Part shown: piece by piece, positions 1-64,000 of the stretch
How the letters are laid out: the number at the start of each line of letters is the position of its first letter
Numbering within the stretch: the stretch's first letter is position 1
From: Bdellovibrionales bacterium
GTDB lineage: Bacteria; Bdellovibrionota; Bdellovibrionia; Bdellovibrionales; UBA1609
Reading direction: 5' to 3'
Assembly: GCA_965203095.1 (NCBI GenBank)
Contig: OZ241877.1
Span: forward strand, 1,600,001 to 1,664,000
DNA: 64,000 nt
Translations under genes and position numbers: made by a program
The notes under the pieces: generated by a model
The model's input: only the letters and a program-made list of their open reading frames with translations
Told to the model about the DNA's origin: nothing
The model's database searches: none

Positions 1-827
1 TAATAAATATAAGAGGGAGCACCCTCTTGCAAACGGCCAGCAAAATAGACATTGATAAGACTAATTAAAGACAGACCAGAGAGGGCTAAAAGCCCGGGCA
101 AAAATCGCCTTCCCACATGAAGGACAGAGGGGTCATAACGGAAAGTCCACCGGGGGATCAAATTAAGCCTTTTCAGTTCATAAATGACGGGAAGCAGTTG
201 TAGCAGGCCACCTAAGATTACTGCCCAGCCCAAAGATAATGCAGGGAAGGGCCACCAAGACTCTGGGGTCCAAGAAAAGGCAATAAGGCTTAAATTTAAA
301 AAGGCAGGGGCTATTGCTGGTAGAAAAAACCTTCCAAAAACCTGAATTGTTGATGTGAAATAGGAATAGAGGCTCACAAAAAACAAATAAGAAAAAACCA
401 AACGGCCAACAAGAATAGTTTTTTGTAGTTTTCCCTCAATTTGGTCGTAAGCCGAACCGGCAAAAAATAAATTCATAATGTCTTCCATAAAATACATTCC
501 TAAAAGACTGAGAGTGCCGGACAGGCAAAAGATCAAGCTGAAAAGATAGGAGTTGAGATTTTTTGCCTTGTTTTTCCCTTCTGGTTTTTGTAAGAGTTCG
601 GCTAAAGCCGGCGTCACACTGCTTGTAAAAGAGCCTTCCCCTATAAGTTTTCTAAAAAAATTAGGGAATCGGAAGGCAACAAAAAATATGTCTGTTTCTG
701 TTTTTGAAAAAAAACCAGCAATGCAGAGATCTCTTAAAAAGCCTGAAATCCGACTGATAAGGATGCCTAAGGACATCCGGCCGGCCGGCTGGCTAACATT
801 GTTGTTTTGTTTATTTTGATTTTTCAA
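1..827 (-). CDS. murJ: Lipid II flippase MurJ (MviN), 5' part; runs off the window start
   Basis: Not in the ORF track. Manual translation of the minus strand from TTG at 827 gives LKNQNK...MSLGILISRISGFLRDLCIAGFFSKTETDIFFVAFRFPNFFRKLIGEGSFTSSVTP, the MurJ N-terminal signature (SRxxGFxRD; AFRxPNxFRxLxxEG). Confidence 0.9.
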   Translation of the reverse strand, partial: MKNQNKQNNNVSQPAGRMSLGILISRISGFLRDLCIAGFFSKTETDIFFVAFRFPNFFRKLIGEGSFTSSVTPALAELLQKPEGKNKAKNLNSYLFSLIFCLSGTLSLLGMYFMEDIMNLFFAGSAYDQIEGKLQKTILVGRLVFSYLFFVSLYSYFTSTIQVFGRFFLPAIAPAFLNLSLIAFSWTPESWWPFPALSLGWAVILGGLLQLLPVIYELKRLNLIPRWTFRYDPSVLHVGRRFLPGLLALSGLSLISLINVYFAGRLQEGAPSYIY

Positions 828-932
828 AAAAACCTCAGTTGGACCCTCAGTCGGACGGGGAATTTCACAAAACTTTGCCCTTAAGCTTATTAAAAACAAA
901 AGTATAAAGCAGGTCGGTATTTTTGTCTAATC

Positions 933-2132
933 TCAAAGTTGGAAAAGGGATCTGATTTTTAACAATGAATCTAAAGCAGAACAAGGGGAAGGGCCCAGGG
1001 AGTTGATATGCCCCATTTTTCTGTTTTTCTGGTTCAAAACCTTCCCATACCAATAGAGATAGATATTTTTTTTAAGCTCAAAAGGAATGGAGAAGTTGGG
1101 CTGGAGGTAGTGTTTTTTCCCTTTGTGCCAGAAAAAGGGTCGAGCCTCTTGTTCCCCTAAGAGATTTAACATGGCAAAGCCTTTACTTATGATTTTAGGC
1201 TGGCTCAAAGGGTGCTCATTTATGGCTTTCAGATGGGCACTGAATTGATCTTCACTCAAACTGTCCAAGGAATAATGGCCAGTGTTATGGACCCGCGGGG
1301 CCAGTTCATTAACCATAAGCCTTTCTCCTATGTCAAAAAGCTCAAAAGCCATAAGCCCTTGGTATTTTATTTCGTTTAAAAAAATCTTAACTTGTTTTTT
1401 CAAAGAGGCCCATTTTTTGTGATGGGCTGGGCCTTTAATCCAAAGGCAGATGGATTTTTTTTGCCAGCTCTCCACTAAGGGGAAAAAAACCAGCTGAGTT
1501 TTTTTACTGCGGACAGCCAGAAAGGCCAATTCCCTTTTAAAGGGGACAAACTTTTCAGCAATAAAAGCACCAGAGGGAAGATGGCTTATTTGAGCTTTTT
1601 TTTTGATTATAAAAGTCCCTTTGCCGTCATAAGCCCCCATTCGCTTTTTTAAAACAAAAGGCCCCCACTGGCCCCATAAATCAGTGAGTTTTTTTTGGCT
1701 CAGGGGGGTGAGATCCACTTTAATAAAATCTGCTGTGGGGATCTTATATTTTTTGAGAAGTTTTTTTTGTGTCCACCGATCTTGAATAAGGGACAAAACT
1801 TTTAAAGAGGGAGCAAATAAGGGCTTTTGACTTCTTATATTTTTTAAAGCTTTTTTCATGTTAGCAGTGGGAAAAAACTCACTTTCAAAAGTGACAACAT
1901 CTACAAGTGAAAAAAATTTTTGGAGGTCTTTGATTTTTAAAGGATCTCCTGGAATCCAAAAAGGATAGCCCTGAGCCGCCGGATCTTTTTTTGACGGGGA
2001 AAGGACAAAAGCCTTAACCCCCATATCTTTTGCTTTTAAACTGAGGAGCTGGGCCAACTGCCCTCCGCCTAAAATGCCAATAGTCGGATCTTTTTTGAAA
2101 GCATGATTTTTTAAATCATCTTGTTTTTGCAT
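933..2132 (-). CDS. purK: N5-carboxyaminoimidazole ribonucleotide synthase (ATP-grasp)
   Basis: IGILGGGQL, VTFESE, GAYDGKG, NELAPRVHNTGHYS, RKMGHI motifs. Confidence 0.93.
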   Translation of the reverse strand: MQKQDDLKNHAFKKDPTIGILGGGQLAQLLSLKAKDMGVKAFVLSPSKKDPAAQGYPFWIPGDPLKIKDLQKFFSLVDVVTFESEFFPTANMKKALKNIRSQKPLFAPSLKVLSLIQDRWTQKKLLKKYKIPTADFIKVDLTPLSQKKLTDLWGQWGPFVLKKRMGAYDGKGTFIIKKKAQISHLPSGAFIAEKFVPFKRELAFLAVRSKKTQLVFFPLVESWQKKSICLWIKGPAHHKKWASLKKQVKIFLNEIKYQGLMAFELFDIGERLMVNELAPRVHNTGHYSLDSLSEDQFSAHLKAINEHPLSQPKIISKGFAMLNLLGEQEARPFFWHKGKKHYLQPNFSIPFELKKNIYLYWYGKVLNQKNRKMGHINSLGPSPCSALDSLLKIRSLFQL

Positions 2133-2188
2133 TTCTGTTTAAGCCCCTTATTATTATTCAAGAAGGATTTTGAGATAATAGCTGGCCA

Positions 2189-2464
2189 TTAGATGGAAGA
2201 ATCTTCGTTTTCTGCTTGCAGGAGAGCGTCTAACTGCTTTTTTTTATCTAACTCCATCATGTCAGAACAACCCCCGATAAACTGCCCGTTAATGAAAATT
2301 TGTGGCACAGTCCTCATTCCAGTTTTGTCCATCAATGACTTTAACTCCTCCAGCTTGTCATCCATTAAAAACTCTTGAAAGGCCATTCCCTTTTGTTTGA
2401 GAAGTTGTTTGGCCAAATCACAGGCCGGACAATAGGTTTTAGTGTAAATTTTGACAATAGCCAT
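2189..2464 (-). CDS. grxC: Glutaredoxin 3-like (CPAC active site)
   Basis: YTKTYCPAC, RTVPQIFINGQFIGGC. ATG at 2464 preferred over the GTG at 2482. Confidence 0.88.
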   Translation of the reverse strand: MAIVKIYTKTYCPACDLAKQLLKQKGMAFQEFLMDDKLEELKSLMDKTGMRTVPQIFINGQFIGGCSDMMELDKKKQLDALLQAENEDSSI

Positions 2465-2612
2465 TTCTTTGTATCCACTCACTCTTTATGAGGCTTGGTT
2501 GAAACTTCTATCATATCCATAACCATTCCTTAAGCTTTATTATTGGCCATTGGCAGGAAAAAATCAAGTTTTTTAAAAAAGCCTTTAAAATAAAGGGTTT
2601 TTATGAAAATAA

Positions 2613-2676
2613 AGGTTCATGACACTTTAAGCTATGTTTGATATTAGCTAAAGTGTTGAAATGAATAGAAAAAACA
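2613..2676. repeat. 64-bp sequence, exact inverted copy of 5991-6054; internally an imperfect palindrome
   Basis: AGGTTCATGACACTTTAAGCTATGTTTGATATTAGCTAAAGTGTTGAAATGAATAGAAAAAACA is the reverse complement of 5991-6054. Confidence 0.92.
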
Positions 2677-2833
2677 GTTTATTATGAGACCTTAAAGATT
2701 TTTTAAGTTTTTTTAAGTTTGCTTTCTGTCTTGCTTTATGAAATTTTAGAGGAGCTTAAGTTAACTGAATTTTCTGGTCAAAGCTGAGCAGAAAAGACAG
2801 GAATTTTCAAACAAAATCAGTAAAGGAGGTTTT

Positions 2834-3493
2834 ATGAAAATTCTATTTTTATTATCCTTGTTTTTAAATGGAAGTCCATCTGTCGCGTCTGGCAATAATG
2901 TTGAAGAGTTGGCTTCTCCCAGTATTTTTTTGAATGCAGAATTGTCGTCTCCATATATCTTGCAGGCAGGAACGAACCAAACTATTCCCTCATTGATAGT
3001 CCAAGTTTTTGGAGAAGGCCCTTGTGCTATTACTTTAGATAGAGAGACTTTAGCTCGTTCAGCTATTGATCCAAAAGAATTGAAATCAGCTTTATTTTCA
3101 AGATCTCAAACTGAACATTTGGAAATTCCAGCAAATTCAAATTTTTCAGAATTTAAAATTTGCTCAAAAGAAACCACAAGCAAAACACTATCCTTTTTAA
3201 CTTCAGTTCAGCAACCTGTTGAAATATCAGCTCTTCCTTCTTTAGCTATTTTTGGGATATCATATTATGCTTTTTGTTCTGCTTTGGGTTTTGGTATCGA
3301 TAAGGCAAAGATTATTCAAAAAGATTGTGGAGCTGTTGCTTCTTATGAGTGTGAAGAAGTTTCTGGATCAGAAGTTGTAGCTGTTGTAGGCTTGATAGCC
3401 TGTGCCCCGGTAAGTGGTATAAATAAAATGCTTCGCTGGGTTATTTTGGGCGATAGAGAGGGTTGGAGCCCTTATTACCTACGAGGGGAATGA
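2834..3493 (+). CDS. Hypothetical secreted/membrane protein
   Basis: AAGGAGG RBS at 2823-2829, signal-peptide-like N-terminus, hydrophobic Cys-containing C-terminal segments; family not recognised. Confidence 0.7.
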   Translation: MKILFLLSLFLNGSPSVASGNNVEELASPSIFLNAELSSPYILQAGTNQTIPSLIVQVFGEGPCAITLDRETLARSAIDPKELKSALFSRSQTEHLEIPANSNFSEFKICSKETTSKTLSFLTSVQQPVEISALPSLAIFGISYYAFCSALGFGIDKAKIIQKDCGAVASYECEEVSGSEVVAVVGLIACAPVSGINKMLRWVILGDREGWSPYYLRGE

Positions 3494-3583
3494 GCTTGCT
3501 GAGCCTGAACCTTAAGTTTTTAAGATACTGTGTGGTGAAGGATATAGACAGAGATAATTCACCTATTCCTAAAATAATAAATT

Positions 3584-5494
3584 TTATTTGAGATAGGTGG
3601 ATCGAGAAAGGTTTTCTTCAAACTTTTCCATCAATAATCCCGCTGTTTGGCGGGAAAGTCGCCCTTGGTTAACACTATTTTCAGTTTGATCATGCATTTT
3701 ATCCATAATTTGTCTTTTGTGGAACTCCACATATTCCAAAACCTCTGATATGGAATCCGCCTCCACCCTGTGCTCCACAACATATTGCCCCTCCCCTTTG
3801 ATCCGAATATGAACAGCATTTGTATCTCCAAAAAGATTGTGCAGATCTCCTAATATTTCTTGATAGGCCCCTGTCAAAAAGATCCCTAAAAGATAAAGCT
3901 CTCCTGTTTTAAATTCATGAACAGGTAAAAAAGGTTGAACCTCCCAAGTGGAATAATCAATAATTTTTGAAATTTGCCCGTCTGAGTCGCAAGTGAGATC
4001 CACTAAACGGGCTTGCCGATCGGGTTTTTCATCTAAACGGTGAATGGGCAAAACAGGAAAAGTGTAAGACAAAGCCCAAGAATCCGGCAAACTCTGGAAG
4101 ACAGAAAAGTTGCAAAAATAAGTGTCCACAAGCTGGTTTTTTAAAGTAATAAAAATATCTTCATAATCCAGTTGATTTTCAGTTAAGTCTTTTAATTTTT
4201 TAATGGACTTCCAATAAATATTTTCTGCCTCGGCCCTATCCTTAAGAGAGAGCCGGCCATAGAGAAAGATTTGAGTCATTTCCTTTTTCTTCTCTATCAG
4301 ATCGTTAAAAGACTCGTTGTAAGAGATTTTAGGAATGTTTTGATAAATATCATAAAGATCTTTTAAAAAAGTAGGGCTGTTTTCCTGAACAAGGATATTT
4401 TTATTCGTCACGACAGAGTTTTTATCCAAAACATTAAAAACCAAGAGAGAGCTTTGGGCCACTAAAAACCGGCCGGACTCTGAGATGATATGCGGATGGG
4501 GGATTTTTTTAGAGATAGATTGAAGGGCAAAAACAATATCGTTGGCATATTCTTGAATATCATAGTTTGTGGAGCTTTTAGTTGTCCCGGAGCCGTCATA
4601 ATCCACAGCCAGCCCCCCCCCTACATCTACATATTTGATAGGGCAGTCCATAAGATACAGTTCAGACACAATGCGAGCACATTCCTTAATAGCAGATTTA
4701 ATAGGGTGAATAGAGGGGATTTGAGATCCAATATGAAAATGAGCCAACTGGACACAGTCTAAAAAACCCTCTTTTTTTATTCGCTCTACTGTGCTCACCA
4801 ACTGTTGTGCGTTCAAGCCAAACTTGGAATCCCCTCCAGAGCTTTTCCCCCAAAAGCCTTCAGACTGAGTATGAAGTTTCAAGCGGAAGCCTATGCGGGG
4901 TTTGACCTGCAACTTCCGGGACATTTCCAAAATAAGATCCCATTCTTTTTCCCGCTCTATCACAATAAAAATATTTCTCCCTGTTTTTTGAGAGAGAAGG
5001 GCCATCTCTATATAAGATCTGTCTTTAAAACCATTGCATATAATCAAGCCTTCCGGGTTGTTCATAAAGGCCAAAGCGATCAACAGCTCCGGCTTGCTTC
5101 CGGCCTCCAGGCCAAAGTTGTAGTCTTTCCCCGTTTGAACAATATCTTCTATAATATGTTTTTGCTGATTCACTTTAATAGGGAAAACCCCATAATAGCG
5201 ACCCCGGTAGCCTTGCTCTTTAATGGCTTTGTTAAAGCAGGAGCAAATTTTATTCATTTGAGAGTGAATAATATCAGGGAATCTCAACAAAAGGGGAAAG
5301 GGGATGGATCGCTCTTTAAAAGAGCTGAGCATTTCAAAAAGATCTAAGGATGGCCCTGTCTGGCCTTTAGGTTGAACCTGAACATGGCCTTTGCTGTTAA
5401 TGCTGAAGTAGCCGTTCCCCCAAAAATCTATTCCATAAAGAGCGGAACTTTGAGCCGGCCCCCATGGTTTTTTGTTCATTGGATTTTTATTCAT
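3584..5494 (-). CDS. speA: Biosynthetic arginine decarboxylase
   Basis: VFPIKVNQ (PLP lysine), GLEAGSKPEL, HFHIGSQI, DVGGGLAVDYDG, NFSVFQSLPDSWA, TCDSDG, GAYQEILGDLHNLFGD. Confidence 0.96.
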   Translation of the reverse strand: MNKNPMNKKPWGPAQSSALYGIDFWGNGYFSINSKGHVQVQPKGQTGPSLDLFEMLSSFKERSIPFPLLLRFPDIIHSQMNKICSCFNKAIKEQGYRGRYYGVFPIKVNQQKHIIEDIVQTGKDYNFGLEAGSKPELLIALAFMNNPEGLIICNGFKDRSYIEMALLSQKTGRNIFIVIEREKEWDLILEMSRKLQVKPRIGFRLKLHTQSEGFWGKSSGGDSKFGLNAQQLVSTVERIKKEGFLDCVQLAHFHIGSQIPSIHPIKSAIKECARIVSELYLMDCPIKYVDVGGGLAVDYDGSGTTKSSTNYDIQEYANDIVFALQSISKKIPHPHIISESGRFLVAQSSLLVFNVLDKNSVVTNKNILVQENSPTFLKDLYDIYQNIPKISYNESFNDLIEKKKEMTQIFLYGRLSLKDRAEAENIYWKSIKKLKDLTENQLDYEDIFITLKNQLVDTYFCNFSVFQSLPDSWALSYTFPVLPIHRLDEKPDRQARLVDLTCDSDGQISKIIDYSTWEVQPFLPVHEFKTGELYLLGIFLTGAYQEILGDLHNLFGDTNAVHIRIKGEGQYVVEHRVEADSISEVLEYVEFHKRQIMDKMHDQTENSVNQGRLSRQTAGLLMEKFEENLSRSTYLK

Positions 5495-5523
5495 CTTCTG
5501 CCCCTCCTTAAAGTTTTTTTGTT

Positions 5524-5613
5524 TGGCGGAGAGAGAGGGATTCGAACCCCCGAGACGGTGACCCGCCTACACGCTTTCCAAGCGTGCGCCTTCAGCCACT
5601 CGGCCATCTCTCC
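5524..5613 (-). tRNA. tRNA-Ser(GGA)
   Basis: Reverse complement GGAGAGATGGCCGAGTGGCTGAAGGCGCACGCTTGGAAAGCGTGTAGGCGGGTCACCGTCTCGGGGGTTCGAATCCCTCTCTCTCCGCCA: cloverleaf, GGA anticodon, long variable arm, encoded CCA. Confidence 0.97.
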
Positions 5614-5704
5614 GTTTTTAGTCAAAAATAACATTCTGCCTTTAAAGAGTTTTTTTAAATATTTTCGTGATTTTTAAAAAAGCCCCCCATAATCTCACTA
5701 TACT

Positions 5705-5967
5705 GAGTTGCCCCTGGAAAAGTCTACATTTAATAGATCGCATAAGCAAAAATTCACTGGACTTTTCAGTTCTCACCTTGAGCAGGAATCCAGTTAGATA
5801 AAGCAAAGGTTATTCTTAGTTTCTTTGCCTAAAGGTCCGTCCCATTTCGGGACGGGGAATACCTTGGACCCTTATGGGACGGCCTTTAGGCAAAAGTCAT
5901 TGAAAAGTCTGCCCCTATAAAAACAGGGAATGAGAAGGGCTAACTGAGGCTTTTTCACGGGGGACTA
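5705..5967. mobile_element. Dispersed palindromic MITE-like element, copy 1 (mosaic)
   Basis: Degenerate left end GAGTTGCCCCTGGAAAA, right end TTTTTCACGGGGGACTA, hairpin core TTTGCCTAAAGG..CATTTCGGGACGGGGAATACCTTGGACCCTTATG..CCTTTAGGCAAA. Left part matches the 58402 copy, right part matches the 21901 and 33741 copies. Confidence 0.75.
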
Positions 5968-5969
5968 AA

Positions 5970-6125
5970 TAGTTATCCGTGAAAAACCTTTGTTTTTTCT
6001 ATTCATTTCAACACTTTAGCTAATATCAAACATAGCTTAAAGTGTCATGAACCTAACTTTTTTTGTCCAAAGGACCATTCCATTTCGGTATAACAATACC
6101 TTGGATCCTCACCGAGGGCTTTGGT
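5970..6125. mobile_element. MITE-like element copy 2 (truncated), carrying a 56-bp nested insert
   Basis: Begins TAGTTATCCGTGAAAAACCTTTG; aligns with the reverse complement of the 17757 and 19509 copies except for the insert at 5999-6054. Confidence 0.75.
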
Positions 6126-6314
6126 TCTATGCTGAATTTTAAAAAACTGTCTCATTAAAGACGGGACTAAAAGCTTAAAACACACTTAAAGTTGAGTTTT
6201 AGGCAAGTTTTGGGCAAAAAAACAAAAAAATATAGACAAAAAGAAGAAAAACTGATTGAATTGCTTTGAACTTTCAAACCATACAGATTATGTTTTTTAT
6301 TAAAATTTTTTTCA

Positions 6315-6335
6315 CCCCCCCCCCCCCCCCCCCCC
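6315..6335 (+). repeat. C21 homopolymer tract upstream of the protease genes
   Basis: 21 consecutive C residues, 27 bp before the TTG at 6363. Confidence 0.9.
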
Positions 6336-6362
6336 ATAAGTCTGGGTAAACAATCTTATAAA

Positions 6363-7241
6363 TTGAAAAATCCATTTTTTAGAGTTTTTTTCATCTTGTT
6401 GGTTTTTTTTGTTTTTTCTTTAAATAAATCTTTGGCTTTAACGGAAGAGCTGGTAGAACCTCCAGATTTTGGTGAAAAAGGTCCTCCAGCTAAAGGAATC
6501 ATTTTGGCCTTTAAACATTGGCCCCTCAGTAAAGAGGAATCCAAAGCCATTTTAAAAAAAGCCAATGCCTTAGAGTTAAGCAAAATTAACGAATACTCTA
6601 TTTTTAAATCTTATGTTTTTGAATGGGCGGAGTGGAAAAATGCGGAACAGGCCATCAGGGCTTGTGAGGGCTTTGCTGACTTTTCTAACATTTTAGATTA
6701 TTGCGAACCGGACTTTTTGCTCTCTCCCGCTACAGGTTTGTTGAGGAAAAAAGCCAAAAAAAATCTGCATAAAGAAAGAGAAAGAAGAGGCTTTGGCCCT
6801 GATACGGAACCGACTCCCGGAGTCAAATTGGCTCCTCCGCCGGTCTCCTCAGGTTCTGGCAATATTGTTTCTTGCAATATTGTCCCCACTCAACTGAAGT
6901 TGAAGGGAGGAGCACTTTCCGATTACTGGGCACAGGAGATGGTGGGGGCCGACCTCATGAAGGAAAGGCTGAAAAAAGCCCCTTCAATGAAGAAACATTT
7001 GGTGGCTGTTTTTGACAGCCCTTATAGCTACCGGCATGACATTGCCACCAAAAATATTATTTCCGGAAAAGGGAGACAGGCCACATTGCCAGATATAGGC
7101 AAAAGCATGACGGTTTTTGATTCTTCTCTTCCCTCTTATAATATGGATAACAGCCATTATTTAAATAGAGTCGCCAATGAAAAATGTGCTGATAAAAAAA
7201 AGCAAAAAGAGAAAACATCATTCTCTTCCACAAATTCTTAG
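6363..7241 (+). CDS. Secreted S8 (subtilisin-like) peptidase, N-terminal portion: propeptide plus Asp/His region
   Basis: Signal peptide, prodomain ending in a YCEPD-like motif, YWAQEMVGAD, LVAVFDS (catalytic Asp motif), RHDIATKNII (putative His region); no GTS motif. Confidence 0.65.
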   Translation: MKNPFFRVFFILLVFFVFSLNKSLALTEELVEPPDFGEKGPPAKGIILAFKHWPLSKEESKAILKKANALELSKINEYSIFKSYVFEWAEWKNAEQAIRACEGFADFSNILDYCEPDFLLSPATGLLRKKAKKNLHKERERRGFGPDTEPTPGVKLAPPPVSSGSGNIVSCNIVPTQLKLKGGALSDYWAQEMVGADLMKERLKKAPSMKKHLVAVFDSPYSYRHDIATKNIISGKGRQATLPDIGKSMTVFDSSLPSYNMDNSHYLNRVANEKCADKKKQKEKTSFSSTNS

Positions 7242-7276
7242 ATGAGGGAGATAATTTTATTTGAATAGGGTTTTTT

Positions 7277-8803
7277 ATGAAAACAATTTTCCTATTAGCT
7301 TTTATGTTGGTGTTTTTTCCAGAGATTTCTGAATCTGGTGGTCTTAAAAAAAAACTTATAAAAAAATCCACCCCAAAAACACCAGCCCCTCCGGCTATTG
7401 AGACTCCTACTGAATCCCACATAAGAATCAGTGACGATCCTTATGAGCAATGCAAAGCCACAGTTCTTCCCTCTTTTATTAATTTTTCTATGGGGTGGGG
7501 TGATCCCAAATACAAAGTCAAATTTGGCCCCTTTAAAACTAAAATAGATGCTGGTTTGGCTTCATATAGGGCTTTTGATTCTCTCTCCCCTCCGGCAGTG
7601 ATGGTGGCCGCGGCGGAAAACTCTCATCCTAAGCCTCTGGACCCTCTCAAAGTTAAAGCCTCAAAAGACAAAAACTTTAATATGATCCTTGTTGGAAACT
7701 TAGGCCCATCAGGCCATAAATGGCCTGATTCTCAAGAGGGGGAGGAGGTGCATATTTCAGCCCCTTCAGCCAACTTCCTCACATCTTCCAATAATGATGG
7801 GCATTACCGTAGGTTTGGTGGAACCAGTGGGGCCGCACCTTTGGTGACAGGTGCCCTGGCGGGTTTTGAGTGGCTATCGGGCTATCATCCCACAGCTGAA
7901 GAGTCCAAAATCCTTTTGGAAAAAACAGCCATAAAAACCCCTATATCCCTAAAAAAACCCAGGAAAAACGGGGCGGGAATGCTCAACTCCTACAAAATGG
8001 CTATGGTGGGAGAGGAGCTTAAAAGGCTTTGTGGGAAAAACATTTCCTGCTTTAAACAAAATATTAAAAATCCAGCCATTTATAAATTTCCTGAAGATCC
8101 CTCTTTAACAGCGGATGTCCAGCAGGCTTTTCCGGAATGCAGTCAGGAATGTGGAGGCACAGAGGAATCTTGCAAAAACAAAGCCGAAGTTTTTAAAAGG
8201 CTCCGGAAGGAAAGCCTCCTCAACCCCTCTAACAGGGTGGCTTACAGGCAGTTAGCCTGTATTTACAAAAACAGTGGTTTGAGGAAAAATGCCCAAGGTG
8301 CCTTCAATACCTATAAAGCTTTAACCCCAGATGGTCCCGCTTGCCAACAAGATGCCCACTGTATATTGGTTCCGGATTGCCCTCGTTCCCATAGTTTTGG
8401 TCTTGACTCCAGCTCTCAACATTTCTCAGAAGCTGAAGGATCTGGAGTTGTCATGTCAAAAGGAGCATTAAAAGATGTCACAAAAACAAATGTTAATCGC
8501 CCTCCCTTTCGCTCTATGACAAAGGCTCAGGCGGAAACTTATAAACTGGCGAATTGCTCTCGAGAGCAGTTATGCCAATACCCACCCGATATCCATGGTG
8601 GGCCACATAAAAAAAAGGTAGAGGGTAAGACTTACATTAGCGAGTGTGTCAATTCCTCTTGTGTTGTGACGGAAGAAATCCCAGCCAAGCTAAAGCCTTC
8701 AACCACGCCAGCTGAGTCTAGCCCAGCTAATCCTCAAGGATCCTCATCACCTGCTGAGGGGTCCTCACAGCCAGCCTCTAATGGTTCCAATGGCCAAAGA
8801 TAG
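7277..8803 (+). CDS. Secreted S8 peptidase, C-terminal portion: oxyanion Asn, catalytic Ser and a Cys-rich tail
   Basis: Own signal peptide; INFSMG, VAAAEN, HISAP, FGGTSGAAPLVTGALA, GAGMLN motifs; no Asp/His motifs. Confidence 0.8.
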   Translation: MKTIFLLAFMLVFFPEISESGGLKKKLIKKSTPKTPAPPAIETPTESHIRISDDPYEQCKATVLPSFINFSMGWGDPKYKVKFGPFKTKIDAGLASYRAFDSLSPPAVMVAAAENSHPKPLDPLKVKASKDKNFNMILVGNLGPSGHKWPDSQEGEEVHISAPSANFLTSSNNDGHYRRFGGTSGAAPLVTGALAGFEWLSGYHPTAEESKILLEKTAIKTPISLKKPRKNGAGMLNSYKMAMVGEELKRLCGKNISCFKQNIKNPAIYKFPEDPSLTADVQQAFPECSQECGGTEESCKNKAEVFKRLRKESLLNPSNRVAYRQLACIYKNSGLRKNAQGAFNTYKALTPDGPACQQDAHCILVPDCPRSHSFGLDSSSQHFSEAEGSGVVMSKGALKDVTKTNVNRPPFRSMTKAQAETYKLANCSREQLCQYPPDIHGGPHKKKVEGKTYISECVNSSCVVTEEIPAKLKPSTTPAESSPANPQGSSSPAEGSSQPASNGSNGQR

Positions 8804-8856
8804 CTTAATCACATAAACTCAAACAAATTTTGTCAGCAAAATCATGAACATTTACA

Positions 8857-9075
8857 GTTCCCGTGAAAACGGGAATCCATAGTCGTTCCCGTGAAAACGG
8901 GAATCCATAGTCGTTCCCGTGAAAACGGGAATCCATAGTCGTTCCCGTGAAAACGGGAATCCATAGTCGTTCCCGTGAAAACGGGAATCCATAGTCGTTC
9001 CCGTGAAAACGGGAATCCATAGTCGTTCCCGTGAAAACGGGAATCCATAGTCGTTCCCGTGAAAACGGGAATCCA
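8857..9075. repeat. Tandem array of a 28-bp palindromic unit (7 full copies plus 1 partial), dRS3/REP-like
   Basis: Unit GTTCCCGTGAAAACGGGAATCCATAGTC starts at 8857, 8885, 8913, 8941, 8969, 8997, 9025 and 9053; units are identical with no spacers. Confidence 0.97.
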
Positions 9076-9129
9076 GAAATCTCTGTTCTTTCCGTAAAAC
9101 GAGACCAAAAACACTATTCTCTAAGTTTC

Positions 9130-9199
9130 TTTGTCCAAAGCCCGCCCCATTTCGGGACGGCAATACCTTGGACCCTCATGGGGCGGGCTTTGGACAAAA
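9130..9199. repeat. Hairpin core of the dispersed element, copy 3
   Basis: TTTGTCCAAAGCCCGCCC-CATTTCGGGACGGCAATACCTTGGACCCTCATG-GGGCGGGCTTTGGACAAA. Confidence 0.9.
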
Positions 9200-9233
9200 G
9201 TAGTCAAGAGGATGCTTTTTTAGATCGAATTTT

Positions 9234-9320
9234 TAGTTTCTCGTGAAAAGGCTAAAAAATGATTCTGTCAGCAAAATCATGAACACATACAGGAATGACT
9301 TGCTTTTTCACGGGCAACTA
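9234..9320. repeat. Short coreless element with the same inverted ends
   Basis: TAGTTTCTCGTGAAAAG ... CTTTTTCACGGGCAACTA; contains a second copy of the 8831-8850 sequence. Confidence 0.6.
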
Positions 9321-9561
9321 CTTATACAGTATCAGTATCTCAACAAAAAAGATGGAAAACTCCAACCTATCAGTTGACTATCCCCATTTATTAGGGAGAG
9401 ATTAAGGGATATATGTCCTATTTTAAAATTTTTTTAAAATCTTGGTTTTTTATCCGCTCTATAATTTGGTCTTATCCATTGGTAAAAGCTCACATCATCA
9501 CCGGCTTTTATCTCCAAAATAGAGCAAAGGGCAGAATTTGAACCATCGGTAGGCTATATTT

Positions 9562-10875
9562 ATGAAAAAAACAAAATCTTTAAATATCTTTAAAAATATT
9601 TTTAAGTCTTACTTCAGCACAGAGGCGGTCAGTAGTCTGGTTTTGCTATTTTTTGCCGGTTTGGCCTTGTTTTTAGCCAACTCGGAATGGCGGGAGTTTT
9701 ACAAAACCCTGGTGCACTATCCTCTGTCTTTCCATTTAGGAAATTTTGCTATCAAAACCAACTTCCACAGCATCATCAATGAAGGTTTAATGTCCCTTTT
9801 CTTTTTTGTTGTGGGTATGGAGATCAAAAGGGAGTTTATGGAAGGGGAGCTTTCCTCTGGCAAAAAAGCCGTTTTCCCTTTATTAGCCGCTGTGGGGGGA
9901 AGTTTGGTTCCCGCCCTTATCTTCTATTTTTGCAATCAAAACCTCCCTACAGAAAAAGGCTGGGGAATCCCCATGGCTACAGATATTGCCTTTGCTGTGG
10001 GCGTGATGAGTCTTCTCAGCCATAAGGTCCCCTTTGCTTTAAAAATCTTTTTGCTCTCTGTGGCTATTATTGACGACATCATTGCTGTTCTTGTAATTGC
10101 CCTTTTTTACAGCCAAAGTATATCGGGGCCTTTTTTAGCCCTCAGCTCTGCAATCTGTTTTGGAGTTTTTTTGTATTTCAAAATGCGGTTAAACAATGGC
10201 CTGCTTTTAACCGCCTTAGCCATTGGCCTGTGGGTTTGCTTACACAACAGTGGTATTCACACCACCTTAAGCGGGGTGATCCTCGGTTGCCTTATCCCCT
10301 TTAAAAACCGATGGACAGAGCAACAGGCATTGAGTGCGGCCACAAAAAGCCTCTCTAAAAAAGAAAAAAGCTCTTTTTCTGAATTAAAAAATATCAAGAA
10401 CATACTTATTGAGACCAAGTCCCCCCTTCAAAGGTTAATATCCCTTTATCACCCTTATGTGAGCTATATCATTATTCCTCTTTTTGCCTTTGCCAATGCG
10501 GGAATTGAGCTGAGTGGCATAGATTTTCTCAAATGGGGGCAAAGCCCTGTATCTTACGGGGTTCTGATAGGGCTTTGTTTGGGCAAACCTTTGGGTATTA
10601 CTTTGTTTTCCTATTTGGCCTGCGTTATGAAGCTTTCAGAACGGCCACAAAATGTGTCTTGGGTGCAAATTATTTCCACAGGTTTTTTAGCGGGTATAGG
10701 TTTTACTATGTCTTTATTTATTTTGAACCTTTGCTTCAGCCCTTCGGCTCCGGCCTATATGAATGCCAAAATCAGTATTCTCACGGCCTCTTCCCTCTCT
10801 GCCTTTTTAGGACTTGTGCTTTTAGCGATGGGTAAAACCATCTCTCTCAACCAAAGGAAAAAGCCAGTCTCCTGA
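9562..10875 (+). CDS. nhaA: Na+/H+ antiporter NhaA
   Basis: INEGLMSLFFFVVGMEIKRE, GWGIPMATDIAF, AIIDD, PLFAFANAG, GIGFTMSLFI. Confidence 0.96.
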   Translation: MKKTKSLNIFKNIFKSYFSTEAVSSLVLLFFAGLALFLANSEWREFYKTLVHYPLSFHLGNFAIKTNFHSIINEGLMSLFFFVVGMEIKREFMEGELSSGKKAVFPLLAAVGGSLVPALIFYFCNQNLPTEKGWGIPMATDIAFAVGVMSLLSHKVPFALKIFLLSVAIIDDIIAVLVIALFYSQSISGPFLALSSAICFGVFLYFKMRLNNGLLLTALAIGLWVCLHNSGIHTTLSGVILGCLIPFKNRWTEQQALSAATKSLSKKEKSSFSELKNIKNILIETKSPLQRLISLYHPYVSYIIIPLFAFANAGIELSGIDFLKWGQSPVSYGVLIGLCLGKPLGITLFSYLACVMKLSERPQNVSWVQIISTGFLAGIGFTMSLFILNLCFSPSAPAYMNAKISILTASSLSAFLGLVLLAMGKTISLNQRKKPVS

Positions 10876-10888
10876 TAAGATTCCCAAC

Positions 10889-11944
10889 TTGGGATCAAAA
10901 ATCATTAAAGTTTTATTGCTTTTGAGCCGATACTGTTCATGTATGTTTTTGATATTAATTTTAAAATCCGTTTTTTTTATCAGCTCAGTTTTTGCTAACA
11001 CAATGATAGAGCTGGGGGCCACTACGGGCATTGCCAATAGCCTTTCTCAACCTGCGGTCCATCAGCCCACAACAGCTATAAAAAAAGCTCAACAGGCGGT
11101 GCAAAAGTATGAAAAGGCTCAGCAAAATCGTTTGCCTCAGTCCAGTTCTTCTTCTCAGTTAGAGCCTAATGTGCCATCAGGGCCTTTGCCAATAGCTGGA
11201 GTAGCCAACATGTCAAGTGAAACAGGAGAAAAGGCCAAAGCCCCAGGCTCTGCCGTTGTGGGAGATAGTCCGGCACAAAATGAAGTGCCAAGGTCTGCCG
11301 TTGTGGGGGAGGGTCCGTCACAAAATGAGGTGCCAAAGTCTGCCGTTATGGGAGATAGTCCGTCACAAAATGAAGTGCCAAGGTCTGCCGTTGTGGGAGA
11401 TAGTCCGGCACAAAATGAAGTATCAAAATCTGCTGTTATGGGGGATAGTCCAGCACAAGCTGAGGTGCCAAAGTCTGCCGTTGTGGGAGATAGTCCGGCA
11501 CAAAATGAGGTGCCAAGGTCTGCTGTTATGGAAAGAGGTCCAGCACAAGCTGAGGTGCCAAGGTCTGCCGTTGTGGGAGATAGTCCTTCACAAAATGAAG
11601 ATCCCAGTGAAAACCCTCTGATAAAAGAAGAGGAATCAGCTAAATCGGAAATATTTTTTACTGAGGAGCCAACGGATGTAGAAGAATCCTCTTTAGATGA
11701 ATCTCAAAAAGAGGAGCAGGACCAACTGGCCCATCGGTTAAAGCAAAACAAGGCAGAAGAAGCCAATCCTGTAGACTATAAAGCAGATGTGCAGATTTTT
11801 TATAAAAGAAAGTGCCAAAACAATCAGAAAAACTGCAACAGAGGGCCTATCTTTACCAATATAAAAAGTGTGATTTTTAATTATAATCGCACTCAGGAAA
11901 GGAACTTAGCTCAGGCAAAAAAGAAGAAAAAAGCAAATCAGTAA
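10889..11944 (+). CDS. Hypothetical exported protein with eight 15-aa tandem repeats
   Basis: Signal-like hydrophobic segment (true start probably the ATG about 18 codons in), low-complexity region, repeats of SAVVGDSPAQNEVPR. Confidence 0.7.
   Translation: MGSKIIKVLLLLSRYCSCMFLILILKSVFFISSVFANTMIELGATTGIANSLSQPAVHQPTTAIKKAQQAVQKYEKAQQNRLPQSSSSSQLEPNVPSGPLPIAGVANMSSETGEKAKAPGSAVVGDSPAQNEVPRSAVVGEGPSQNEVPKSAVMGDSPSQNEVPRSAVVGDSPAQNEVSKSAVMGDSPAQAEVPKSAVVGDSPAQNEVPRSAVMERGPAQAEVPRSAVVGDSPSQNEDPSENPLIKEEESAKSEIFFTEEPTDVEESSLDESQKEEQDQLAHRLKQNKAEEANPVDYKADVQIFYKRKCQNNQKNCNRGPIFTNIKSVIFNYNRTQERNLAQAKKKKKANQ
11249..11600 (+). repeat. 45-bp coding tandem repeat x8
   Basis: TCTGCCGTTGTGGGAGATAGTCCGGCACAAAATGAAGTGCCAAGG and variants. 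Confidence 0.93.
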
Positions 11945-13050
11945 ATTGAGCGGGTATTACTCAAGTCAAAATCTTTTTTAATTTCCGGTATTTTTTTAGG
12001 AAGAGTTTTCATTGTATTCAACCAAAGCTCCGGTGTCTCCATACAGAGGAAGATAGGCCACTTAGAAGAATACTTTTGGAATCGGTTTTTGACATATTCA
12101 AACATTTCCTGGCGAACTTCTTGATCATAGCGGAGCTTTCCATCAGCTGAGCGAAAAAACTCTCCCCTACAAATCAGGCTTTTCATCCCAAACCTTTGCC
12201 TCATAATGGCTTTTTGCTTGGGCGAAAACCGCAAAGCACCCAGAGATATATGCTGTAGCTCCTTAGGTTGGAATTGGCTTGCGATCTGATCCACCAGTGC
12301 CCCGTAATGCTTTTTCCATTCCGGAAAACGGATTAAAGGGTCAATATGAAAGGAGATTTTAAAGCCTTTGTTCTTCAGTTTCCGGCCAGCAGATAATCTT
12401 TGTTTAAGGGAGCTGGTGCCATGCTCTTCTTTTTGAACAATAAACTCTGGATTGACAGACCAACTCACCACCACATTTCCTGCATGTGGGCTGTTTTCAA
12501 AATTTTTTATGTTATCGGATTTGGTTTTAAATTCTAACAGCCAGTGAGGGCAATTTTTAAAAAAATCAATAAGCTTTGTGGAATAAAGGCTCAGGTCGTC
12601 CAAACTGAGGCTATCGGTTTGCTCCCCAGTGCCTATGCGAATGTAAGTGTGGCCTTGTTTTTTTCTCAGCTCCCTCAGTTCTTGAAAGGCTTTTTCAATA
12701 TTGGTATAAATGACAACTGCTGGTAAATTGATAAAGGATTGAAGGAAGCAATAAGAGCAGTCCATCTCGCAGTTTTGCCCTAAGTTGAGAACAAAGTAAT
12801 TGCAACACATTAGCTTGGGTTTGGCCCCGGGGCATCTTTTAAAAAAAGAACCTTTAAATTCTTTTAGAAAAAGCGTTTTTTTAGCCTTCCTCCAATTTTT
12901 TGCGGGAATAGCCCCTACTTTAAAAAAATCTTCTGAAACGATTTGAATTTTGTTTTTAGGAAAAATCTTTAAAGCCCTTTTCGCCACAGCACTTTTTCGG
13001 GCTGTTTTAGAAATATAAACTTTGTCAAAAATTTTTAAATGTTTCGTCAT
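11938..13050 (-). CDS. Radical SAM protein, spore photoproduct lyase (SplB)-like
   Basis: CEMDCSYC (CxxxCxxC), GTGEQTDSL, EFKTKS, SWSVNP, CME near the C-terminus. Confidence 0.85.
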   Translation of the reverse strand: MTKHLKIFDKVYISKTARKSAVAKRALKIFPKNKIQIVSEDFFKVGAIPAKNWRKAKKTLFLKEFKGSFFKRCPGAKPKLMCCNYFVLNLGQNCEMDCSYCFLQSFINLPAVVIYTNIEKAFQELRELRKKQGHTYIRIGTGEQTDSLSLDDLSLYSTKLIDFFKNCPHWLLEFKTKSDNIKNFENSPHAGNVVVSWSVNPEFIVQKEEHGTSSLKQRLSAGRKLKNKGFKISFHIDPLIRFPEWKKHYGALVDQIASQFQPKELQHISLGALRFSPKQKAIMRQRFGMKSLICRGEFFRSADGKLRYDQEVRQEMFEYVKNRFQKYSSKWPIFLCMETPELWLNTMKTLPKKIPEIKKDFDLSNTRSIY

Positions 13051-13055
13051 AATAT

Positions 13056-15344
13056 TTAAGGGCAGGTAATAAGGGAATTGCCGGTGTCTTTATCTTTTAA
13101 AGGTTCAGGTAGCTTGTTAGTATCTAAAGCATCTAAGCTGGCCGGCCTTTGCGGAGGCTTAGCCGTTTGCAGTAGGGAGGAGAGCTGAACTCCAAACTCT
13201 TTCATTCTCTCACCAAAATGATTATCACAGAGATCCACCTCATAGCCCATTGCTTTTTTTGTATTCATCAAGTTCACAAATCTTCTCATGGATGCAGGAA
13301 CAGGTTTTTGAATTCCGTTTTCGCAATTAGCACCCCCATAGTTTGTTTTACTATTACTGTCATTGACAGCAATAAAGGCGATGGTTTTTTGAGGGTTGCG
13401 ATTAAGCTTCGAACTGCTAAATAAGAAATCTATCATTCCTTGGTGGTTGTTATCATAATCGTCTTCATCCGTTAAAAAATACAGGGCCAAAACTGCCTGG
13501 GATCTAAAAAATCCTGGGAGACTGCTTTTAATTCTCATAACAGGTCGAAAAAGTCGTTCATCCTGTGAGCCTTCAGTTCCGGCATTCTTAATTGCTTTCT
13601 TTAATCTGTCCTGGATTTGTGTAATGCTGGCCTTTCGCCCCCGGCAATTGGGTTTATTGCACAAAAAACTTCCCGATAAAAGATTTTTATTATCTGTGGT
13701 GACTACAGCAATATGGGTATCCACTTCATCATTTAAAAACTCTTCAAAAAACTGGATTAAATTTTTGGCCAAGTTTTCTTGTTCATGTTTCATACTTCTA
13801 GAATTGTCTATCACAAAAACCATATCCAATTTTGCTGACCTATCCTCAGCTTGGCAAAAAAGGCTTTTGTCTGTCACTTCAAAGCGACCAGTTTTTGAAT
13901 TGCAAACAGCAGTGTAAATGGTAGGGGATCTGCCATTAAAATCATACATAAATCTTAAAGGAGCACCATGGGCCACTCTTGTTCCAATCTGATGTTTATA
14001 AATCTCTTTAATATGTATGCTTTTGTTGGGAATAGGCCCTTCACCGTCCGAACTAATGCCCGGAGTAAGAGTAATATTTCCACCAGAACTGCAAGAAAAT
14101 TTATTAGAGGGATATTCAGGAACACATCTATTGTTGCTTTTTTTCACCCGGCCCCAAACATTTTTTGTCTCTCCAGTTAAAGGGGCTTTATCGCATGTTG
14201 CACCCATAATATGCCATTTACCAGAGTAATCACAAAGGGCGTATATAGAGAGATAGCCAAAATGATTTCCTTTTATGGAAACTTCTTTGGGCCTTGCGAA
14301 AGTATCTCCATAATCTCCCTCTGGAAGGGAAATTCTTCCAGAAATCTCCGCCCGCCCTTTCCCCTGACATATAGCCTGCATATCAGGAGAGTAGCTCCCC
14401 ACTGGATCCTCATTTTTATCTTTTTTGCAATAGGGTTTCAGATCAATAGAGCATTTGGGATGAGATAAAACTTCGGCCTGGCACCAACTTTTTTTGTTTT
14501 TTCTGCATTTCACTGTTTGCCCCTGTTTGCTCCCTCCAGAGCAATCCTTGTTTGAGGAAAGCGATCGATACTTCTCATCCCCTGTGGAATAAACCGAATC
14601 CGCACAGGAGTTATAACACCAAAGGCTATTGTTCCAATCCCCTTTATGGCAGTAAGTGTGAGACAAACAAGAAAGACTTCGCCCATCGTCATAAGAGTTT
14701 AAAGTGAGAGTTTTATAGCTTTTTCCATGGGGGCCAGGGTTTTCAATTAAGCTGGAAGTAATAGGGTTGAGACTGGACTGATCATAAGTGAGAATATGCT
14801 TAACCCCTCCTTTGCAAATTTGGGTGGATTCTGAACTTTTAAGGCAGTTGGAGATTTTTCCTTGGTTATCCCTTACAACTTCTATATAAGAGCTTTTTTC
14901 CCTTTTTTGCAAATCCCCTTGGACCTTAGCACTTAAAGTCCATTGGATGTGGGCCAGATCCATATTGTTTTTCAAAGGGAAAAAGGAGACTTCAATATCC
15001 CCGTTAAGATTTTGTTTCCAATCTTTAAAAAGGCCCTTGGCTTTTGATGGGGCATGGAGGTCCAAATCAATGCTCAATTCCGCTCCAGGGATTCCGGAAG
15101 ATTCTGCTTTTTTCATGGTCTCGGCACAAAAGTCTGGGTTTTTAAAAAACTTTTCTATAAAATGGCTGGTTTCCTCTTGAGATATATAGCCCTCTGAGTG
15201 CTGAATGGTTTTTAAATAAAGGTGAAGGTAGCCTAAGGACATAAAAGCCACAACAGAGGCCACCACAGTGCCCACTATCAACTCTATAAGAGAGAAACCA
15301 CTTTCTTTTTTTAAGGGTAATGGCATGAGGTTTTTAAACTCCAA
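13056..15344 (-). CDS. Large modular type IV pilin-like protein with Cys-rich middle region and C-terminal VWA domain
   Basis: Class III signal G|FSLIELIVG; LDMVFVIDNSRSM (MIDAS DxSxS), IAVVTTD, LTDEDD. Confidence 0.8.
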   Translation of the reverse strand: MEFKNLMPLPLKKESGFSLIELIVGTVVASVVAFMSLGYLHLYLKTIQHSEGYISQEETSHFIEKFFKNPDFCAETMKKAESSGIPGAELSIDLDLHAPSKAKGLFKDWKQNLNGDIEVSFFPLKNNMDLAHIQWTLSAKVQGDLQKREKSSYIEVVRDNQGKISNCLKSSESTQICKGGVKHILTYDQSSLNPITSSLIENPGPHGKSYKTLTLNSYDDGRSLSCLSHTYCHKGDWNNSLWCYNSCADSVYSTGDEKYRSLSSNKDCSGGSKQGQTVKCRKNKKSWCQAEVLSHPKCSIDLKPYCKKDKNEDPVGSYSPDMQAICQGKGRAEISGRISLPEGDYGDTFARPKEVSIKGNHFGYLSIYALCDYSGKWHIMGATCDKAPLTGETKNVWGRVKKSNNRCVPEYPSNKFSCSSGGNITLTPGISSDGEGPIPNKSIHIKEIYKHQIGTRVAHGAPLRFMYDFNGRSPTIYTAVCNSKTGRFEVTDKSLFCQAEDRSAKLDMVFVIDNSRSMKHEQENLAKNLIQFFEEFLNDEVDTHIAVVTTDNKNLLSGSFLCNKPNCRGRKASITQIQDRLKKAIKNAGTEGSQDERLFRPVMRIKSSLPGFFRSQAVLALYFLTDEDDYDNNHQGMIDFLFSSSKLNRNPQKTIAFIAVNDSNSKTNYGGANCENGIQKPVPASMRRFVNLMNTKKAMGYEVDLCDNHFGERMKEFGVQLSSLLQTAKPPQRPASLDALDTNKLPEPLKDKDTGNSLITCP

Positions 15345-16189
15345 TTGTATTCAAAGTCACAAATCCCGATGGCTTTTGCAACAGTCTTTTCCCCCTGGCA
15401 ATCGCTTTGCACTCGGGTTTTTTCAGGATCTTCTCTGGTTTCGGTCAAGCCAACCTGCTCCGGATCTCCTGGGCGGGCTTTTTCAGTATAATCTTTTCCC
15501 ACTTTAAATTTTCCTCCATGTTTTTGCGGGTCAAGAGTTAAATTATAAATGTATCTGCAACAGATCACTGTGATATTTTGTTTTTCACAGTTCAGTTTTT
15601 GAGTTTGTTCTTCAGAAGTGGAGCAGGTTTGGATTCGCCCTGATTTTTTTGCGATATAAATAGGGGCATAGATAAAAAACTGCTCTTTTCCTTTTGAAAA
15701 ATGCATTCGCATTGTGGCCACACTGTGGAACAAACCAGATTTTTGAGGGTGCTCCTCTCGGTCTAAAGAGAGGTTTTTAACCGCTTGGCTTTTGTAATCC
15801 TTATAGTTTTCAGGAGGTTGTTCTATGATTTTTATGGCTTTAACTCTGAGATTGGTTTTTTCATAAAAGCCTGATTTTTTATAAAAATCCTTATCGCTAA
15901 CTGAAAGATCAAGAATAGTTTTCCCGTCAAAACCTTTAATTAAAGTCACATCTTGATTTGTGTTTTTAAAAGTGTTCCGGCAAGCCTTTTCATTCAGTAA
16001 GCTATTCAAAATGATTTGCTTGAGTTTTCCTTGGCTGAGCTGTTGTTTTCGGGTTTTTTCCATCTCCATAAAAGAGTTAATGTTTTTGTGCAGGTTTAAA
16101 AGTAAAAATTCTACAAACAGGGCTACAAGTAAGACTGACAAAATAGTAAAAACTCCCTTTTCTGATTTTATCAAGCTTTTCATAAACAT
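15311..16189 (-). CDS. Minor pilin-like protein (lacks Glu5; PilX/GspK-type)
   Basis: EKG|VFTILSVLLVAL N-terminus; within the pilin operon; paired Cys. Confidence 0.6.
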   Translation of the reverse strand: MFMKSLIKSEKGVFTILSVLLVALFVEFLLLNLHKNINSFMEMEKTRKQQLSQGKLKQIILNSLLNEKACRNTFKNTNQDVTLIKGFDGKTILDLSVSDKDFYKKSGFYEKTNLRVKAIKIIEQPPENYKDYKSQAVKNLSLDREEHPQKSGLFHSVATMRMHFSKGKEQFFIYAPIYIAKKSGRIQTCSTSEEQTQKLNCEKQNITVICCRYIYNLTLDPQKHGGKFKVGKDYTEKARPGDPEQVGLTETREDPEKTRVQSDCQGEKTVAKAIGICDFEYNWSLKTSCHYP

Positions 16190-16204
16190 TTTTACCTCTA
16201 CTCA

Positions 16205-17164
16205 CTACGGAGTTGTGGAGCCTCTTTCTAAACAGATCAGGCTCTCTTGCCAAACGCCATCTCGGCAGTAAAAATTAAAGTTGCAGGCACAAAAATCTGT
16301 GACCCGCTCATACTGAAGAGTTTCTCCTGAAAGGCCTTTTTCCAAAGAGATTGAGATAGAGGGTGGGTTTAAAGGGTTGAGGCTTTTATCTGTGCAACTG
16401 ATCACAACAGTTTTATTTTTATCAGGTTTTCTTACTGTCATAAAAACTTTTTTTGTTTCTGCCAAGCAGGCGGGAGGTGTTAAGTGACAGCCTGCAATGA
16501 CTCCGTTTTTTAAAACTGTATAAATTTTAAGAGTTCTTTCAAACTCCCCTTTGTGGCTGTCTTTTAAATCTTCCATCCTTTCAGATACTCTTTTGCTTTT
16601 GGCCGGAGTTTTTTTTGATCTTCGAGAGTAAAAAATGATTTTAAGCCGGGCATGAGAATCAAAAACAGGGTCCTTTTCTAAACTCATGGATTTGATGGAA
16701 ATGTGGGAATCTTTTAAAACGGTATCCACGGGTTCATATTTGCTGGCCCCATAAGTTTTTTGAGAGACCTGATCTTTAACCGCATATAGGATATGGTATT
16801 CGTAAATGGGTTTTCCCTGAGCGTCTATTTTTCCCCGATGAGTCACAGGATCTATAAGGGGCCGGCGGATTTTAATTTCCGGAGCACTGTTGTCTGTTCT
16901 CTTAATGCCGGTATCTGCTGTGTTGACATATTGAGAATCTAATTTATCGCCTATAAGGCTATCACAATTCCCGTAAGACAAAATGCGATGGACACGATTA
17001 AAGTGCTGATCGATAATTCGAGAATCCATTACATATTGCAAACTGGAAATATGTCGGGCGGAGCGGGCAGTAATAGCAATAATTAAGCTCATAAGGGCTA
17101 AGCCTCCAAGGGCCTCAACGATTGACATTCCTGAAGAGTTTGAAATGTGGCTTGGCTTTTCCAT
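16205..17164 (-). CDS. Minor pilin-like protein
   Basis: SG|MSIVEALGGLALMSLII prepilin motif. Confidence 0.7.
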   Translation of the reverse strand: MEKPSHISNSSGMSIVEALGGLALMSLIIAITARSARHISSLQYVMDSRIIDQHFNRVHRILSYGNCDSLIGDKLDSQYVNTADTGIKRTDNSAPEIKIRRPLIDPVTHRGKIDAQGKPIYEYHILYAVKDQVSQKTYGASKYEPVDTVLKDSHISIKSMSLEKDPVFDSHARLKIIFYSRRSKKTPAKSKRVSERMEDLKDSHKGEFERTLKIYTVLKNGVIAGCHLTPPACLAETKKVFMTVRKPDKNKTVVISCTDKSLNPLNPPSISISLEKGLSGETLQYERVTDFCACNFNFYCRDGVWQESLICLERGSTTP

Positions 17165-17176
17165 AATCTATTTGCC

Positions 17177-17683
17177 CTATTGAGAAATGCAATCCGCACT
17201 TTCTGTTTTTGAGCAGTCACTTTGATTGTCCTTAAGCTTTTGCATGCAATTTTGCTCGTTAATAGTGAAATTGGGCAGTGTATTGTTTTGATTTGCTGTG
17301 CCCGCTTTGAAGGAATTATTAGCAGAGTCCACAGTGCAAGAGGATCCCAGTGGCATGTTGACAGTAGCCCCTTTGCTACTGTTGTGAAAGCCCAACTTGT
17401 AGTTTTTAGAATCCCACTTAAAGCCTATATCATCTACAGAGGCAGAGTAATGCCCGTTTTCTATTAAAAAACTTTGTTCCTGCCGGTAAAAATCGGACAA
17501 GCCGTATTTGGCTTCCAAGATTTTAGCAGAACCTTTTATAAAGCCATAGCGAGGCACAGCTATAGCCGATAAGATAATAATGATCACTATTACCACCAAC
17601 ACTTCCACAAGAGAAAAACCCTGCCTTTTGCGGTATTGGTTCTTATTTTGGTGGGCTACTTTTTGAATTTTTTTATTGAACAT
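17177..17683 (-). CDS. Type IV pilin (PilE/PilA-like)
   Basis: QG|FSLVEVLVVIVIIIILSAIAVPRY; EAKYGL; C-terminal Cys pairs. Confidence 0.88.
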   Translation of the reverse strand: MFNKKIQKVAHQNKNQYRKRQGFSLVEVLVVIVIIIILSAIAVPRYGFIKGSAKILEAKYGLSDFYRQEQSFLIENGHYSASVDDIGFKWDSKNYKLGFHNSSKGATVNMPLGSSCTVDSANNSFKAGTANQNNTLPNFTINEQNCMQKLKDNQSDCSKTESADCISQ

Positions 17684-17756
17684 GGCTTGTCCTCAGTTTT
17701 TATTAGCCCTCATATTGTTTGCAGAAGAACCTCCGTTTTCACAAAAACTGGCTTTC

Positions 17757-17914
17757 CTGGATTCCCGTTTTCACGGGAGCTAAAAAGCCTCGTCTTCTTT
17801 TTCCTGCTTTTGTCCAAAGGCCATTCGGTGATGGTCCAAGGTATTGTTATACCGAAATGGAATGGTCCTTTGGACAAAAAAAGTTAAAAAACAAAGGTTT
17901 TTCACGGACAACTA
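17757..17914. mobile_element. MITE-like element copy 4, left end replaced by a dRS3-like palindrome
   Basis: CTGGATTCCCGTTTTCACGGGAGC, then near identity to the 19509 copy, ending TTTTTCACGGACAACTA. Confidence 0.8.
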
Positions 17915-18157
17915 ATTATTATTTTGCCATAATTTTTCAAATTTTCAAGTTTTACTGATTTTATGGGCTGTTTTCATGCAGGAATACGGGAATATACGGG
18001 AATATATACGGGAATAAAGGGGCTTTTTCAGTAAGATCATTTCAAACGGACAAAACTAACAGATAAAAAGATTCCCGTAAAAGGCAGAACAGACGGGCTT
18101 TTTCAAGACTTTGGCCCGTCCCTTTTTTGAATAGATGCTCAATTTATGCAAAAAAAA

Positions 18158-18192
18158 TTGATTTTATTGTGATTTTCTTATAAACTCTGTTT
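18158..18192 (+). promoter_or_regulatory. Putative sigma70 promoter positioned for a leaderless pilin mRNA
   Basis: TTGATT-N17-TAAACT-N6-ATG(18193); no SD motif. Confidence 0.5.
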
Positions 18193-18615
18193 ATGAACAA
18201 GAAATTTGAGCACAAACTTCTAACAGGTAGAGATCATAAAGGCTTTTCATTAGTGGAGTTGCTTGTGGTGATAGCCATTATTGGGATTTTGATCGCTATC
18301 GGAATCCCCGCTTATAAAAATTACAAACAAAATGCTCAAAAAGAAGCGGATGAAGGCACTCTTAGAAATTTAAACAATGCGGCTCTTGTGTTGGACGCTA
18401 CAGAACAAAGTATTACTGCTATGTCTTTAGCCAAAGCAGTTAAAAATGTGGATCAAGGAGACATTAGCCAAGTGGGCTGGAGGAAAAACAGTGAGACATG
18501 GTGCATTCAATACACTAACCCTAAGACTCAGAAAAAAAACTGTGTCAATGAAGAGGGGACTGTGGATACTGGTAAAACAACATGTAATACATCGCATCCT
18601 TATAATTGCCATTGA
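18193..18615 (+). CDS. Type IV pilin (probable major pilin)
   Basis: [26 protein letters not shown]; 140 aa; C-terminal Cys. Confidence 0.9.
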
Positions 18616-18634
18616 TAAAGAGTTTCCTCAATTT

Positions 18635-19138
18635 TTAATCTCTCCATAACTTTTCCGGACCTTCACTTGTTTTTTTGGCGATAGAATGCAGTTGTTGTAT
18701 TTTTTGTTTCAACTCCCTCAATGAAAAGCTGTGGAATTGAACAAAAAGCCCAGCTCTGTCATTTTGGCGGATCCACTGGATTTTTATGGAGGAAGAAGCA
18801 CTCAGCCGGCGGGCTATTTTCGCCCGTTTTTCATCCCTTCCATTGATTTCCGCCTGCCTTAATTTTTTTAAGCCTTTAATCAGCAAAGAGGCTTTTTTCT
18901 CTTTTAATAAGGAAGGCTCAACCCCATGGCCCATCAAAAGCCACTCTCCGCCCAGGTCTAAAATTTGCACTCCTTCAGAATGAGAGGGCCTTTGCTGGGC
19001 TATCCATTCCAACAAAGGTTCAAAGGTTTTTGGTTTTTGAAATTCTGTTAAAATCTCTAACTCTTTTGGGCTGAGTTTTTTGTCCTTAACCCATTTTTGA
19101 AAATCAGGAAACTGATTGAGGATGAATGATAGTTCCAT
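18635..19138 (-). CDS. Hypothetical protein
   Basis: 167-aa ORF directly downstream of secG on the same strand. Confidence 0.65.
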   Translation of the reverse strand: MELSFILNQFPDFQKWVKDKKLSPKELEILTEFQKPKTFEPLLEWIAQQRPSHSEGVQILDLGGEWLLMGHGVEPSLLKEKKASLLIKGLKKLRQAEINGRDEKRAKIARRLSASSSIKIQWIRQNDRAGLFVQFHSFSLRELKQKIQQLHSIAKKTSEGPEKLWRD

Positions 19139-19147
19139 TAGGGCTTA

Positions 19148-19444
19148 TTATTCGCTTTTTTCCGGCAAAACCTGTTCTTTTTGAGAAGGCTCAGGGGCCA
19201 TTAATTGGCTGTCTTTTTGTGAGCTGATATAGGACAGGTAAAAAGAGGAACAGGCAAACAAAATGGCCAGCCATTTTGTGGCTTTTACTAAAAAAGGGGA
19301 AGCCCCTTCTGAACCGAAAAAAGATCGACTTCCTGCTCCACCCCCTAAGCTCCCTAAAACCCCACCTTTAGGATCCTGGAGCAAAATGAACAAGACAACA
19401 AAAATGCAAGTGAGGGCATGAACAATAGAGATAAAATAAACCAT
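19148..19444 (-). CDS. secG: Preprotein translocase subunit SecG
   Basis: Two TM helices, ILLQDPKGG, Gly-rich loop FGSEGA..L.KAT. Confidence 0.92.
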   Translation of the reverse strand: MVYFISIVHALTCIFVVLFILLQDPKGGVLGSLGGGAGSRSFFGSEGASPFLVKATKWLAILFACSSFYLSYISSQKDSQLMAPEPSQKEQVLPEKSE

Positions 19445-19508
19445 AACTTTACTCGTATAATAAGATCAGCAGTTTGAAAAGGATTTTTTTAACAAGGGAT
19501 ATTTTATT

Positions 19509-19665
19509 TAGTCCTCCGTGAAAAAGCTGAACAAAAAGCCTCGTCCTCTTTTTCCTGCTTTTGTCCAAAGGCCATTCCATGAGGGTCCAAGGTATTGCCG
19601 TCCCGAAATGGAATGGTCCTTTGGACAAAAAAAGTTAAAAAACAAAGGTTTTTCACGGACAACTA
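19509..19665. mobile_element. MITE-like element copy 5 (complete, 157 bp)
   Basis: TAGTCCTCCGTGAAAAA ... TTTTTCACGGACAACTA with the core in reverse orientation. Confidence 0.85.
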
Positions 19666-19666
19666 T

Positions 19667-20848
19667 TTATTGTTTCCCCCGGTGCAACTCAAAGAACAGG
19701 AACTGGGTCTTTTGCTTTTTGTCGTTAAAATTATTATCACTCACTAAAACCATAAGTTGCTTTTTGGGCTTTTTATGGGGGCTTAAGGAAGGCTTTTTGT
19801 CAACAGCTAATGCCCATCTCTTTTTCACTGGCAAAAAAGGACCTAAGGCCAAACCCTCTAAATTGTCCACTAAGATCTGTTGTTGAGAGGAATCCCACAA
19901 GAGTTTTTTAGAGCAAGGTTTAAAACCTTTTTTAAGTTGAATATGAGCTTGGATCCGGCTGGCTTTCCGGCAGTCAGTGAGAAAAATATAAGCCCTATTG
20001 GCCATCCCATTGTTTGATTTTTTGTAAAAAACCCTCTCTAAACTGATAAAAACTTTAGGGGATAGCCATTGTAAAGCGGTCAGCCCGCCCTCTTGGCCAT
20101 TGTGCAGGGCATAAGCATATTGTTCGCGGAGTTTTTTGCTTTTGATGTCAAAAGCACTCAGCCGGACAAAAGATTTTTGTTTAAAGATGGAATCTTGTTT
20201 GAGAGGAATTTCAGTCGCGGTCCAAAGGCTGTTGGAATTTTTGTCCAAAGTGAGGGATTCAAAACCTTTGTTGGCCACCTGTCCAAAAAAAGGAGGTTGT
20301 GGGTTTTTCCCAGGGGCCCAAAACACAGGAGGAACAGGCCAGGCCTCTTTTAAAACAGCAGACTGATCAAAGGTGAAAATTTGAGTAGGCTCATGGACAT
20401 TATAAATTTGTTGCCCCTCTGAGGCGATAAAAAAAACACTGTCGCTGTAAATCACTAAGGCTTCTGGGTCCATATTTCTTGTCAATCGGTCATGCTCTAA
20501 GTTTTTGAGAAAGACCTGCTCTTTAATGCTCAGCCGGTAATGGGGTTGAGTGCTCAGGCTCAGCTTATAATAGCGATGGTTGGTTTTATCATCGGAAAGG
20601 GCATAAAAATAACCTGAAGAAGGATGAAAAATCAGCCCACTTAAGCCCCCCACCTTTAAACCTTCAAATTTTTTGTTTTTTTCAAAAACTTGTAGATCTT
20701 TAAATTCAACAGAAATGTCAGGAACCTTTGATGATAAAAGAGAGCAGTTGGCAAGGGCCAAAAAAAACAGAATCCCTAATAAAATCCCCAGGGCTTTCTT
20801 TAACATAATCTCTTTAAGACAGGGGAAAGCTCTATTTGTCAATCCCAA
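19667..20848 (-). CDS. Esterase-like activity of phytase family lipoprotein
   Basis: GGLSGL, YALSDD, DPEAL, ASEG, NKGFESL, DNLEGL, LVSDNNF..Q.TQFL; lipobox-like LANC. Confidence 0.85.
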   Translation of the reverse strand: MGLTNRAFPCLKEIMLKKALGILLGILFFLALANCSLLSSKVPDISVEFKDLQVFEKNKKFEGLKVGGLSGLIFHPSSGYFYALSDDKTNHRYYKLSLSTQPHYRLSIKEQVFLKNLEHDRLTRNMDPEALVIYSDSVFFIASEGQQIYNVHEPTQIFTFDQSAVLKEAWPVPPVFWAPGKNPQPPFFGQVANKGFESLTLDKNSNSLWTATEIPLKQDSIFKQKSFVRLSAFDIKSKKLREQYAYALHNGQEGGLTALQWLSPKVFISLERVFYKKSNNGMANRAYIFLTDCRKASRIQAHIQLKKGFKPCSKKLLWDSSQQQILVDNLEGLALGPFLPVKKRWALAVDKKPSLSPHKKPKKQLMVLVSDNNFNDKKQKTQFLFFELHRGKQ

Positions 20849-20969
20849 AATAGTTTTTTGTAAAAAATTTTATGGGGATCCCATTCGAACACTCTCAAAT
20901 CGCCGGCTATCGGCACTTTGCCCTTAACCTTAAGGTAAAACATTAAAAAAACAGCCTTATTTTGTCAAA

Positions 20970-21890
20970 ATGCTTTGCTATATCATAATGGGTATGGAAT
21001 GGGCTGATTATCTCTCTCTTCTCACTTGGCAAAATTGTCCCATAAGGGCAAAAGATTTTGCCCGGATAGAGGTAGCGACTTCGGAGCTTCAAACTCCTGA
21101 GAATTTTACTGATGTGCTCTCTTCCTTAGAGGCTAAAGAGTATGTGAGTCACAACAGGCTTTGGTGGAAAAAGGCAGAAAAGGATTACAAATATTGCCAA
21201 AACCGAAACTACCAACTGCTCCATCCCGGAAAAAAAGCCTACCCCCGCCAGCTCATTTCTTTTTTTGACTCTCCCCCTATTTTTTGCTTTTTAGGAGAAT
21301 GGCCCTCAAAAGAGATGGACACTCCGATCACTTTTGTAGGGAGCCGGCAGGCCGATCATCAGGTTTTCCACTGGATGGATTTTTATTTGCCCTCACTGCT
21401 TAAAGAAAAGCAGATTTGTGTTTTGAGTGGAGGGGCCAGAGGCGTTGATCAAAAAGCCCATGCTGTGGCCATCCGATCCCAAAGCCCCACTTTGTGTTTT
21501 CTCCCCTGTGGTTTGGATCATCTTTACCCGGAAAGTTTGAACCGGTTGAAGAGAGGGATTTTAAACTGCGGAGGGGCTTTTGTCTCCAGCTGGCCCCCTT
21601 GGGAAAAAATGCAAAAGCCTTACTTTCATATTAGAAATGGCTATATGTCTGCTCTCTCCTCTTTAGTGGTCATACTTCAGGCTCAGCTCCGGAGTGGGAC
21701 TATGCTCACGGCCAAAAAATCCTTAGATTATGGAATCCCTTTAGCTGTTTTGCCAGGGCCAGCCCTTTCTGCCCACTGGACAGGGAATTTGCAACTATTG
21801 TATGACGGAGCTTATTTGATAAGGGACAACATTGATCTCTCCCTTTTGATTTCGGCTATCAACAGCCAAAAAGTGGACTTAAGTCACTAA
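20970..21890 (+). CDS. dprA: DNA-processing protein DprA/Smf
   Basis: FVGSR, LSGGARGVDQKAH, RN, SGTMLTA; adjacent to topA. Confidence 0.88.
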   Translation: MLCYIIMGMEWADYLSLLTWQNCPIRAKDFARIEVATSELQTPENFTDVLSSLEAKEYVSHNRLWWKKAEKDYKYCQNRNYQLLHPGKKAYPRQLISFFDSPPIFCFLGEWPSKEMDTPITFVGSRQADHQVFHWMDFYLPSLLKEKQICVLSGGARGVDQKAHAVAIRSQSPTLCFLPCGLDHLYPESLNRLKRGILNCGGAFVSSWPPWEKMQKPYFHIRNGYMSALSSLVVILQAQLRSGTMLTAKKSLDYGIPLAVLPGPALSAHWTGNLQLLYDGAYLIRDNIDLSLLISAINSQKVDLSH

Positions 21891-21900
21891 TGAACTAATG

Positions 21901-22089
21901 TGGTCGCTCGTGAAAAAGCTCTGTAATTTACAAGGGACTCTTCAGTTTCTTTGCCTAAAGGTCCGTCCCATTTCGGGACGGGAATACCTTGGACCATCAC
22001 CGGACGGCCTTTAGGCAAAAGTGATTGAAAAGCCTGACCCTGTAAAAGTAGAGAATGAGAAGGACTAACTGAGGCTTTTTCACGGACTA
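21901..22089. mobile_element. MITE-like element copy 6
   Basis: TGGTCGCTCGTGAAAAA ... TTTTTCACGGACTA; core TTTGCCTAAAGG...CCTTTAGGCAAA; inverted near-copy of 33741-33932. Confidence 0.85.
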
Positions 22090-22135
22090 TTAATAGGTAG
22101 ACACAGCTACAATCAAAAAACAGACTTTTAACTTT

Positions 22136-25100
22136 TTAACAAAAATTTTGCAGGAGCAGTTTTTCCACTTGAGAAAAAGCAGACCTATCGCTTATAGAAC
22201 CCCCTGCAAAAGAGCTTTTACCTCCCCCTTGGCCTTTGCATAGAGGAGCTATTTTATTTTTCAAAATCTCACCGGCAGAACAATTTTTAGAAAAAGCTTT
22301 TTGGACATTTACTATTACTGGATATTTTCCTTCCCCTTCCCCTAACAAAACAACAAGCCCTGGACCTATTTGAGATAAGAGGAAATCAGATATATCTGCC
22401 AGGAGCTTTCTATCCGCCACAGGTAAAGAGAGAACAAGCAATTGCCCTTTTAAACCCTTAACTTCACAACCTTTTGCCCGGACTTCTAACTCCTCTTTTG
22501 TCAGTTTCAAACTTTTTATTTTTTCCAACAGAGTTATAAAATTTTTAACTTCCCCCTCTTTGGCTTTTATTGAGTTTAAAACAGAGGGCCCCTTTTTAAA
22601 AGCCTTATAAAAATCTTTATCCTCCATTAAATCTTCTTTAATATCAGGAGGGTTGAGTTTAAAGTGCTCTCTTAATTCTAAAACCTGTTTTGCTAAAGGG
22701 TGAAAAGTGCTTTTCACTTCCTCCTTTTTATCCGGTAAATTGGCAGGGCTGGGTTGAGGCTTTTCCTTCCCTAAACAAACAATTTTTTTGCGTAAAAGTT
22801 TTAACTCCTTTTCCCGATCTTCCATCCAATTTAAAAAAAGATTTTGCTTTTCAATAAAGCCTTCCCAACAAGATTCCTTTTTTTTAAAATGAGGGAGAGG
22901 AATTTTTAAATAACTCCTCAAGCTCTTATTTTCATCAATTAAAAATTCCTCCCAAGCATTAGCTAAAGAGCTGGTCCAAGCTATAATCCGCCTCACACCA
23001 GCCTGAACTCCTCTTTCGCTAATGATTTTAAAATCCTCAATCTCCTCAGTGTTTTGAACATGAATCCCCCCACAAAGCTCTTTTGAACTTTTTGTTCCAA
23101 TACTCACTACTCGGACATTTTCAGAATAATTTTCCCCTTTCAAATACAAAAACCCCTCCTCTTTGGCCTGTTCTAATTTTTTATGACTGACTGACAGATC
23201 TTCTTTTGATAAAATACTTTGCCGGACCAGTTCCTCCACTTGATGAATTTGTTTTTTGTTGAGAGCTTTTTTATAGGTAAAATCAAATCGCAGGCGAAAG
23301 GGCTGAATGAGTGATCCGGCCTGACGGACGGACTCCCCCAGGTTTTTTCGCAAAGCTGAGTGCAAAAGATGCGTGGTGGTATGGCTGGCTTTAATGCCTT
23401 TTCTAAAATTTTTGTTCACTTCCGCAATACAATTTTGCCCTAACCTCAAATCCTTTAGAGCCTGAACTTCATGAATAATGATTTCCCCTATTTTTTGGCA
23501 ATCCAAAACTTGAGCTATACTATCGCCTATAAGCTCTTCTGGATTCCCGCTTTCGTGGGAGCTAAAAAGTCCGGGGGACTTTTTAGCAAAATTCGCAGGA
23601 TCAGTTGACTTCTTTTCAGCAAACTGACTTGCGTCTTCAAAGAAAAAACCTCTATCTCCTACCGGCCCTCCCCCCTCAGGATAAAAACAGGTTTTATCTA
23701 AAACGACATGCCCCTTAGAGCCTTTAGGAATGCAGGAAGAATCCCAATCCGGCCCATGCCCTGTTCCTAAATGGGGAACTGGACTGCCTTCAGACAAACG
23801 AGCAGATGGTTTTTTTATAGATAAAACGGCAAGAATTTTCCCTCTCTCTTTTTCTTTTTTATAGCCGGTAAACTCTGTTGCCGGAGAACCTGCCTTTTGG
23901 CCTATGGTTTTTGGGTATCTGGATTCCTGCTTTCGCAGGAATGACTGATTAGCTGAAGAACCTGCTTTTTGGGCTATGATTTTTAGCCCTTCCTTTTTAA
24001 AATCCTCCCAAAGTATTCCCACCAAGCCCTTGGCCAGTGATTGGCCAACTTCTTTTTTATATTCCGCCATCTCCTCTTCCGTAGGAACAGCCCAACCCTG
24101 CTCTTCAGCCATAAGGCGAGTCAGATCTATGGGAAGTCCATAAGTGCTATACAGATCCCAAACCCTCTCTTTAGGAATTTTTTTAGCTGGCAAAAAGGAG
24201 AGCATTTTCTCAAACTCTTTTTTGCCCTCTTTTAAAGTGCTAAAAAATTGCCCGGCCTCCTCTTCAATGACTTGATCTATTTCCCCCATATCATTTTTGA
24301 GTTGGGGATAAATGCCTAATTCTTCCACTTTGCAGGGCAAGGGCTTAGGAGGAATCTCCGACATAATTTTTACAACTTCTCTAACTCCTATTTTTAAAAG
24401 ATTTTTCTTGGGATTTAATTTTTGGCTATAATAAAAAGCCCTCCGGAGAATTTTCCGGAGGACATACTCCGCAGTATCCCCTCCCGGTAAAACTCCCTCA
24501 GCAATTAAAAAAGCCACAGCCCGGCTATGATCCGCCACCACACGAAAAGCTTTTTGGATGGGAGTTTGAGCCTTTTCCTCAAAGTCATATTTTTTAAAAG
24601 AAGAAGCTTTTTCTAAAGCCAAAATTATTTTTGAAAAAAGATCAGTATGGTAATTGCTTTTTTTGTTTTGAAGAATGGCAGAAAGTCGCTCCAAACCCAT
24701 CCCCGTATCTACAGATGGGCGAGAAAGCTTTTTCCTCTCCCCCTCTTTGTTGTCATAAAACTCCATAAAAACCAAATTCCAAATTTCTATCAGTTGGTGA
24801 GTAGGGGGTCGTTTTTCTTCTCCGGAATAATAATGAATCTCCGAACAGTATCCACAGGGGCCAGAGTCCCCCATCTGCCAAAAATTATCTTTATCACTTA
24901 GGAGATAAATTTTATTTTCAGGAATTTTTTGTTTCCATATTGCATAAGACTCCGGATCCTCTTTATGAACTGTCACCCATAAATGGTCCGGAGATAGGCC
25001 CAACTCCTCTGTCAAAAAGGCCCAGGCCCCATTTATAGCTGATGGCTTAAAATAGCCACCAAAGGAAAAATTGCCCATCATTTCAAAAAAAGTGTGGTGC

Positions 25101-25417
25101 CAGGGGGTCTCACCCACTTGCTGAAGATCATTATGTTTGCCACCCGCTCTCAAACATTTTTGAATGCTGACTACATTTTCTGCCGGAGGGGGTTCTAAAC
25201 CTAAAAAAACATTTTTAAACTGATTCATTCCCGCATTCACAAACAGAAGAGAAGGGTCATTATTCGGGATGAGGGAAGAACTGAGCTGGACCTTATGCCC
25301 TCGATTTTTAAAAAAATGGATAAACTTTTTTCGGATCTCAAAATGGGTCATGCCCTTTTCTATTTGGACCATTTTTTGCCTTATGTCACTGTTTTTTTGC
25401 TTAAAAACACCAAACAA
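22136..25417 (-). CDS. alaS: Alanine--tRNA ligase, enlarged by insertions (true start probably MTHFEIR, slightly downstream)
   Basis: LLFVNAGMNQFK, FFEMMGNFSFG, DTGMGLER, ADHSRA, HTTTHLLH, ELCGGIHV, GGGK. Confidence 0.97.
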   Translation of the reverse strand: MFGVFKQKNSDIRQKMVQIEKGMTHFEIRKKFIHFFKNRGHKVQLSSSLIPNNDPSLLFVNAGMNQFKNVFLGLEPPPAENVVSIQKCLRAGGKHNDLQQVGETPWHHTFFEMMGNFSFGGYFKPSAINGAWAFLTEELGLSPDHLWVTVHKEDPESYAIWKQKIPENKIYLLSDKDNFWQMGDSGPCGYCSEIHYYSGEEKRPPTHQLIEIWNLVFMEFYDNKEGERKKLSRPSVDTGMGLERLSAILQNKKSNYHTDLFSKIILALEKASSFKKYDFEEKAQTPIQKAFRVVADHSRAVAFLIAEGVLPGGDTAEYVLRKILRRAFYYSQKLNPKKNLLKIGVREVVKIMSEIPPKPLPCKVEELGIYPQLKNDMGEIDQVIEEEAGQFFSTLKEGKKEFEKMLSFLPAKKIPKERVWDLYSTYGLPIDLTRLMAEEQGWAVPTEEEMAEYKKEVGQSLAKGLVGILWEDFKKEGLKIIAQKAGSSANQSFLRKQESRYPKTIGQKAGSPATEFTGYKKEKERGKILAVLSIKKPSARLSEGSPVPHLGTGHGPDWDSSCIPKGSKGHVVLDKTCFYPEGGGPVGDRGFFFEDASQFAEKKSTDPANFAKKSPGLFSSHESGNPEELIGDSIAQVLDCQKIGEIIIHEVQALKDLRLGQNCIAEVNKNFRKGIKASHTTTHLLHSALRKNLGESVRQAGSLIQPFRLRFDFTYKKALNKKQIHQVEELVRQSILSKEDLSVSHKKLEQAKEEGFLYLKGENYSENVRVVSIGTKSSKELCGGIHVQNTEEIEDFKIISERGVQAGVRRIIAWTSSLANAWEEFLIDENKSLRSYLKIPLPHFKKKESCWEGFIEKQNLFLNWMEDREKELKLLRKKIVCLGKEKPQPSPANLPDKKEEVKSTFHPLAKQVLELREHFKLNPPDIKEDLMEDKDFYKAFKKGPSVLNSIKAKEGEVKNFITLLEKIKSLKLTKEELEVRAKGCEVKGLKGQLLVLSLPVADRKLLADISDFLLSQIGPGLVVLLGEGEGKYPVIVNVQKAFSKNCSAGEILKNKIAPLCKGQGGGKSSFAGGSISDRSAFSQVEKLLLQNFC
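23539..23569. repeat. dRS3/REP-like palindrome inserted in-frame in alaS
   Basis: CTGGATTCCCGCTTTCGTGGGAGCTAAAAAG, 3 mismatches to 17757-17787; translated as LFSSHESGNPE. Confidence 0.8.
23919..23945. repeat. Second dRS3/REP-like palindrome in-frame in alaS
   Basis: CTGGATTCCTGCTTTCGCAGGAATGAC versus CTGGATTCCCGCTTTCGCGGGAATGAC at 48543; translated as SFLRKQESR. Confidence 0.88.
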
Positions 25418-25449
25418 ATGCTGGTCTTTAGTTTATAAAACCTTGAATT

Positions 25450-28023
25450 ATGAAAAAGTTAAGGGTAATAATGTCTCTTATGCCAAAGGCCAAACTCCTT
25501 ATTGTGGAATCTCCTACAAAAGCCAAAACCATTAGTCGCTTTTTAGGCTCTAACTACAAAGTAAGCTCCTGTATGGGGCATATTCGGGACTTGCCAGAAT
25601 CAGCAAAAGACATTCCAGCAAAATACAAAAAAGAACCTTGGAAAAATTTAGGGGTCAATACTGAGAAAAACTTTGAGCCGATCTACTGCATTCCCAAATC
25701 CAAAACGGCTATTGTCAAATCCTTAAAAGAGCAGATCAAAAAAGCGGGAGAGCTGATCCTGGCAACAGATGAAGATCGGGAAGGCGAGAGTATTAGCTGG
25801 CATCTTTATCAAATTTTAAAACCTAAAATCCCTGTCAAAAGGATTGTTTTTCATGAAATCACAAAAACAGCCATCCAGTCCGCTTTAAAAAACTATCGTC
25901 AAATTGATGAAGGGCTGGTTCAAGCTCAAGAGGCCCGAAGGGTTTTAGATCGCTTAGTGGGCTACAGCCTCTCCCCTCTTTTATGGAAAAAGATCACTAC
26001 CGGATTATCCGCCGGAAGAGTGCAGTCTGTAGCGGTTAAGCTCATTAGTGATCGGGAAATAGATAGGATGAATTTTGTTAAAACCTCCCATTTTGGCATA
26101 GAGGGGCTTTTGCAAAAATCACAAAAAGGAAAGGGCAAAAGCCAACAATTCCCCTCCCATCTCCACTCCTACGAATCCAAAAAAATAGCAGTGGGAAAGG
26201 ATTTTGATAGCCTCGGCCGGTTGAAAGACAAAAAACTCCTCCATTTTAAAGAAAAACAGGCGGGAGATCTGGTCCAAAAACTGAAAAAGGCAAAATGGAT
26301 TGTGGAAAAGGTGGAAAAAAGACATATTTCCCGATCCCCTAAGCCCCCCTTTATTACATCTACCCTTCAACAAGAAGGGGGAAGAAAGCTCAACCTCTCC
26401 CCTAAACAAACTATGGCCTCAGCTCAAAAACTTTACGAACAGGGTTTGATTACTTATATGAGAACCGACTCTACCAGCCTTTCCCCCACAGCGATAAAGG
26501 GGATTCGAACAGCCATATCTAAAATTTACGGGAAAAAAGAGCTGGTGGAAAAAACCCGTATCTATAAAACCAAAACCAAGGGGGCTCAAGAGGCTCATGA
26601 AGCCATCCGCCCCGCAGGAACCCACTTTAAAAGTCCGGAAAAAACAGGTTTGGCAGGTAATGAGCTAAAACTTTACCAATTGATTTGGCAGAGGTCTCTG
26701 GCTTGCCAGATGAAAAACTGTGAACAAGAGCAAACTCAAATTCAAATCAAGGCGGGGTCGGCTCTGTTTTTTTCCTCTGGTTTGAGGATAATTTCTCCTG
26801 GATTTTACAAGCTTTATAAAGATCAAGATGAAGGGACCGGGGCTTTTCTTCCCGCTTTAAAAAAAGGAGATCTTCTAAAGTGCCTTAAAGTGGAGAGCAA
26901 AGCAAAGGAGAGCCAGCCTCCCCCTCGCTATAACGAAGCCTCTCTCATTCAAAAATTGGAAAAAGAGGGGATTGGTCGCCCCTCCACTTATGCCCCTATT
27001 ATCTCCACAATTCAGGATCGGGGCTATATCCAAAAACAAAACAAAAACCTGGCCCCTACCTTTACGGCCTTGGCAGTGACAAGGCTTTTAAACCAACATT
27101 TGCCAGATTATGTGGATCTGGCTTTCAGCTCTAAAATGGAAAAAGCCTTAGACGATATGGCCATAGGTAAGGTGAAATACATAAAATATTTAAACTCCAT
27201 TTATAAAGGGAAAGCGGGTTTAAAAAACCAAGTGGCGAGTTGTGAAAAATCTATAGATGGCTCAAAATCCCGAACTTTGAACTTTCCTCTTTTCAAAAAT
27301 ATCAATTTTCATGTGGGACGCTTTGGGGCTTACATCAGCCAAAAAAAAGGGGGGAAAGAGATCAAGTCCTCTCTTCCAAAGGATCTGTTCCTCTCAGACA
27401 TCACTTTGGACAAGATAGAGGAAATTCTTAAAACAGAAAAAAGAAAAGATCAGGTTTTTGGAGTGGATCCCAAAACAAAAAAGAAAATTTTTATAAAAAC
27501 CGGACCTTTCGGTCCTTATTTAGAGTTAGGGGATGGGCTGAAGCGAGTCTCTATACCTAAGTTCCTGCCTTTAGATAGTTTTAATATGGAACAGGCCCTC
27601 CAACTTTTAGAACTTCCCAAAGTTCTTGGAACTCATCCTAAAACAAAAAAAGAAATCAAAAAAAGCATTGGTAGATACGGCCCTTATATAGTGCATGATG
27701 GGGATTTTCGATCCATTCCCAACAGTGAGATTTTGTCCTTAGGTTTTAAAGAGGCTGTAAAAATTCTCTCACAGGAAAAAAAGAGCCGAAGGAAATCCTC
27801 AAAAAAAACCATTAAACAATTCACTCATAATAAGGACAGTTTGCAAATTTTAGAGGGCTACTCCCCTTACATTCGTTTTAAAAACAAAAATTATAGCCTT
27901 CCCAAAGGGACAGATCCTTTAAAACTCAGCCTTAAGGAGGCTCTTCAGATTATAAGCAAAAAAGGGGATTCTAAGAAGAAACCCACTCGCCGGAAAAAAA
28001 GATCAGGCAAAAAACGGAAATAA
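25450..28023 (+). CDS. topA: DNA topoisomerase I with C-terminal Topo_C repeats
   Basis: IVESPTKAKTI, ATDEDREGE, SAGRVQS, ITYMRTDS, EAHEAIRP, GIGRPSTY, repeated GRFGAY/GPFGPY/GRYGPY. Confidence 0.97.
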   Translation: MKKLRVIMSLMPKAKLLIVESPTKAKTISRFLGSNYKVSSCMGHIRDLPESAKDIPAKYKKEPWKNLGVNTEKNFEPIYCIPKSKTAIVKSLKEQIKKAGELILATDEDREGESISWHLYQILKPKIPVKRIVFHEITKTAIQSALKNYRQIDEGLVQAQEARRVLDRLVGYSLSPLLWKKITTGLSAGRVQSVAVKLISDREIDRMNFVKTSHFGIEGLLQKSQKGKGKSQQFPSHLHSYESKKIAVGKDFDSLGRLKDKKLLHFKEKQAGDLVQKLKKAKWIVEKVEKRHISRSPKPPFITSTLQQEGGRKLNLSPKQTMASAQKLYEQGLITYMRTDSTSLSPTAIKGIRTAISKIYGKKELVEKTRIYKTKTKGAQEAHEAIRPAGTHFKSPEKTGLAGNELKLYQLIWQRSLACQMKNCEQEQTQIQIKAGSALFFSSGLRIISPGFYKLYKDQDEGTGAFLPALKKGDLLKCLKVESKAKESQPPPRYNEASLIQKLEKEGIGRPSTYAPIISTIQDRGYIQKQNKNLAPTFTALAVTRLLNQHLPDYVDLAFSSKMEKALDDMAIGKVKYIKYLNSIYKGKAGLKNQVASCEKSIDGSKSRTLNFPLFKNINFHVGRFGAYISQKKGGKEIKSSLPKDLFLSDITLDKIEEILKTEKRKDQVFGVDPKTKKKIFIKTGPFGPYLELGDGLKRVSIPKFLPLDSFNMEQALQLLELPKVLGTHPKTKKEIKKSIGRYGPYIVHDGDFRSIPNSEILSLGFKEAVKILSQEKKSRRKSSKKTIKQFTHNKDSLQILEGYSPYIRFKNKNYSLPKGTDPLKLSLKEALQIISKKGDSKKKPTRRKKRSGKKRK

Positions 28024-28029
28024 AAAAAG

Positions 28030-29367
28030 TTAATTTTGAAATGAATAAATATTCCGGAGAGCGAGAAGTTGGCTCAACTCATCTAAAGCGGTTTGACTTT
28101 CCCTCATAAGATCGGGGTCTAAAAGATCTTGGGGCTGGATCCGGTCCCTGTAGTGTTTTTTGATCCAGCTTTTAATTTGTTCATAAAGTTTTTGGCTCAA
28201 ACAAACTCCTTTAGGGATGGTCATGGCCTCCTTTTCCGTTAAAACCACTCTGAATCTCAAACAGGCCGGCCCACCGCCATTTTTCATGCTCTGCCGGAGG
28301 GGGCTAAAAGCAATTTCCTTAATGGGGCTGTTTTGGCTCAAATAATGAAGATAGCCTCTCACTTGCTCATCTTTTTGGCACTCTGTGGGGGCGAGCAAAA
28401 ACCACTCCCCTTTTTTTAAACACAGTAATTGTGAGTTGAACAAGTAGGAGCTGATGGCCCGGTGTAAAGGAATATCTTGTTCCCGAACTTTAATTTTTAA
28501 TAAGGGGACATCTAATTTTTCTTCTATCTCTTGTAAAACTTTTTGTGTTTTGAGAAAGGCTTTTTCATGAAAAAATATTAAATTCTGATCCGCCACACAA
28601 AGCACATCATTATGAAAAGCCCCGGCATCGATGGCTTGAGGATTCTGTGTGGCAAAAACTGTTTTGTCCGGTCTCAACTTATGACGAAAGGCCGTGATCT
28701 TAAAGGCCATTTCACTTTGCCGGGCCGGAAATTTTGTTGAAGAATGAGAACCTTCTCGCCCATAAACAAAAAACTCCACCCCCTTTGCAGAATAACTGGC
28801 ACAAAAGCGACTGTGATTGGCTGAGCCTTCGTCTGAAAAGAGGGGCACAGTGGGCAAAGGGGGATGATGAACAAAAAGGGAAGGCTCTTTAAATATTTTT
28901 TTTAAAATTAAAGCGGTGGCTTTAGTTTCTAAAAAACGGTGCAGGCTGGTTTGCAAGTTGGCTGGAGTGAAATGGGCTTTTTGATCCTCTGTGTCGGCAC
29001 TGGGTGAGAAAAGAGCACTATTGGCTGTCCACATACTTGAGGCAGAATAACAGCTGGCCAAAAGAGAGGGGGAAAAAGACCAAGCTGAGCTGAGAATTTT
29101 TTGGACAGAACCGGTAAAACCCAATTTTTTTAAAAAAAGCAGGTTGGGCCTTTCTTGTGGGGGCAAAAGGGCCTGCTTAAAACCTTTATCCATAAGAAAC
29201 TTCATCTTCTGCAAGCCCTCTAAGGCCCCTGCCTGAGGGTTGGATATTTTGTGCTTGTTTTCCATAGAGGCCCTGTTCCCAAAAGAAAGCCCCGCATAAT
29301 TGTGCGTCGGGCCGGGAAGGCCATCAAAATTGTATTCTAAGGCTCTATGATTTTTAATTTCTTTCAA
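28030..29367 (-). CDS. astB: N-succinylarginine dihydrolase
   Basis: NFDGLPGPTHNYAGLSFGNRAS, SASSMWTAN, DEGSANH, GAFHNDV, SMKNGGGPACLR. Start placed at TTG 29367 rather than 29535. Confidence 0.93.
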   Translation of the reverse strand: MKEIKNHRALEYNFDGLPGPTHNYAGLSFGNRASMENKHKISNPQAGALEGLQKMKFLMDKGFKQALLPPQERPNLLFLKKLGFTGSVQKILSSAWSFSPSLLASCYSASSMWTANSALFSPSADTEDQKAHFTPANLQTSLHRFLETKATALILKKIFKEPSLFVHHPPLPTVPLFSDEGSANHSRFCASYSAKGVEFFVYGREGSHSSTKFPARQSEMAFKITAFRHKLRPDKTVFATQNPQAIDAGAFHNDVLCVADQNLIFFHEKAFLKTQKVLQEIEEKLDVPLLKIKVREQDIPLHRAISSYLFNSQLLCLKKGEWFLLAPTECQKDEQVRGYLHYLSQNSPIKEIAFSPLRQSMKNGGGPACLRFRVVLTEKEAMTIPKGVCLSQKLYEQIKSWIKKHYRDRIQPQDLLDPDLMRESQTALDELSQLLALRNIYSFQN

Positions 29368-29899
29368 GATCGGGAATTTGAACGCGTCCGGAAATCTCTT
29401 GTTCGCCATAGACTTCAGTATTGCCAAAGACTTTAGCCCATTCAAACACTTGAGCTTGATCAAAAATTTTAGCCTCTCCATAAATATTGGCCCGATCAAA
29501 TACTTTGGCCTGGCCATAAATTTTGGCTTGCTCATAAATTACAGGCCAGCCATAAACTTCAGCCTGAGCAAAAACCATAGCCTCTCCGTAAATGATAGCC
29601 CAGCCGGAAATTTGAGCTTCTCCATAAATTTGTGCATTGCCGGAAATTCGACCTCCGGAAACTTTGGCATTGCCAAAAACTTTGGCCTGACCTTTCACCA
29701 CGGAATCGCCCGTCACATTGGCTTTATCGCAAACTTGAGCTGATGGTCCTACATAAACCGATTCTTCAACAAAGGCGGTATCCGCTACAAAACCTCCGCC
29801 GTAAACATGAGCTGAGCCTTCAGCCCCATTGCAGGGAATAGCGGATTTTGCTGAAAAAGCCCAACTGCTGATAAAAATAAAAAATAGTGTTTTCATCAT
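29354..29899 (-). CDS. Secreted hexapeptide-repeat (left-handed beta-helix-like) protein
   Basis: Signal peptide MMKTLFFIFISSWAFSA, then GGFVADTA and about 16 repeats of (V/I)xGxA-type hexads. Confidence 0.8.
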   Translation of the reverse strand: MMKTLFFIFISSWAFSAKSAIPCNGAEGSAHVYGGGFVADTAFVEESVYVGPSAQVCDKANVTGDSVVKGQAKVFGNAKVSGGRISGNAQIYGEAQISGWAIIYGEAMVFAQAEVYGWPVIYEQAKIYGQAKVFDRANIYGEAKIFDQAQVFEWAKVFGNTEVYGEQEISGRVQIPDLERN

Positions 29900-29997
29900 T
29901 CGACTCCTTATTTTTGTTAGGATTATACTGAACTTCTCCCTAACTTCAAGAAAAATTAGGTTCATGACACCTGGAGAGGGGTATTTTATTAAAAAAT

Positions 29998-31518
29998 TTA
30001 CTCCCATTCAATAGTTCCGGGGGGTTTGCTGGTAATGTCATAAAGAACACGGTTAATCCCTCGGACTTCATTGGCTATCCGGCGGGAAAGCCCTCTCAAA
30101 AAATCATCTGGAAAAGCAAACCAATCCGCTGTCATGCCGTCTGAAGAAAGCACGGCTCGAATGGCCAAACTTCTCTCATAAGTCCGATGATCCCCTTGAA
30201 CACCCACAGTTCGCAAAGGGAGCAAAACACAAAAAGCCTGCCAAATTTTATCATAGAGATCATGTTTTTTAAGTTCTTCCATATATATAGCATCGGCCTG
30301 CCTCAAGATTTTCAAAAACTCTGGCTCCACAGGGCCTAAACAACGAATGGATAGGCCCGGCCCGGGAAAAGGATGACGGTTTAAAATTTCTTTTGGCAGG
30401 TTTAAAGATTGGCCCAATTCCCGAACTTCATCCTTAAAAAGCTCTTTTAAAGGTTCTACTAAAATCAGGTCCAGATCCTTTGGTAGTCCGCCCACATTGT
30501 GATGGGATTTAATGCTGAGTTCGCTTTTTGCCGGAGACAGGCTCTCTATCACATCAGGATATAAAGTTCCTTGGGCCAAATATTTGCAAGATTTCATCTC
30601 CTCCTTAAAAATATCTATAAATAGTTGGCCGATAATTTTTCGCTTTTGCTCCGGATCAGAAACAGCTTTTAAGGCATTGAGAAATCTCCCTTCCGCCCGA
30701 ACCGCCTGAACATTTAAACCCATTGAGCTATAATAATTTAAAACCTCCTCATACTCCCCCTCCCTGAGAAGGCCAGTATCCACAAAAACACATTGTGTTC
30801 TCTCCGGGCCTAAGGCCTGAGAGATGAGAACCGCCGTGACTGTGGAATCCACCCCACCACTCAAAGCACAAAATACATTTTCCTTTTTGGGGACTGTCTT
30901 CGTGATTTTTTCTAAAAGCTCCTCTTTAACTGAATGAGCATGCCACTTCCCCTCCCCAGCTTGACAATATTTAAGGGCAAAGGCTTTTAAAAGCTCCTTG
31001 CCCTTTTCTGTATGGCTTACTTCAGGATGAAATTGAAAGGCCAAAAGGCGATCCATAGAAAAGGCGGTAATAAGCCCTTTAGAATCTTTTGCCAACACTT
31101 TAGCAGAAGAGGGTAAGGAATTGATGGAGTCCCCATGACTCATCCAAACTTTTTGCTTTTTGACCCCTGGCAAAAGTTTCTCTTGCCAATAAATAGTGCT
31201 GGAACCATAAGTTCGTTGAGAAGTTTTAGAGAGCTTTCCTCCTTTTTGAAAAGCCACCATCTGCATCCCATAGCAGATGGCCAACACAGGGGCTGTAGCC
31301 AACAATTCCTCTAAGGGGCGGTGGGGGGAAGAAGGATCTAAAACAGAATCAGGCCCTCCGCTAAGGACAATGCCCAAAGGCTTTTTATCCTTAATTTTTT
31401 GCAAGTTTTCATCATAAGGCATTAGCTCAGAGTAATAGCCCATCTCGCGAAAACATCGGGCAATCAGCCAAGTGTATTGGGAACCAAAATCCAAGATAAT
31501 AAAAGGTGGATTTTTCAT
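29998..31518 (-). CDS. guaA: GMP synthase (glutamine-hydrolysing)
   Basis: LDFGSQY, ICYGMQ, QFHPEV, SGGVDS, IKSHHNVGG, RHPFPGPGL, SKPPGTIEWE. Confidence 0.97.
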   Translation of the reverse strand: MKNPPFIILDFGSQYTWLIARCFREMGYYSELMPYDENLQKIKDKKPLGIVLSGGPDSVLDPSSPHRPLEELLATAPVLAICYGMQMVAFQKGGKLSKTSQRTYGSSTIYWQEKLLPGVKKQKVWMSHGDSINSLPSSAKVLAKDSKGLITAFSMDRLLAFQFHPEVSHTEKGKELLKAFALKYCQAGEGKWHAHSVKEELLEKITKTVPKKENVFCALSGGVDSTVTAVLISQALGPERTQCVFVDTGLLREGEYEEVLNYYSSMGLNVQAVRAEGRFLNALKAVSDPEQKRKIIGQLFIDIFKEEMKSCKYLAQGTLYPDVIESLSPAKSELSIKSHHNVGGLPKDLDLILVEPLKELFKDEVRELGQSLNLPKEILNRHPFPGPGLSIRCLGPVEPEFLKILRQADAIYMEELKKHDLYDKIWQAFCVLLPLRTVGVQGDHRTYERSLAIRAVLSSDGMTADWFAFPDDFLRGLSRRIANEVRGINRVLYDITSKPPGTIEWE

Positions 31519-31855
31519 AACAAAAAATTAGGCCCCGCCCATTATACGGCTTTGTTTCCAGTTTTCATGTCTTTTTTGAACTTTTTTTGTTAAAATCTCT
31601 GTTTTTGTCCTTTTTTTTATTCTAAAATCAACCGATAGGCTTTATATGAAAGCCTATTTGTTTTTTGCCTTTAAAATTTTTGTTTGGTCTTTTGTCCTTT
31701 TTTCACTTTTTATGGTCGGATTTTTTTAAAAAAGCCATTAAATACCCTTAAATTGAATAAATTTTTTTTTCATTTTTCATTCCCTCTTATTTGATCACTT
31801 GTAAAAATTACACAATACTTGACTCTTTTTAAAGCCATAGTGTAAAAGCCTTGCT

Positions 31856-32932
31856 ATGCAAAAAATAATTTATGCATTTATTTTTCTCCCTCTCCTTTTC
31901 CTGTCTAATGATTGCTACGGGTCGGGGAGAAGATCTAAAACACCAATATCAGACACTATTGAAGATGTGGGATCAGAGTTATTGGGTATTGCAGTAACTC
32001 CACTTGCAGTCGTTGAGGAGGCGGTTTCAGGTCCGTTTGAAGATGGAGGGTTAGAAGAGTTAGCCTCTTACCTTGAAGATATCGGCCCGTTGCCAGCCAA
32101 AAAAAAGAAAAAGAAAAAGATACTATCTGAAGAAGAAAAAGCAGAGAGAAAAGAAATAAGAAGAAAAGAAGCAGAAGAAAGAAAACAGAAAGCCGAAATC
32201 GAAAGAAAAGAAGCAGAAAAGAGAAAAGCAGAAAGAAATAAAGGAGCCACTGCACTCCATCACCTTGTTCCTGAAAAAAGACTATCAATTAATTTAGAGC
32301 TTTCAGACAGTGTAAGCTATTCATTTTTGATAAAGTTCAAAGTTATAGAGGAAAAAAGCGAAAGACGAAGAGCAAATATGGCGAATACTATTATAAAAAA
32401 CGGTGTGGATATCAATGCCAAAAACGGTGATGGTGAGACTGCTCTGCTTTTATCCATTAAATGGCATTATCCATTGGTTTTTAAACAACTTTTAGCTCAT
32501 GGAGCCGATATCAATCTTTCTGACAAGTGGAATAACAGCCCTGCCCATTGGCTCTTTTCCCTGCCCAATGAGAGGGTGTTCCCTCCTGAACACTGGCGTT
32601 CCTATTATGTTGAGGATTTTGTCCAAAGATGGTTTAGCTCGCTTTTTTATAAAAAAGATCTGGATTTATCTATCAGAAATAATGAAGGAAAGACAGCCTT
32701 AGAGCTGGCTGTTCAAAATGGCTATCGGCGAATGGCCTTATTGATAATAAAAAAAGGAACGGGCTATCTAAGCCAGAATGAAAGAGAGCGTATCCTCCGT
32801 CAAGCTGTAGAACAGAGCTGGCCGGGGGTTGTTAAACGACTAAGCAATAGGAACAATCTATCGACTTCAACTCCCTCCCCCAGTTTTTTTAAGAACTGCC
32901 GAAGAGTTTTTTCTGGCTTTTCTCCAAAGTGA
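31856..32932 (+). CDS. Secreted ankyrin-repeat protein with a charged coiled-coil region
   Basis: Signal peptide; GVDINAKNGDGETAL, GADINLSDKWNNSPAH, RNNEGKTALELA. Confidence 0.85.
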   Translation: MQKIIYAFIFLPLLFLSNDCYGSGRRSKTPISDTIEDVGSELLGIAVTPLAVVEEAVSGPFEDGGLEELASYLEDIGPLPAKKKKKKKILSEEEKAERKEIRRKEAEERKQKAEIERKEAEKRKAERNKGATALHHLVPEKRLSINLELSDSVSYSFLIKFKVIEEKSERRRANMANTIIKNGVDINAKNGDGETALLLSIKWHYPLVFKQLLAHGADINLSDKWNNSPAHWLFSLPNERVFPPEHWRSYYVEDFVQRWFSSLFYKKDLDLSIRNNEGKTALELAVQNGYRRMALLIIKKGTGYLSQNERERILRQAVEQSWPGVVKRLSNRNNLSTSTPSPSFFKNCRRVFSGFSPK

Positions 32933-33729
32933 AGTTTCAGATCTTATCCCTTTTTCCAGAGTTTTTTAAATCCTGCTTTCAAGTGGGGCTGTTAAGTAAA
33001 GCCATTCAAAACTCCCTTATTCAAGTGGATCTGGTGGATATCAAAAAATTTACAGGAAAGGGGAGGGCAGACAGCTATCCTTTTGGAGGGGGCGATGGCA
33101 TGTTGATAACTTATGAGCCTTTAAAAAAGGCCCTCCAATCTGTTAAAAACCCTGGCTGGCGGATCTATTTGTCGGCCCAAGGAGAGAGATGGTCAGCTCA
33201 AAAGGCAAGAGATTACTCAAAAAAATATAAAAATCTCAGTTTGATTTGTGGTCGTTATGGGGGGATAGATGCTCGCTTTGTTCAGGACTTTGTAGATGAG
33301 GAAATCTCTATTGGAGATTATATTTTAAACGGAGGGGAGGCTCCCGCCCTTGTTTTAATAGAGAGCCTTTCCCGATTTTTGCCCGGCTTCTTAGGCAATA
33401 AAAAATCCTCTCAACAAGAAAGTTTTGAAAACTCCCTTTTAGAAGGCCCCGCTTGGGCTAAACCCCGCGAGATCAAAGGGCATAGCCTCCCTAACTTGAT
33501 CTTGAGTGGCCATCACGAAAATATAAAAAAACTCAGGTTTTACAGCTCCTTACTTTTGACATGGCTTAAAAGGCCCGATCTTTTAAAAGAAAGGGAAGAT
33601 CTCAAAGCCCAGCTCCCTCAAGCCAAAAAGTTTTTGAGCTTTTTGCCAGTAGAAGAGCTGAAAGCCCTTGGCTTTTGCAAAAAACAAGAGGCTTTAGCCT
33701 TATTTCAACAGGATAAAAAGGAACATTAA
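32929..33729 (+). CDS. trmD: tRNA (guanine37-N1)-methyltransferase
   Basis: LSLFPE, PFGGGDGM, ICGRYGGIDAR, SIGDYILNGGE, SGHH. Confidence 0.95.
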   Translation: MKFQILSLFPEFFKSCFQVGLLSKAIQNSLIQVDLVDIKKFTGKGRADSYPFGGGDGMLITYEPLKKALQSVKNPGWRIYLSAQGERWSAQKARDYSKKYKNLSLICGRYGGIDARFVQDFVDEEISIGDYILNGGEAPALVLIESLSRFLPGFLGNKKSSQQESFENSLLEGPAWAKPREIKGHSLPNLILSGHHENIKKLRFYSSLLLTWLKRPDLLKEREDLKAQLPQAKKFLSFLPVEELKALGFCKKQEALALFQQDKKEH

Positions 33730-33740
33730 TAGAGCAGAGG

Positions 33741-33932
33741 TAGTCCCCCGTGAAAAAGTCTCAGTAAGACCTTCTCATTCTCTGCTTTTACAGGGGCAGA
33801 CTTTTCAATCACTTTTGCCTAAAGGCCGTCCCATGAGGGTCCAAGGTATTGCCGTCCCGAAATGGGACGGACCTTTAGGCAAAGAAACTGAAGAATCCCC
33901 TGTGAATTATAGAGGTTTTTCACGAGCGACTA
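33741..33932. mobile_element. MITE-like element copy 7 (complete, 192 bp)
   Basis: TAGTCCCCCGTGAAAAA ... TTTTTCACGAGCGACTA; sits between trmD and rplS. Confidence 0.87.
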
Positions 33933-33991
33933 TTTAGTTTACTTCAAAAAAAACTTGACCTCCTCCCACAGTGCTTGTAGGAAAAAGGGCT

Positions 33992-34336
33992 ATGGATAAA
34001 ATTCGGGAAATTTGCCTCAAAAGCTATCCTTTAAAAAACAACTCTCTCCAGCCGGGGGACACAGTTAAAGTCTCTCTCCTGGTAAAAGAAGGAAGTAAAG
34101 AGAGGGTCCAAATCTTCGAGGGGCTTGTGATTAAAATCCAAGGGCAGGATTTTTGCCGATCCTTTACTGTGCGAAAGATCTCCTCAGGAGTGGGGGTGGA
34201 GAAGACCATTCCCCTGGCCAGCCCTTATATTAAAAATATAGAGATCTTGTCTCGTGCTCGAGTCCGAAGGGCCCGTCTTTTTTATTTGCGTCGTCTCAAA
34301 GGCCGAGCTGGTCGCTTAAAAGTCAAAAGTCAGTAG
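33992..34336 (+). CDS. rplS: 50S ribosomal protein L19
   Basis: PGDTVKV, KEGSKERVQIFEG, FTVRKISSGVGVE, VRRARLFYLR. Confidence 0.96.
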   Translation: MDKIREICLKSYPLKNNSLQPGDTVKVSLLVKEGSKERVQIFEGLVIKIQGQDFCRSFTVRKISSGVGVEKTIPLASPYIKNIEILSRARVRRARLFYLRRLKGRAGRLKVKSQ

Positions 34337-34494
34337 CCCCCTGTTATTTTTTTAAGAATAGCCGGCTTTTTCATGGTTCTATTTTTCTGAAAGTTGAACC
34401 CAACAAATCGCCTGCTTAGAAGAGCTGAGAGCATAAATTTTCTTTTTTGCACTTATCTTATAGACTGGAATGGACAGGAAACTAAAGGAAAGTT

Positions 34495-36333
34495 TTATTG
34501 ATTTTTAAGGTTATGGTTTTTTGGTAAAAAAATTAATATTAAAATCAGTGCTATTAAACTGAACCATAAAACTATGGGGTTGATGAGATGGCCCCATAAG
34601 GCAAACACAGTTTTTTGTTCTCTGTTTGAAGAGTAGGGGACTTTTACAAACCAAGCCCCTTTTTTAGCAGGAAGGATAGTCAGCTCCCCTTTAGCAGAGA
34701 TCACAGCAGAGAGGCCGGAGTTGGTCCCGCGAAGTAAGGGCCGGCGGACTTCTATCGCACGGGCTAAAGTCATATACAGATTTTGCAAAGGTTCTTGCCA
34801 ACTTCCAAACCAAGAATCATTGGCAACATTGATTAAAATGTCCGCCCCCGATGTCGACAGATCACGAGTGAGCCTGGCAAATAAAGACTCATAGCAAATC
34901 TGAAATCCCAAATTCAATCCGTTGAGAGAAATAATTTTATTGTCCCCATGCCCTTTGTCAAAAGTGATGTCTCCAAAAAGGCTTTTGCTCCACTTGGGGA
35001 AAAAGTGAATGAAAGGGGCCTTTTCCCCAAAAAGCATTAAAATCATTTTGTCATAAGAACCTTGAACTATCCGACCCTCCCTATCAAAAACAAAAATAGA
35101 GTTGCTTTGTTGAGACTGGTAATGCCCTTCGGCTGAAACAATTAAAGGGGTGTTAAAAACCAAGGGCCATTTTTGCACTGGATCCTGACCTTTTAGGGCA
35201 TATTCTTTATTTATAGGATAAGGCCAAGCTCCCTCTGGCCATAAAATGAAATCTAAGTTTTCTATAGCAGAATGTTCCATAAGGGCTGGCCCCAGCCTCT
35301 TTTTTTGAGAAGTTTTTGTAGGAAAAAAAAGATCTCCCTCAAGGGGAGATTTATACTGATCGGGCCACAAAAGCCGGGAAGTCTCTTGCAGGAGTCGGGA
35401 TGAGATAAAATCATCCCATTGTTCTTTTCCTTGTTTTTGATTTTCAATATGGGGTTGAACCAGCAAAACAGAGGCTTGGCTGTCGGGTGCTGTCCATCGG
35501 CTTTTTAAATAAAGCCCATAAATATTGAGGCTGAAAAAAAGGGCCAAGCCAATAGATAGAGGGACATAAATGCCTTTGTTTTTTATTGCCTGAGAAAAGA
35601 CAGACCGAAGAGATAATTTTTGAACTGAGAGTTTTATTTTTTTAAAAAATAGGCTCAAGGTATGAGCTAAAGCCTTTTTCTTTTGAGTTAAAATACCTTT
35701 AGGCTGAGAGGAAAGTTGGAAAAAAGATTTATGAAAATTTTTGAAAGCCAATAAAAACAGAAAGTTAAAAAACAAAGTCAGGCTGTTTAAAAATTGAAAG
35801 CCCCATATTTCTGCTGTTTGAAAGGCGGGCCATCCGGCATAAAGCCAAGTGTAGCCAAAGTGCCATTTAAAAATGATATAATAATACTCCATGCTCAATA
35901 GGGAATAGAGAGGGAGAAATAAGAGTGAAATTTTTTTAAGAGCGGTGTCAGATTTTTGGGGACTTTCCCACACGAAGGATCTGATAGGGATCAGGGCCTT
36001 CTCACTAAAGGACCAAAGGCTCAAAGCTATGGGGATATGAAGATTGGCTAAAGAGGCAAAGGCTATAAGGCCCAACAAAGACAGGGGCCAAGGTAAAATA
36101 TCAAACTCTTTTATTGTGTAATTTAGGTAGTTAAAGCCGATTAAAGTTCCTGCAAATTGTGAGAACCAGCCCCCAATAAAAAGGGATTTAAAAGATGGTC
36201 TTTTTAAAGCAAAAAACCAAAGGGGAACATAGCAAAAAAATAGTGCCCAAGGAGGGAAGGGGATAAAGCTTAAGCCCATTAAAATGCCGGAAAGCAAAGG
36301 CAGAAAGTAAAAACGGATGAACCGGACAGGCAT
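34495..36333 (-). CDS. lnt: Apolipoprotein N-acyltransferase
   Basis: Multi-TM N-terminus, LWPEG, YDK..L..FGE, ICYES, NDSWFG, RAIE.RRPLLRGTNSG. Confidence 0.93.
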   Translation of the reverse strand: MPVRFIRFYFLPLLSGILMGLSFIPFPPWALFFCYVPLWFFALKRPSFKSLFIGGWFSQFAGTLIGFNYLNYTIKEFDILPWPLSLLGLIAFASLANLHIPIALSLWSFSEKALIPIRSFVWESPQKSDTALKKISLLFLPLYSLLSMEYYYIIFKWHFGYTWLYAGWPAFQTAEIWGFQFLNSLTLFFNFLFLLAFKNFHKSFFQLSSQPKGILTQKKKALAHTLSLFFKKIKLSVQKLSLRSVFSQAIKNKGIYVPLSIGLALFFSLNIYGLYLKSRWTAPDSQASVLLVQPHIENQKQGKEQWDDFISSRLLQETSRLLWPDQYKSPLEGDLFFPTKTSQKKRLGPALMEHSAIENLDFILWPEGAWPYPINKEYALKGQDPVQKWPLVFNTPLIVSAEGHYQSQQSNSIFVFDREGRIVQGSYDKMILMLFGEKAPFIHFFPKWSKSLFGDITFDKGHGDNKIISLNGLNLGFQICYESLFARLTRDLSTSGADILINVANDSWFGSWQEPLQNLYMTLARAIEVRRPLLRGTNSGLSAVISAKGELTILPAKKGAWFVKVPYSSNREQKTVFALWGHLINPIVLWFSLIALILILIFLPKNHNLKNQ

Positions 36334-36410
36334 TTAAACTGATTTTGCAATCCTTACTTTCATTGTTTCAGACATATTTAATTGGTTTAGTTTATATCTT
36401 TCTAAAAAAT

Positions 36411-36893
36411 CTACCAATTGTAATGGGAAAAGGCCCTGTTGGATTCCGCCATTCGATGGACATCTTCTTTCTTTTTAATAGAACTTCCCCGTCGTTTGTA
36501 AGCCTCAAGCAGTTCTCTACCTAAGCTTTCAGCAAAAGCCTTGCCTTTTCTGTTTTTTCGAGAATGATGAACTATCCAACGCATAGCCAGAGTCACGCGA
36601 CGGGCCGGACGCACATCCACAGGCACCTGATAAGTGGCCCCTCCCACACGACGAGAGCGGACTTCTAAAGAGGGCTTGCAATTGTCAACAGCTTTTTTAA
36701 AAACAGATAAAGGCTCTTCGGAAGACTCCCATTCTTTTATTTTTTTAAGGGCAGAGTAAAAAATTTGGCGAGCCTTCTCCTTTTTGCCATGCATAGTCAG
36801 TTTGTTGATAAAACGAGCCACTGTGAGATCTTGAAACATTGGGTCAGGAGCAATGTTTCTCATCAACTTTCTATTCTTTCTTCTTCTGGACAT
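36411..36893 (-). CDS. rpsG: 30S ribosomal protein S7
   Basis: EVRSRRVGGATYQVP, HRMAESNRAFSHY. Confidence 0.98.
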   Translation of the reverse strand: MSRRRKNRKLMRNIAPDPMFQDLTVARFINKLTMHGKKEKARQIFYSALKKIKEWESSEEPLSVFKKAVDNCKPSLEVRSRRVGGATYQVPVDVRPARRVTLAMRWIVHHSRKNRKGKAFAESLGRELLEAYKRRGSSIKKKEDVHRMAESNRAFSHYNW

Positions 36894-36895
36894 AT

Positions 36896-37270
36896 TTATT
36901 TTTTAGGTTTTTTAGAACCGTATTTGGAGCGAGCTCTTTTCCTCTCCGCAACCCCTTGAGTGTCTAATGTGCCTCGGACAATATGATAGCGAACCCCCGG
37001 AAGATCTTGGACCTTGCCTCCACGAACCAAAACCACACTGTGCTCCTGCAAATTATGGCCAATTCCGGGAATATAGGCATTGACCTCAAAACCTGTGGAA
37101 AGCTTCACCCTGGCGACTTTTCTTAAAGCCGAATTGGGTTTTTTAGGGGTTGTTGTAAAAACCCGTGCACAAACCCCTCTTCTTTGAGGCGATCCGGACA
37201 GGGCTGGAGATCGGGATTTGGACTTTGGCATTGTCCGGCCTTTCCTGATCAATTGGTTTTGTGTAGGCAT
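36896..37270 (-). CDS. rpsL: 30S ribosomal protein S12
   Basis: [25 protein letters not shown]. Confidence 0.98.
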
Positions 37271-37385
37271 ATTTTTCTCGTTTTCAGGCAAAATAAACTG
37301 AAGGAGGAAACAAAGTCAAGTGTTTTTTTAAACCGGCCCCAACAAGGCTTTGACAAAGCTTTTAAGCTGTGTTTTGTGACTGTAT

Positions 37386-38189
37386 ATGAATCCCGACCTC
37401 ATCCATAAAACCTTTCTCAGTGGGGAATTGTCCCCTTCAGCCAAAAAAGCCGTTCAAGAAAGTATAAAGGCTTTAGATGAAGGGAAGATCCGTGTTTCAG
37501 AAAAATCAAAGGGAAAGTGGCAAGTCAATGAGTGGGTCAAAGAGGCCATTCTCCTATATTTTAAAATAAGCAAAATAAAGGAAATATCCTCTGGAGATTT
37601 TAATTTTTTTGACAAAATTCCACTAAAAAAATGGACCGGCCGGGAGGCCGTCCGGGTGGTGCCACAAGCTTTGGCCCGCTATGGTTCTTATATTGCAAAA
37701 GGGGCTGTGCTTATGCCCTCTTATATCAATATAGGGGCTTATGTGGCTGAAGGTTCTCTAATTGATACCTGGGCCACAGTAGGTTCCGGTGCTCAGGTGG
37801 GAAAGGGGGTTCATGTCTCTGGTGGAGTGGGCATAGGTGGGGTTTTAGAGCCGGTGCAAGCTCAACCTGTTATTATTGAAGATCATGTTTTTATCGGGAG
37901 CCGATCCATTATTGTAGAAGGGGTTTTGGTTCGCGAAAACGCAGTGATAGCCGCAGGAGTGGTTCTTACAAAAAGCTCTAAAATTTTAGATCTGACACAA
38001 GATAAGGTGAGAGAGTTGAGGGGGGAAGTCCCTAAAAACTCTGTTGTGATACCAGGGAGCCGGAGTAAAAAATTTCCGGCAGGAGAGTTTCAAGTCCCCT
38101 GTGCCCTAATAATAGGCAAAAGATCGGAGAAGACAGACAAAAAAGTCTCCCTCAACCAATGTTTAAGGGAATGGAATGTCCCCGTTTAA
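37386..38189 (+). CDS. dapD: Tetrahydrodipicolinate N-succinyltransferase
   Basis: WQVNEWVKEAILLYF, FDKIP, DTWATVGS, SGGVGIGGVLEP. Confidence 0.95.
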   Translation: MNPDLIHKTFLSGELSPSAKKAVQESIKALDEGKIRVSEKSKGKWQVNEWVKEAILLYFKISKIKEISSGDFNFFDKIPLKKWTGREAVRVVPQALARYGSYIAKGAVLMPSYINIGAYVAEGSLIDTWATVGSGAQVGKGVHVSGGVGIGGVLEPVQAQPVIIEDHVFIGSRSIIVEGVLVRENAVIAAGVVLTKSSKILDLTQDKVRELRGEVPKNSVVIPGSRSKKFPAGEFQVPCALIIGKRSEKTDKKVSLNQCLREWNVPV

Positions 38190-38602
38190 GAAGGGCATTG
38201 CTCGTCAATCCATCTTAAAAAGGCGGATGAGGCCCGGCTAAAAGATATGGCCGAAAGCCCGGGGCATTCATAAGGATGTTTTTTAATTAGCTCTTCTGAC
38301 ATTTTTTTATAAAGAGATTTTTTGGTTTTGCAAATTAAAGCCAGTTCCACTTCCTTTTGAAACTTCCCTTTCCATTCATAAAAAGATTGCCCTTTTGGGA
38401 AGAGATTGGCACAAGCAATTAATTTTAAAGATAAAAGATGGCGGGAGATCATTTCGCCCGTTTGAGCAGAGGGGACCATGCAATAGACCAGTAAAAAATC
38501 CTCTGGCCGGAGATCGAGATTTTGAGAAGATTCCTGGCTTGGTTCAATAATAGACATTTTTGACATCTCTCGTAGATTAAACTCCTTATTTGGTAAATTC
38601 AA
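38186..38602 (-). CDS. cutA: Divalent-cation tolerance protein CutA
   Basis: LIACAN, SFYEWKG, KT, HPYECP. Confidence 0.88.
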   Translation of the reverse strand: MNLPNKEFNLREMSKMSIIEPSQESSQNLDLRPEDFLLVYCMVPSAQTGEMISRHLLSLKLIACANLFPKGQSFYEWKGKFQKEVELALICKTKKSLYKKMSEELIKKHPYECPGLSAISFSRASSAFLRWIDEQCPS

Positions 38603-38665
38603 GGGGCTGGACTTGAAAAGTCCTAAAATAGAGTTTAAAATTTAAAAAATAAGGAATCCATTGCA

Positions 38666-39943
38666 TTGGAAAAAACAGGCCCAAAACTCTCTCCTGAACA
38701 ACAGTTCCAGATCCTATCCCAAGGTGTTGTGGATATCATTAGCGAAAAAGAGCTGATGGATAAACTGAAATTAAAAAGAGCTCTTCGGGTTAAAGCCGGC
38801 TTTGACCCTTCAAAACCGGACATTCATTTAGGCCATGCGATTTTGATCAACAAGCTTTGCCAGTTTCAATCCGCTGGCCATGAGGTGATCTTTGTTGTGG
38901 GGGACTGGACAGCCTGTGTGGGAGATCCTTCGGGCCAAAACAAAACCCGCCCTCTGCTCTCTTTTGCAGAGGCAAAAAAAAACTCCCTCAGCTATGCCCA
39001 ACAAGCTATGGGAGTCAATTTTAAAGCCCCAAAAACTTTAGATGAACGAGGCCGTCAAATTTTTTCCTTTTTTAAAAAATTAGATCCCAAAAAAACAAAA
39101 TGGGTATATAACTCTGAGTGGATAGACAAAATTTCCCTTAGAAAATTTATTATCTCCATGTGCTCTAAGCTCACGGTGGCTCGGCAGTTGGAGAGAAAAG
39201 ATTTTTCATCAAGATACAAGGCCGGCCGGCCGATTGCTTTGCATGAATTTCTCTACCCTCTTTTGCAGGCTTACGACTCGGTCCATCTGAAGGCGGATGT
39301 AGAGATAGGCGGATCAGATCAGCTTTTTAACCTCCTTTTAGGTCGTTCTTTACAAGAGCAACAGGGGCAAAAGCCTCAAGTTGCACTCAGCCTCCCCCTT
39401 CTGGAGGGGACTGATGGCCAACAAAAAATGTCAAAAAGTTTAAACAATGCCATTAGTTTTAATGACCCTCCTAAGGATATTTATGGCAAGGTGATGAAAA
39501 TCTCTGACCAACTCCTATCTCGCTATATTCATCTATTTACTGAGGGAAAAACCAACTTGCAAGAGCTTTTTCAATCGGGAAAGCTTTTTCCCAAACAGGA
39601 GAAAGAAAAACTGGCCTATCTTTTAGTTTGTGCTTTTTACAGTGAGGCTAAGGCTGATGAAGTGCAAAGGGAATGGAGAAAAGTTTTTTCCGAAAGGGGG
39701 CTACCCGATCATATTCCTAAAAAAAACATTCCCCCAGTAAAAAATGTGGGGATATGCCAGTTGCTAAAAGAAGTGGGGCTATTCCCTTCTGCAAGTTCTG
39801 CCCGGAGGGGGATTGAGGCTGGAGCTGTTCGAAAAAATGGGCAAAAACTTACTGATTTTCAAGAAAAGCTGAACCTGGGTCCGGGTGCTGAATTTTTATT
39901 GAGTTTTGGAAAAAGAAAAATAGTTCGGGTCAAAGTAAAATGA
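38666..39943 (+). CDS. tyrS: Tyrosine--tRNA ligase
   Basis: GFDPSKPDIHLGH, EFLYPLLQAYDS, GGSDQ, KMSKS, C-terminal S4-like domain. Confidence 0.97.
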   Translation: MEKTGPKLSPEQQFQILSQGVVDIISEKELMDKLKLKRALRVKAGFDPSKPDIHLGHAILINKLCQFQSAGHEVIFVVGDWTACVGDPSGQNKTRPLLSFAEAKKNSLSYAQQAMGVNFKAPKTLDERGRQIFSFFKKLDPKKTKWVYNSEWIDKISLRKFIISMCSKLTVARQLERKDFSSRYKAGRPIALHEFLYPLLQAYDSVHLKADVEIGGSDQLFNLLLGRSLQEQQGQKPQVALSLPLLEGTDGQQKMSKSLNNAISFNDPPKDIYGKVMKISDQLLSRYIHLFTEGKTNLQELFQSGKLFPKQEKEKLAYLLVCAFYSEAKADEVQREWRKVFSERGLPDHIPKKNIPPVKNVGICQLLKEVGLFPSASSARRGIEAGAVRKNGQKLTDFQEKLNLGPGAEFLLSFGKRKIVRVKVK

Positions 39944-39971
39944 CTTTGTATTGTAAAAAGGATTTTTTAAA

Positions 39972-41462
39972 ATGACTTCCCAAAAGCCTTTGCCTTTAAA
40001 AATTTACGATACTGCCCAAAAAAAGAAAAGGCCCTTTGCCCCTTTAAACCCCCCTCATGTTAAGATGTATTGTTGTGGCCCCACCGTGTATGATTATCTT
40101 CATATTGGGAATTTTCGCGGGGCGGTGTTTTTTAATTTTGTTCGGAACTGGTTGGAGTTTTTAAATTACAAAGTGAGCTATATTTATAATTTTACAGATA
40201 TTGATGACAAAATTTTAAACCGTGCCGAGGAGGAAAAGATCTCACCACAAAACTTGGCAGAAAAATACATTCAGGAATTTAAAAAAGACTACCAATCCTT
40301 AAAACTCAAAGCTCATACAGCTAACCCCAGAGCTACGGAGACTTTGCCGGAGATCATCTCCTTAATCCAAAAATTGATAGTTCAGGGCAAAGCCTACACA
40401 GTGGATGGGGATGTTTTTTACTCTACCCGCTCTTTTAAAACTTATGGCCAGCTCAGTGGGAAGGATTTAAATAGCCTCCGGGCGGGTGCCCGTGTGGAAG
40501 TCAATAAACAAAAAAAAGATCCCTTAGATTTTGCCTTATGGAAAAAAAGTCGGCCCAATGAAAGCTGGCACTTTAACAGCCCTTGGGGGAAGGGGCGACC
40601 GGGATGGCATATTGAGTGCACAGCCATGATTCATAAATTCCTTGGAGAGGAGATTGACATTCATGCCGGGGGATCAGATCTTATTTTCCCCCATCATGAA
40701 AATGAAATTGCTCAATCCACAGCCATTACCAATAAAACTTATGCCCGTTTTTGGCTTCATAACAATATGATCGTCACAAAAGGGGATAAGATGTCAAAAT
40801 CCCTTGGAAATATGATTCGCATGAGGGAGTTTTTAAACCAGTATCCTGGAGAGCTGTTCAAATTCTTAATTTTGTCTTGTCATTATCGCTCTCCTTTACA
40901 ATTTTCTAAAAAAAGCCTGGGGCAGGCCCTGCTTTCCCTATCAAAAATTTACTCCAGTTTGAACCAAGCTCGCCATTGCCTTCAGGAATCTTATTCTCCA
41001 GAAAAACCGGGTCCATTTTATTTAAAGTTTGAAGAAAGGCTTTTGCTGGCAGAAAAAGATCTATTTATGGCATTTAACGATGACTTTGCTACCCCTAAGG
41101 CTTTTGCGGTTTTGTTTTCCACCTTAAATTCCTTTCAAAAAATGATGAAAGATCCTTCAGCCTCTTTAAGTGATAAGGCCCTTTCTTCCAAAAAATATTT
41201 GGCATTTTTTAAAAAATACGGCCAAACTCTCTCTTTATTTCAAGAAGAACCCTCTGCTTTTTTAAAAAATTTAGATAACCAACTATTACAGCAAAAAAAC
41301 TTGAAAAGACAATCTATTCAACAGTTAGTGGATGAGCGATCCCATGCTCGGCAAAAAAAAGATTTTCACACAGCCGATCTTTTAAGGGAGCGATTGAGCC
41401 AGTTAGGCATTGAGATAAGGGACAACTCAAAAGGAGAGAGCACTTGGGAAGTCAAAAAATAA
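39972..41462 (+). CDS. cysS: Cysteine--tRNA ligase
   Basis: CGPTVY, HIGN, GRPGWHIEC, FPHHENE, KMSKS. Confidence 0.97.
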   Translation: MTSQKPLPLKIYDTAQKKKRPFAPLNPPHVKMYCCGPTVYDYLHIGNFRGAVFFNFVRNWLEFLNYKVSYIYNFTDIDDKILNRAEEEKISPQNLAEKYIQEFKKDYQSLKLKAHTANPRATETLPEIISLIQKLIVQGKAYTVDGDVFYSTRSFKTYGQLSGKDLNSLRAGARVEVNKQKKDPLDFALWKKSRPNESWHFNSPWGKGRPGWHIECTAMIHKFLGEEIDIHAGGSDLIFPHHENEIAQSTAITNKTYARFWLHNNMIVTKGDKMSKSLGNMIRMREFLNQYPGELFKFLILSCHYRSPLQFSKKSLGQALLSLSKIYSSLNQARHCLQESYSPEKPGPFYLKFEERLLLAEKDLFMAFNDDFATPKAFAVLFSTLNSFQKMMKDPSASLSDKALSSKKYLAFFKKYGQTLSLFQEEPSAFLKNLDNQLLQQKNLKRQSIQQLVDERSHARQKKDFHTADLLRERLSQLGIEIRDNSKGESTWEVKK

Positions 41463-41602
41463 ACCCAGGACCTTAAAGTCAAAGAGGAGGAACCTCCTTG
41501 TAAAGGAAGGGGTAGGAGAGGATAAATCTTTAAAAATAATGGATTTTTATGGCTGATTTTCCTGATGTTTTTGAGAGATTTCTGAAAAAAGTTATTTTTT
41601 TC

Positions 41603-41686
41603 TTGTTATTTCTCATAAAATAGATATAATAGTATTAAATTACTGCCCCCTTGACTTGCCTTTTGGCCCTCATGTGGGGTTTTTTT
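41603..41686 (+). promoter_or_regulatory. Promoter plus terminator-like leader hairpin upstream of the NYN gene
   Basis: TTGTTA-N16-TATAAT (41603-41630); GCCCC...GCC TTTT GGC...GGGG followed by T7 immediately before ATG 41687. Confidence 0.5.
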
Positions 41687-42325
41687 ATGGAAAAGCCCAA
41701 AAAAACAGCTGTCTTTTATTTTGACGCTCAGAATCTCTACAGGAGGGCAAAAAGTGTATTTGCTAATGTCCGGTATCCCAATTTTGATCCTGTAGCTTTA
41801 TCAAACTTAATCGCTCAAAAACATTCCCTGAAAATCAAAAAAATTAAATTTTATACAAGGATACCTCCCAAAAAAAGGAATCCTTACTGGAATAGATTTT
41901 GGAGTGCCAAACTGGCACTCCTTGGAAGAAATAAATCAGTAAAAATCTTTACAAGGAAAACTCAGTTTAGAGAAAAAACGATCATCATTGATGGCAAAAA
42001 ACACCAAATAAAGTTTGATGTAGAAAAAGGTATTGATACAAGGATCACCATTGATATTGTAAGGGATGTTTTAGATCAGGAGTCAGAGGTTATTGTGATA
42101 TTCAGCGAGGATCAAGATCTGTTTGAAGCCGTGACAGAAGCCAAAAAAATTGCAAAGACACAAGGGAAATATATATCTATTTTCTCGGCTTCACCTCCTT
42201 TTAAAAACAAAAGAGGCATTAGTGGTTCCCAATGGATCAAAATATCAGAGGCAGACTATAACCGGTGTATTGATACCAGGGATTACAGGCCCCCTTTTCC
42301 ACTACAAAAAAAGCCCTCGGAATAG
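41687..42325 (+). CDS. NYN domain (LabA/DUF88, PIN-fold) putative nuclease
   Basis: FYFDAQNL, EKGIDTRI..D, IFSEDQDL..A. Confidence 0.85.
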   Translation: MEKPKKTAVFYFDAQNLYRRAKSVFANVRYPNFDPVALSNLIAQKHSLKIKKIKFYTRIPPKKRNPYWNRFWSAKLALLGRNKSVKIFTRKTQFREKTIIIDGKKHQIKFDVEKGIDTRITIDIVRDVLDQESEVIVIFSEDQDLFEAVTEAKKIAKTQGKYISIFSASPPFKNKRGISGSQWIKISEADYNRCIDTRDYRPPFPLQKKPSE

Positions 42326-42548
42326 AGAAGGGCAAAGTCCAGTTTTCTACTAATAGCAGGATGTCCGCTCAAATCCAGACAGTCCTTTCAGAAAAAATCA
42401 ATCCGAAAAAATCCCAGTCTTTAGCATAGAAAAACAGGCGGACTTTGTTTTTTCCCTTAAATAGCTCAAGGCTTTAACGCCCTGCTCTAATAAAAAGGTA
42501 TGACATTACAAGCATACCACAAACAAATTTTAAACAATTTTAATGTCT

Positions 42549-43517
42549 CTAATTTGTTTGTCTTTTTTGAGTCCCTTGATGGATTGCAATTTGAACCTGT
42601 TTGCCCCAAGATATGCCTTTTGTGTTCTCATACAACTTTACAAACGGACTGATCCTAAAAAAACCATTGATTAAAATATAAGCTTCCCACATTAAATCTT
42701 GAAGTATCTTATCAGCAGGTTTGATATTTAACCCCAGATTGGAGAGCTTTTTTATTGATAAAGGGCGAGTATGTATCAAGTGCTCATCATAGTTTGAAAA
42801 GTATTTAACAGCTTTTTGTATTTTTTTATCTGCATTCTTTTCTTTTTTAAACATATATTTTTTTAGCCAATCGGTGACCAGCTCCCTTGATAACTTTTCT
42901 GAATCTTCGCAAAGCTCTAACAGTTCTAAAGAATATTTTTCAATAAGAGGAATATAAGGGAGTAAAGCTTCTGATCCCTCTTTACTTAATTTTTCTTTTA
43001 TTTTTTCAAAACTTCTTTTAATAGCTCTGGCAGGTATGCCGTTAATCTGTGGGTCAATCGGCCCTAAAACCGCACAGGGGTGCATAATAATATTGTCGCC
43101 TGATAAAGCAAGCATTGTGGCGGCAGAATAAGCAGAATGGGGGATAAGAAAATTGACCTCTTCAAAATGATTGCGAAGAATTTCTACAAGTCTCTCAGTG
43201 GCGTCAGGTCGCCCTCCTGGACTGTGTAAAAGCACATCAATGGCTTTATCGTCTTTTACAGAATTAACTAAATCAACCCAGCCTTCCACATCTGGAAAAT
43301 CAATAAAATTAGGAATATTTGGTGGTGTTTCAAAAAAATTTGTTGCATACACTAACAAAGGATTTTTGCGATACTGCTCAATATCTTTATAGCAATCTTG
43401 ACGAAGTTTTTGGATGGTATTTGCATCAATCTCCCCACCATCAGACCTATTGAGGAAGTTATGCCAATCTTGAATTGTTTTAAATTTTATACGATTTTGT
43501 TGTTGGTGGGATTGCAT
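42549..43517 (-). CDS. SDH-family ClpP-fold serine protease (DUF114-like)
   Basis: LLHSPGG, AYSAATMLALSG, LGPIDPQ, HTRPL; start at MQSHQ (43517) or later. Confidence 0.85.
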   Translation of the reverse strand: MQSHQQQNRIKFKTIQDWHNFLNRSDGGEIDANTIQKLRQDCYKDIEQYRKNPLLVYATNFFETPPNIPNFIDFPDVEGWVDLVNSVKDDKAIDVLLHSPGGRPDATERLVEILRNHFEEVNFLIPHSAYSAATMLALSGDNIIMHPCAVLGPIDPQINGIPARAIKRSFEKIKEKLSKEGSEALLPYIPLIEKYSLELLELCEDSEKLSRELVTDWLKKYMFKKEKNADKKIQKAVKYFSNYDEHLIHTRPLSIKKLSNLGLNIKPADKILQDLMWEAYILINGFFRISPFVKLYENTKGISWGKQVQIAIHQGTQKRQTN

Positions 43518-43713
43518 GGTGATTGATTTCACAATTTTGAGTTGAATTGGAGCTGTATTTATATACCTGTTTTCTACCCATAGCAATATCTATTTTTTCT
43601 GAAATACCAGAAATTTCTTTATATGTCCTGTAAAATTCCAAGGCTTTGGCATTTTCATCCAAGACTGTCTTTGGCATAATCTGCTCAGAGAGCATTTTTT
43701 TTTGGTTTGACAT
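43480..43713 (-). CDS. Small hypothetical protein overlapping the start of the SDH protease gene
   Basis: 77-aa ORF with an ATG start behind an AT-rich promoter-like region; operon-like overlap. Confidence 0.55.
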   Translation of the reverse strand: MSNQKKMLSEQIMPKTVLDENAKALEFYRTYKEISGISEKIDIAMGRKQVYKYSSNSTQNCEINHHAIPPTTKSYKI

Positions 43714-43956
43714 AACTTTATTATTATCTATTTACTACAAAAAATCAAAAAAAAACTATAAAAATTCTAAAAAATTCCTAAAAGTGTCATGAATCTGGTT
43801 TAATTGGTTCATTAGCTGGGAATGTCAAGCTTTTTTTAAAGTGCTCAAATATTCATGAATAAGGGTTTTTAGGCAAATTTTGTAAAAACCTGTTTTTAGT
43901 AGGACAGAAGTTCAATCAGGGATATGGGCAAAAAAGAGATAGCTCAAAAAGGGCTT

Positions 43957-43983
43957 TAAGTTTCCCGGATAATCAGCCGATAA
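43957..43983 (+). promoter_or_regulatory. Putative sigma28 (FliA) promoter
   Basis: TAAG-N15-GCCGATAA versus consensus TAAA-N15-GCCGATAA. Confidence 0.5.
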
Positions 43984-44021
43984 AATAAGTGATAATAATC
44001 ATTCATTATCCTTTTGCACAG

Positions 44022-44056
44022 GCAAAAGCCCTTTAATCGGGGCTTTTTGCTTTTTT
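44022..44056 (+). terminator. Rho-independent terminator-like hairpin
   Basis: GCAAAAGCCC TTTAATCG GGGCTTTTTGC followed by TTTTTT. Confidence 0.6.
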
Positions 44057-44112
44057 GTGATTCATTTTGAGACAAAGCCTTTAGTTTTCAAATAATCGTC
44101 CGATAAGAAGGT

Positions 44113-44437
44113 ATGAAAGCTTTGGCTTTAATCCTCTTACTGTTTCTCAATTCTCGCTCAAGCCAAAGGCTTAAGCAAAGCGGAGCTGATTAAGAAAATA
44201 AGAAAAGGGGAAAAAGACTTAGCAGGGGCGGACTTATTTTGGGCAAACTTGATTGAGGCGAACTTGACAGAGGCGAACTTGTCTGGGGCTAAATTGTTTA
44301 AGGCAGACTTTTCTGGGACGAACTTGTCTGGGGCGGACTTGACAAATGCAAAAATGAAAGGAGTAGACTTTACTTGGGCGGACTTGTCCATTGCTCTTAT
44401 AGACTCAAAACATCTTCAAAGTCTCAAACACAAATAG
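44113..44437 (+). pseudogene. Secreted pentapeptide-repeat protein, frameshifted near codon 11
   Basis: The ATG 44113 frame stops after 26 codons; removing one base near 44143-44146 gives MKALALILLLFSILAQA-KGLSKAELIKKIRKGEKDLAGADLFWANLIEANLTEANLSGAKL. Confidence 0.7.
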
Positions 44438-44776
44438 AGATAGCAGTCGTGGCCTGTGCTCTGGGAGTTAGAGGGAATCTATTAGCCAATCAGAATTGGA
44501 CAAGTCCGATAAATAACGAATAAAAATTAAATTTTATACCTGATCAAATCCAGACAGTTCTTTCAGAAAAAATCAATCTAAAAACTACTCTCTTTTTTAG
44601 TTAGTTCAAACTGAAGTCAAAAAAGCTTCACAAGATGTCTATATTTTGACAGTTATTGGACATATTTTTTATAAAAAAATTATTATTTTCTATTAAAAAT
44701 CTTTTTAATAAAGAACTCCATAAAATGCTCTGGACCAAAGTTCTGTATGGAATAAATCTTGCTATGTCAATAAGGT

Positions 44777-47293
44777 ATGACATTACAAGCATACCACAAA
44801 CAAATTTTAAAACTTTCAAAAAAACCAGGGCATGAAACAGTCAAACACTTGCTTTGCAATATTTTAAAAGAAAAACTTGGTGCAACAGATGATGAAATAA
44901 CTTTAGAGGCGAATCTTTTAACTTGCAGAGGTCGAATTGATGCTCTATGGGGCCGAACTATTTTTGAAGTCAAAAGCGATCTCAACAGGGAATTGTCTTC
45001 TGCAAAATCTCAAATCAAAAAATATATTCAATCCAAAGAAGAGGAATCCAGAACAACAAGAGAAAAATATGTTGGAATTGCTACAGATGGACAAAAATAC
45101 AAGGCTTATTTTCTCCTTAACAATGAATTGAAGTCAATCAATGAGTTTGTTTTGAATAAAGATAAAGCCTCTGAATTTATCCAATGGTTAGAAAGTGTAA
45201 TTCTTATCAAAAAACAGCTGGAACCGACACCGGAAATTATCTGTAAGGAAATAGGTCAAGGTAGCCCACTTTGCATGAACGCACTGATAAGGATCAAGAG
45301 TCTTTGGGCACAAGCCCAACACCGGCCGGATATAAAATTGAAATATGATTTATGGAAAAAATCTGTTGATATTGTCTATGGAACAGAGGGTGCGGATGAA
45401 TCTCTTTTTGTTGAGCATACCTATTTGACAATTATTTCTAAAGCGATAGCTCATGTTGCTTTTTTCCATTCCTCTCCACCCTTAGGAAAAGCTCTCTTAA
45501 GTGGAAAATTGTTTAAGGAAGCCAGTATTGCTGGTATTATTGAGGATGATTTTTTTAGTTGGGTAGCCTTTTGTGGGGCAGGAAATGATTTGATAAGACA
45601 AATCGCTTTGCATGTTCACCGGTTTGACTTTTCTGTTGTTCAAGCGGATATTTTAAAAGGCTTGTATGAGGGGCTTATCCGGCAAGAGCAAAGGCACAAA
45701 ATGGGAGAATATTATACTCCCGATTGGTTGGCTGAAAAAATTTGCAAAAAAGCTATAAAAAAACCCCTCGAAAACAGAGTAATTGATCCAGCTTGTGGCT
45801 CCGGAACTTTCTTGTTTCATGCCATAAGGCTTTTAATTGCAGTAGCTGAAAACAAAAACATATCTGCTAAAGATACAATAAGCCTTATATGTGACAAAAT
45901 TGCAGGGATTGACATTCACCCTGTGGCGGTTATTTTTTCCAGAATCACTTATCTATTGGCCATGTTGAAAACAATAAAAAAGGGCCGTCCTGATAACATG
46001 AGCATTCCAGTTTATTTAGGGGATTCGCTTCAATGGAGCATAGATGAGGTTCTTGGAGAAAAGAGTTTGAGAATAACTGTTCCTGAAGATCAGCAGACGG
46101 GTGCACAAAAAAAACAGTTGATTTTTCCTGAATCTGTTTGTTTAAACAGGAGTCAGTTTAAAGAAGTTTTAGATAAGATGCGTGGATTGGCCGGAAAGCA
46201 TAAAGAACCAGAGATTTTTCAGTCATGGATTAAACAACAGTCAATTAAAAAGGCAGAAGCTCAAACTCTTTTCGAAACTTATAAAACATTGTTAAAACTT
46301 CAAAAAGAGAATAGAAATCATATTTGGGGCTATGTCGCAAGCAACTTGGCTCGTCCGATATGGCTTTCTTCTGAAAAGCAAAAAGCGGATATTGTTATCG
46401 GAAATCCGCCTTGGTTAAGATTTAACAGTATGAATAAAAAAATGCAGACAAGGTTAAAAGAAGAGTGTTTTTCTTTCAATTTGTGGAAGAGAAAAATAAA
46501 AAAGAGAGAAGGAAAATCAGAAGACAAATACAGACAGCGGAAGAGGAGAGAGGCCAAGTTTAGAACAAGTCAGGACATTTCCACCTATTTTTTTATTCGG
46601 TCTGTTGATTTGTATATGAGAGAAAAAGGATTGCTGGCTTTTGTTATGCCCTATGGTGTTATGAATGGAGAGCATCATTCTATTTTTAGAGAAGGATTTT
46701 TTGAAAGAGAAAGTGGAATCTCCATACATATTAAATTTGAAAGTGCATGGGTTTTTGACTCAGAAGTAAAAAACCTTTTTAAAGTTCCCTCATGTGTTTT
46801 GTTCTCTGTCAGAAAAGAAAACTCTGAAGAAAAACCATCACTTCCCAAAATTTTGTGTTTCAAAGGAGTTTTGCCTCAAAAAAATGCCAGCTTAAAACAA
46901 GCAGTCAAAACTTTATCTCAAGAGAAAAAGGAATGGCCTACTTTTAATGTTTATGATAGCCAACAATCTGATTATTATAATAAGTTCAAGCAAGGGGCCT
47001 CTTTAGTTCCAAGGAGATTTATCTTTGTTGAGAAGATCCAAAAAGGAAAGCTTGGGGGTTCTGCCAGTAAGCCTCTTGTCAAAGGGCTTACATCCAATCA
47101 GGATAAAGCCCCTTGGAAAGAGATTGAGCCTCCGGAAGGAAATATAGAATCCCCATTTTTAAAGCCAGTATATACTGGACAGTCTATCGCTCCCTTTAGA
47201 GTGCTTAAGAGAAATTTGGCTGTAATCCCTTACATTAATGAGGCGGGGGTGATGAGTGCCAAGGAGGCAGGACATCAAGGTTGGACTGATTTA
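44777..47293 (+). pseudogene. Fused type IIG restriction-modification enzyme (PD-(D/E)xK plus N6-adenine MTase), 3' end cut by IS630
   Basis: GRIDAL..TIFEVKS, IATDG, GEYYTPDW, DPACGSGTFL, IGNPPW; the last 12 aa of the ORF are read from IS sequence. Confidence 0.85.
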
Positions 47294-48428
47294 TACTGGT
47301 CTTGTTTGAATTTTCAGGTTTCGATGACATGAAAATTATCAGTAATAAGCATGGACAATTCAGCCCTGTATTTTCTAACACCTCTTAAAAACAGCATCAA
47401 CTCTTTACGAAAAGTTTTAAGATCTGAAAAATACACATTAGCCATTGTCTTCTTCTTTACAAATTTCCAAAACCTCTCAATAGGATTCAAATTAGGAGAA
47501 AATGGAGGCAAATACAGCAAAGTAATATCCAAACTTTTCGCTAAATCCCTCACCTGAAAGGCCCTGTTATATGGTGCATTGTCTAAAACCAAATACAACC
47601 TTTTATCCCTCATAGGCTGTCTCGCCCTCACAGCTCGCAATAACTCCTGCATTGAATTTTTATTAACCCTCTCACAGCTTCTACTGACAAAATCTAAACT
47701 ATTTATCTCTATCGCACCATTTATATTCACCCGCTCACGACCTGAATTAGTTTTAACCTTAAACTCCACCCCCTTCTTAATCCAACCCGATGATATTACA
47801 GGATTGAGCATAGGATGAGTTGAATCCGCAAAATACACTAAATCACCTCTCTTTTTTATCCTGCGATATCTTTGAATAAACACCTTCTGCTTCTCAATAT
47901 CAGCCTTCCCAGGCACACCCTTTGGCTTCTTATATGAAAAATCTAACTTGTGAAGTAAAGCCGTCATTCCATTCACAGTATAAACAACCCCAAATGTCTT
48001 TTGAACATATAAAACAACTGCCTTTGTTGTGGGATATACCTTTGACTCCAACTCCAAAACCAGTTTCTTCCGTTGTTCCTCAGATAAATACGACATGCGA
48101 CCTCTATGATCGTCATAAACCAACCTCGACAAACCTCCTTCTTCATAACGCCTTTTGCAGTTTCTGATAGTTCCTTCATCAAAAAATAAAAATCTCGCAA
48201 TATCGGTGACAGACTCTCCACTATCCAGCAACAAAATAACCCGGATACGATCCGCTCGCCTACGATTCCTTTCCAAACGAAGAAAAGTTAAAAGCTCTGC
48301 TTTTTGCTTGCCAGTTAAAAATGAGTTCATAGAAACATATTATAGAACATCCAAAAGATTTGGAAAACTCATAATGCCAAAAACTAAACCTTTATCAAAA
48401 AAACTTGATTTTTTAAATCAAACCAGTA
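47294..48428 (-). mobile_element. IS630-family insertion sequence, about 1135 bp
   Basis: Imperfect TIRs TACTGGTCTTGTTTGAATTTTCAGG / TACTGGTTTGATTTAAAAAATCAAG, flanked by TA at 47292-93 and 48429-30. Confidence 0.9.
47314..48330 (-). CDS. IS630-family transposase (single intact ORF)
   Basis: N-terminal HTH region, FADSTHP, LVLDNAPY, YLPPFSPNLNPIERFW (DDE triad). Confidence 0.95.
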   Translation of the reverse strand: MNSFLTGKQKAELLTFLRLERNRRRADRIRVILLLDSGESVTDIARFLFFDEGTIRNCKRRYEEGGLSRLVYDDHRGRMSYLSEEQRKKLVLELESKVYPTTKAVVLYVQKTFGVVYTVNGMTALLHKLDFSYKKPKGVPGKADIEKQKVFIQRYRRIKKRGDLVYFADSTHPMLNPVISSGWIKKGVEFKVKTNSGRERVNINGAIEINSLDFVSRSCERVNKNSMQELLRAVRARQPMRDKRLYLVLDNAPYNRAFQVRDLAKSLDITLLYLPPFSPNLNPIERFWKFVKKKTMANVYFSDLKTFRKELMLFLRGVRKYRAELSMLITDNFHVIET

Positions 48429-48542
48429 TATGTTTATTATAACAATGTTGAGAAAAAGTTTGTCTGAAAGCCCCTTGGGCTTTCAAGCTCCCTTGCAAAC
48501 GAGAATCTACATATCTTTCTTTGTGAGGAAGGACAGGGATTC

Positions 48543-48608
48543 CTGGATTCCCGCTTTCGCGGGAATGACGGAGTCCGCGGGAATGACGAGTTTTTCACGG
48601 GCAAATTA
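48543..48608. repeat. dRS3/REP-like palindrome, a half copy and an element end
   Basis: CTGGATTCCCGCTTTCGCGGGAATGAC, CGCGGGAATGACG, TTTTTCACGGGCAAATTA. Confidence 0.85.
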
Positions 48609-48685
48609 TACTGATCACAGTTGAAGTTTCCGGTCACAATAGAATAGAGAAGGCAGGAATTTTCAAACAAAATCGGTATAAGTAG

Positions 48686-49870
48686 TTAGTAAGTGACGAT
48701 ATGGCTTGCAGATTCTTTTTGCCTGGGATCTTGAACAGGGATCAGAGGGTGACGGCTAAAAAAGTGAAATAAAGAGAGCAAAAAGATCCCTACAAAGCCG
48801 GCCAATAAGCCCAACTCCATCCATCCGAAACGGACATGCTCTGGATCCAGCTGAGGGTAGATCATCCAGTAAATGTCTGCATACTGAGTGATTAAAACCA
48901 AAGTGCATACAGGGATTAGTGCCCTATCATTCCTTTTTACATGGCGAGGGAGTAAGCAGATAAAGGGAAGAATAAATTTAAAGAAAATGAGGAATAAAGA
49001 CAAATAAACCCAAGGGGCTTTAGAGCGAATCCCATAATATATTGCCTCTTCCGGAAGATTGGCATACCAAATCAGCATATACTGGCTAAAGGCGATATAG
49101 GCCCAAAACACAGTGCAACCCAAAAGAAATTTCCCTAAATCGTGAAGGTGATTTTCGTTTACTAATTTTTTATCTAAAACTCCTGTCCTTCTAAAATAAA
49201 TGAGAAGCAAAATCAGCCCGGCAATAAAGGATTGAAAAAGCCCAGCAAAAACATAAACCCCAAAAACAGTGGAAAACCAATGCGGTTCCAAAGCCATTAA
49301 AGTATCAAAAGAGAAAAAGGAAAAGCTCAAAGCAAACAAAAGCAAAAAAGCTATAGAGAGGCGAAGGCTTTTGTGGCTGATGGCCTCCTCCCCTGTTTGA
49401 TCTTGCTTTAAGGAGAGACGGTTTAGTTTTTGAGAGAAGAAAATCCATATCCCAAAAAACAAAATCAGGCGAACAAAAAAGAAAGTTTTGTTCAAGTAAG
49501 CGGATTTGTGTTGTAAGAGAGGATCCATAGCCACAATCTCTTTGTTAAACCATGAGTAAAGAACATCCTCTGAGAGCAAAAGAGGCAAAGCCAACAGGAA
49601 AGCTAAGGGCAAGTAGGCAGAAAAACCCTCCATTACCCGGCGAATGTTCACACTCCATCCCGCTTTAGAGACATGCTGAATGGCTGTAAAAAATAGCCCG
49701 CCCAAACTGAGAAACAGGACAAAAAGAGAGCTTGCTAAAAAACTATGCCAAACTCTTTCTTTATCTAAAAGAAAACCTGCCCAAAAAGTAATGAAACCAA
49801 TAAAAATCAAAATGGAAAAAGCGGTTTTTAACCTGTCAGGGAAAACAAATTTTATAACTGGATTTTTCAT
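48686..49870 (-). CDS. actF: Alternative complex III membrane subunit ActF
   Basis: About 10 TM helices; AGWS..RR..E, HWFSTVFG, HLHDLGK, FWAYIAFSQYMLIWYANLPEE. Confidence 0.9.
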   Translation of the reverse strand: MKNPVIKFVFPDRLKTAFSILIFIGFITFWAGFLLDKERVWHSFLASSLFVLFLSLGGLFFTAIQHVSKAGWSVNIRRVMEGFSAYLPLAFLLALPLLLSEDVLYSWFNKEIVAMDPLLQHKSAYLNKTFFFVRLILFFGIWIFFSQKLNRLSLKQDQTGEEAISHKSLRLSIAFLLLFALSFSFFSFDTLMALEPHWFSTVFGVYVFAGLFQSFIAGLILLLIYFRRTGVLDKKLVNENHLHDLGKFLLGCTVFWAYIAFSQYMLIWYANLPEEAIYYGIRSKAPWVYLSLFLIFFKFILPFICLLPRHVKRNDRALIPVCTLVLITQYADIYWMIYPQLDPEHVRFGWMELGLLAGFVGIFLLSLFHFFSRHPLIPVQDPRQKESASHIVTY

Positions 49871-49963
49871 TTTATTCCTAAGTGCTTAAAACTCCCTTCC
49901 CTCCATGTTTTTAATAGAAATAGCAAATATAAATTATTTTGTCTATATCTTTCTCTATTTTTT

Positions 49964-51235
49964 TTATTCAAGGCTTATTCCTTTTTGGGACAGAGAATTG
50001 CTAAAAATCCTCTGGCAATTTTTCGGATTGCTCTCAGCAAGCTGAAATAGAGATTTTTTTACTAACTGAAACACAAACTCTTTAATAGTTTCTCTGTTTT
50101 TTAAAGAGCTTTTTTTTATGGAGTAAAACTTAAAAATTTTAGCAACAGTTTTATCTGACAATTGGGCAAAAAGCTTGGGTTCAAAACAAAATAGCCATTT
50201 TATAAGCCAGCTTTTATTTTTTTCTATCAGCTCCTTATGGCCTAAAGGTGATAAATTGCCATAAAGCCATAAATCTTTTGGCCGGAACAACTTTTTAAAA
50301 GCAAAAAGGTAAGCATATTTATATAAATCTTCTAAATGAACTACAATGCTATATGGATTCTTTTTTATGTGAAATCCGCGATTTCTTATCAAAGAGTTTA
50401 TATCCCTAAAGGCATGATAATAAACTCCAATGTTAGAACTTTGAATGTCTGTTTTCCGGGGTGGATATTTTCTAATAAAAGGATCCAGGCTGGCGTAATT
50501 TTTCAATTTAAAAATCCCATTATCGTTAAGAATGGAAAACTTAAAACTTTTTATATATTCATCTGTCATGCCTTTAGAGTTTTTTTCATACAGAGCTATG
50601 GTTATGGGAAAATGAGTTGAACTCACATTTTGAAACAATGCACTGGAAAATAACAAGCCTTTTTTTAATCTATAATTTTCAGAAAAAGGTTTGAGCCTTT
50701 TAAAATTAGCCGGTTTGATTAAATAAGATAAAGGATGAAGAACACAAACTACATCAGAGCATAATTTGTTGTAAGATTTTAAAAAAGATATGCCTAAGTC
50801 TCTATCAAATAGATCCTTGTCGCAAATATTTTCTCCCTTTTTTCCTTTTCTATAAGCTGAAGTCACATCATTATAAGGAGGATTGCCAATTTGTATTAGA
50901 AAATCAGATGGTGAAATGCCATATTTTTCCCGGCTCACATTCAATATCGAGTTTTCAATAAACAGATTTTTCTCAGGCAATTTGTTTTTTAAAAAAGCTC
51001 CGGCAACAGGATCAAATTCCACAGCTTTATAAATAGCTTTCTCTTCCCATCTTATGAAAGCCCCTCCGCCAGCAGAACTATCAAAAATAACAGCTTTCGG
51101 ATGATCTTTATAAGGTAAAATCAGTTTATGAACTTCATCCACAATTTTTTTTGGGGTATAAAAACTTCCTTGTTTGACTCGCTCAGAGTGCAATAAATGA
51201 CTGGATTCAAACTCGTTAAGCTGTGTCAAACTCAT
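49964..51235 (-). CDS. N6-adenine DNA methyltransferase, probable M.PabI-family partner
   Basis: GSFYTP, FDSSAGGGAF (motif I), IGNPPYND (motif IV), DLGISFL, LHPLSYLIK..NF; ATGA overlap with the upstream R gene. Confidence 0.88.
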   Translation of the reverse strand: MSLTQLNEFESSHLLHSERVKQGSFYTPKKIVDEVHKLILPYKDHPKAVIFDSSAGGGAFIRWEEKAIYKAVEFDPVAGAFLKNKLPEKNLFIENSILNVSREKYGISPSDFLIQIGNPPYNDVTSAYRKGKKGENICDKDLFDRDLGISFLKSYNKLCSDVVCVLHPLSYLIKPANFKRLKPFSENYRLKKGLLFSSALFQNVSSTHFPITIALYEKNSKGMTDEYIKSFKFSILNDNGIFKLKNYASLDPFIRKYPPRKTDIQSSNIGVYYHAFRDINSLIRNRGFHIKKNPYSIVVHLEDLYKYAYLFAFKKLFRPKDLWLYGNLSPLGHKELIEKNKSWLIKWLFCFEPKLFAQLSDKTVAKIFKFYSIKKSSLKNRETIKEFVFQLVKKSLFQLAESNPKNCQRIFSNSLSQKGISLE

Positions 51236-51984
51236 AGTTTTAATCCTCGTTTTAAAGCTTTAAGAATCTCTATAATATCATGTTGATGACCTTTAGATGC
51301 CATTGCAAGGGTTTTAAATAAATTCAAAATATTTTCAAAATTTCCTGTATTTATACAGTATTTAAAATGGATGGGCTTTTCTTTTGAAGTCCAGCCCAAA
51401 GCCTCCTTTCCATTAGAAAAACACACTATAGGGATGCAAAAATAAATCATAGGCTGAAATCCTGAAGCGTATTGCTGTTTTTGAACTATAATCTCTATAT
51501 AAGTTTTGTCCTCATTCTCAAAGTAGTATCCTGCCAACTCTGTAATAGTGGAATCAAAAATCAATTTATTAAAAACCACTTTGTCTTGTGGTTGGACTTT
51601 TGGAGTTCTACTCAAAAACTCATTATAGCCTTCTATCTCACTTTTTAGAGAATCTAAAACACCAGCTTTTAAAATATTCTCTTTAATAAGCAAATATAAA
51701 AACTCCGATAGCTCATAAGGATATTTTTCCTTTCCATTAGCCCCTTGAAATTTAAAAATGCTATGGCCCAAGCTTGTTGCTTTCTTGCGATTTTCTATAT
51801 CTCTCATATAAACATCATAGCCTATTTGCCACTCTAAGTAAATTTTTTCATCAAATTTTTTAGTTCCTGAAGCAAAGGAATTGCCAAATTGTTTTTTATG
51901 ACTCCTTTTTTTAAATCTAAATTTCCCTTGGTTTTTATTAGGAACTGAGATAAGCAATTGTTTGTTTATAATGTGAAAAGTCAT
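51232..51984 (-). CDS. R.PabI-family (HALFPIPE fold) restriction enzyme / adenine DNA glycosylase
   Basis: GKFRFKKR, YLEWQIGYD, GANGKEKYPYELSE, KQQYASGFQPMIY, HQHDI..IL match motifs I recall for the R.PabI family; ATG 51984 overlaps the actE stop. Confidence 0.8.
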   Translation of the reverse strand: MTFHIINKQLLISVPNKNQGKFRFKKRSHKKQFGNSFASGTKKFDEKIYLEWQIGYDVYMRDIENRKKATSLGHSIFKFQGANGKEKYPYELSEFLYLLIKENILKAGVLDSLKSEIEGYNEFLSRTPKVQPQDKVVFNKLIFDSTITELAGYYFENEDKTYIEIIVQKQQYASGFQPMIYFCIPIVCFSNGKEALGWTSKEKPIHFKYCINTGNFENILNLFKTLAMASKGHQHDIIEILKALKRGLKL

Positions 51985-52589
51985 TGTTCTTTTTTGGATT
52001 TTTGTAAATAGCGAACATAGTGGACTACGGCCCATATTCTGTTAGAACCTCTGTATTCGTCTTCTTTTGTGTTTTGGTTGGAGAGGGCTTGCTCTGTTGT
52101 GTCTAACTGGATGCGGTAAGCTCCCATAAGCCCCTGCCCTTCATAAATAATATGGTAGAGCCGGCCATCGCTATAGGCTTGGGCTTTATCTGTTAAAAGG
52201 GAGGCGGGGGGAATGGCCATTTTTGGAGCTACAGTGGCTCCCTCTCCGGCATCCCCTTTGGAACCATGGCAATAAATGCAATATCTTTCATAATGTTTTT
52301 GGCCCTGGAGCAAAACTTCTTTTGAGCTTTTTAAAGGATTTTTTAGTTTTGTGCCTGCACTTACTGGATCTTTTGTATAGGGATAATAGATGCGATTTCG
52401 GGCACGAGTTCCCTCTGGAGGAACTTTCATTAAAATTTTTCCATCAGGAGATCCTTCCTGAGCTTTTATACTGTTTTGTTGGGCCATGTCTCTGGTCCAT
52501 TGGGAATCGGTCCGGTTTTTCCCCCCAGAGCAAGCTCCTAAATAAAAAACAAAAACAAAAAGCAGTGGGCAGTAAAATATTTTTTCCAT
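51981..52589 (-). CDS. actE: ACIII monoheme cytochrome c lipoprotein ActE
   Basis: Lipobox LGAC, DM..Q.S.KAQE, PPEGT, CIYCH, DGRLYHII..GQGLMGAY, WAVVHYVR. Confidence 0.88.
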   Translation of the reverse strand: MEKIFYCPLLFVFVFYLGACSGGKNRTDSQWTRDMAQQNSIKAQEGSPDGKILMKVPPEGTRARNRIYYPYTKDPVSAGTKLKNPLKSSKEVLLQGQKHYERYCIYCHGSKGDAGEGATVAPKMAIPPASLLTDKAQAYSDGRLYHIIYEGQGLMGAYRIQLDTTEQALSNQNTKEDEYRGSNRIWAVVHYVRYLQKSKKEQ

Positions 52590-52590
52590 A

Positions 52591-53208
52591 TTAAAACTCT
52601 GTCTCTTTGATTTCTGGAGCACCAACTCCTTTAAATATTTCCTGAGCTTTGCTCTTAGGGCAATCCACTTCGGCTACAAACAAAGCAAATTTATGGCAAG
52701 TCAAATCTTTATCTATCACGGGTGGCTCAATATGAGGTAGGCCACAAAGCCAAAACAATGCAAAAATGGAACTAAAGGCAGAAAACAAAATCGTCAATTC
52801 AAAAATAATGGGGACAAAGGCAGGAAGAGACCAAAAAGGTTTTCCCCCAACAATAATGGGCCAATTTACAGCAGAGGTCCACCAAGTAAACCACAGTCCA
52901 AAAAGAAGGCCCACTGTTCCGAAGGCCAAAGTCACCCAAGGAATATGGGACCTGGGGGTTTTTGTAGCTTCCTCCAAACCATGAACAGGGTAAGGGCTGA
53001 TGCTTAAGGGACGGATTTCTCCCTTCTCATAAATGGCCTGCACTGCTTTTAAAAAATCTTGCTCATCCGTCCATAAACCAGCAACCCCAGGCTTTGCTTT
53101 ATAGCGAGAAAGCTTTTTCATTTCAAAAGAAGATATTTTATTCCATAATTTTTTTATCAACTTGGCCTCCCTCTTTCCTAACTGAAAATCATTATGACGA
53201 AAAAACAA
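52591..53208 (-). CDS. actD: ACIII subunit ActD (DUF3341); start uncertain
   Basis: SPYPVHGL, WPIIVGGKP, PAFVPIIFELTILF. Confidence 0.9.
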   Translation of the reverse strand: MFFRHNDFQLGKREAKLIKKLWNKISSFEMKKLSRYKAKPGVAGLWTDEQDFLKAVQAIYEKGEIRPLSISPYPVHGLEEATKTPRSHIPWVTLAFGTVGLLFGLWFTWWTSAVNWPIIVGGKPFWSLPAFVPIIFELTILFSAFSSIFALFWLCGLPHIEPPVIDKDLTCHKFALFVAEVDCPKSKAQEIFKGVGAPEIKETEF

Positions 53209-53233
53209 ACCCGAAAAAAAGTTTTGAATAAAA

Positions 53234-54586
53234 TCAATGAGCCTCCTTTCGCCCTACATTAAGGACAGGTTTTACTTCAGAAATAGATATGGCTGGGAAA
53301 AAACGAATGTAAAGCAAAAACAAAGTCAAAAACATACCAAAACTACCTACTAAAGCCCCAAAGTCATAAAAAGTCATTTTAAATAGACCCCAGTTGGCCG
53401 GTAAAAAATCCCTGTGTAAGGAGGTGACAATAATCACATACCTTTCAAACCACATGCCTATATTTACTAAAATAGAAATTACAAACATAGCCTTAATGTT
53501 TCTCCTAAACCAACGAAACCAAAACAGCTGAGGAATAATCACATTGCAAGAGATCATAATCCAATAAGACCACCAGTAAGGGCCGAAGGCTCGGTTTAAA
53601 AAAGCATATTGCTCCATAGAGGAACCAGAATACCAGGCCATAAAAAATTCACAAGCATAAGCATAACCTACCATCATGCCCGTAAGCATGATGATTTTGT
53701 TCATGTTTTCCATGTGGTGAATGGTAATATAATCCCTAAATTCAGGAACAAAGGCCCGGACCAAACACATAAGAGTCACTACCATTGCAAAGCCGGAAAA
53801 AATAGCTCCTGCTACAAAATAAGGGGGAAAGATAGTGGCATGCCAACCCGGCAAACCCGCCACAGCAAAGTCAAAAGACACAATGCTATGGACAGACAAA
53901 ACCAAAGGGGTAGAAAGTGCCGCCAGCAAAAGGTAAGTCATTTCATAATGACTCCAGTTCCGGCCCGTTCCCCTCCAGCCTAAGGACAAAGTCCCGTAAA
54001 AAAATCTCCTCACTCGGCTTTTGGCTCGATCCCTAAGGCTTGCCAGATCCGGAACCATACCAATATACCAAAACATCATGGAGACCAAAGCATAAGTGGA
54101 TATAGCAAAAACATCCCAAGTCAAAGGGGAGCGAAAGTTGATCCAAAGAGGACCCCTTTGGTTAGGGTAGGGGAAGAACCAAAAAAAGAGCCATGGCCGG
54201 CCCAAGTGAATTACAGGGAATAGGCCAGCAGTTAAGACAGCAAAAACAGTCATAGCCTCTGCCGTTCGGGCAATAGAGGTCCTCCACTTTTGACGAAACA
54301 AAAACAAAATGGCGGAAATTAAAGTTCCCGCATGGCCAATGCCAATCCAAAAAACAAAGGTGATAATATCGGTCCCCCAGGCCACAGGGTGATTGACCCC
54401 CATAAGCCCCATACCCGTCATCACAATAGCTGTTAAAATGGCAATGTAAAAAAGGAACAGACTTTTTGCTGAGAGCAGAGCACCAAAATATTTCTTCCCT
54501 GGTTTTTTTTCCACCAGGCCGGCCACATCTTCCGTCACCTGCTTTAAACTTTTTTTGTTAGAAACTAAAGGTTCTCTTTTCATCAT
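53234..54586 (-). CDS. actC: ACIII quinol-binding subunit ActC (NrfD family)
   Basis: [46 protein letters not shown]. Confidence 0.95.
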
Positions 54587-54623
54587 TTTTTTAATCTCTC
54601 TCTTAATGCAGTAAAAATTTTTT

Positions 54624-57617
54624 TTAATGATGTCCTTTTTTTAAAATGCTTTTGCTGTTTCTGATCTTAGTTTTGTATTTGACCGCCGGTTTGGTATTCA
54701 AAGTGGCGTCTAAAAGAGCATAACTGTTTTTAGCATGAAAAGCTTTGCTCACTTTAGACTTTGGATCATTTAGATCCCCAAAAACAATAGCTGAGGCCGG
54801 ACAAGACTGTTGGCAGGCGGTTTGAATGTCACCGTCTTTTAACTTCCTGTTCTCTTTTTTAGCTTGAGCCTTGCCCTCCTGAATCCTTTGGATACAAAAA
54901 CTGCACTTTTCCATAACCCCTCTATGACGAACAGTCACATCGGGGTTTAAAGCCAAATTTAAAGGTTCTTCTTTTTTTGTGTAATCAAACCAGTTGAAGC
55001 GTCGCACTTTATAAGGGCAGTTGTTTGAGCAATAGCGAGTGCCCACACAGCGGTTATAAACCATATCATTTGTGCCCTCATCACTGTGAACCGTGGCCAA
55101 CACAGGGCAAACCGTTTCACAAGGGGCATTATCACAATGCATACAAACTACTGGCTGATGGACTGTGGAAGGGGCAGAAGGAGATCCTTTGTAATAGCGA
55201 TCCACCCTTATCCAATGCATTTCCCGCCCTTGGAGGACATACTTTTTCCCCACCGTGGGAATATTGTTTTCCGATTGGCAGGCTATCATACAGGTCCCAC
55301 AACCATTGCAACTGTTGAGGTCTATCACCATTCCCCATTTATGCCCTTTGTATTTGTGTTTGGACCAAAGGCTCATAGCTTTGTGATGGTGAGGGATGCC
55401 AGAAGAAGGGTCTTTTTTAAATTCACTGAGACGGCTTTCTAAAACAATATCTCTTCCCTCCATAGAGTGATGCCCCTGGACATTGGCCAAAGGGATAACT
55501 TTGTTTGTTTTTTTGATTTGCACCGGTTGACCAGAAAAAACAAATAACTTTTCTACCTGAGCCAAAGGGTAGGCATTAACACCTCGATCATCGCCAATCG
55601 ATCCGGCTTTTGTCCGGCCATAACCTATGGCCAAGGAAAGAGAGCTATCTTCTTGCCCCGGCTGAATATGCACAGGGGCGGTGAGAGAAGCCTTACTTGT
55701 TAAAAGCTCCACAACAAGCCCCTCTTTTAAGTTTTCCTTAAGAGCTGTGGCTGGAGAGACACAGAGGTAATTGTCCCAACAAATTTTTGTGACGGGGTCG
55801 GGAAATTCCATAAGCCAAGCCACATTAGCAAGTTCACCTTGCTTTAATGCAGAGCTTTCATAAAGGCTGAGAAAATATTTTCCCTCCGCCGGGGCATAAG
55901 GCTTTATATATTTTAAAGTTTTTGTTGGGAAGGGGCGGGTAGGGGAGTGAGCGATTTTCTGAGATCCAACAATCCCTGTTTTTAAAAACTTTTGCCAAAA
56001 GCCGGGAGATCTTCTTTTTTGCCAATAATTTTTAATGTATTCATAAAAGTTTTTTTCCGGAATAGCTAAGCCAGAGGCTTTAAGCCATGTGATTAAGCTA
56101 TCTTCAAAAGATCTAATATTGTAAAGGGGGCGAATAGCAGGTTGTTGAATTGTAAAGATCCCTTTTTTAAATTCCCAATCAGACCATTTTTCTAAAGGAT
56201 GAGAATCGGGCACAAGATAATCGGCATAAAAACCGGTTTCATCTATGCGATCTCCAGTGTAAATCACAGTTTGAGCTTTCTTTATGGCTGAAAGAAACTG
56301 AGGACTATTGGCGTAAGAGTAAACAGGGTTTACTCCATGGATAATCAATGTGTCCACCCGCCCTTGGTTTAAATTAGAAATTAACCTATTCATTTCAGAA
56401 TAAGATCCCCATTTATAAGGGTAGGATTGCTTGTAATTTACGGTTTTCCCGTCATTACCTAAGGCTGAATTTAAAAAATTGGTTAGAATATGAGCTGAAA
56501 GGGAATCCTTAGTTTGAGTTTTTAAGCCTCCAAAAAGAATAAGCCCCTGGCCCTTGTTTTTTATCAGCTGAGAGGCCCACTCCTCCCACTTAGAGGGAGG
56601 AATTTTAAGCCTTGCCATAGCTGGCTCATAGTTTTTAAATAAAATTTTTAATTCTTCTAAGGCGGGAAAGGCCCCTTTTTTTATTAAAGCCTTGGTTAAG
56701 GCCAAAAGGGCAGGGGTATGCTCAGTCACTTTGAGGCGATGCCTTTCATCCGCATTGGAGCCAGTGAGGGACATTAATGATTCTAAAACCACCAGCCGGC
56801 TCATATCTCCTTCCGGCAAGCGACTTTTGGCAAACTGTTTTTGAAACTCTGTAGGAGAGAGATAAGTTCCGAGAAAATCGCAGTCAATAGAGAGGATGAA
56901 TCGAGCTTGAGATATATTGTAAGAGGGGATGAGGCTTTTCCCGTAAGAGAGTTTTTGTGCCTGGCCTAAGTCTTCTAAACTGATAGGGGACCAAACATAA
57001 TGTTCTGCTTTAAAAACCGATCGAAATTTTTTTATCAATCTTTGAGTGGAAGGGGAGGGGATGCGATCTGTTAGCAAGGCCGTTCGGCCCTTTTTAAAAG
57101 TTTGTGATAGATTTTTGTCCAACTCCTCAAAAGAGATATTAATAGTCTCTTTATTGGTTTTTTTGTCGTTAAAAAGATTTTGCTTAGGGCCTTTAACTCT
57201 CTCCGGATCATAAAGGCTTAAAATATAGGCACTGGCCCTTGGGGAGAGGCCGGAACTGTTGAGAGCTTTGGCCTCTTCATTGCCTTCAATTTTGATGGGC
57301 CGGCCTTCTCTGGTTTTAATTAAGGTAGAAAAACCCTCCCCCCCGTCATAATAGGAAGAGGCGTAGTAATTGGCTGAACCAGGGATAATGTCCACTGGGC
57401 GGTTAATGTAAGGGACTAATTTTTCCGCTGGTCTCCTCATACAGCTCGCACTGCTTAGGGCCAGCCCCGCCCCCATAAGTTGTAAAAACTCCCGGCGATT
57501 AGTCCCCACCTCCTCTTTAGAGGGCAGTGGGGAGAGAAATTCTTTTTGAGCCTTCTCCTTAAAAGAGGCTTGGTTTTGATAATCTTGTAGACTCAACCAA
57601 TATTTTTCTTTACTCAT
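54624..57617 (-). CDS. actB: ACIII subunit ActB (molybdopterin-like plus Fe-S domain, Tat signal)
   Basis: NRREFLQ Tat motif, [55 protein letters not shown]. Confidence 0.95.
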
Positions 57618-57698
57618 TGTTCCTCCTCCAGTTTTTTAACTGGCTTTTTTTTAAAAAAACTTTAGCCATGTTTTCTATCCTTATTAAAATTAAAAAAC

Positions 57699-58292
57699 TC
57701 AATAATGGCAAGTGGAGCAGTTTATAGGGGCTTGCTCATGCCCCTGCTCTTTTAATTCTTTCAAAATTTTTCCCTCTTTTGGTGATTGGCGATGGCAGTT
57801 AACACACCAACCCATAGAAAGACTGCCATGTTGGAACAGGACTTCCATCTCTTCCACAGGGCCATGGCAGACCCGGCAATCCTTTCCGGCTTGGATATGG
57901 TGGAAATGGGAGAATTTAACAAAATCAGGTAAGAGGTGGACTTTTTCCCAAGCAATGGGCTGGCCCTCATTATAAGCTGAAGTGATTTTTTTTATCCATG
58001 GGCTGTTTGTTTTTACAGTCCGATGGCAATTCATGCAGATATTTAAGCTGGGAAGGGTGGAGGGACGGCCCGATTCCACCCCTGTATGGCAGTAGAGGCA
58101 GTCGATTTGATATTCCCCCGCATGCAGTTTGTGGGAAAAGGGGATAGCTTGTTCTGGCTGATAGCCTTTATTATAAAGCAGGCTGATTTTGTTGTTGGTG
58201 AGCAAATAAAAAAACAAGGATAGCACAAGGAAAAAAAGACTGAGCAGAATCGCCCCCATAAGTTTTTTCTTCAAAATTTTTTTTAACTTCAA
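57699..58292 (-). CDS. actA: ACIII multiheme cytochrome c ActA
   Basis: Five CxxCH motifs (CLYCH, CMNCH, CRVCH, CVNCH, CSTCH); PFSHKLHAG. Confidence 0.93.
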   Translation of the reverse strand: MKLKKILKKKLMGAILLSLFFLVLSLFFYLLTNNKISLLYNKGYQPEQAIPFSHKLHAGEYQIDCLYCHTGVESGRPSTLPSLNICMNCHRTVKTNSPWIKKITSAYNEGQPIAWEKVHLLPDFVKFSHFHHIQAGKDCRVCHGPVEEMEVLFQHGSLSMGWCVNCHRQSPKEGKILKELKEQGHEQAPINCSTCHY

Positions 58293-58401
58293 GATGTATC
58301 CCTTTTTGGCTTAAGAAAGCCTTATTTTTCTTAACTGTCCTGTTGGAGTCAAGATATTTTTTGTAGTGGCATTTGAGTAAATTCTCTGATAATTTATTAA
58401 A

Positions 58402-58538
58402 GAGTCGTCCGTGAAAAAGGCTATATTTGATAGATCGCATAAGCAAAAGTCCAGCTTGTTCGCGGGAAAAATACCTTGGACCCTCACTGCTGACTTTTGC
58501 TTGTGCGATAAAAGACAGAGGTTTTTCACGGGGGACTA
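58402..58538. mobile_element. MITE-like element copy 8 with an unrelated stem sequence
   Basis: GAGTCGTCCGTGAAAAA ... TTTTTCACGGGGGACTA; stem ATCGCATAAGCAAAAGT(C)CAGC / GCTGACTTTTGCTTGTGCGAT around AATACCTTGGACCCTCA. Confidence 0.8.
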
Positions 58539-58563
58539 AAAAGCTTGTGATGGGAGGCGAGGT

Positions 58564-61173
58564 ATGGGCAAATACAATCATTCGGAAGTAGAGCTTAAGC
58601 TTCAAAAATATTGGGAGCAAGAGAGGGTTTACGCCTATACTGCCTCTTCTAAAAAGGAAACTTTTGTAATAGATAGCCCCCCTCCCACTGTCTCTGGGGC
58701 CTTGCATATTGGCCATGTTTTTAGCTATACACAAACGGACATTTTGGCCCGATTCCATCGGCAAAGGGGTAAAAATGTTTTTTATCCGATGGGTTGGGAC
58801 GACAATGGCCTCCCCACAGAGAAGAGAACACAAGATCTTTACGGAGTGTATTGCGATCCGGCTCTTCCGGTTGACAAAGCCTCCTTCCCGTTAAAAAAAC
58901 TCAGTAAAAAAACCTCTTCCCCCCGGCCTTTGTCCCGGAAAAACTTTTTGGAGCTTTGCCAACAACAGGTTTTAGAGGATGAAATCAAATACAAAAAGCT
59001 TTGGAACCACCTGGCCCTTTCCGTAGATTGGAAGGAGAGCTATCAAACCATAAACCCTTATTCTCAAAGTTTGGCCCAGCTCTCTTTTTTAGATCTGTTG
59101 GAAAAGTCATTAGCCGAAAGCCGTTTATCCCCTGTGCTTTGGGATTGCCAGTTTCAAACCGCTGTGGCCCAGGCGGACATAGAGGATAGGCCCAAAAAAG
59201 GTTTTTATTATGACATTGCTTTTTCTGTTGGGGGAGAGGGGGGGGAGTTTGTTATTTCCACAACCCGCCCGGAACTTTTGCCCGCCTGTGTGGCTGTGGT
59301 GGCTCATCCTGAGGACCACCGTTATAAAAAACTTTTTGGAAGGCTGGCGGTCACACCTTTATTTTCAAGGGAAGTGCCTATTTTGCCTTCCCCTCATGCC
59401 GATCCCAAAAAAGGCACTGGTATTTTAATGATCTGCACTTTTGGAGATATGGAGGATGTAAGTTTTTCCCGGAAACAAAAACTCCCTATTTTGCAAATTA
59501 TCGATGACAAAGGTTTTTTCATAAATATTCCTTGGGGCCAAAAGCCTTTTTTCAGCCTCAAAAAAGAGGAGGCTAAGATTAATTATTCTCTTTTAAAAAA
59601 TCTCCGGATTTTGCCGGGCCGGAAAAAAATTGTGGAGCTTTTAAAAGGAAAAGGCTATTTGAGAACTGAACCAAGGGAATGCCAGCAAAATGTAAAGTTT
59701 TACGAAAAAGGGGACTTTCCCCTGGAAATACTGCCCAAAAGGCAATGGTATATCAAAATTTTGGATCATAAAGAGGCTCTTTTAAAACAAGGGGCAAAAA
59801 TCAGTTGGCATCCTCCCTCTATGAGAAAAAGATATGAGCAATGGGTTGAAGGTTTAAATCAGGATTGGTGCATCTCCCGGCAGAGGGCTTATGGCGTTCC
59901 TTTTCCGGTTTGGTATAAGGCAGATGAGGAGGGGGGGCCGGACTATAGCCAAGTTCTCACTCCAAAAATAGAGAGCTTTAAAACCCCTCTTCCACCAATA
60001 ATAAAAAAAACTTTGCCAGTGGATCCTTTACAAAAAACTCCTCCGGGTTTTAAGGAGAGTGAAAGGGATGGCCCTGGTGGTTTTATTGCGGATAAGGATG
60101 TGATGGACACTTGGGCCACCTCCTCCCTCACCCCTTACATAAATAGTGGCTGGCTTTGGGATAAAAAGAGGCAGGAAAAGCTTTTCCCGGCCGATCTCCG
60201 CCCTCAAGCTCATGAGATCATAAGGACATGGGCATTTTACACTATTGCTAAAGCTTATTTTCATGAAAAACAGATCCCTTGGAAAAACATTGCCATTAGT
60301 GGTTGGGTAGTGACTCCTCAACGGGCCAAGATGAGCAAATCTAAGGGCAATGCTTTAGAACCTGAGAATTTGATAAAAGTTTATTCTGCCGACGCCCTTC
60401 GTTATTGGGCGGGGAAGGCCCGTTTGGGCCAAGACACCGCTTACGATGAAGAGCTTTTTAAGGTAGGAAAACGACTCAGCACAAAAATTTTTAATGCCGG
60501 CCAATTTGTTTTTTTGCACACTAAGGATTTCCCTTGGATCGATAGTGAGTCTTGTTGGAGTTCCATTTCATCCCCTATTGACAGGGCTTGGGTCAAAAAA
60601 CTGCTGAACATAAAAAATCAAGCCACTCAAAATTTAGAGTGCTATAACTACGCCAGAGCTTTGGAAATAATTGAAGCGGGCTTTTGGTCTTTTTGCGACA
60701 ATTATTTGGAACTGATCAAATCCCGAGTCTATCAATTAAAAGATCGGGTGGAGGGAATTTCCGGAAAAAAATCCTTAGATTATAGCCTTCATATTTTTTT
60801 AAAGCTTTTTGCACCTTATTTGCCTTATGTGACGGAACAGCTTTGGCAAAACCGATACCAAAGGGAAAGCTCAAGTGTTCACAATTCCCTTTGGGGGGAT
60901 AGTCAGCTGTGTTCGGTTATTCAACAAAAGGAATCTATGTTAGAGAGGGCTTTTGCTATTTTAGAGCAAGCCCGAAGTGGGAAATCCCTACTCAAAAAAA
61001 GTTTGGCCAGCCCACTCAAGAGTTTAAAAGTGACCGCTCAGCCTGATCATTTAAAAGAGTTGGATCTTTATAAAGAGGATATAGCTAAAGCGACTCATGT
61101 TGCAGTTAAAAAAATATGGACGGAGGAAGATTCTTCTCTAACTGATCCTATAGTTCAAATACATATTGATTGA
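58564..61173 (+). CDS. valS: Valine--tRNA ligase (type 2 / archaeal-like architecture)
   Basis: IDSPPPTVSGALHIGH, GWDDNGLPTE, DWCISRQR, MDTWATSS, AHEIIRTWAFYT, KMSKS. Confidence 0.95.
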   Translation: MGKYNHSEVELKLQKYWEQERVYAYTASSKKETFVIDSPPPTVSGALHIGHVFSYTQTDILARFHRQRGKNVFYPMGWDDNGLPTEKRTQDLYGVYCDPALPVDKASFPLKKLSKKTSSPRPLSRKNFLELCQQQVLEDEIKYKKLWNHLALSVDWKESYQTINPYSQSLAQLSFLDLLEKSLAESRLSPVLWDCQFQTAVAQADIEDRPKKGFYYDIAFSVGGEGGEFVISTTRPELLPACVAVVAHPEDHRYKKLFGRLAVTPLFSREVPILPSPHADPKKGTGILMICTFGDMEDVSFSRKQKLPILQIIDDKGFFINIPWGQKPFFSLKKEEAKINYSLLKNLRILPGRKKIVELLKGKGYLRTEPRECQQNVKFYEKGDFPLEILPKRQWYIKILDHKEALLKQGAKISWHPPSMRKRYEQWVEGLNQDWCISRQRAYGVPFPVWYKADEEGGPDYSQVLTPKIESFKTPLPPIIKKTLPVDPLQKTPPGFKESERDGPGGFIADKDVMDTWATSSLTPYINSGWLWDKKRQEKLFPADLRPQAHEIIRTWAFYTIAKAYFHEKQIPWKNIAISGWVVTPQRAKMSKSKGNALEPENLIKVYSADALRYWAGKARLGQDTAYDEELFKVGKRLSTKIFNAGQFVFLHTKDFPWIDSESCWSSISSPIDRAWVKKLLNIKNQATQNLECYNYARALEIIEAGFWSFCDNYLELIKSRVYQLKDRVEGISGKKSLDYSLHIFLKLFAPYLPYVTEQLWQNRYQRESSSVHNSLWGDSQLCSVIQQKESMLERAFAILEQARSGKSLLKKSLASPLKSLKVTAQPDHLKELDLYKEDIAKATHVAVKKIWTEEDSSLTDPIVQIHID

Positions 61174-61195
61174 ATTTTGAGTTTGTTTAAAAGCC

Positions 61196-62191
61196 CTATA
61201 GACTTTCTTTGCTCTTCTCTTGAGGTTTTTTCCCGGCCATAAGAAGTTTTTGAACAATATTCTCACATCGGTTAATGGCCTTTTGTAAGTCTTTGATATG
61301 GCTTTTTTCTAAAGAAAGCTGATTGGGGATCTGTCTTTCAATCGCGAATAAAAGGGCTTTGATTCCGGCAATGGGGTTGTTCAGCTCATGGGCGAGGCTC
61401 CCTTTAATCAGGCCCAGCTCTCTCTCATTGGCTTGGGCGGAGAGGCGAGCTTCCATAGCCATTTCCTCTGTCACATTTTTAATTAAAAACAAAAGTGCGG
61501 GAAAGCTCTCTTGTTTTAAAAAAATAGGCTTAAATGAGATTTCCCATAAAGAGGGATCATTATCAGATACTCCCTTAGTCAGCCATGATCCTTCTTCTTC
61601 CGGTGAGGGCATTTTTGCAGGGAAGGGAAAAAGCTCAAAAAGCTTTTGAACAGGTAGATACTGTTTTGATTTTTTGCTGATCTTTTTAAAAGACTGATTG
61701 GCCCGAAGAATTTTAAAATTTTTATCTGTAATGCAAAAAGCTTGAGGAAAAGAGTCAAAAGCTTGGCTCCATTCTTGTTTAAGGTGTTCTTTTTTTACTT
61801 TGCTCTCAATAAAATCAAGAGATCCTGCAATAAAACCAGCAATTTTTTTTAAAAATTTTTTTTGACTTTGTGAAAATTTTTTAGACGAATAAAACAACAA
61901 TGAGCCATAATGTGAGGTCGCATTTAAAGGGCAATCTATTTGAAACGGCCAGCTTTTTTCATTTTGAGGAAATTGAAAAAGATCTTTTCTCAACCAAGAT
62001 GTATTAAAATTCCAACTCAGGTCATCAACTTCCAGCAGGTCTAAAAAACTTTTGCTTTTGAGCAGTAAAAGATCCTCTACTTTAGAAAAGCTATGTATTT
62101 TGAGCAGAGCTGTGTAAAGCCTTCTCTTTTTGGCAGAACGAGTTTTGTTTGATATGCCTTTTTTTTGTGCAAAATGAGAGGCTTTATTCAC
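61196..62191 (-). CDS. PAS plus HisKA (H-box) protein lacking the HATPase domain
   Basis: EWSQAFDSF..AFCITD..F.ILRAN (PAS), LAHELNNPIAGI; the ORF ends about 60 aa after the His with no N/G/F boxes. Confidence 0.75.
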   Translation of the reverse strand: MNKASHFAQKKGISNKTRSAKKRRLYTALLKIHSFSKVEDLLLLKSKSFLDLLEVDDLSWNFNTSWLRKDLFQFPQNEKSWPFQIDCPLNATSHYGSLLFYSSKKFSQSQKKFLKKIAGFIAGSLDFIESKVKKEHLKQEWSQAFDSFPQAFCITDKNFKILRANQSFKKISKKSKQYLPVQKLFELFPFPAKMPSPEEEGSWLTKGVSDNDPSLWEISFKPIFLKQESFPALLFLIKNVTEEMAMEARLSAQANERELGLIKGSLAHELNNPIAGIKALLFAIERQIPNQLSLEKSHIKDLQKAINRCENIVQKLLMAGKKPQEKSKESL

Positions 62192-62407
62192 ATTAATAGA
62201 ATAGCCTTTTTTTAAGAAAATCCAAAACCCGCCCGCTCTTATTCTTGACCAAAGGGCAGGGCTTAAGGCAAAAATCCAGCTTTTTCGTGAAAAAAATACC
62301 TTATTATACTGGTTTGATTAAGTTTTGCCCTTTCCCTCTAATCTCTATCTATATTCAGCAAATGGAGCCTTAATTCATGTGGGTTTTAGAGCACTTGAAA
62401 AAAAGCT

Positions 62408-62442
62408 TTGACATTTCCAGACAATGAGCCGATAATGAGTTT
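62408..62442 (+). promoter_or_regulatory. Putative sigma70 promoter with leaderless geometry
   Basis: TTGACA-N17-GATAAT-N6-ATG(62443). Confidence 0.6.
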
Positions 62443-62709
62443 ATGGCAAGTTTTCTATCTTTTTTAAGCTCATTGGGATTCAGTTTTGAAAGCCTTTTTT
62501 TATTCATTATATTGATTCTATTTTACATAAAACTTGATCATAAGATTGATCTTGTTTTTAAGCTTTTGAGTAAAGACATAGGTCACATAAAAGAGATTTT
62601 AAGCAATCACATGACAGACACAAATAAAAAAATTGATCAGCTGGACAATAAGTTTGATAAGAGGATTGATAAACTTGAGTCTAAAATTGAGCAGAACTTT
62701 AGGAAATAA
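62443..62709 (+). CDS. Small membrane-anchored coiled-coil hypothetical protein
   Basis: N-terminal TM segment, then heptad-like KKIDQLDNKFDKRIDKLE. Confidence 0.65.
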   Translation: MASFLSFLSSLGFSFESLFLFIILILFYIKLDHKIDLVFKLLSKDIGHIKEILSNHMTDTNKKIDQLDNKFDKRIDKLESKIEQNFRK

Positions 62710-62765
62710 ACCCCCTTTTTAAATCCTCTATTTTTCCCTTGTTATAAGCTTTTTTAATAAAAAAT

Positions 62766-63650
62766 ATGAAACTTCAAATTCCAGCAGTTTATCAAAAAAT
62801 TTTTGAGAATAAAATTTGCTTTTACTGTGGGTTGTTTATTGTCCTTGTCGGTCTTTGTGCTCTGTTTGCTGAGTGGATTGCCCCTTACCCTTTTTATGAG
62901 CAGTTTCCTGAAAGGGCACTCTCTCCTCCCTCAATTCAGCACTATTTGGGAACAGATCATCTGGGAAGAGACCTTCTCTCTCGGATCATTTATGGGGCCA
63001 GAATTTCTATAGCCATAGGCTTAGGAACAGCCTTAATTTCCGGTTTTCTGGGTTTGTTTTATGGGTTGATTTCCGGATGGCTTGGGGGATGGCCTGATCG
63101 GATACTGATGCGTTTTATTGATATTATGTTTTCCATTCCCACTTTAGTTCTTTTAATTTTAGTTAAGGTAATATTTGATTCTTTTATCCCCATACCTCAT
63201 CCGGAACTGAAGGCTTTAGTGAGTGCTTTGGCCGCTTTAAGTTTAGTGAGCTGGGCCTCTTTAGCCCGTGTGGTTAGAGGTCAGGTTTTACAAGTGAAGG
63301 AAGATCTTTTTGTGGAATCCGCCAGAGCTGTGGGGGCGGGTGCTTTTCGAATGCTTTTTGTTCATGTTTTGCCCAATATAGTCGCTCCTATAATTATTAT
63401 TTTGACTTTTCAAATTCCATCCAATATTTTGTTTGAGAGCATGTTGAGCTTTTTAGGCTTGGGTCTAAAGCCCCCCTTTAGCAGTTGGGGGGTATTGGTG
63501 GATGAAGGTTGGCGATCTTTAAGCTTTTGCCCTCGCCTCATAATTGCCCCCGGCCTTATGCTTTTTTTGACTGTGTTGGCTTTTAATCTTTTTGGAGATG
63601 GCTTGAGAGATATTTTGGACCCTAAAATGCAAAGTGTGCCAAGGGATTAA
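62766..63650 (+). CDS. Peptide ABC transporter permease (OppC/DppC family)
   Basis: LGTDHLGRDLLSR..YGARIS, FVESARAVGA (EAA loop), HVLPN, LSFLGLG, GDGLRD.LDP. Confidence 0.93.
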   Translation: MKLQIPAVYQKIFENKICFYCGLFIVLVGLCALFAEWIAPYPFYEQFPERALSPPSIQHYLGTDHLGRDLLSRIIYGARISIAIGLGTALISGFLGLFYGLISGWLGGWPDRILMRFIDIMFSIPTLVLLILVKVIFDSFIPIPHPELKALVSALAALSLVSWASLARVVRGQVLQVKEDLFVESARAVGAGAFRMLFVHVLPNIVAPIIIILTFQIPSNILFESMLSFLGLGLKPPFSSWGVLVDEGWRSLSFCPRLIIAPGLMLFLTVLAFNLFGDGLRDILDPKMQSVPRD

Positions 63651-63733
63651 AGAATGAAAATTGGACAAGATGAGATTTTTTTTGACATTTTTTATTTTTA
63701 TCTTTTATATAAAATGCTATTCAGGAGGTATTT

Positions 63734-64000
63734 ATGAATTTTAAATGGCTTTTGTTGTTTTTTTTAGGCTTTCATGCTACTGGGGAAGATTCTGCAAATT
63801 TTGTTACAAATTTTACTACTACTGAATTTTTTAAGCAAGCGACTACTGGCGATTTTTGGACATTCAGCTCCTGGGTGGAAACTACAGGAGTCGATATCAA
63901 TACTCAAGATAAAGAGGGCCGGACAGCTCTTCATCTGACCTCTAATGGGGATATAGTAAAGTTTTTGTTAGATAAAGGAGCGAAACCCAATATTCGAGAT
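63734..64000 (+). CDS. Secreted ankyrin-repeat protein, truncated by the window end
   Basis: AGGAGG RBS; MNFKWLLLFFLGFHATG...GVDINTQDKEGRTALH...IVKFLLDKGAKPNIRD. Confidence 0.82.
   Translation, partial: MNFKWLLLFFLGFHATGEDSANFVTNFTTTEFFKQATTGDFWTFSSWVETTGVDINTQDKEGRTALHLTSNGDIVKFLLDKGAKPNIRD

Follow-up and report, generated by a model that had tools for sequence, protein, structure and literature searches.

The hairpin repeats dispersed through the 64,000-nucleotide stretch of DNA analysed here (the window) and through the genome to which it belongs (G000) are an IS5-family MITE, as indicated by the inverted ends and target duplications that they have in common with intact IS5 elements and by the presence of the same hairpin at the right end of an IS5 element in the related genome G485. 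The first-pass annotation of the window had considered a non-autonomous mobile element, a recombination substrate with an extrahelical base and a structured non-coding RNA; the first of these is borne out and can now be named, whereas the other two are not supported. The full explanation that we consider best, and probable, is that the repeats are IS5-type mini-elements copied in trans, with a hairpin that comes from an IS5 right end, arms that are copied from one another and perhaps a further step that acts on the hairpin core. The repeats are likely to be hitch-hiking mini-transposons.

Copies, ends and target duplications

The 1.8 Mb of G000 contain 114 hairpin cores with a fold energy below -15 kcal/mol (11 of the 125 initial candidates were dropped), and an 11-nt word of the loop has 92 exact matches genome-wide. 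All eight cores first reported in the window are present at their coordinates and in both orientations, as are the compensated arm swaps, the copy at 58434 with an unrelated stem and the reassortment of loop halves across stem types. Five cores folded as DNA form the hairpin on both strands with z = -5.8 to -9.1, and none of 200 shuffled sequences folds as well. The elements are shorter than 500 bp, non-coding, multi-copy and mostly intergenic, as expected of a MITE; 12 of the 114 cores lie within ORF-based gene proxies, 8 of which are shorter than 150 aa. The copies in the window are as follows (the strand is the one that reads TGAG...CGAA).

5707..5965, minus strand: composite element with a degenerate end at 5707 carrying a subtype-C stub, a CGTC-type REP remnant and a subtype-A hairpin (5825-5894); its other end (5951-5965, 15 bp) is intact
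5972..6124, minus strand: second element, abutting the previous one across one common TAAATA, with a 15-bp end (5972-5986), a 71-bp piece that recurs in inverted form at 2606-2676, and a hairpin of subtype B (6062-6124) that has lost one arm
8858..9075, plus strand: tandem REP array of eight 28-bp units with a CGTC-1/dRS3-type palindrome (family described in PMC3733652)
9130..9199, minus strand: core-containing hairpin; the stem is perfect and bulge-free, and the copy lacks an end pair of its own on its flanks
9236..9318, no strand assigned: 83-bp end pair with the same inverted ends and no core between them
17758..17912, plus strand: subtype-B element in which a REP (17758-17780) replaces one end; hairpin 17809-17877, intact end 17898-17912
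19505..19669, plus strand: complete 153-bp subtype-B MITE (19511-19663) with exact 6-bp duplications TATTTA on both sides; hairpin 19560-19628
21903..22090, minus strand: complete 188-bp subtype-A MITE in the spacer that separates a dprA-family gene from an alaS-like ORF (the latter label comes from the ORF translation, not from a family scan); flanks not duplicated
33743..33930, plus strand: complete subtype-A MITE of 188 bp, located between trmD and rplS
58404..58536, minus strand: complete 133-bp subtype-C MITE; flanking hexamers with one base difference
62268..62302, minus strand: subtype-C half copy whose core is interrupted by an IS630-type end

Subtype C, e.g., the element 58404..58536, is the type closest to the G485 IS5 right end. 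The REP array directly adjoins the 9130 hairpin and belongs to the same mosaic region, outside the MITE proper. The trmD-rplS spacer is free of the element in the five same-genus genomes with trmD upstream of rplS, which are too diverged for the junction to be read, and the listed matches inside G000 include no clean case of a paralogous empty site. Contigs of four sequencing runs over positions 12000-23500 break at repeats; one contig joint that skips the 17809 hairpin was set aside, because its short side has only 31 letters and it is located in a repeat.

Complete copies (133, 153 and 188 bp) are bounded by 15-bp terminal inverted repeats. The sizes first reported, 137-192 bp, do not hold, because the terminal TA is part of a 6-7-bp target duplication. 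Exact TA..TA duplications are found at 27 of the 52 short end pairs (24 of 6 bp and three of 7 bp), where cross-pairing of flanks predicts 4.9 (P = 8e-15), and a further 14 of the 52 have a duplication with one base difference. A complete end pair encloses 46 of the 114 cores; another 29 have a single end in their vicinity, and the remaining 39 have none, many of these being located in REP mosaics. Six of the 52 end pairs lack the full core; because four of these six carry exact duplications, the core is probably not required for transposition.

The 17-mer with which the repeats begin also starts full-length elements (1343-1593 bp) of other taxa, namely, L113, L117, L154 and L163; the protein encoded by L117 reaches 528 bits with the IS5 model NF033578, for which the cut-off is 275. 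Intact IS5 copies in genomes of the same family (L204, L216 and L226) resemble the repeats in their ends and are flanked by exact duplications of 6 or 7 bp, and duplications of the 6-7-bp TA..TA type are found in L117, L204, L216, L226 and L281. The repeats thus have in common with an autonomous IS5 element both the short terminal inverted repeats and a target duplication of the partner's length and consensus. A cognate transposase in the same genome, which would identify the MITE as still mobilisable but is not needed for MITE membership, was not found in the G000 assembly (90% complete). The repeats were likely copied around the genome by an IS5 transposase supplied in trans. The search for a partner in G000 identified only the transposases of IS1634 (four copies) and IS630 (eight identical copies, one at window positions 47290-48430); both elements have unrelated ends.

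A hairpin at the right end of one IS5 lineage

An intact IS5 element of 1580 bp in G485 contains the hairpin as part of its right end, and truncated copies of this element contain it there as well. The element L225 encodes a complete 445-aa IS5 transposase (468 bits) with the stop codon inside the 5' arm of the hairpin. Transposase-linked copies with the hairpin at the right end number six in G485 and one in G484, and all 11 G485 matches to the 3' word of the core are IS5 right ends or derived from them. A comparison of the whole IS with G000 gives the best and repeated matches over the hairpin (IS positions 1481-1538), and the core lies 44 nt from the end in the IS, compared with 37-42 nt in 46 G000 copies. 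The core (28 nt) is common to all subfamilies and to two genera. A graded series leads from G485, with its intact IS5 and an element made of two right ends, to tens to more than 100 diversified copies in G488, G484 and G000. The hairpin is likely derived from an IS5 right end, that of a single lineage which carries it in related genomes. The direction from IS to MITE is observed once, in L351 (G485), where a 169-bp element consists of two different right ends joined inside the hairpin arm. In the opposite direction, the IS may have captured the hairpin, because other IS5 lineages with like ends (L202, L203, L204, L340 and L341) show no hairpin. Some relatives contain a second, different conserved core inside the same ends. 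A 16-mer searched over 401 genomes of the phylum gives background only, with one or two matches in 14 genomes (G485 being the one known true carrier among them), similar to the reversed control; of nine matches in viral contigs none continues into the 3' half of the core, and plasmids give no match.

The mechanism that we propose starts from the ends, duplications and size classes described above, from an assembly devoid of a matching transposase, and from the hairpin in the right end of the intact IS5 and its truncated copies, all of which are observed. Small elements would be born when two right ends recombine within the hairpin arms, or when one end is copied inverted, which would produce a near-palindrome flanked by ends on both sides; L351 is a case of such joining, and the general case may be the same.

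Structure of the core and exchange between copies

The feature initially described as a 33-nt loop is in part paired: RNA folding of the TGAG...CGAA strand closes a helix of 3 bp within this loop, and the adjoining GA/GA(A) internal loop could correspond to sheared pairs. This strand folds better as RNA by 3-4 kcal/mol in three of the four copies tested; G.T and A.C mismatches occur at 67:62, with no strand preference, although these counts are noisy at alignment ends. In G484, the inner helix shows compensated pair changes beside the retained GA mismatch and in both apical-loop backgrounds. Its middle pair stays G-C, T-A or A-T in 33 of the 36 G484 copies listed (all with loop types other than the main core type), and the three pair types may reflect only two or three events. 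The consensus core is identical in subtypes A, B and C, whereas the spacers differ wholesale between subtypes and are unalignable. The unpaired base of the 5' arm is present in all 13 distinct subtype-C stems of G000 but is not general: only 2 of the 23 distinct subtype-C-class stems of G484 have it in this position, and it is missing from the 9130 copy.

The stems do covary, but the conclusion that this reflects selection on the fold is weakened because a 25-nt hairpin repeat in G000 that is unrelated to the MITE covaries as strongly (0.73 of variable positions paired vs 0.46 in shuffled data; 0/5000). Private mutations affect 19 of 1232 site-copies in cores and 35 of 2258 in spacers (P = 1.0), and their density per 1000 sites is 8.8 in stems vs 15.5 in spacers (P = 0.053). 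That the core itself is constrained is still plausible. Compensated patterns of this kind are produced by template switching (PMC8794818). Loop inversions, one signature of that process, give no clear case among the 58 copies with a subtype flank, 57 of which have one orientation relative to that flank, the exception being a chimera. A subtype-C arm is joined to an A/B-class arm in 8 of 113 copies. MutS was found in all five genomes tested, and SbcD in none of them; the absence of SbcD from the four carriers does not explain the pattern because the non-carrier control G034 also lacks it. It is likely that the stems are kept paired by arm-to-arm copying and recombination. Under the proposed mechanism, one arm would be re-copied from the other by template switching or conversion, so that the stems stay paired while changing, and halves would be swapped between copies through the core, the sole long stretch common to all subfamilies.

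Recent descent from one IS end, fast turnover of arms copied from each other and homogenisation by obligatory crossovers in the core could make the core look conserved in the absence of selection, and the equal density of private mutations in cores and spacers, the core-less elements with exact duplications and the comparable covariation of other hairpins are all compatible with this possibility. We nevertheless find it doubtful, given that the spacers, which have no pairing partner, are unalignable across subtypes while the core is unchanged, that the core is common to two genera, and that the inner helix changes in a compensated manner next to a retained GA mismatch in both apical-loop backgrounds. 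A different origin, which we regard as unlikely, is that the core is an independent CGTC-type REP repeat turned inside out (tail TCCA first, head CGTC/AGTC second) that is spread by the same agent as those REPs, acquired IS5 ends secondarily and works like the Neisseria dRS3/NIME mosaic unit. Indeed, the core carries TCCA followed by CGTC, and the REPs of G000 start with AGTC (29) or CGTC (11) and finish with TCCAG (25) or TCCAT (20), which matches the tag and tail of CGTC-tagged REPs as described in PMC3733652. One core variant holds the left half of a local REP, a REP replaces an arm in some copies, and 39 of the 114 cores have no nearby end. Moreover, six IS copies that are 96.5-99% identical over the 200 nt upstream have six different apical loops, and four of them contain an inserted apical hairpin that resembles the REP-adjacent one. 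However, the common words are only 4-10 nt long and may not be significant, all cores in G485 are associated with IS5 right ends, and the core does not have the architecture of a CGTC-tagged REP (a stem of 8-9 bp and a loop of 4-5 nt, with an unpaired CGTC tag on the 5' side and a CCA tail on the 3' side). Nor was a spreading enzyme found: G000 yielded no Y1 or IS110 gene, a small REP-flanked GIY-YIG gene is found only in G481, a genome without the core, and the core is missing from all 12 GIY-YIG loci listed.

REPINs with their RAYT partners and integron attC sites are imperfect palindromes with a folded single-strand geometry. The G000 element resembles them in both respects, and its long imperfect hairpin with a fixed loop length, the chimeras with crossovers inside the core and the hypervariable apical loop of near-identical IS copies could point to a substrate of a single-strand site-specific recombinase or HUH nuclease (attC- or REP/RAYT-like) with an extrahelical base. 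This reading is improbable because the bulge is not conserved and the 90%-complete genome yielded no IS110, Y1 or reverse-transcriptase gene, and no Y1 transposase gene flanked by the repeat was found; the Y1 transposases of G485 and G488 have unrelated ends, the reverse-transcriptase genes have no core nearby, and the target duplications indicate a DDE enzyme. The element further differs from REPINs and attC sites in its target duplication and in its conserved loop, which is variable in those systems. Least probable of all is a host non-coding or cis-regulatory RNA under host selection. The better RNA fold of the TGAG...CGAA strand and its identity with the mRNA strand of the IS around the stop codon would fit such a role. 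Nevertheless, co-directional spacers contain 20 sense and 20 antisense copies (by ORF-based gene proxies), inserted cores decay neutrally, searches of the nine other genomes of the genus gave nothing but two single matches in coding DNA, and Rfam 15 gives only generic hairpin matches far below the gathering threshold. The distribution between leading and lagging strands (46/114, P = 0.049) was set aside because GC skew shows no clear origin.

Returning to the IS5-derived hairpin, the last step of the proposed mechanism would be selection of the core only in those copies that found new subfamilies, with neutral decay of inserted copies; the selected form would be the folded single strand TGAG...CGAA with tandem G.A pairs, favouring copying or end-swapping. 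We consider this step about evenly balanced. More speculatively, the 28-nt core might be a cis-acting folded single-strand signal of the IS5 lineage (tandem G.A pairs, the 3-bp helix and an exchangeable tip) that attracts an activity for nicking or repair, perhaps the CGTC-REP spreader itself, so that IS ends are swapped and re-copied and MITE families are born at the hairpin. Given the second core seen in relatives, dependence on core modules of this kind might then be general among IS5 MITEs.

Relation to known systems and implications

Among characterised elements, the IS5-family MITE MITEPsy1 of Pseudomonas syringae (PMC3189936) is likewise short, non-coding and target-duplicating, has imperfect terminal repeats in common with an IS5 element that end in TGAAAAAGC-like words, as in G000, and is mobilised in trans. 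The G000 family differs from it in a 6-7-bp TA..TA rather than 4-bp duplication, in the number of copies (about 100) and of subfamilies (several), in the long internal hairpin with an invariant core and in a host assembly without the partner transposase. The IS5 elements of the NF033578 family (L117, L204 and L225) have the same 15-bp ends and 6-7-bp duplications, and the L225 lineage has the same hairpin 44 nt from the right end; compared with them, the G000 MITEs retain only the ends and the hairpin. As in the Neisseria dRS3/NIME system, CGTC-1/dRS3-type palindromes of G000 form mosaic arrays, often abutting the hairpin, and the core has the same tail and tag words as CGTC-tagged REPs, with units that reshuffle by recombination (PMC3733652 and PMC1797815). 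However, in the REPs described in PMC3733652 tag and tail lie outside the stem, whereas in the core they are inside the loop and in reverse order; the G000 element differs further in its IS ends and target duplication.

The MITE status itself is ordinary and settled. The compensation of stems does call for caution in covariation screens: perfect stem compensation occurs in unrelated repeats of one genome and, therefore, need not signify a functional RNA. The graded series in the relatives makes two questions testable with a 1.6-kb element, namely, how a bacterial MITE is born and why a folded core is retained although the recognition of the ends by a transposase should need none.

Hairpin cores, terminal repeats and transposase

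All eight hairpin cores that the first-pass annotation placed in the window are confirmed in position and in both orientations, and each of the five cores folded on both strands scores better than 200 of 200 shuffled sequences. The source genome, G000 (1.8 Mb, 90% complete), contains 125 candidates, of which 114 were retained and 11 removed by fold-energy filtering. The same core and ends are found in the Bdellovibrionales bacterium loci L103, L109 and L139; the core word occurs 147 times in the related genome G484 and 28 times in G488, is at background level in G481 and G017, and is absent from the other nine genomes of the source genus save two coding matches. RNA folding closes a 3-bp helix within the core, which is therefore not an open loop. 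Tips are hypervariable, with six different ones among six IS copies that are 96.5-99% identical upstream. The unpaired base described in the 5' arm is a trait of the G000 copies but is mostly absent in G484.

A search of G000 with a weight matrix built from 143 strict end matches identifies 235 ends, among which are 76 pairs of adjacent left and right ends, 52 of them shorter than 300 bp, with length peaks at 153, 188 and 133-134 bp. Exact target duplications flank 27 of these 52 pairs (6 bp in 24, 7 bp in three), compared with 4.9 expected when the left flank of one element is cross-paired with the right flank of another (P = 8e-15); 14 further pairs show a duplication with one mismatch. The TA previously counted as part of the ends is accordingly the edge of the duplicated target. 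Among the 114 cores, 46 lie inside an end pair, 29 have a single end no farther than 140 nt away and 39 have neither; conversely, a full core is missing from six of the 52 pairs, and exact duplications are retained in four of those six.

The 17-mer end motif is present in at least 101 stretches of GTDB contigs from many phyla (80 with flanks), and of the 94 loci examined, four represent complete elements of 1343-1593 bp, bounded on both sides by the motif. The single protein scanned from these is an IS5-family transposase, far over the cut-off. It is matched in 13 of 109 same-family genomes, G000 being hit only through weak IS1634 matches; tblastn and profile searches in all six frames found no transposase remnant in G000. 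Intact copies in G017 have similar ends and are flanked by exact duplications of 6 or 7 bp. Given that the hairpin elements fit the defining features of MITEs, as set out in the available text of PMC10969869, we are highly confident that they are an IS5-family MITE. Otherwise near-identical copies differ in the outermost six bases of their terminal repeats, both among the G000 MITEs and among the IS5 copies of G485, as if ends had been exchanged.

The first-pass annotation also considered a structured ncRNA or a recombination substrate. The former is not borne out: orientation in co-directional spacers is 20:20, and an Rfam check yields nothing at threshold. With respect to the latter, G000 has no Y1, IS110 or RT gene, and those of its relatives are not linked to the hairpin. 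Listings and the available text of the literature on REPs, IS5 MITEs, Bdellovibrionota repeats and template-switching origins of MITEs (PMC3733652, PMC1797815, PMC11578231, PMC3189936 and PMC10969869) contain no description of the family, for which a catalogue entry may exist.

Origin of the hairpin

In G485, the right end of the IS5 lineage of L225 (1580 bp, with a complete 445-aa ORF) contains the hairpin; the stop codon falls within the 5' arm, and the TGAG...CGAA strand is the sense strand. Six hairpin-bearing, transposase-linked copies are present in G485 and one in G484, and all 11 matches to the 3' word of the core in G485 are L225-type right ends or derivatives; the single match in G481 was rejected as unrelated coding DNA. 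Comparison of the whole IS with G000 gives its best and repeated match over the hairpin. The core lies 44 nt from the end in the IS and 37-42 nt in 46 subtype B (153 bp) and C (133 bp) copies of G000. In the 169-bp G485 element L351, the left half corresponds to one right-end variant in reverse complement and the right half to another variant, the two being joined within the hairpin arm; L351 is a MITE caught at birth. The MITE hairpin was probably inherited from the right end of one IS5 lineage. Other IS5 lineages with similar ends show no such hairpin, which indicates that the L225 lineage acquired it; the source may have been a pre-existing repeat.

Neighboring repeats and other elements

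Repeats and other elements of G000 (C1, main contig)
C1:175258-177179: IS1634 copy L001
C1:971121-973042: IS1634 copy L002
C1:1227585-1229518: IS1634 copy L003
C1:1350952-1352884: IS1634 copy L004
Window 47290-48430: 1141-bp IS630-family element, present in eight identical copies in all
Window 48607-48680 and 2766-2831: 74-bp repeat whose ends resemble those of IS630; its pattern is matched 24 times on the main contig
Window 8858-9075, 17758-17780, 23539-23578 and 48543-48582: CGTC-1/dRS3-type REPs
Window 11204-11645: coding tandem repeat, 45-bp units, in ORF 10889-11944
Window 44217-44351: coding tandem repeat, 15-bp pentapeptide-like units; no listed ORF there

IS1634 and IS630, the multi-copy ISs of G000, were rejected as partners of the hairpin elements because their ends differ. 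The IS1634 copies L001-L004 lie between direct repeats of about 1369, 1160, 3342 and 84 bp, respectively. Long, variable duplications are known for IS1634; kilobase ones appear unusual and may be an assembly artefact. The identity of the eight IS630 copies indicates recent activity, and the separate 74-bp repeat is probably an IS630 MITE. The second contig (17191 bp) consists of a 1109-bp unit concatenated head to tail; it contains no long ORF, does not match the main contig and may be either host satellite DNA or an artefact of assembly.

A 25-nt hairpin whose arms are compensated often follows the REPs, which form mosaic arrays and in this resemble the Neisseria NIMEs, not seen outside Neisseria according to the available text of PMC1797815 (2007). 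CGTC-type REPs are described without a dedicated transposase in the available text of PMC3733652. In G481, two same-orientation CGTC-type REPs flank a GIY-YIG gene of about 100 codons (L262). ORFs of 234-283 codons that encode an N-terminal GIY-YIG domain (G000 C1:374349 and 378992; L269-L278) form a family with one to five copies per genome in five related genomes. A second conserved core, built around GGCAAAACGCATG and containing an inner hairpin, is enclosed by variable, well-paired arms, often within the same IS5-type ends; it is found in same-family genomes (L102, L178, L217, L222, L233, L273, L291, L296, L308 and L209) and has no exact match in G000.

Stem pairing and the conserved core

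The arm compensation described earlier is real in both inner helices and long stems, but the unrelated 25-nt hairpin repeat adjoining the REPs behaves alike. Pairing in 43 distinct inner helices is 0.79 of positions vs 0.58 when shuffled (0/2000, a count that is not a probability because the copies are related), and in the 25-nt repeat 0.73 vs 0.46 (0/5000; 42 distinct sequences, some of them chance matches). Of the 23 distinct long stems in G484, most pair perfectly over 17-22 bp. In 33 of 36 listed copies (of 73), the middle pair of the G484 inner helix is G-C, T-A or A-T, and it varies on both tip types; the three pair types may represent two or three events only.

Template switching creates and maintains such stems, according to the available text of PMC8794818; loop inversion, one of its signatures, is essentially lacking, with 57 of 58 copies in one orientation. 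Half-swapping through the core unites a C arm with an A/B-class arm in eight of 113 copies. Private mutations in complete copies (12 of subtype A, 188 bp; 17 of B; 15 of C) number 15.4 per 1000 for the core, 15.5 for spacers and 8.8 for stems: after insertion, cores degrade at the same pace as spacer DNA, and stems at a slightly lower one. On balance, we favor the view that stems are kept paired by copying and recombination.

The consensus core is identical in the three subtypes, the spacers of which are unalignable, and is common to two genera. Within it, both the tail and the tag word of local CGTC-type REPs occur, in reversed order, and parts have been exchanged between core and REPs; this link is suggestive only. 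A role of the core at the level of the element is a plausible candidate, to which we assign about even odds.
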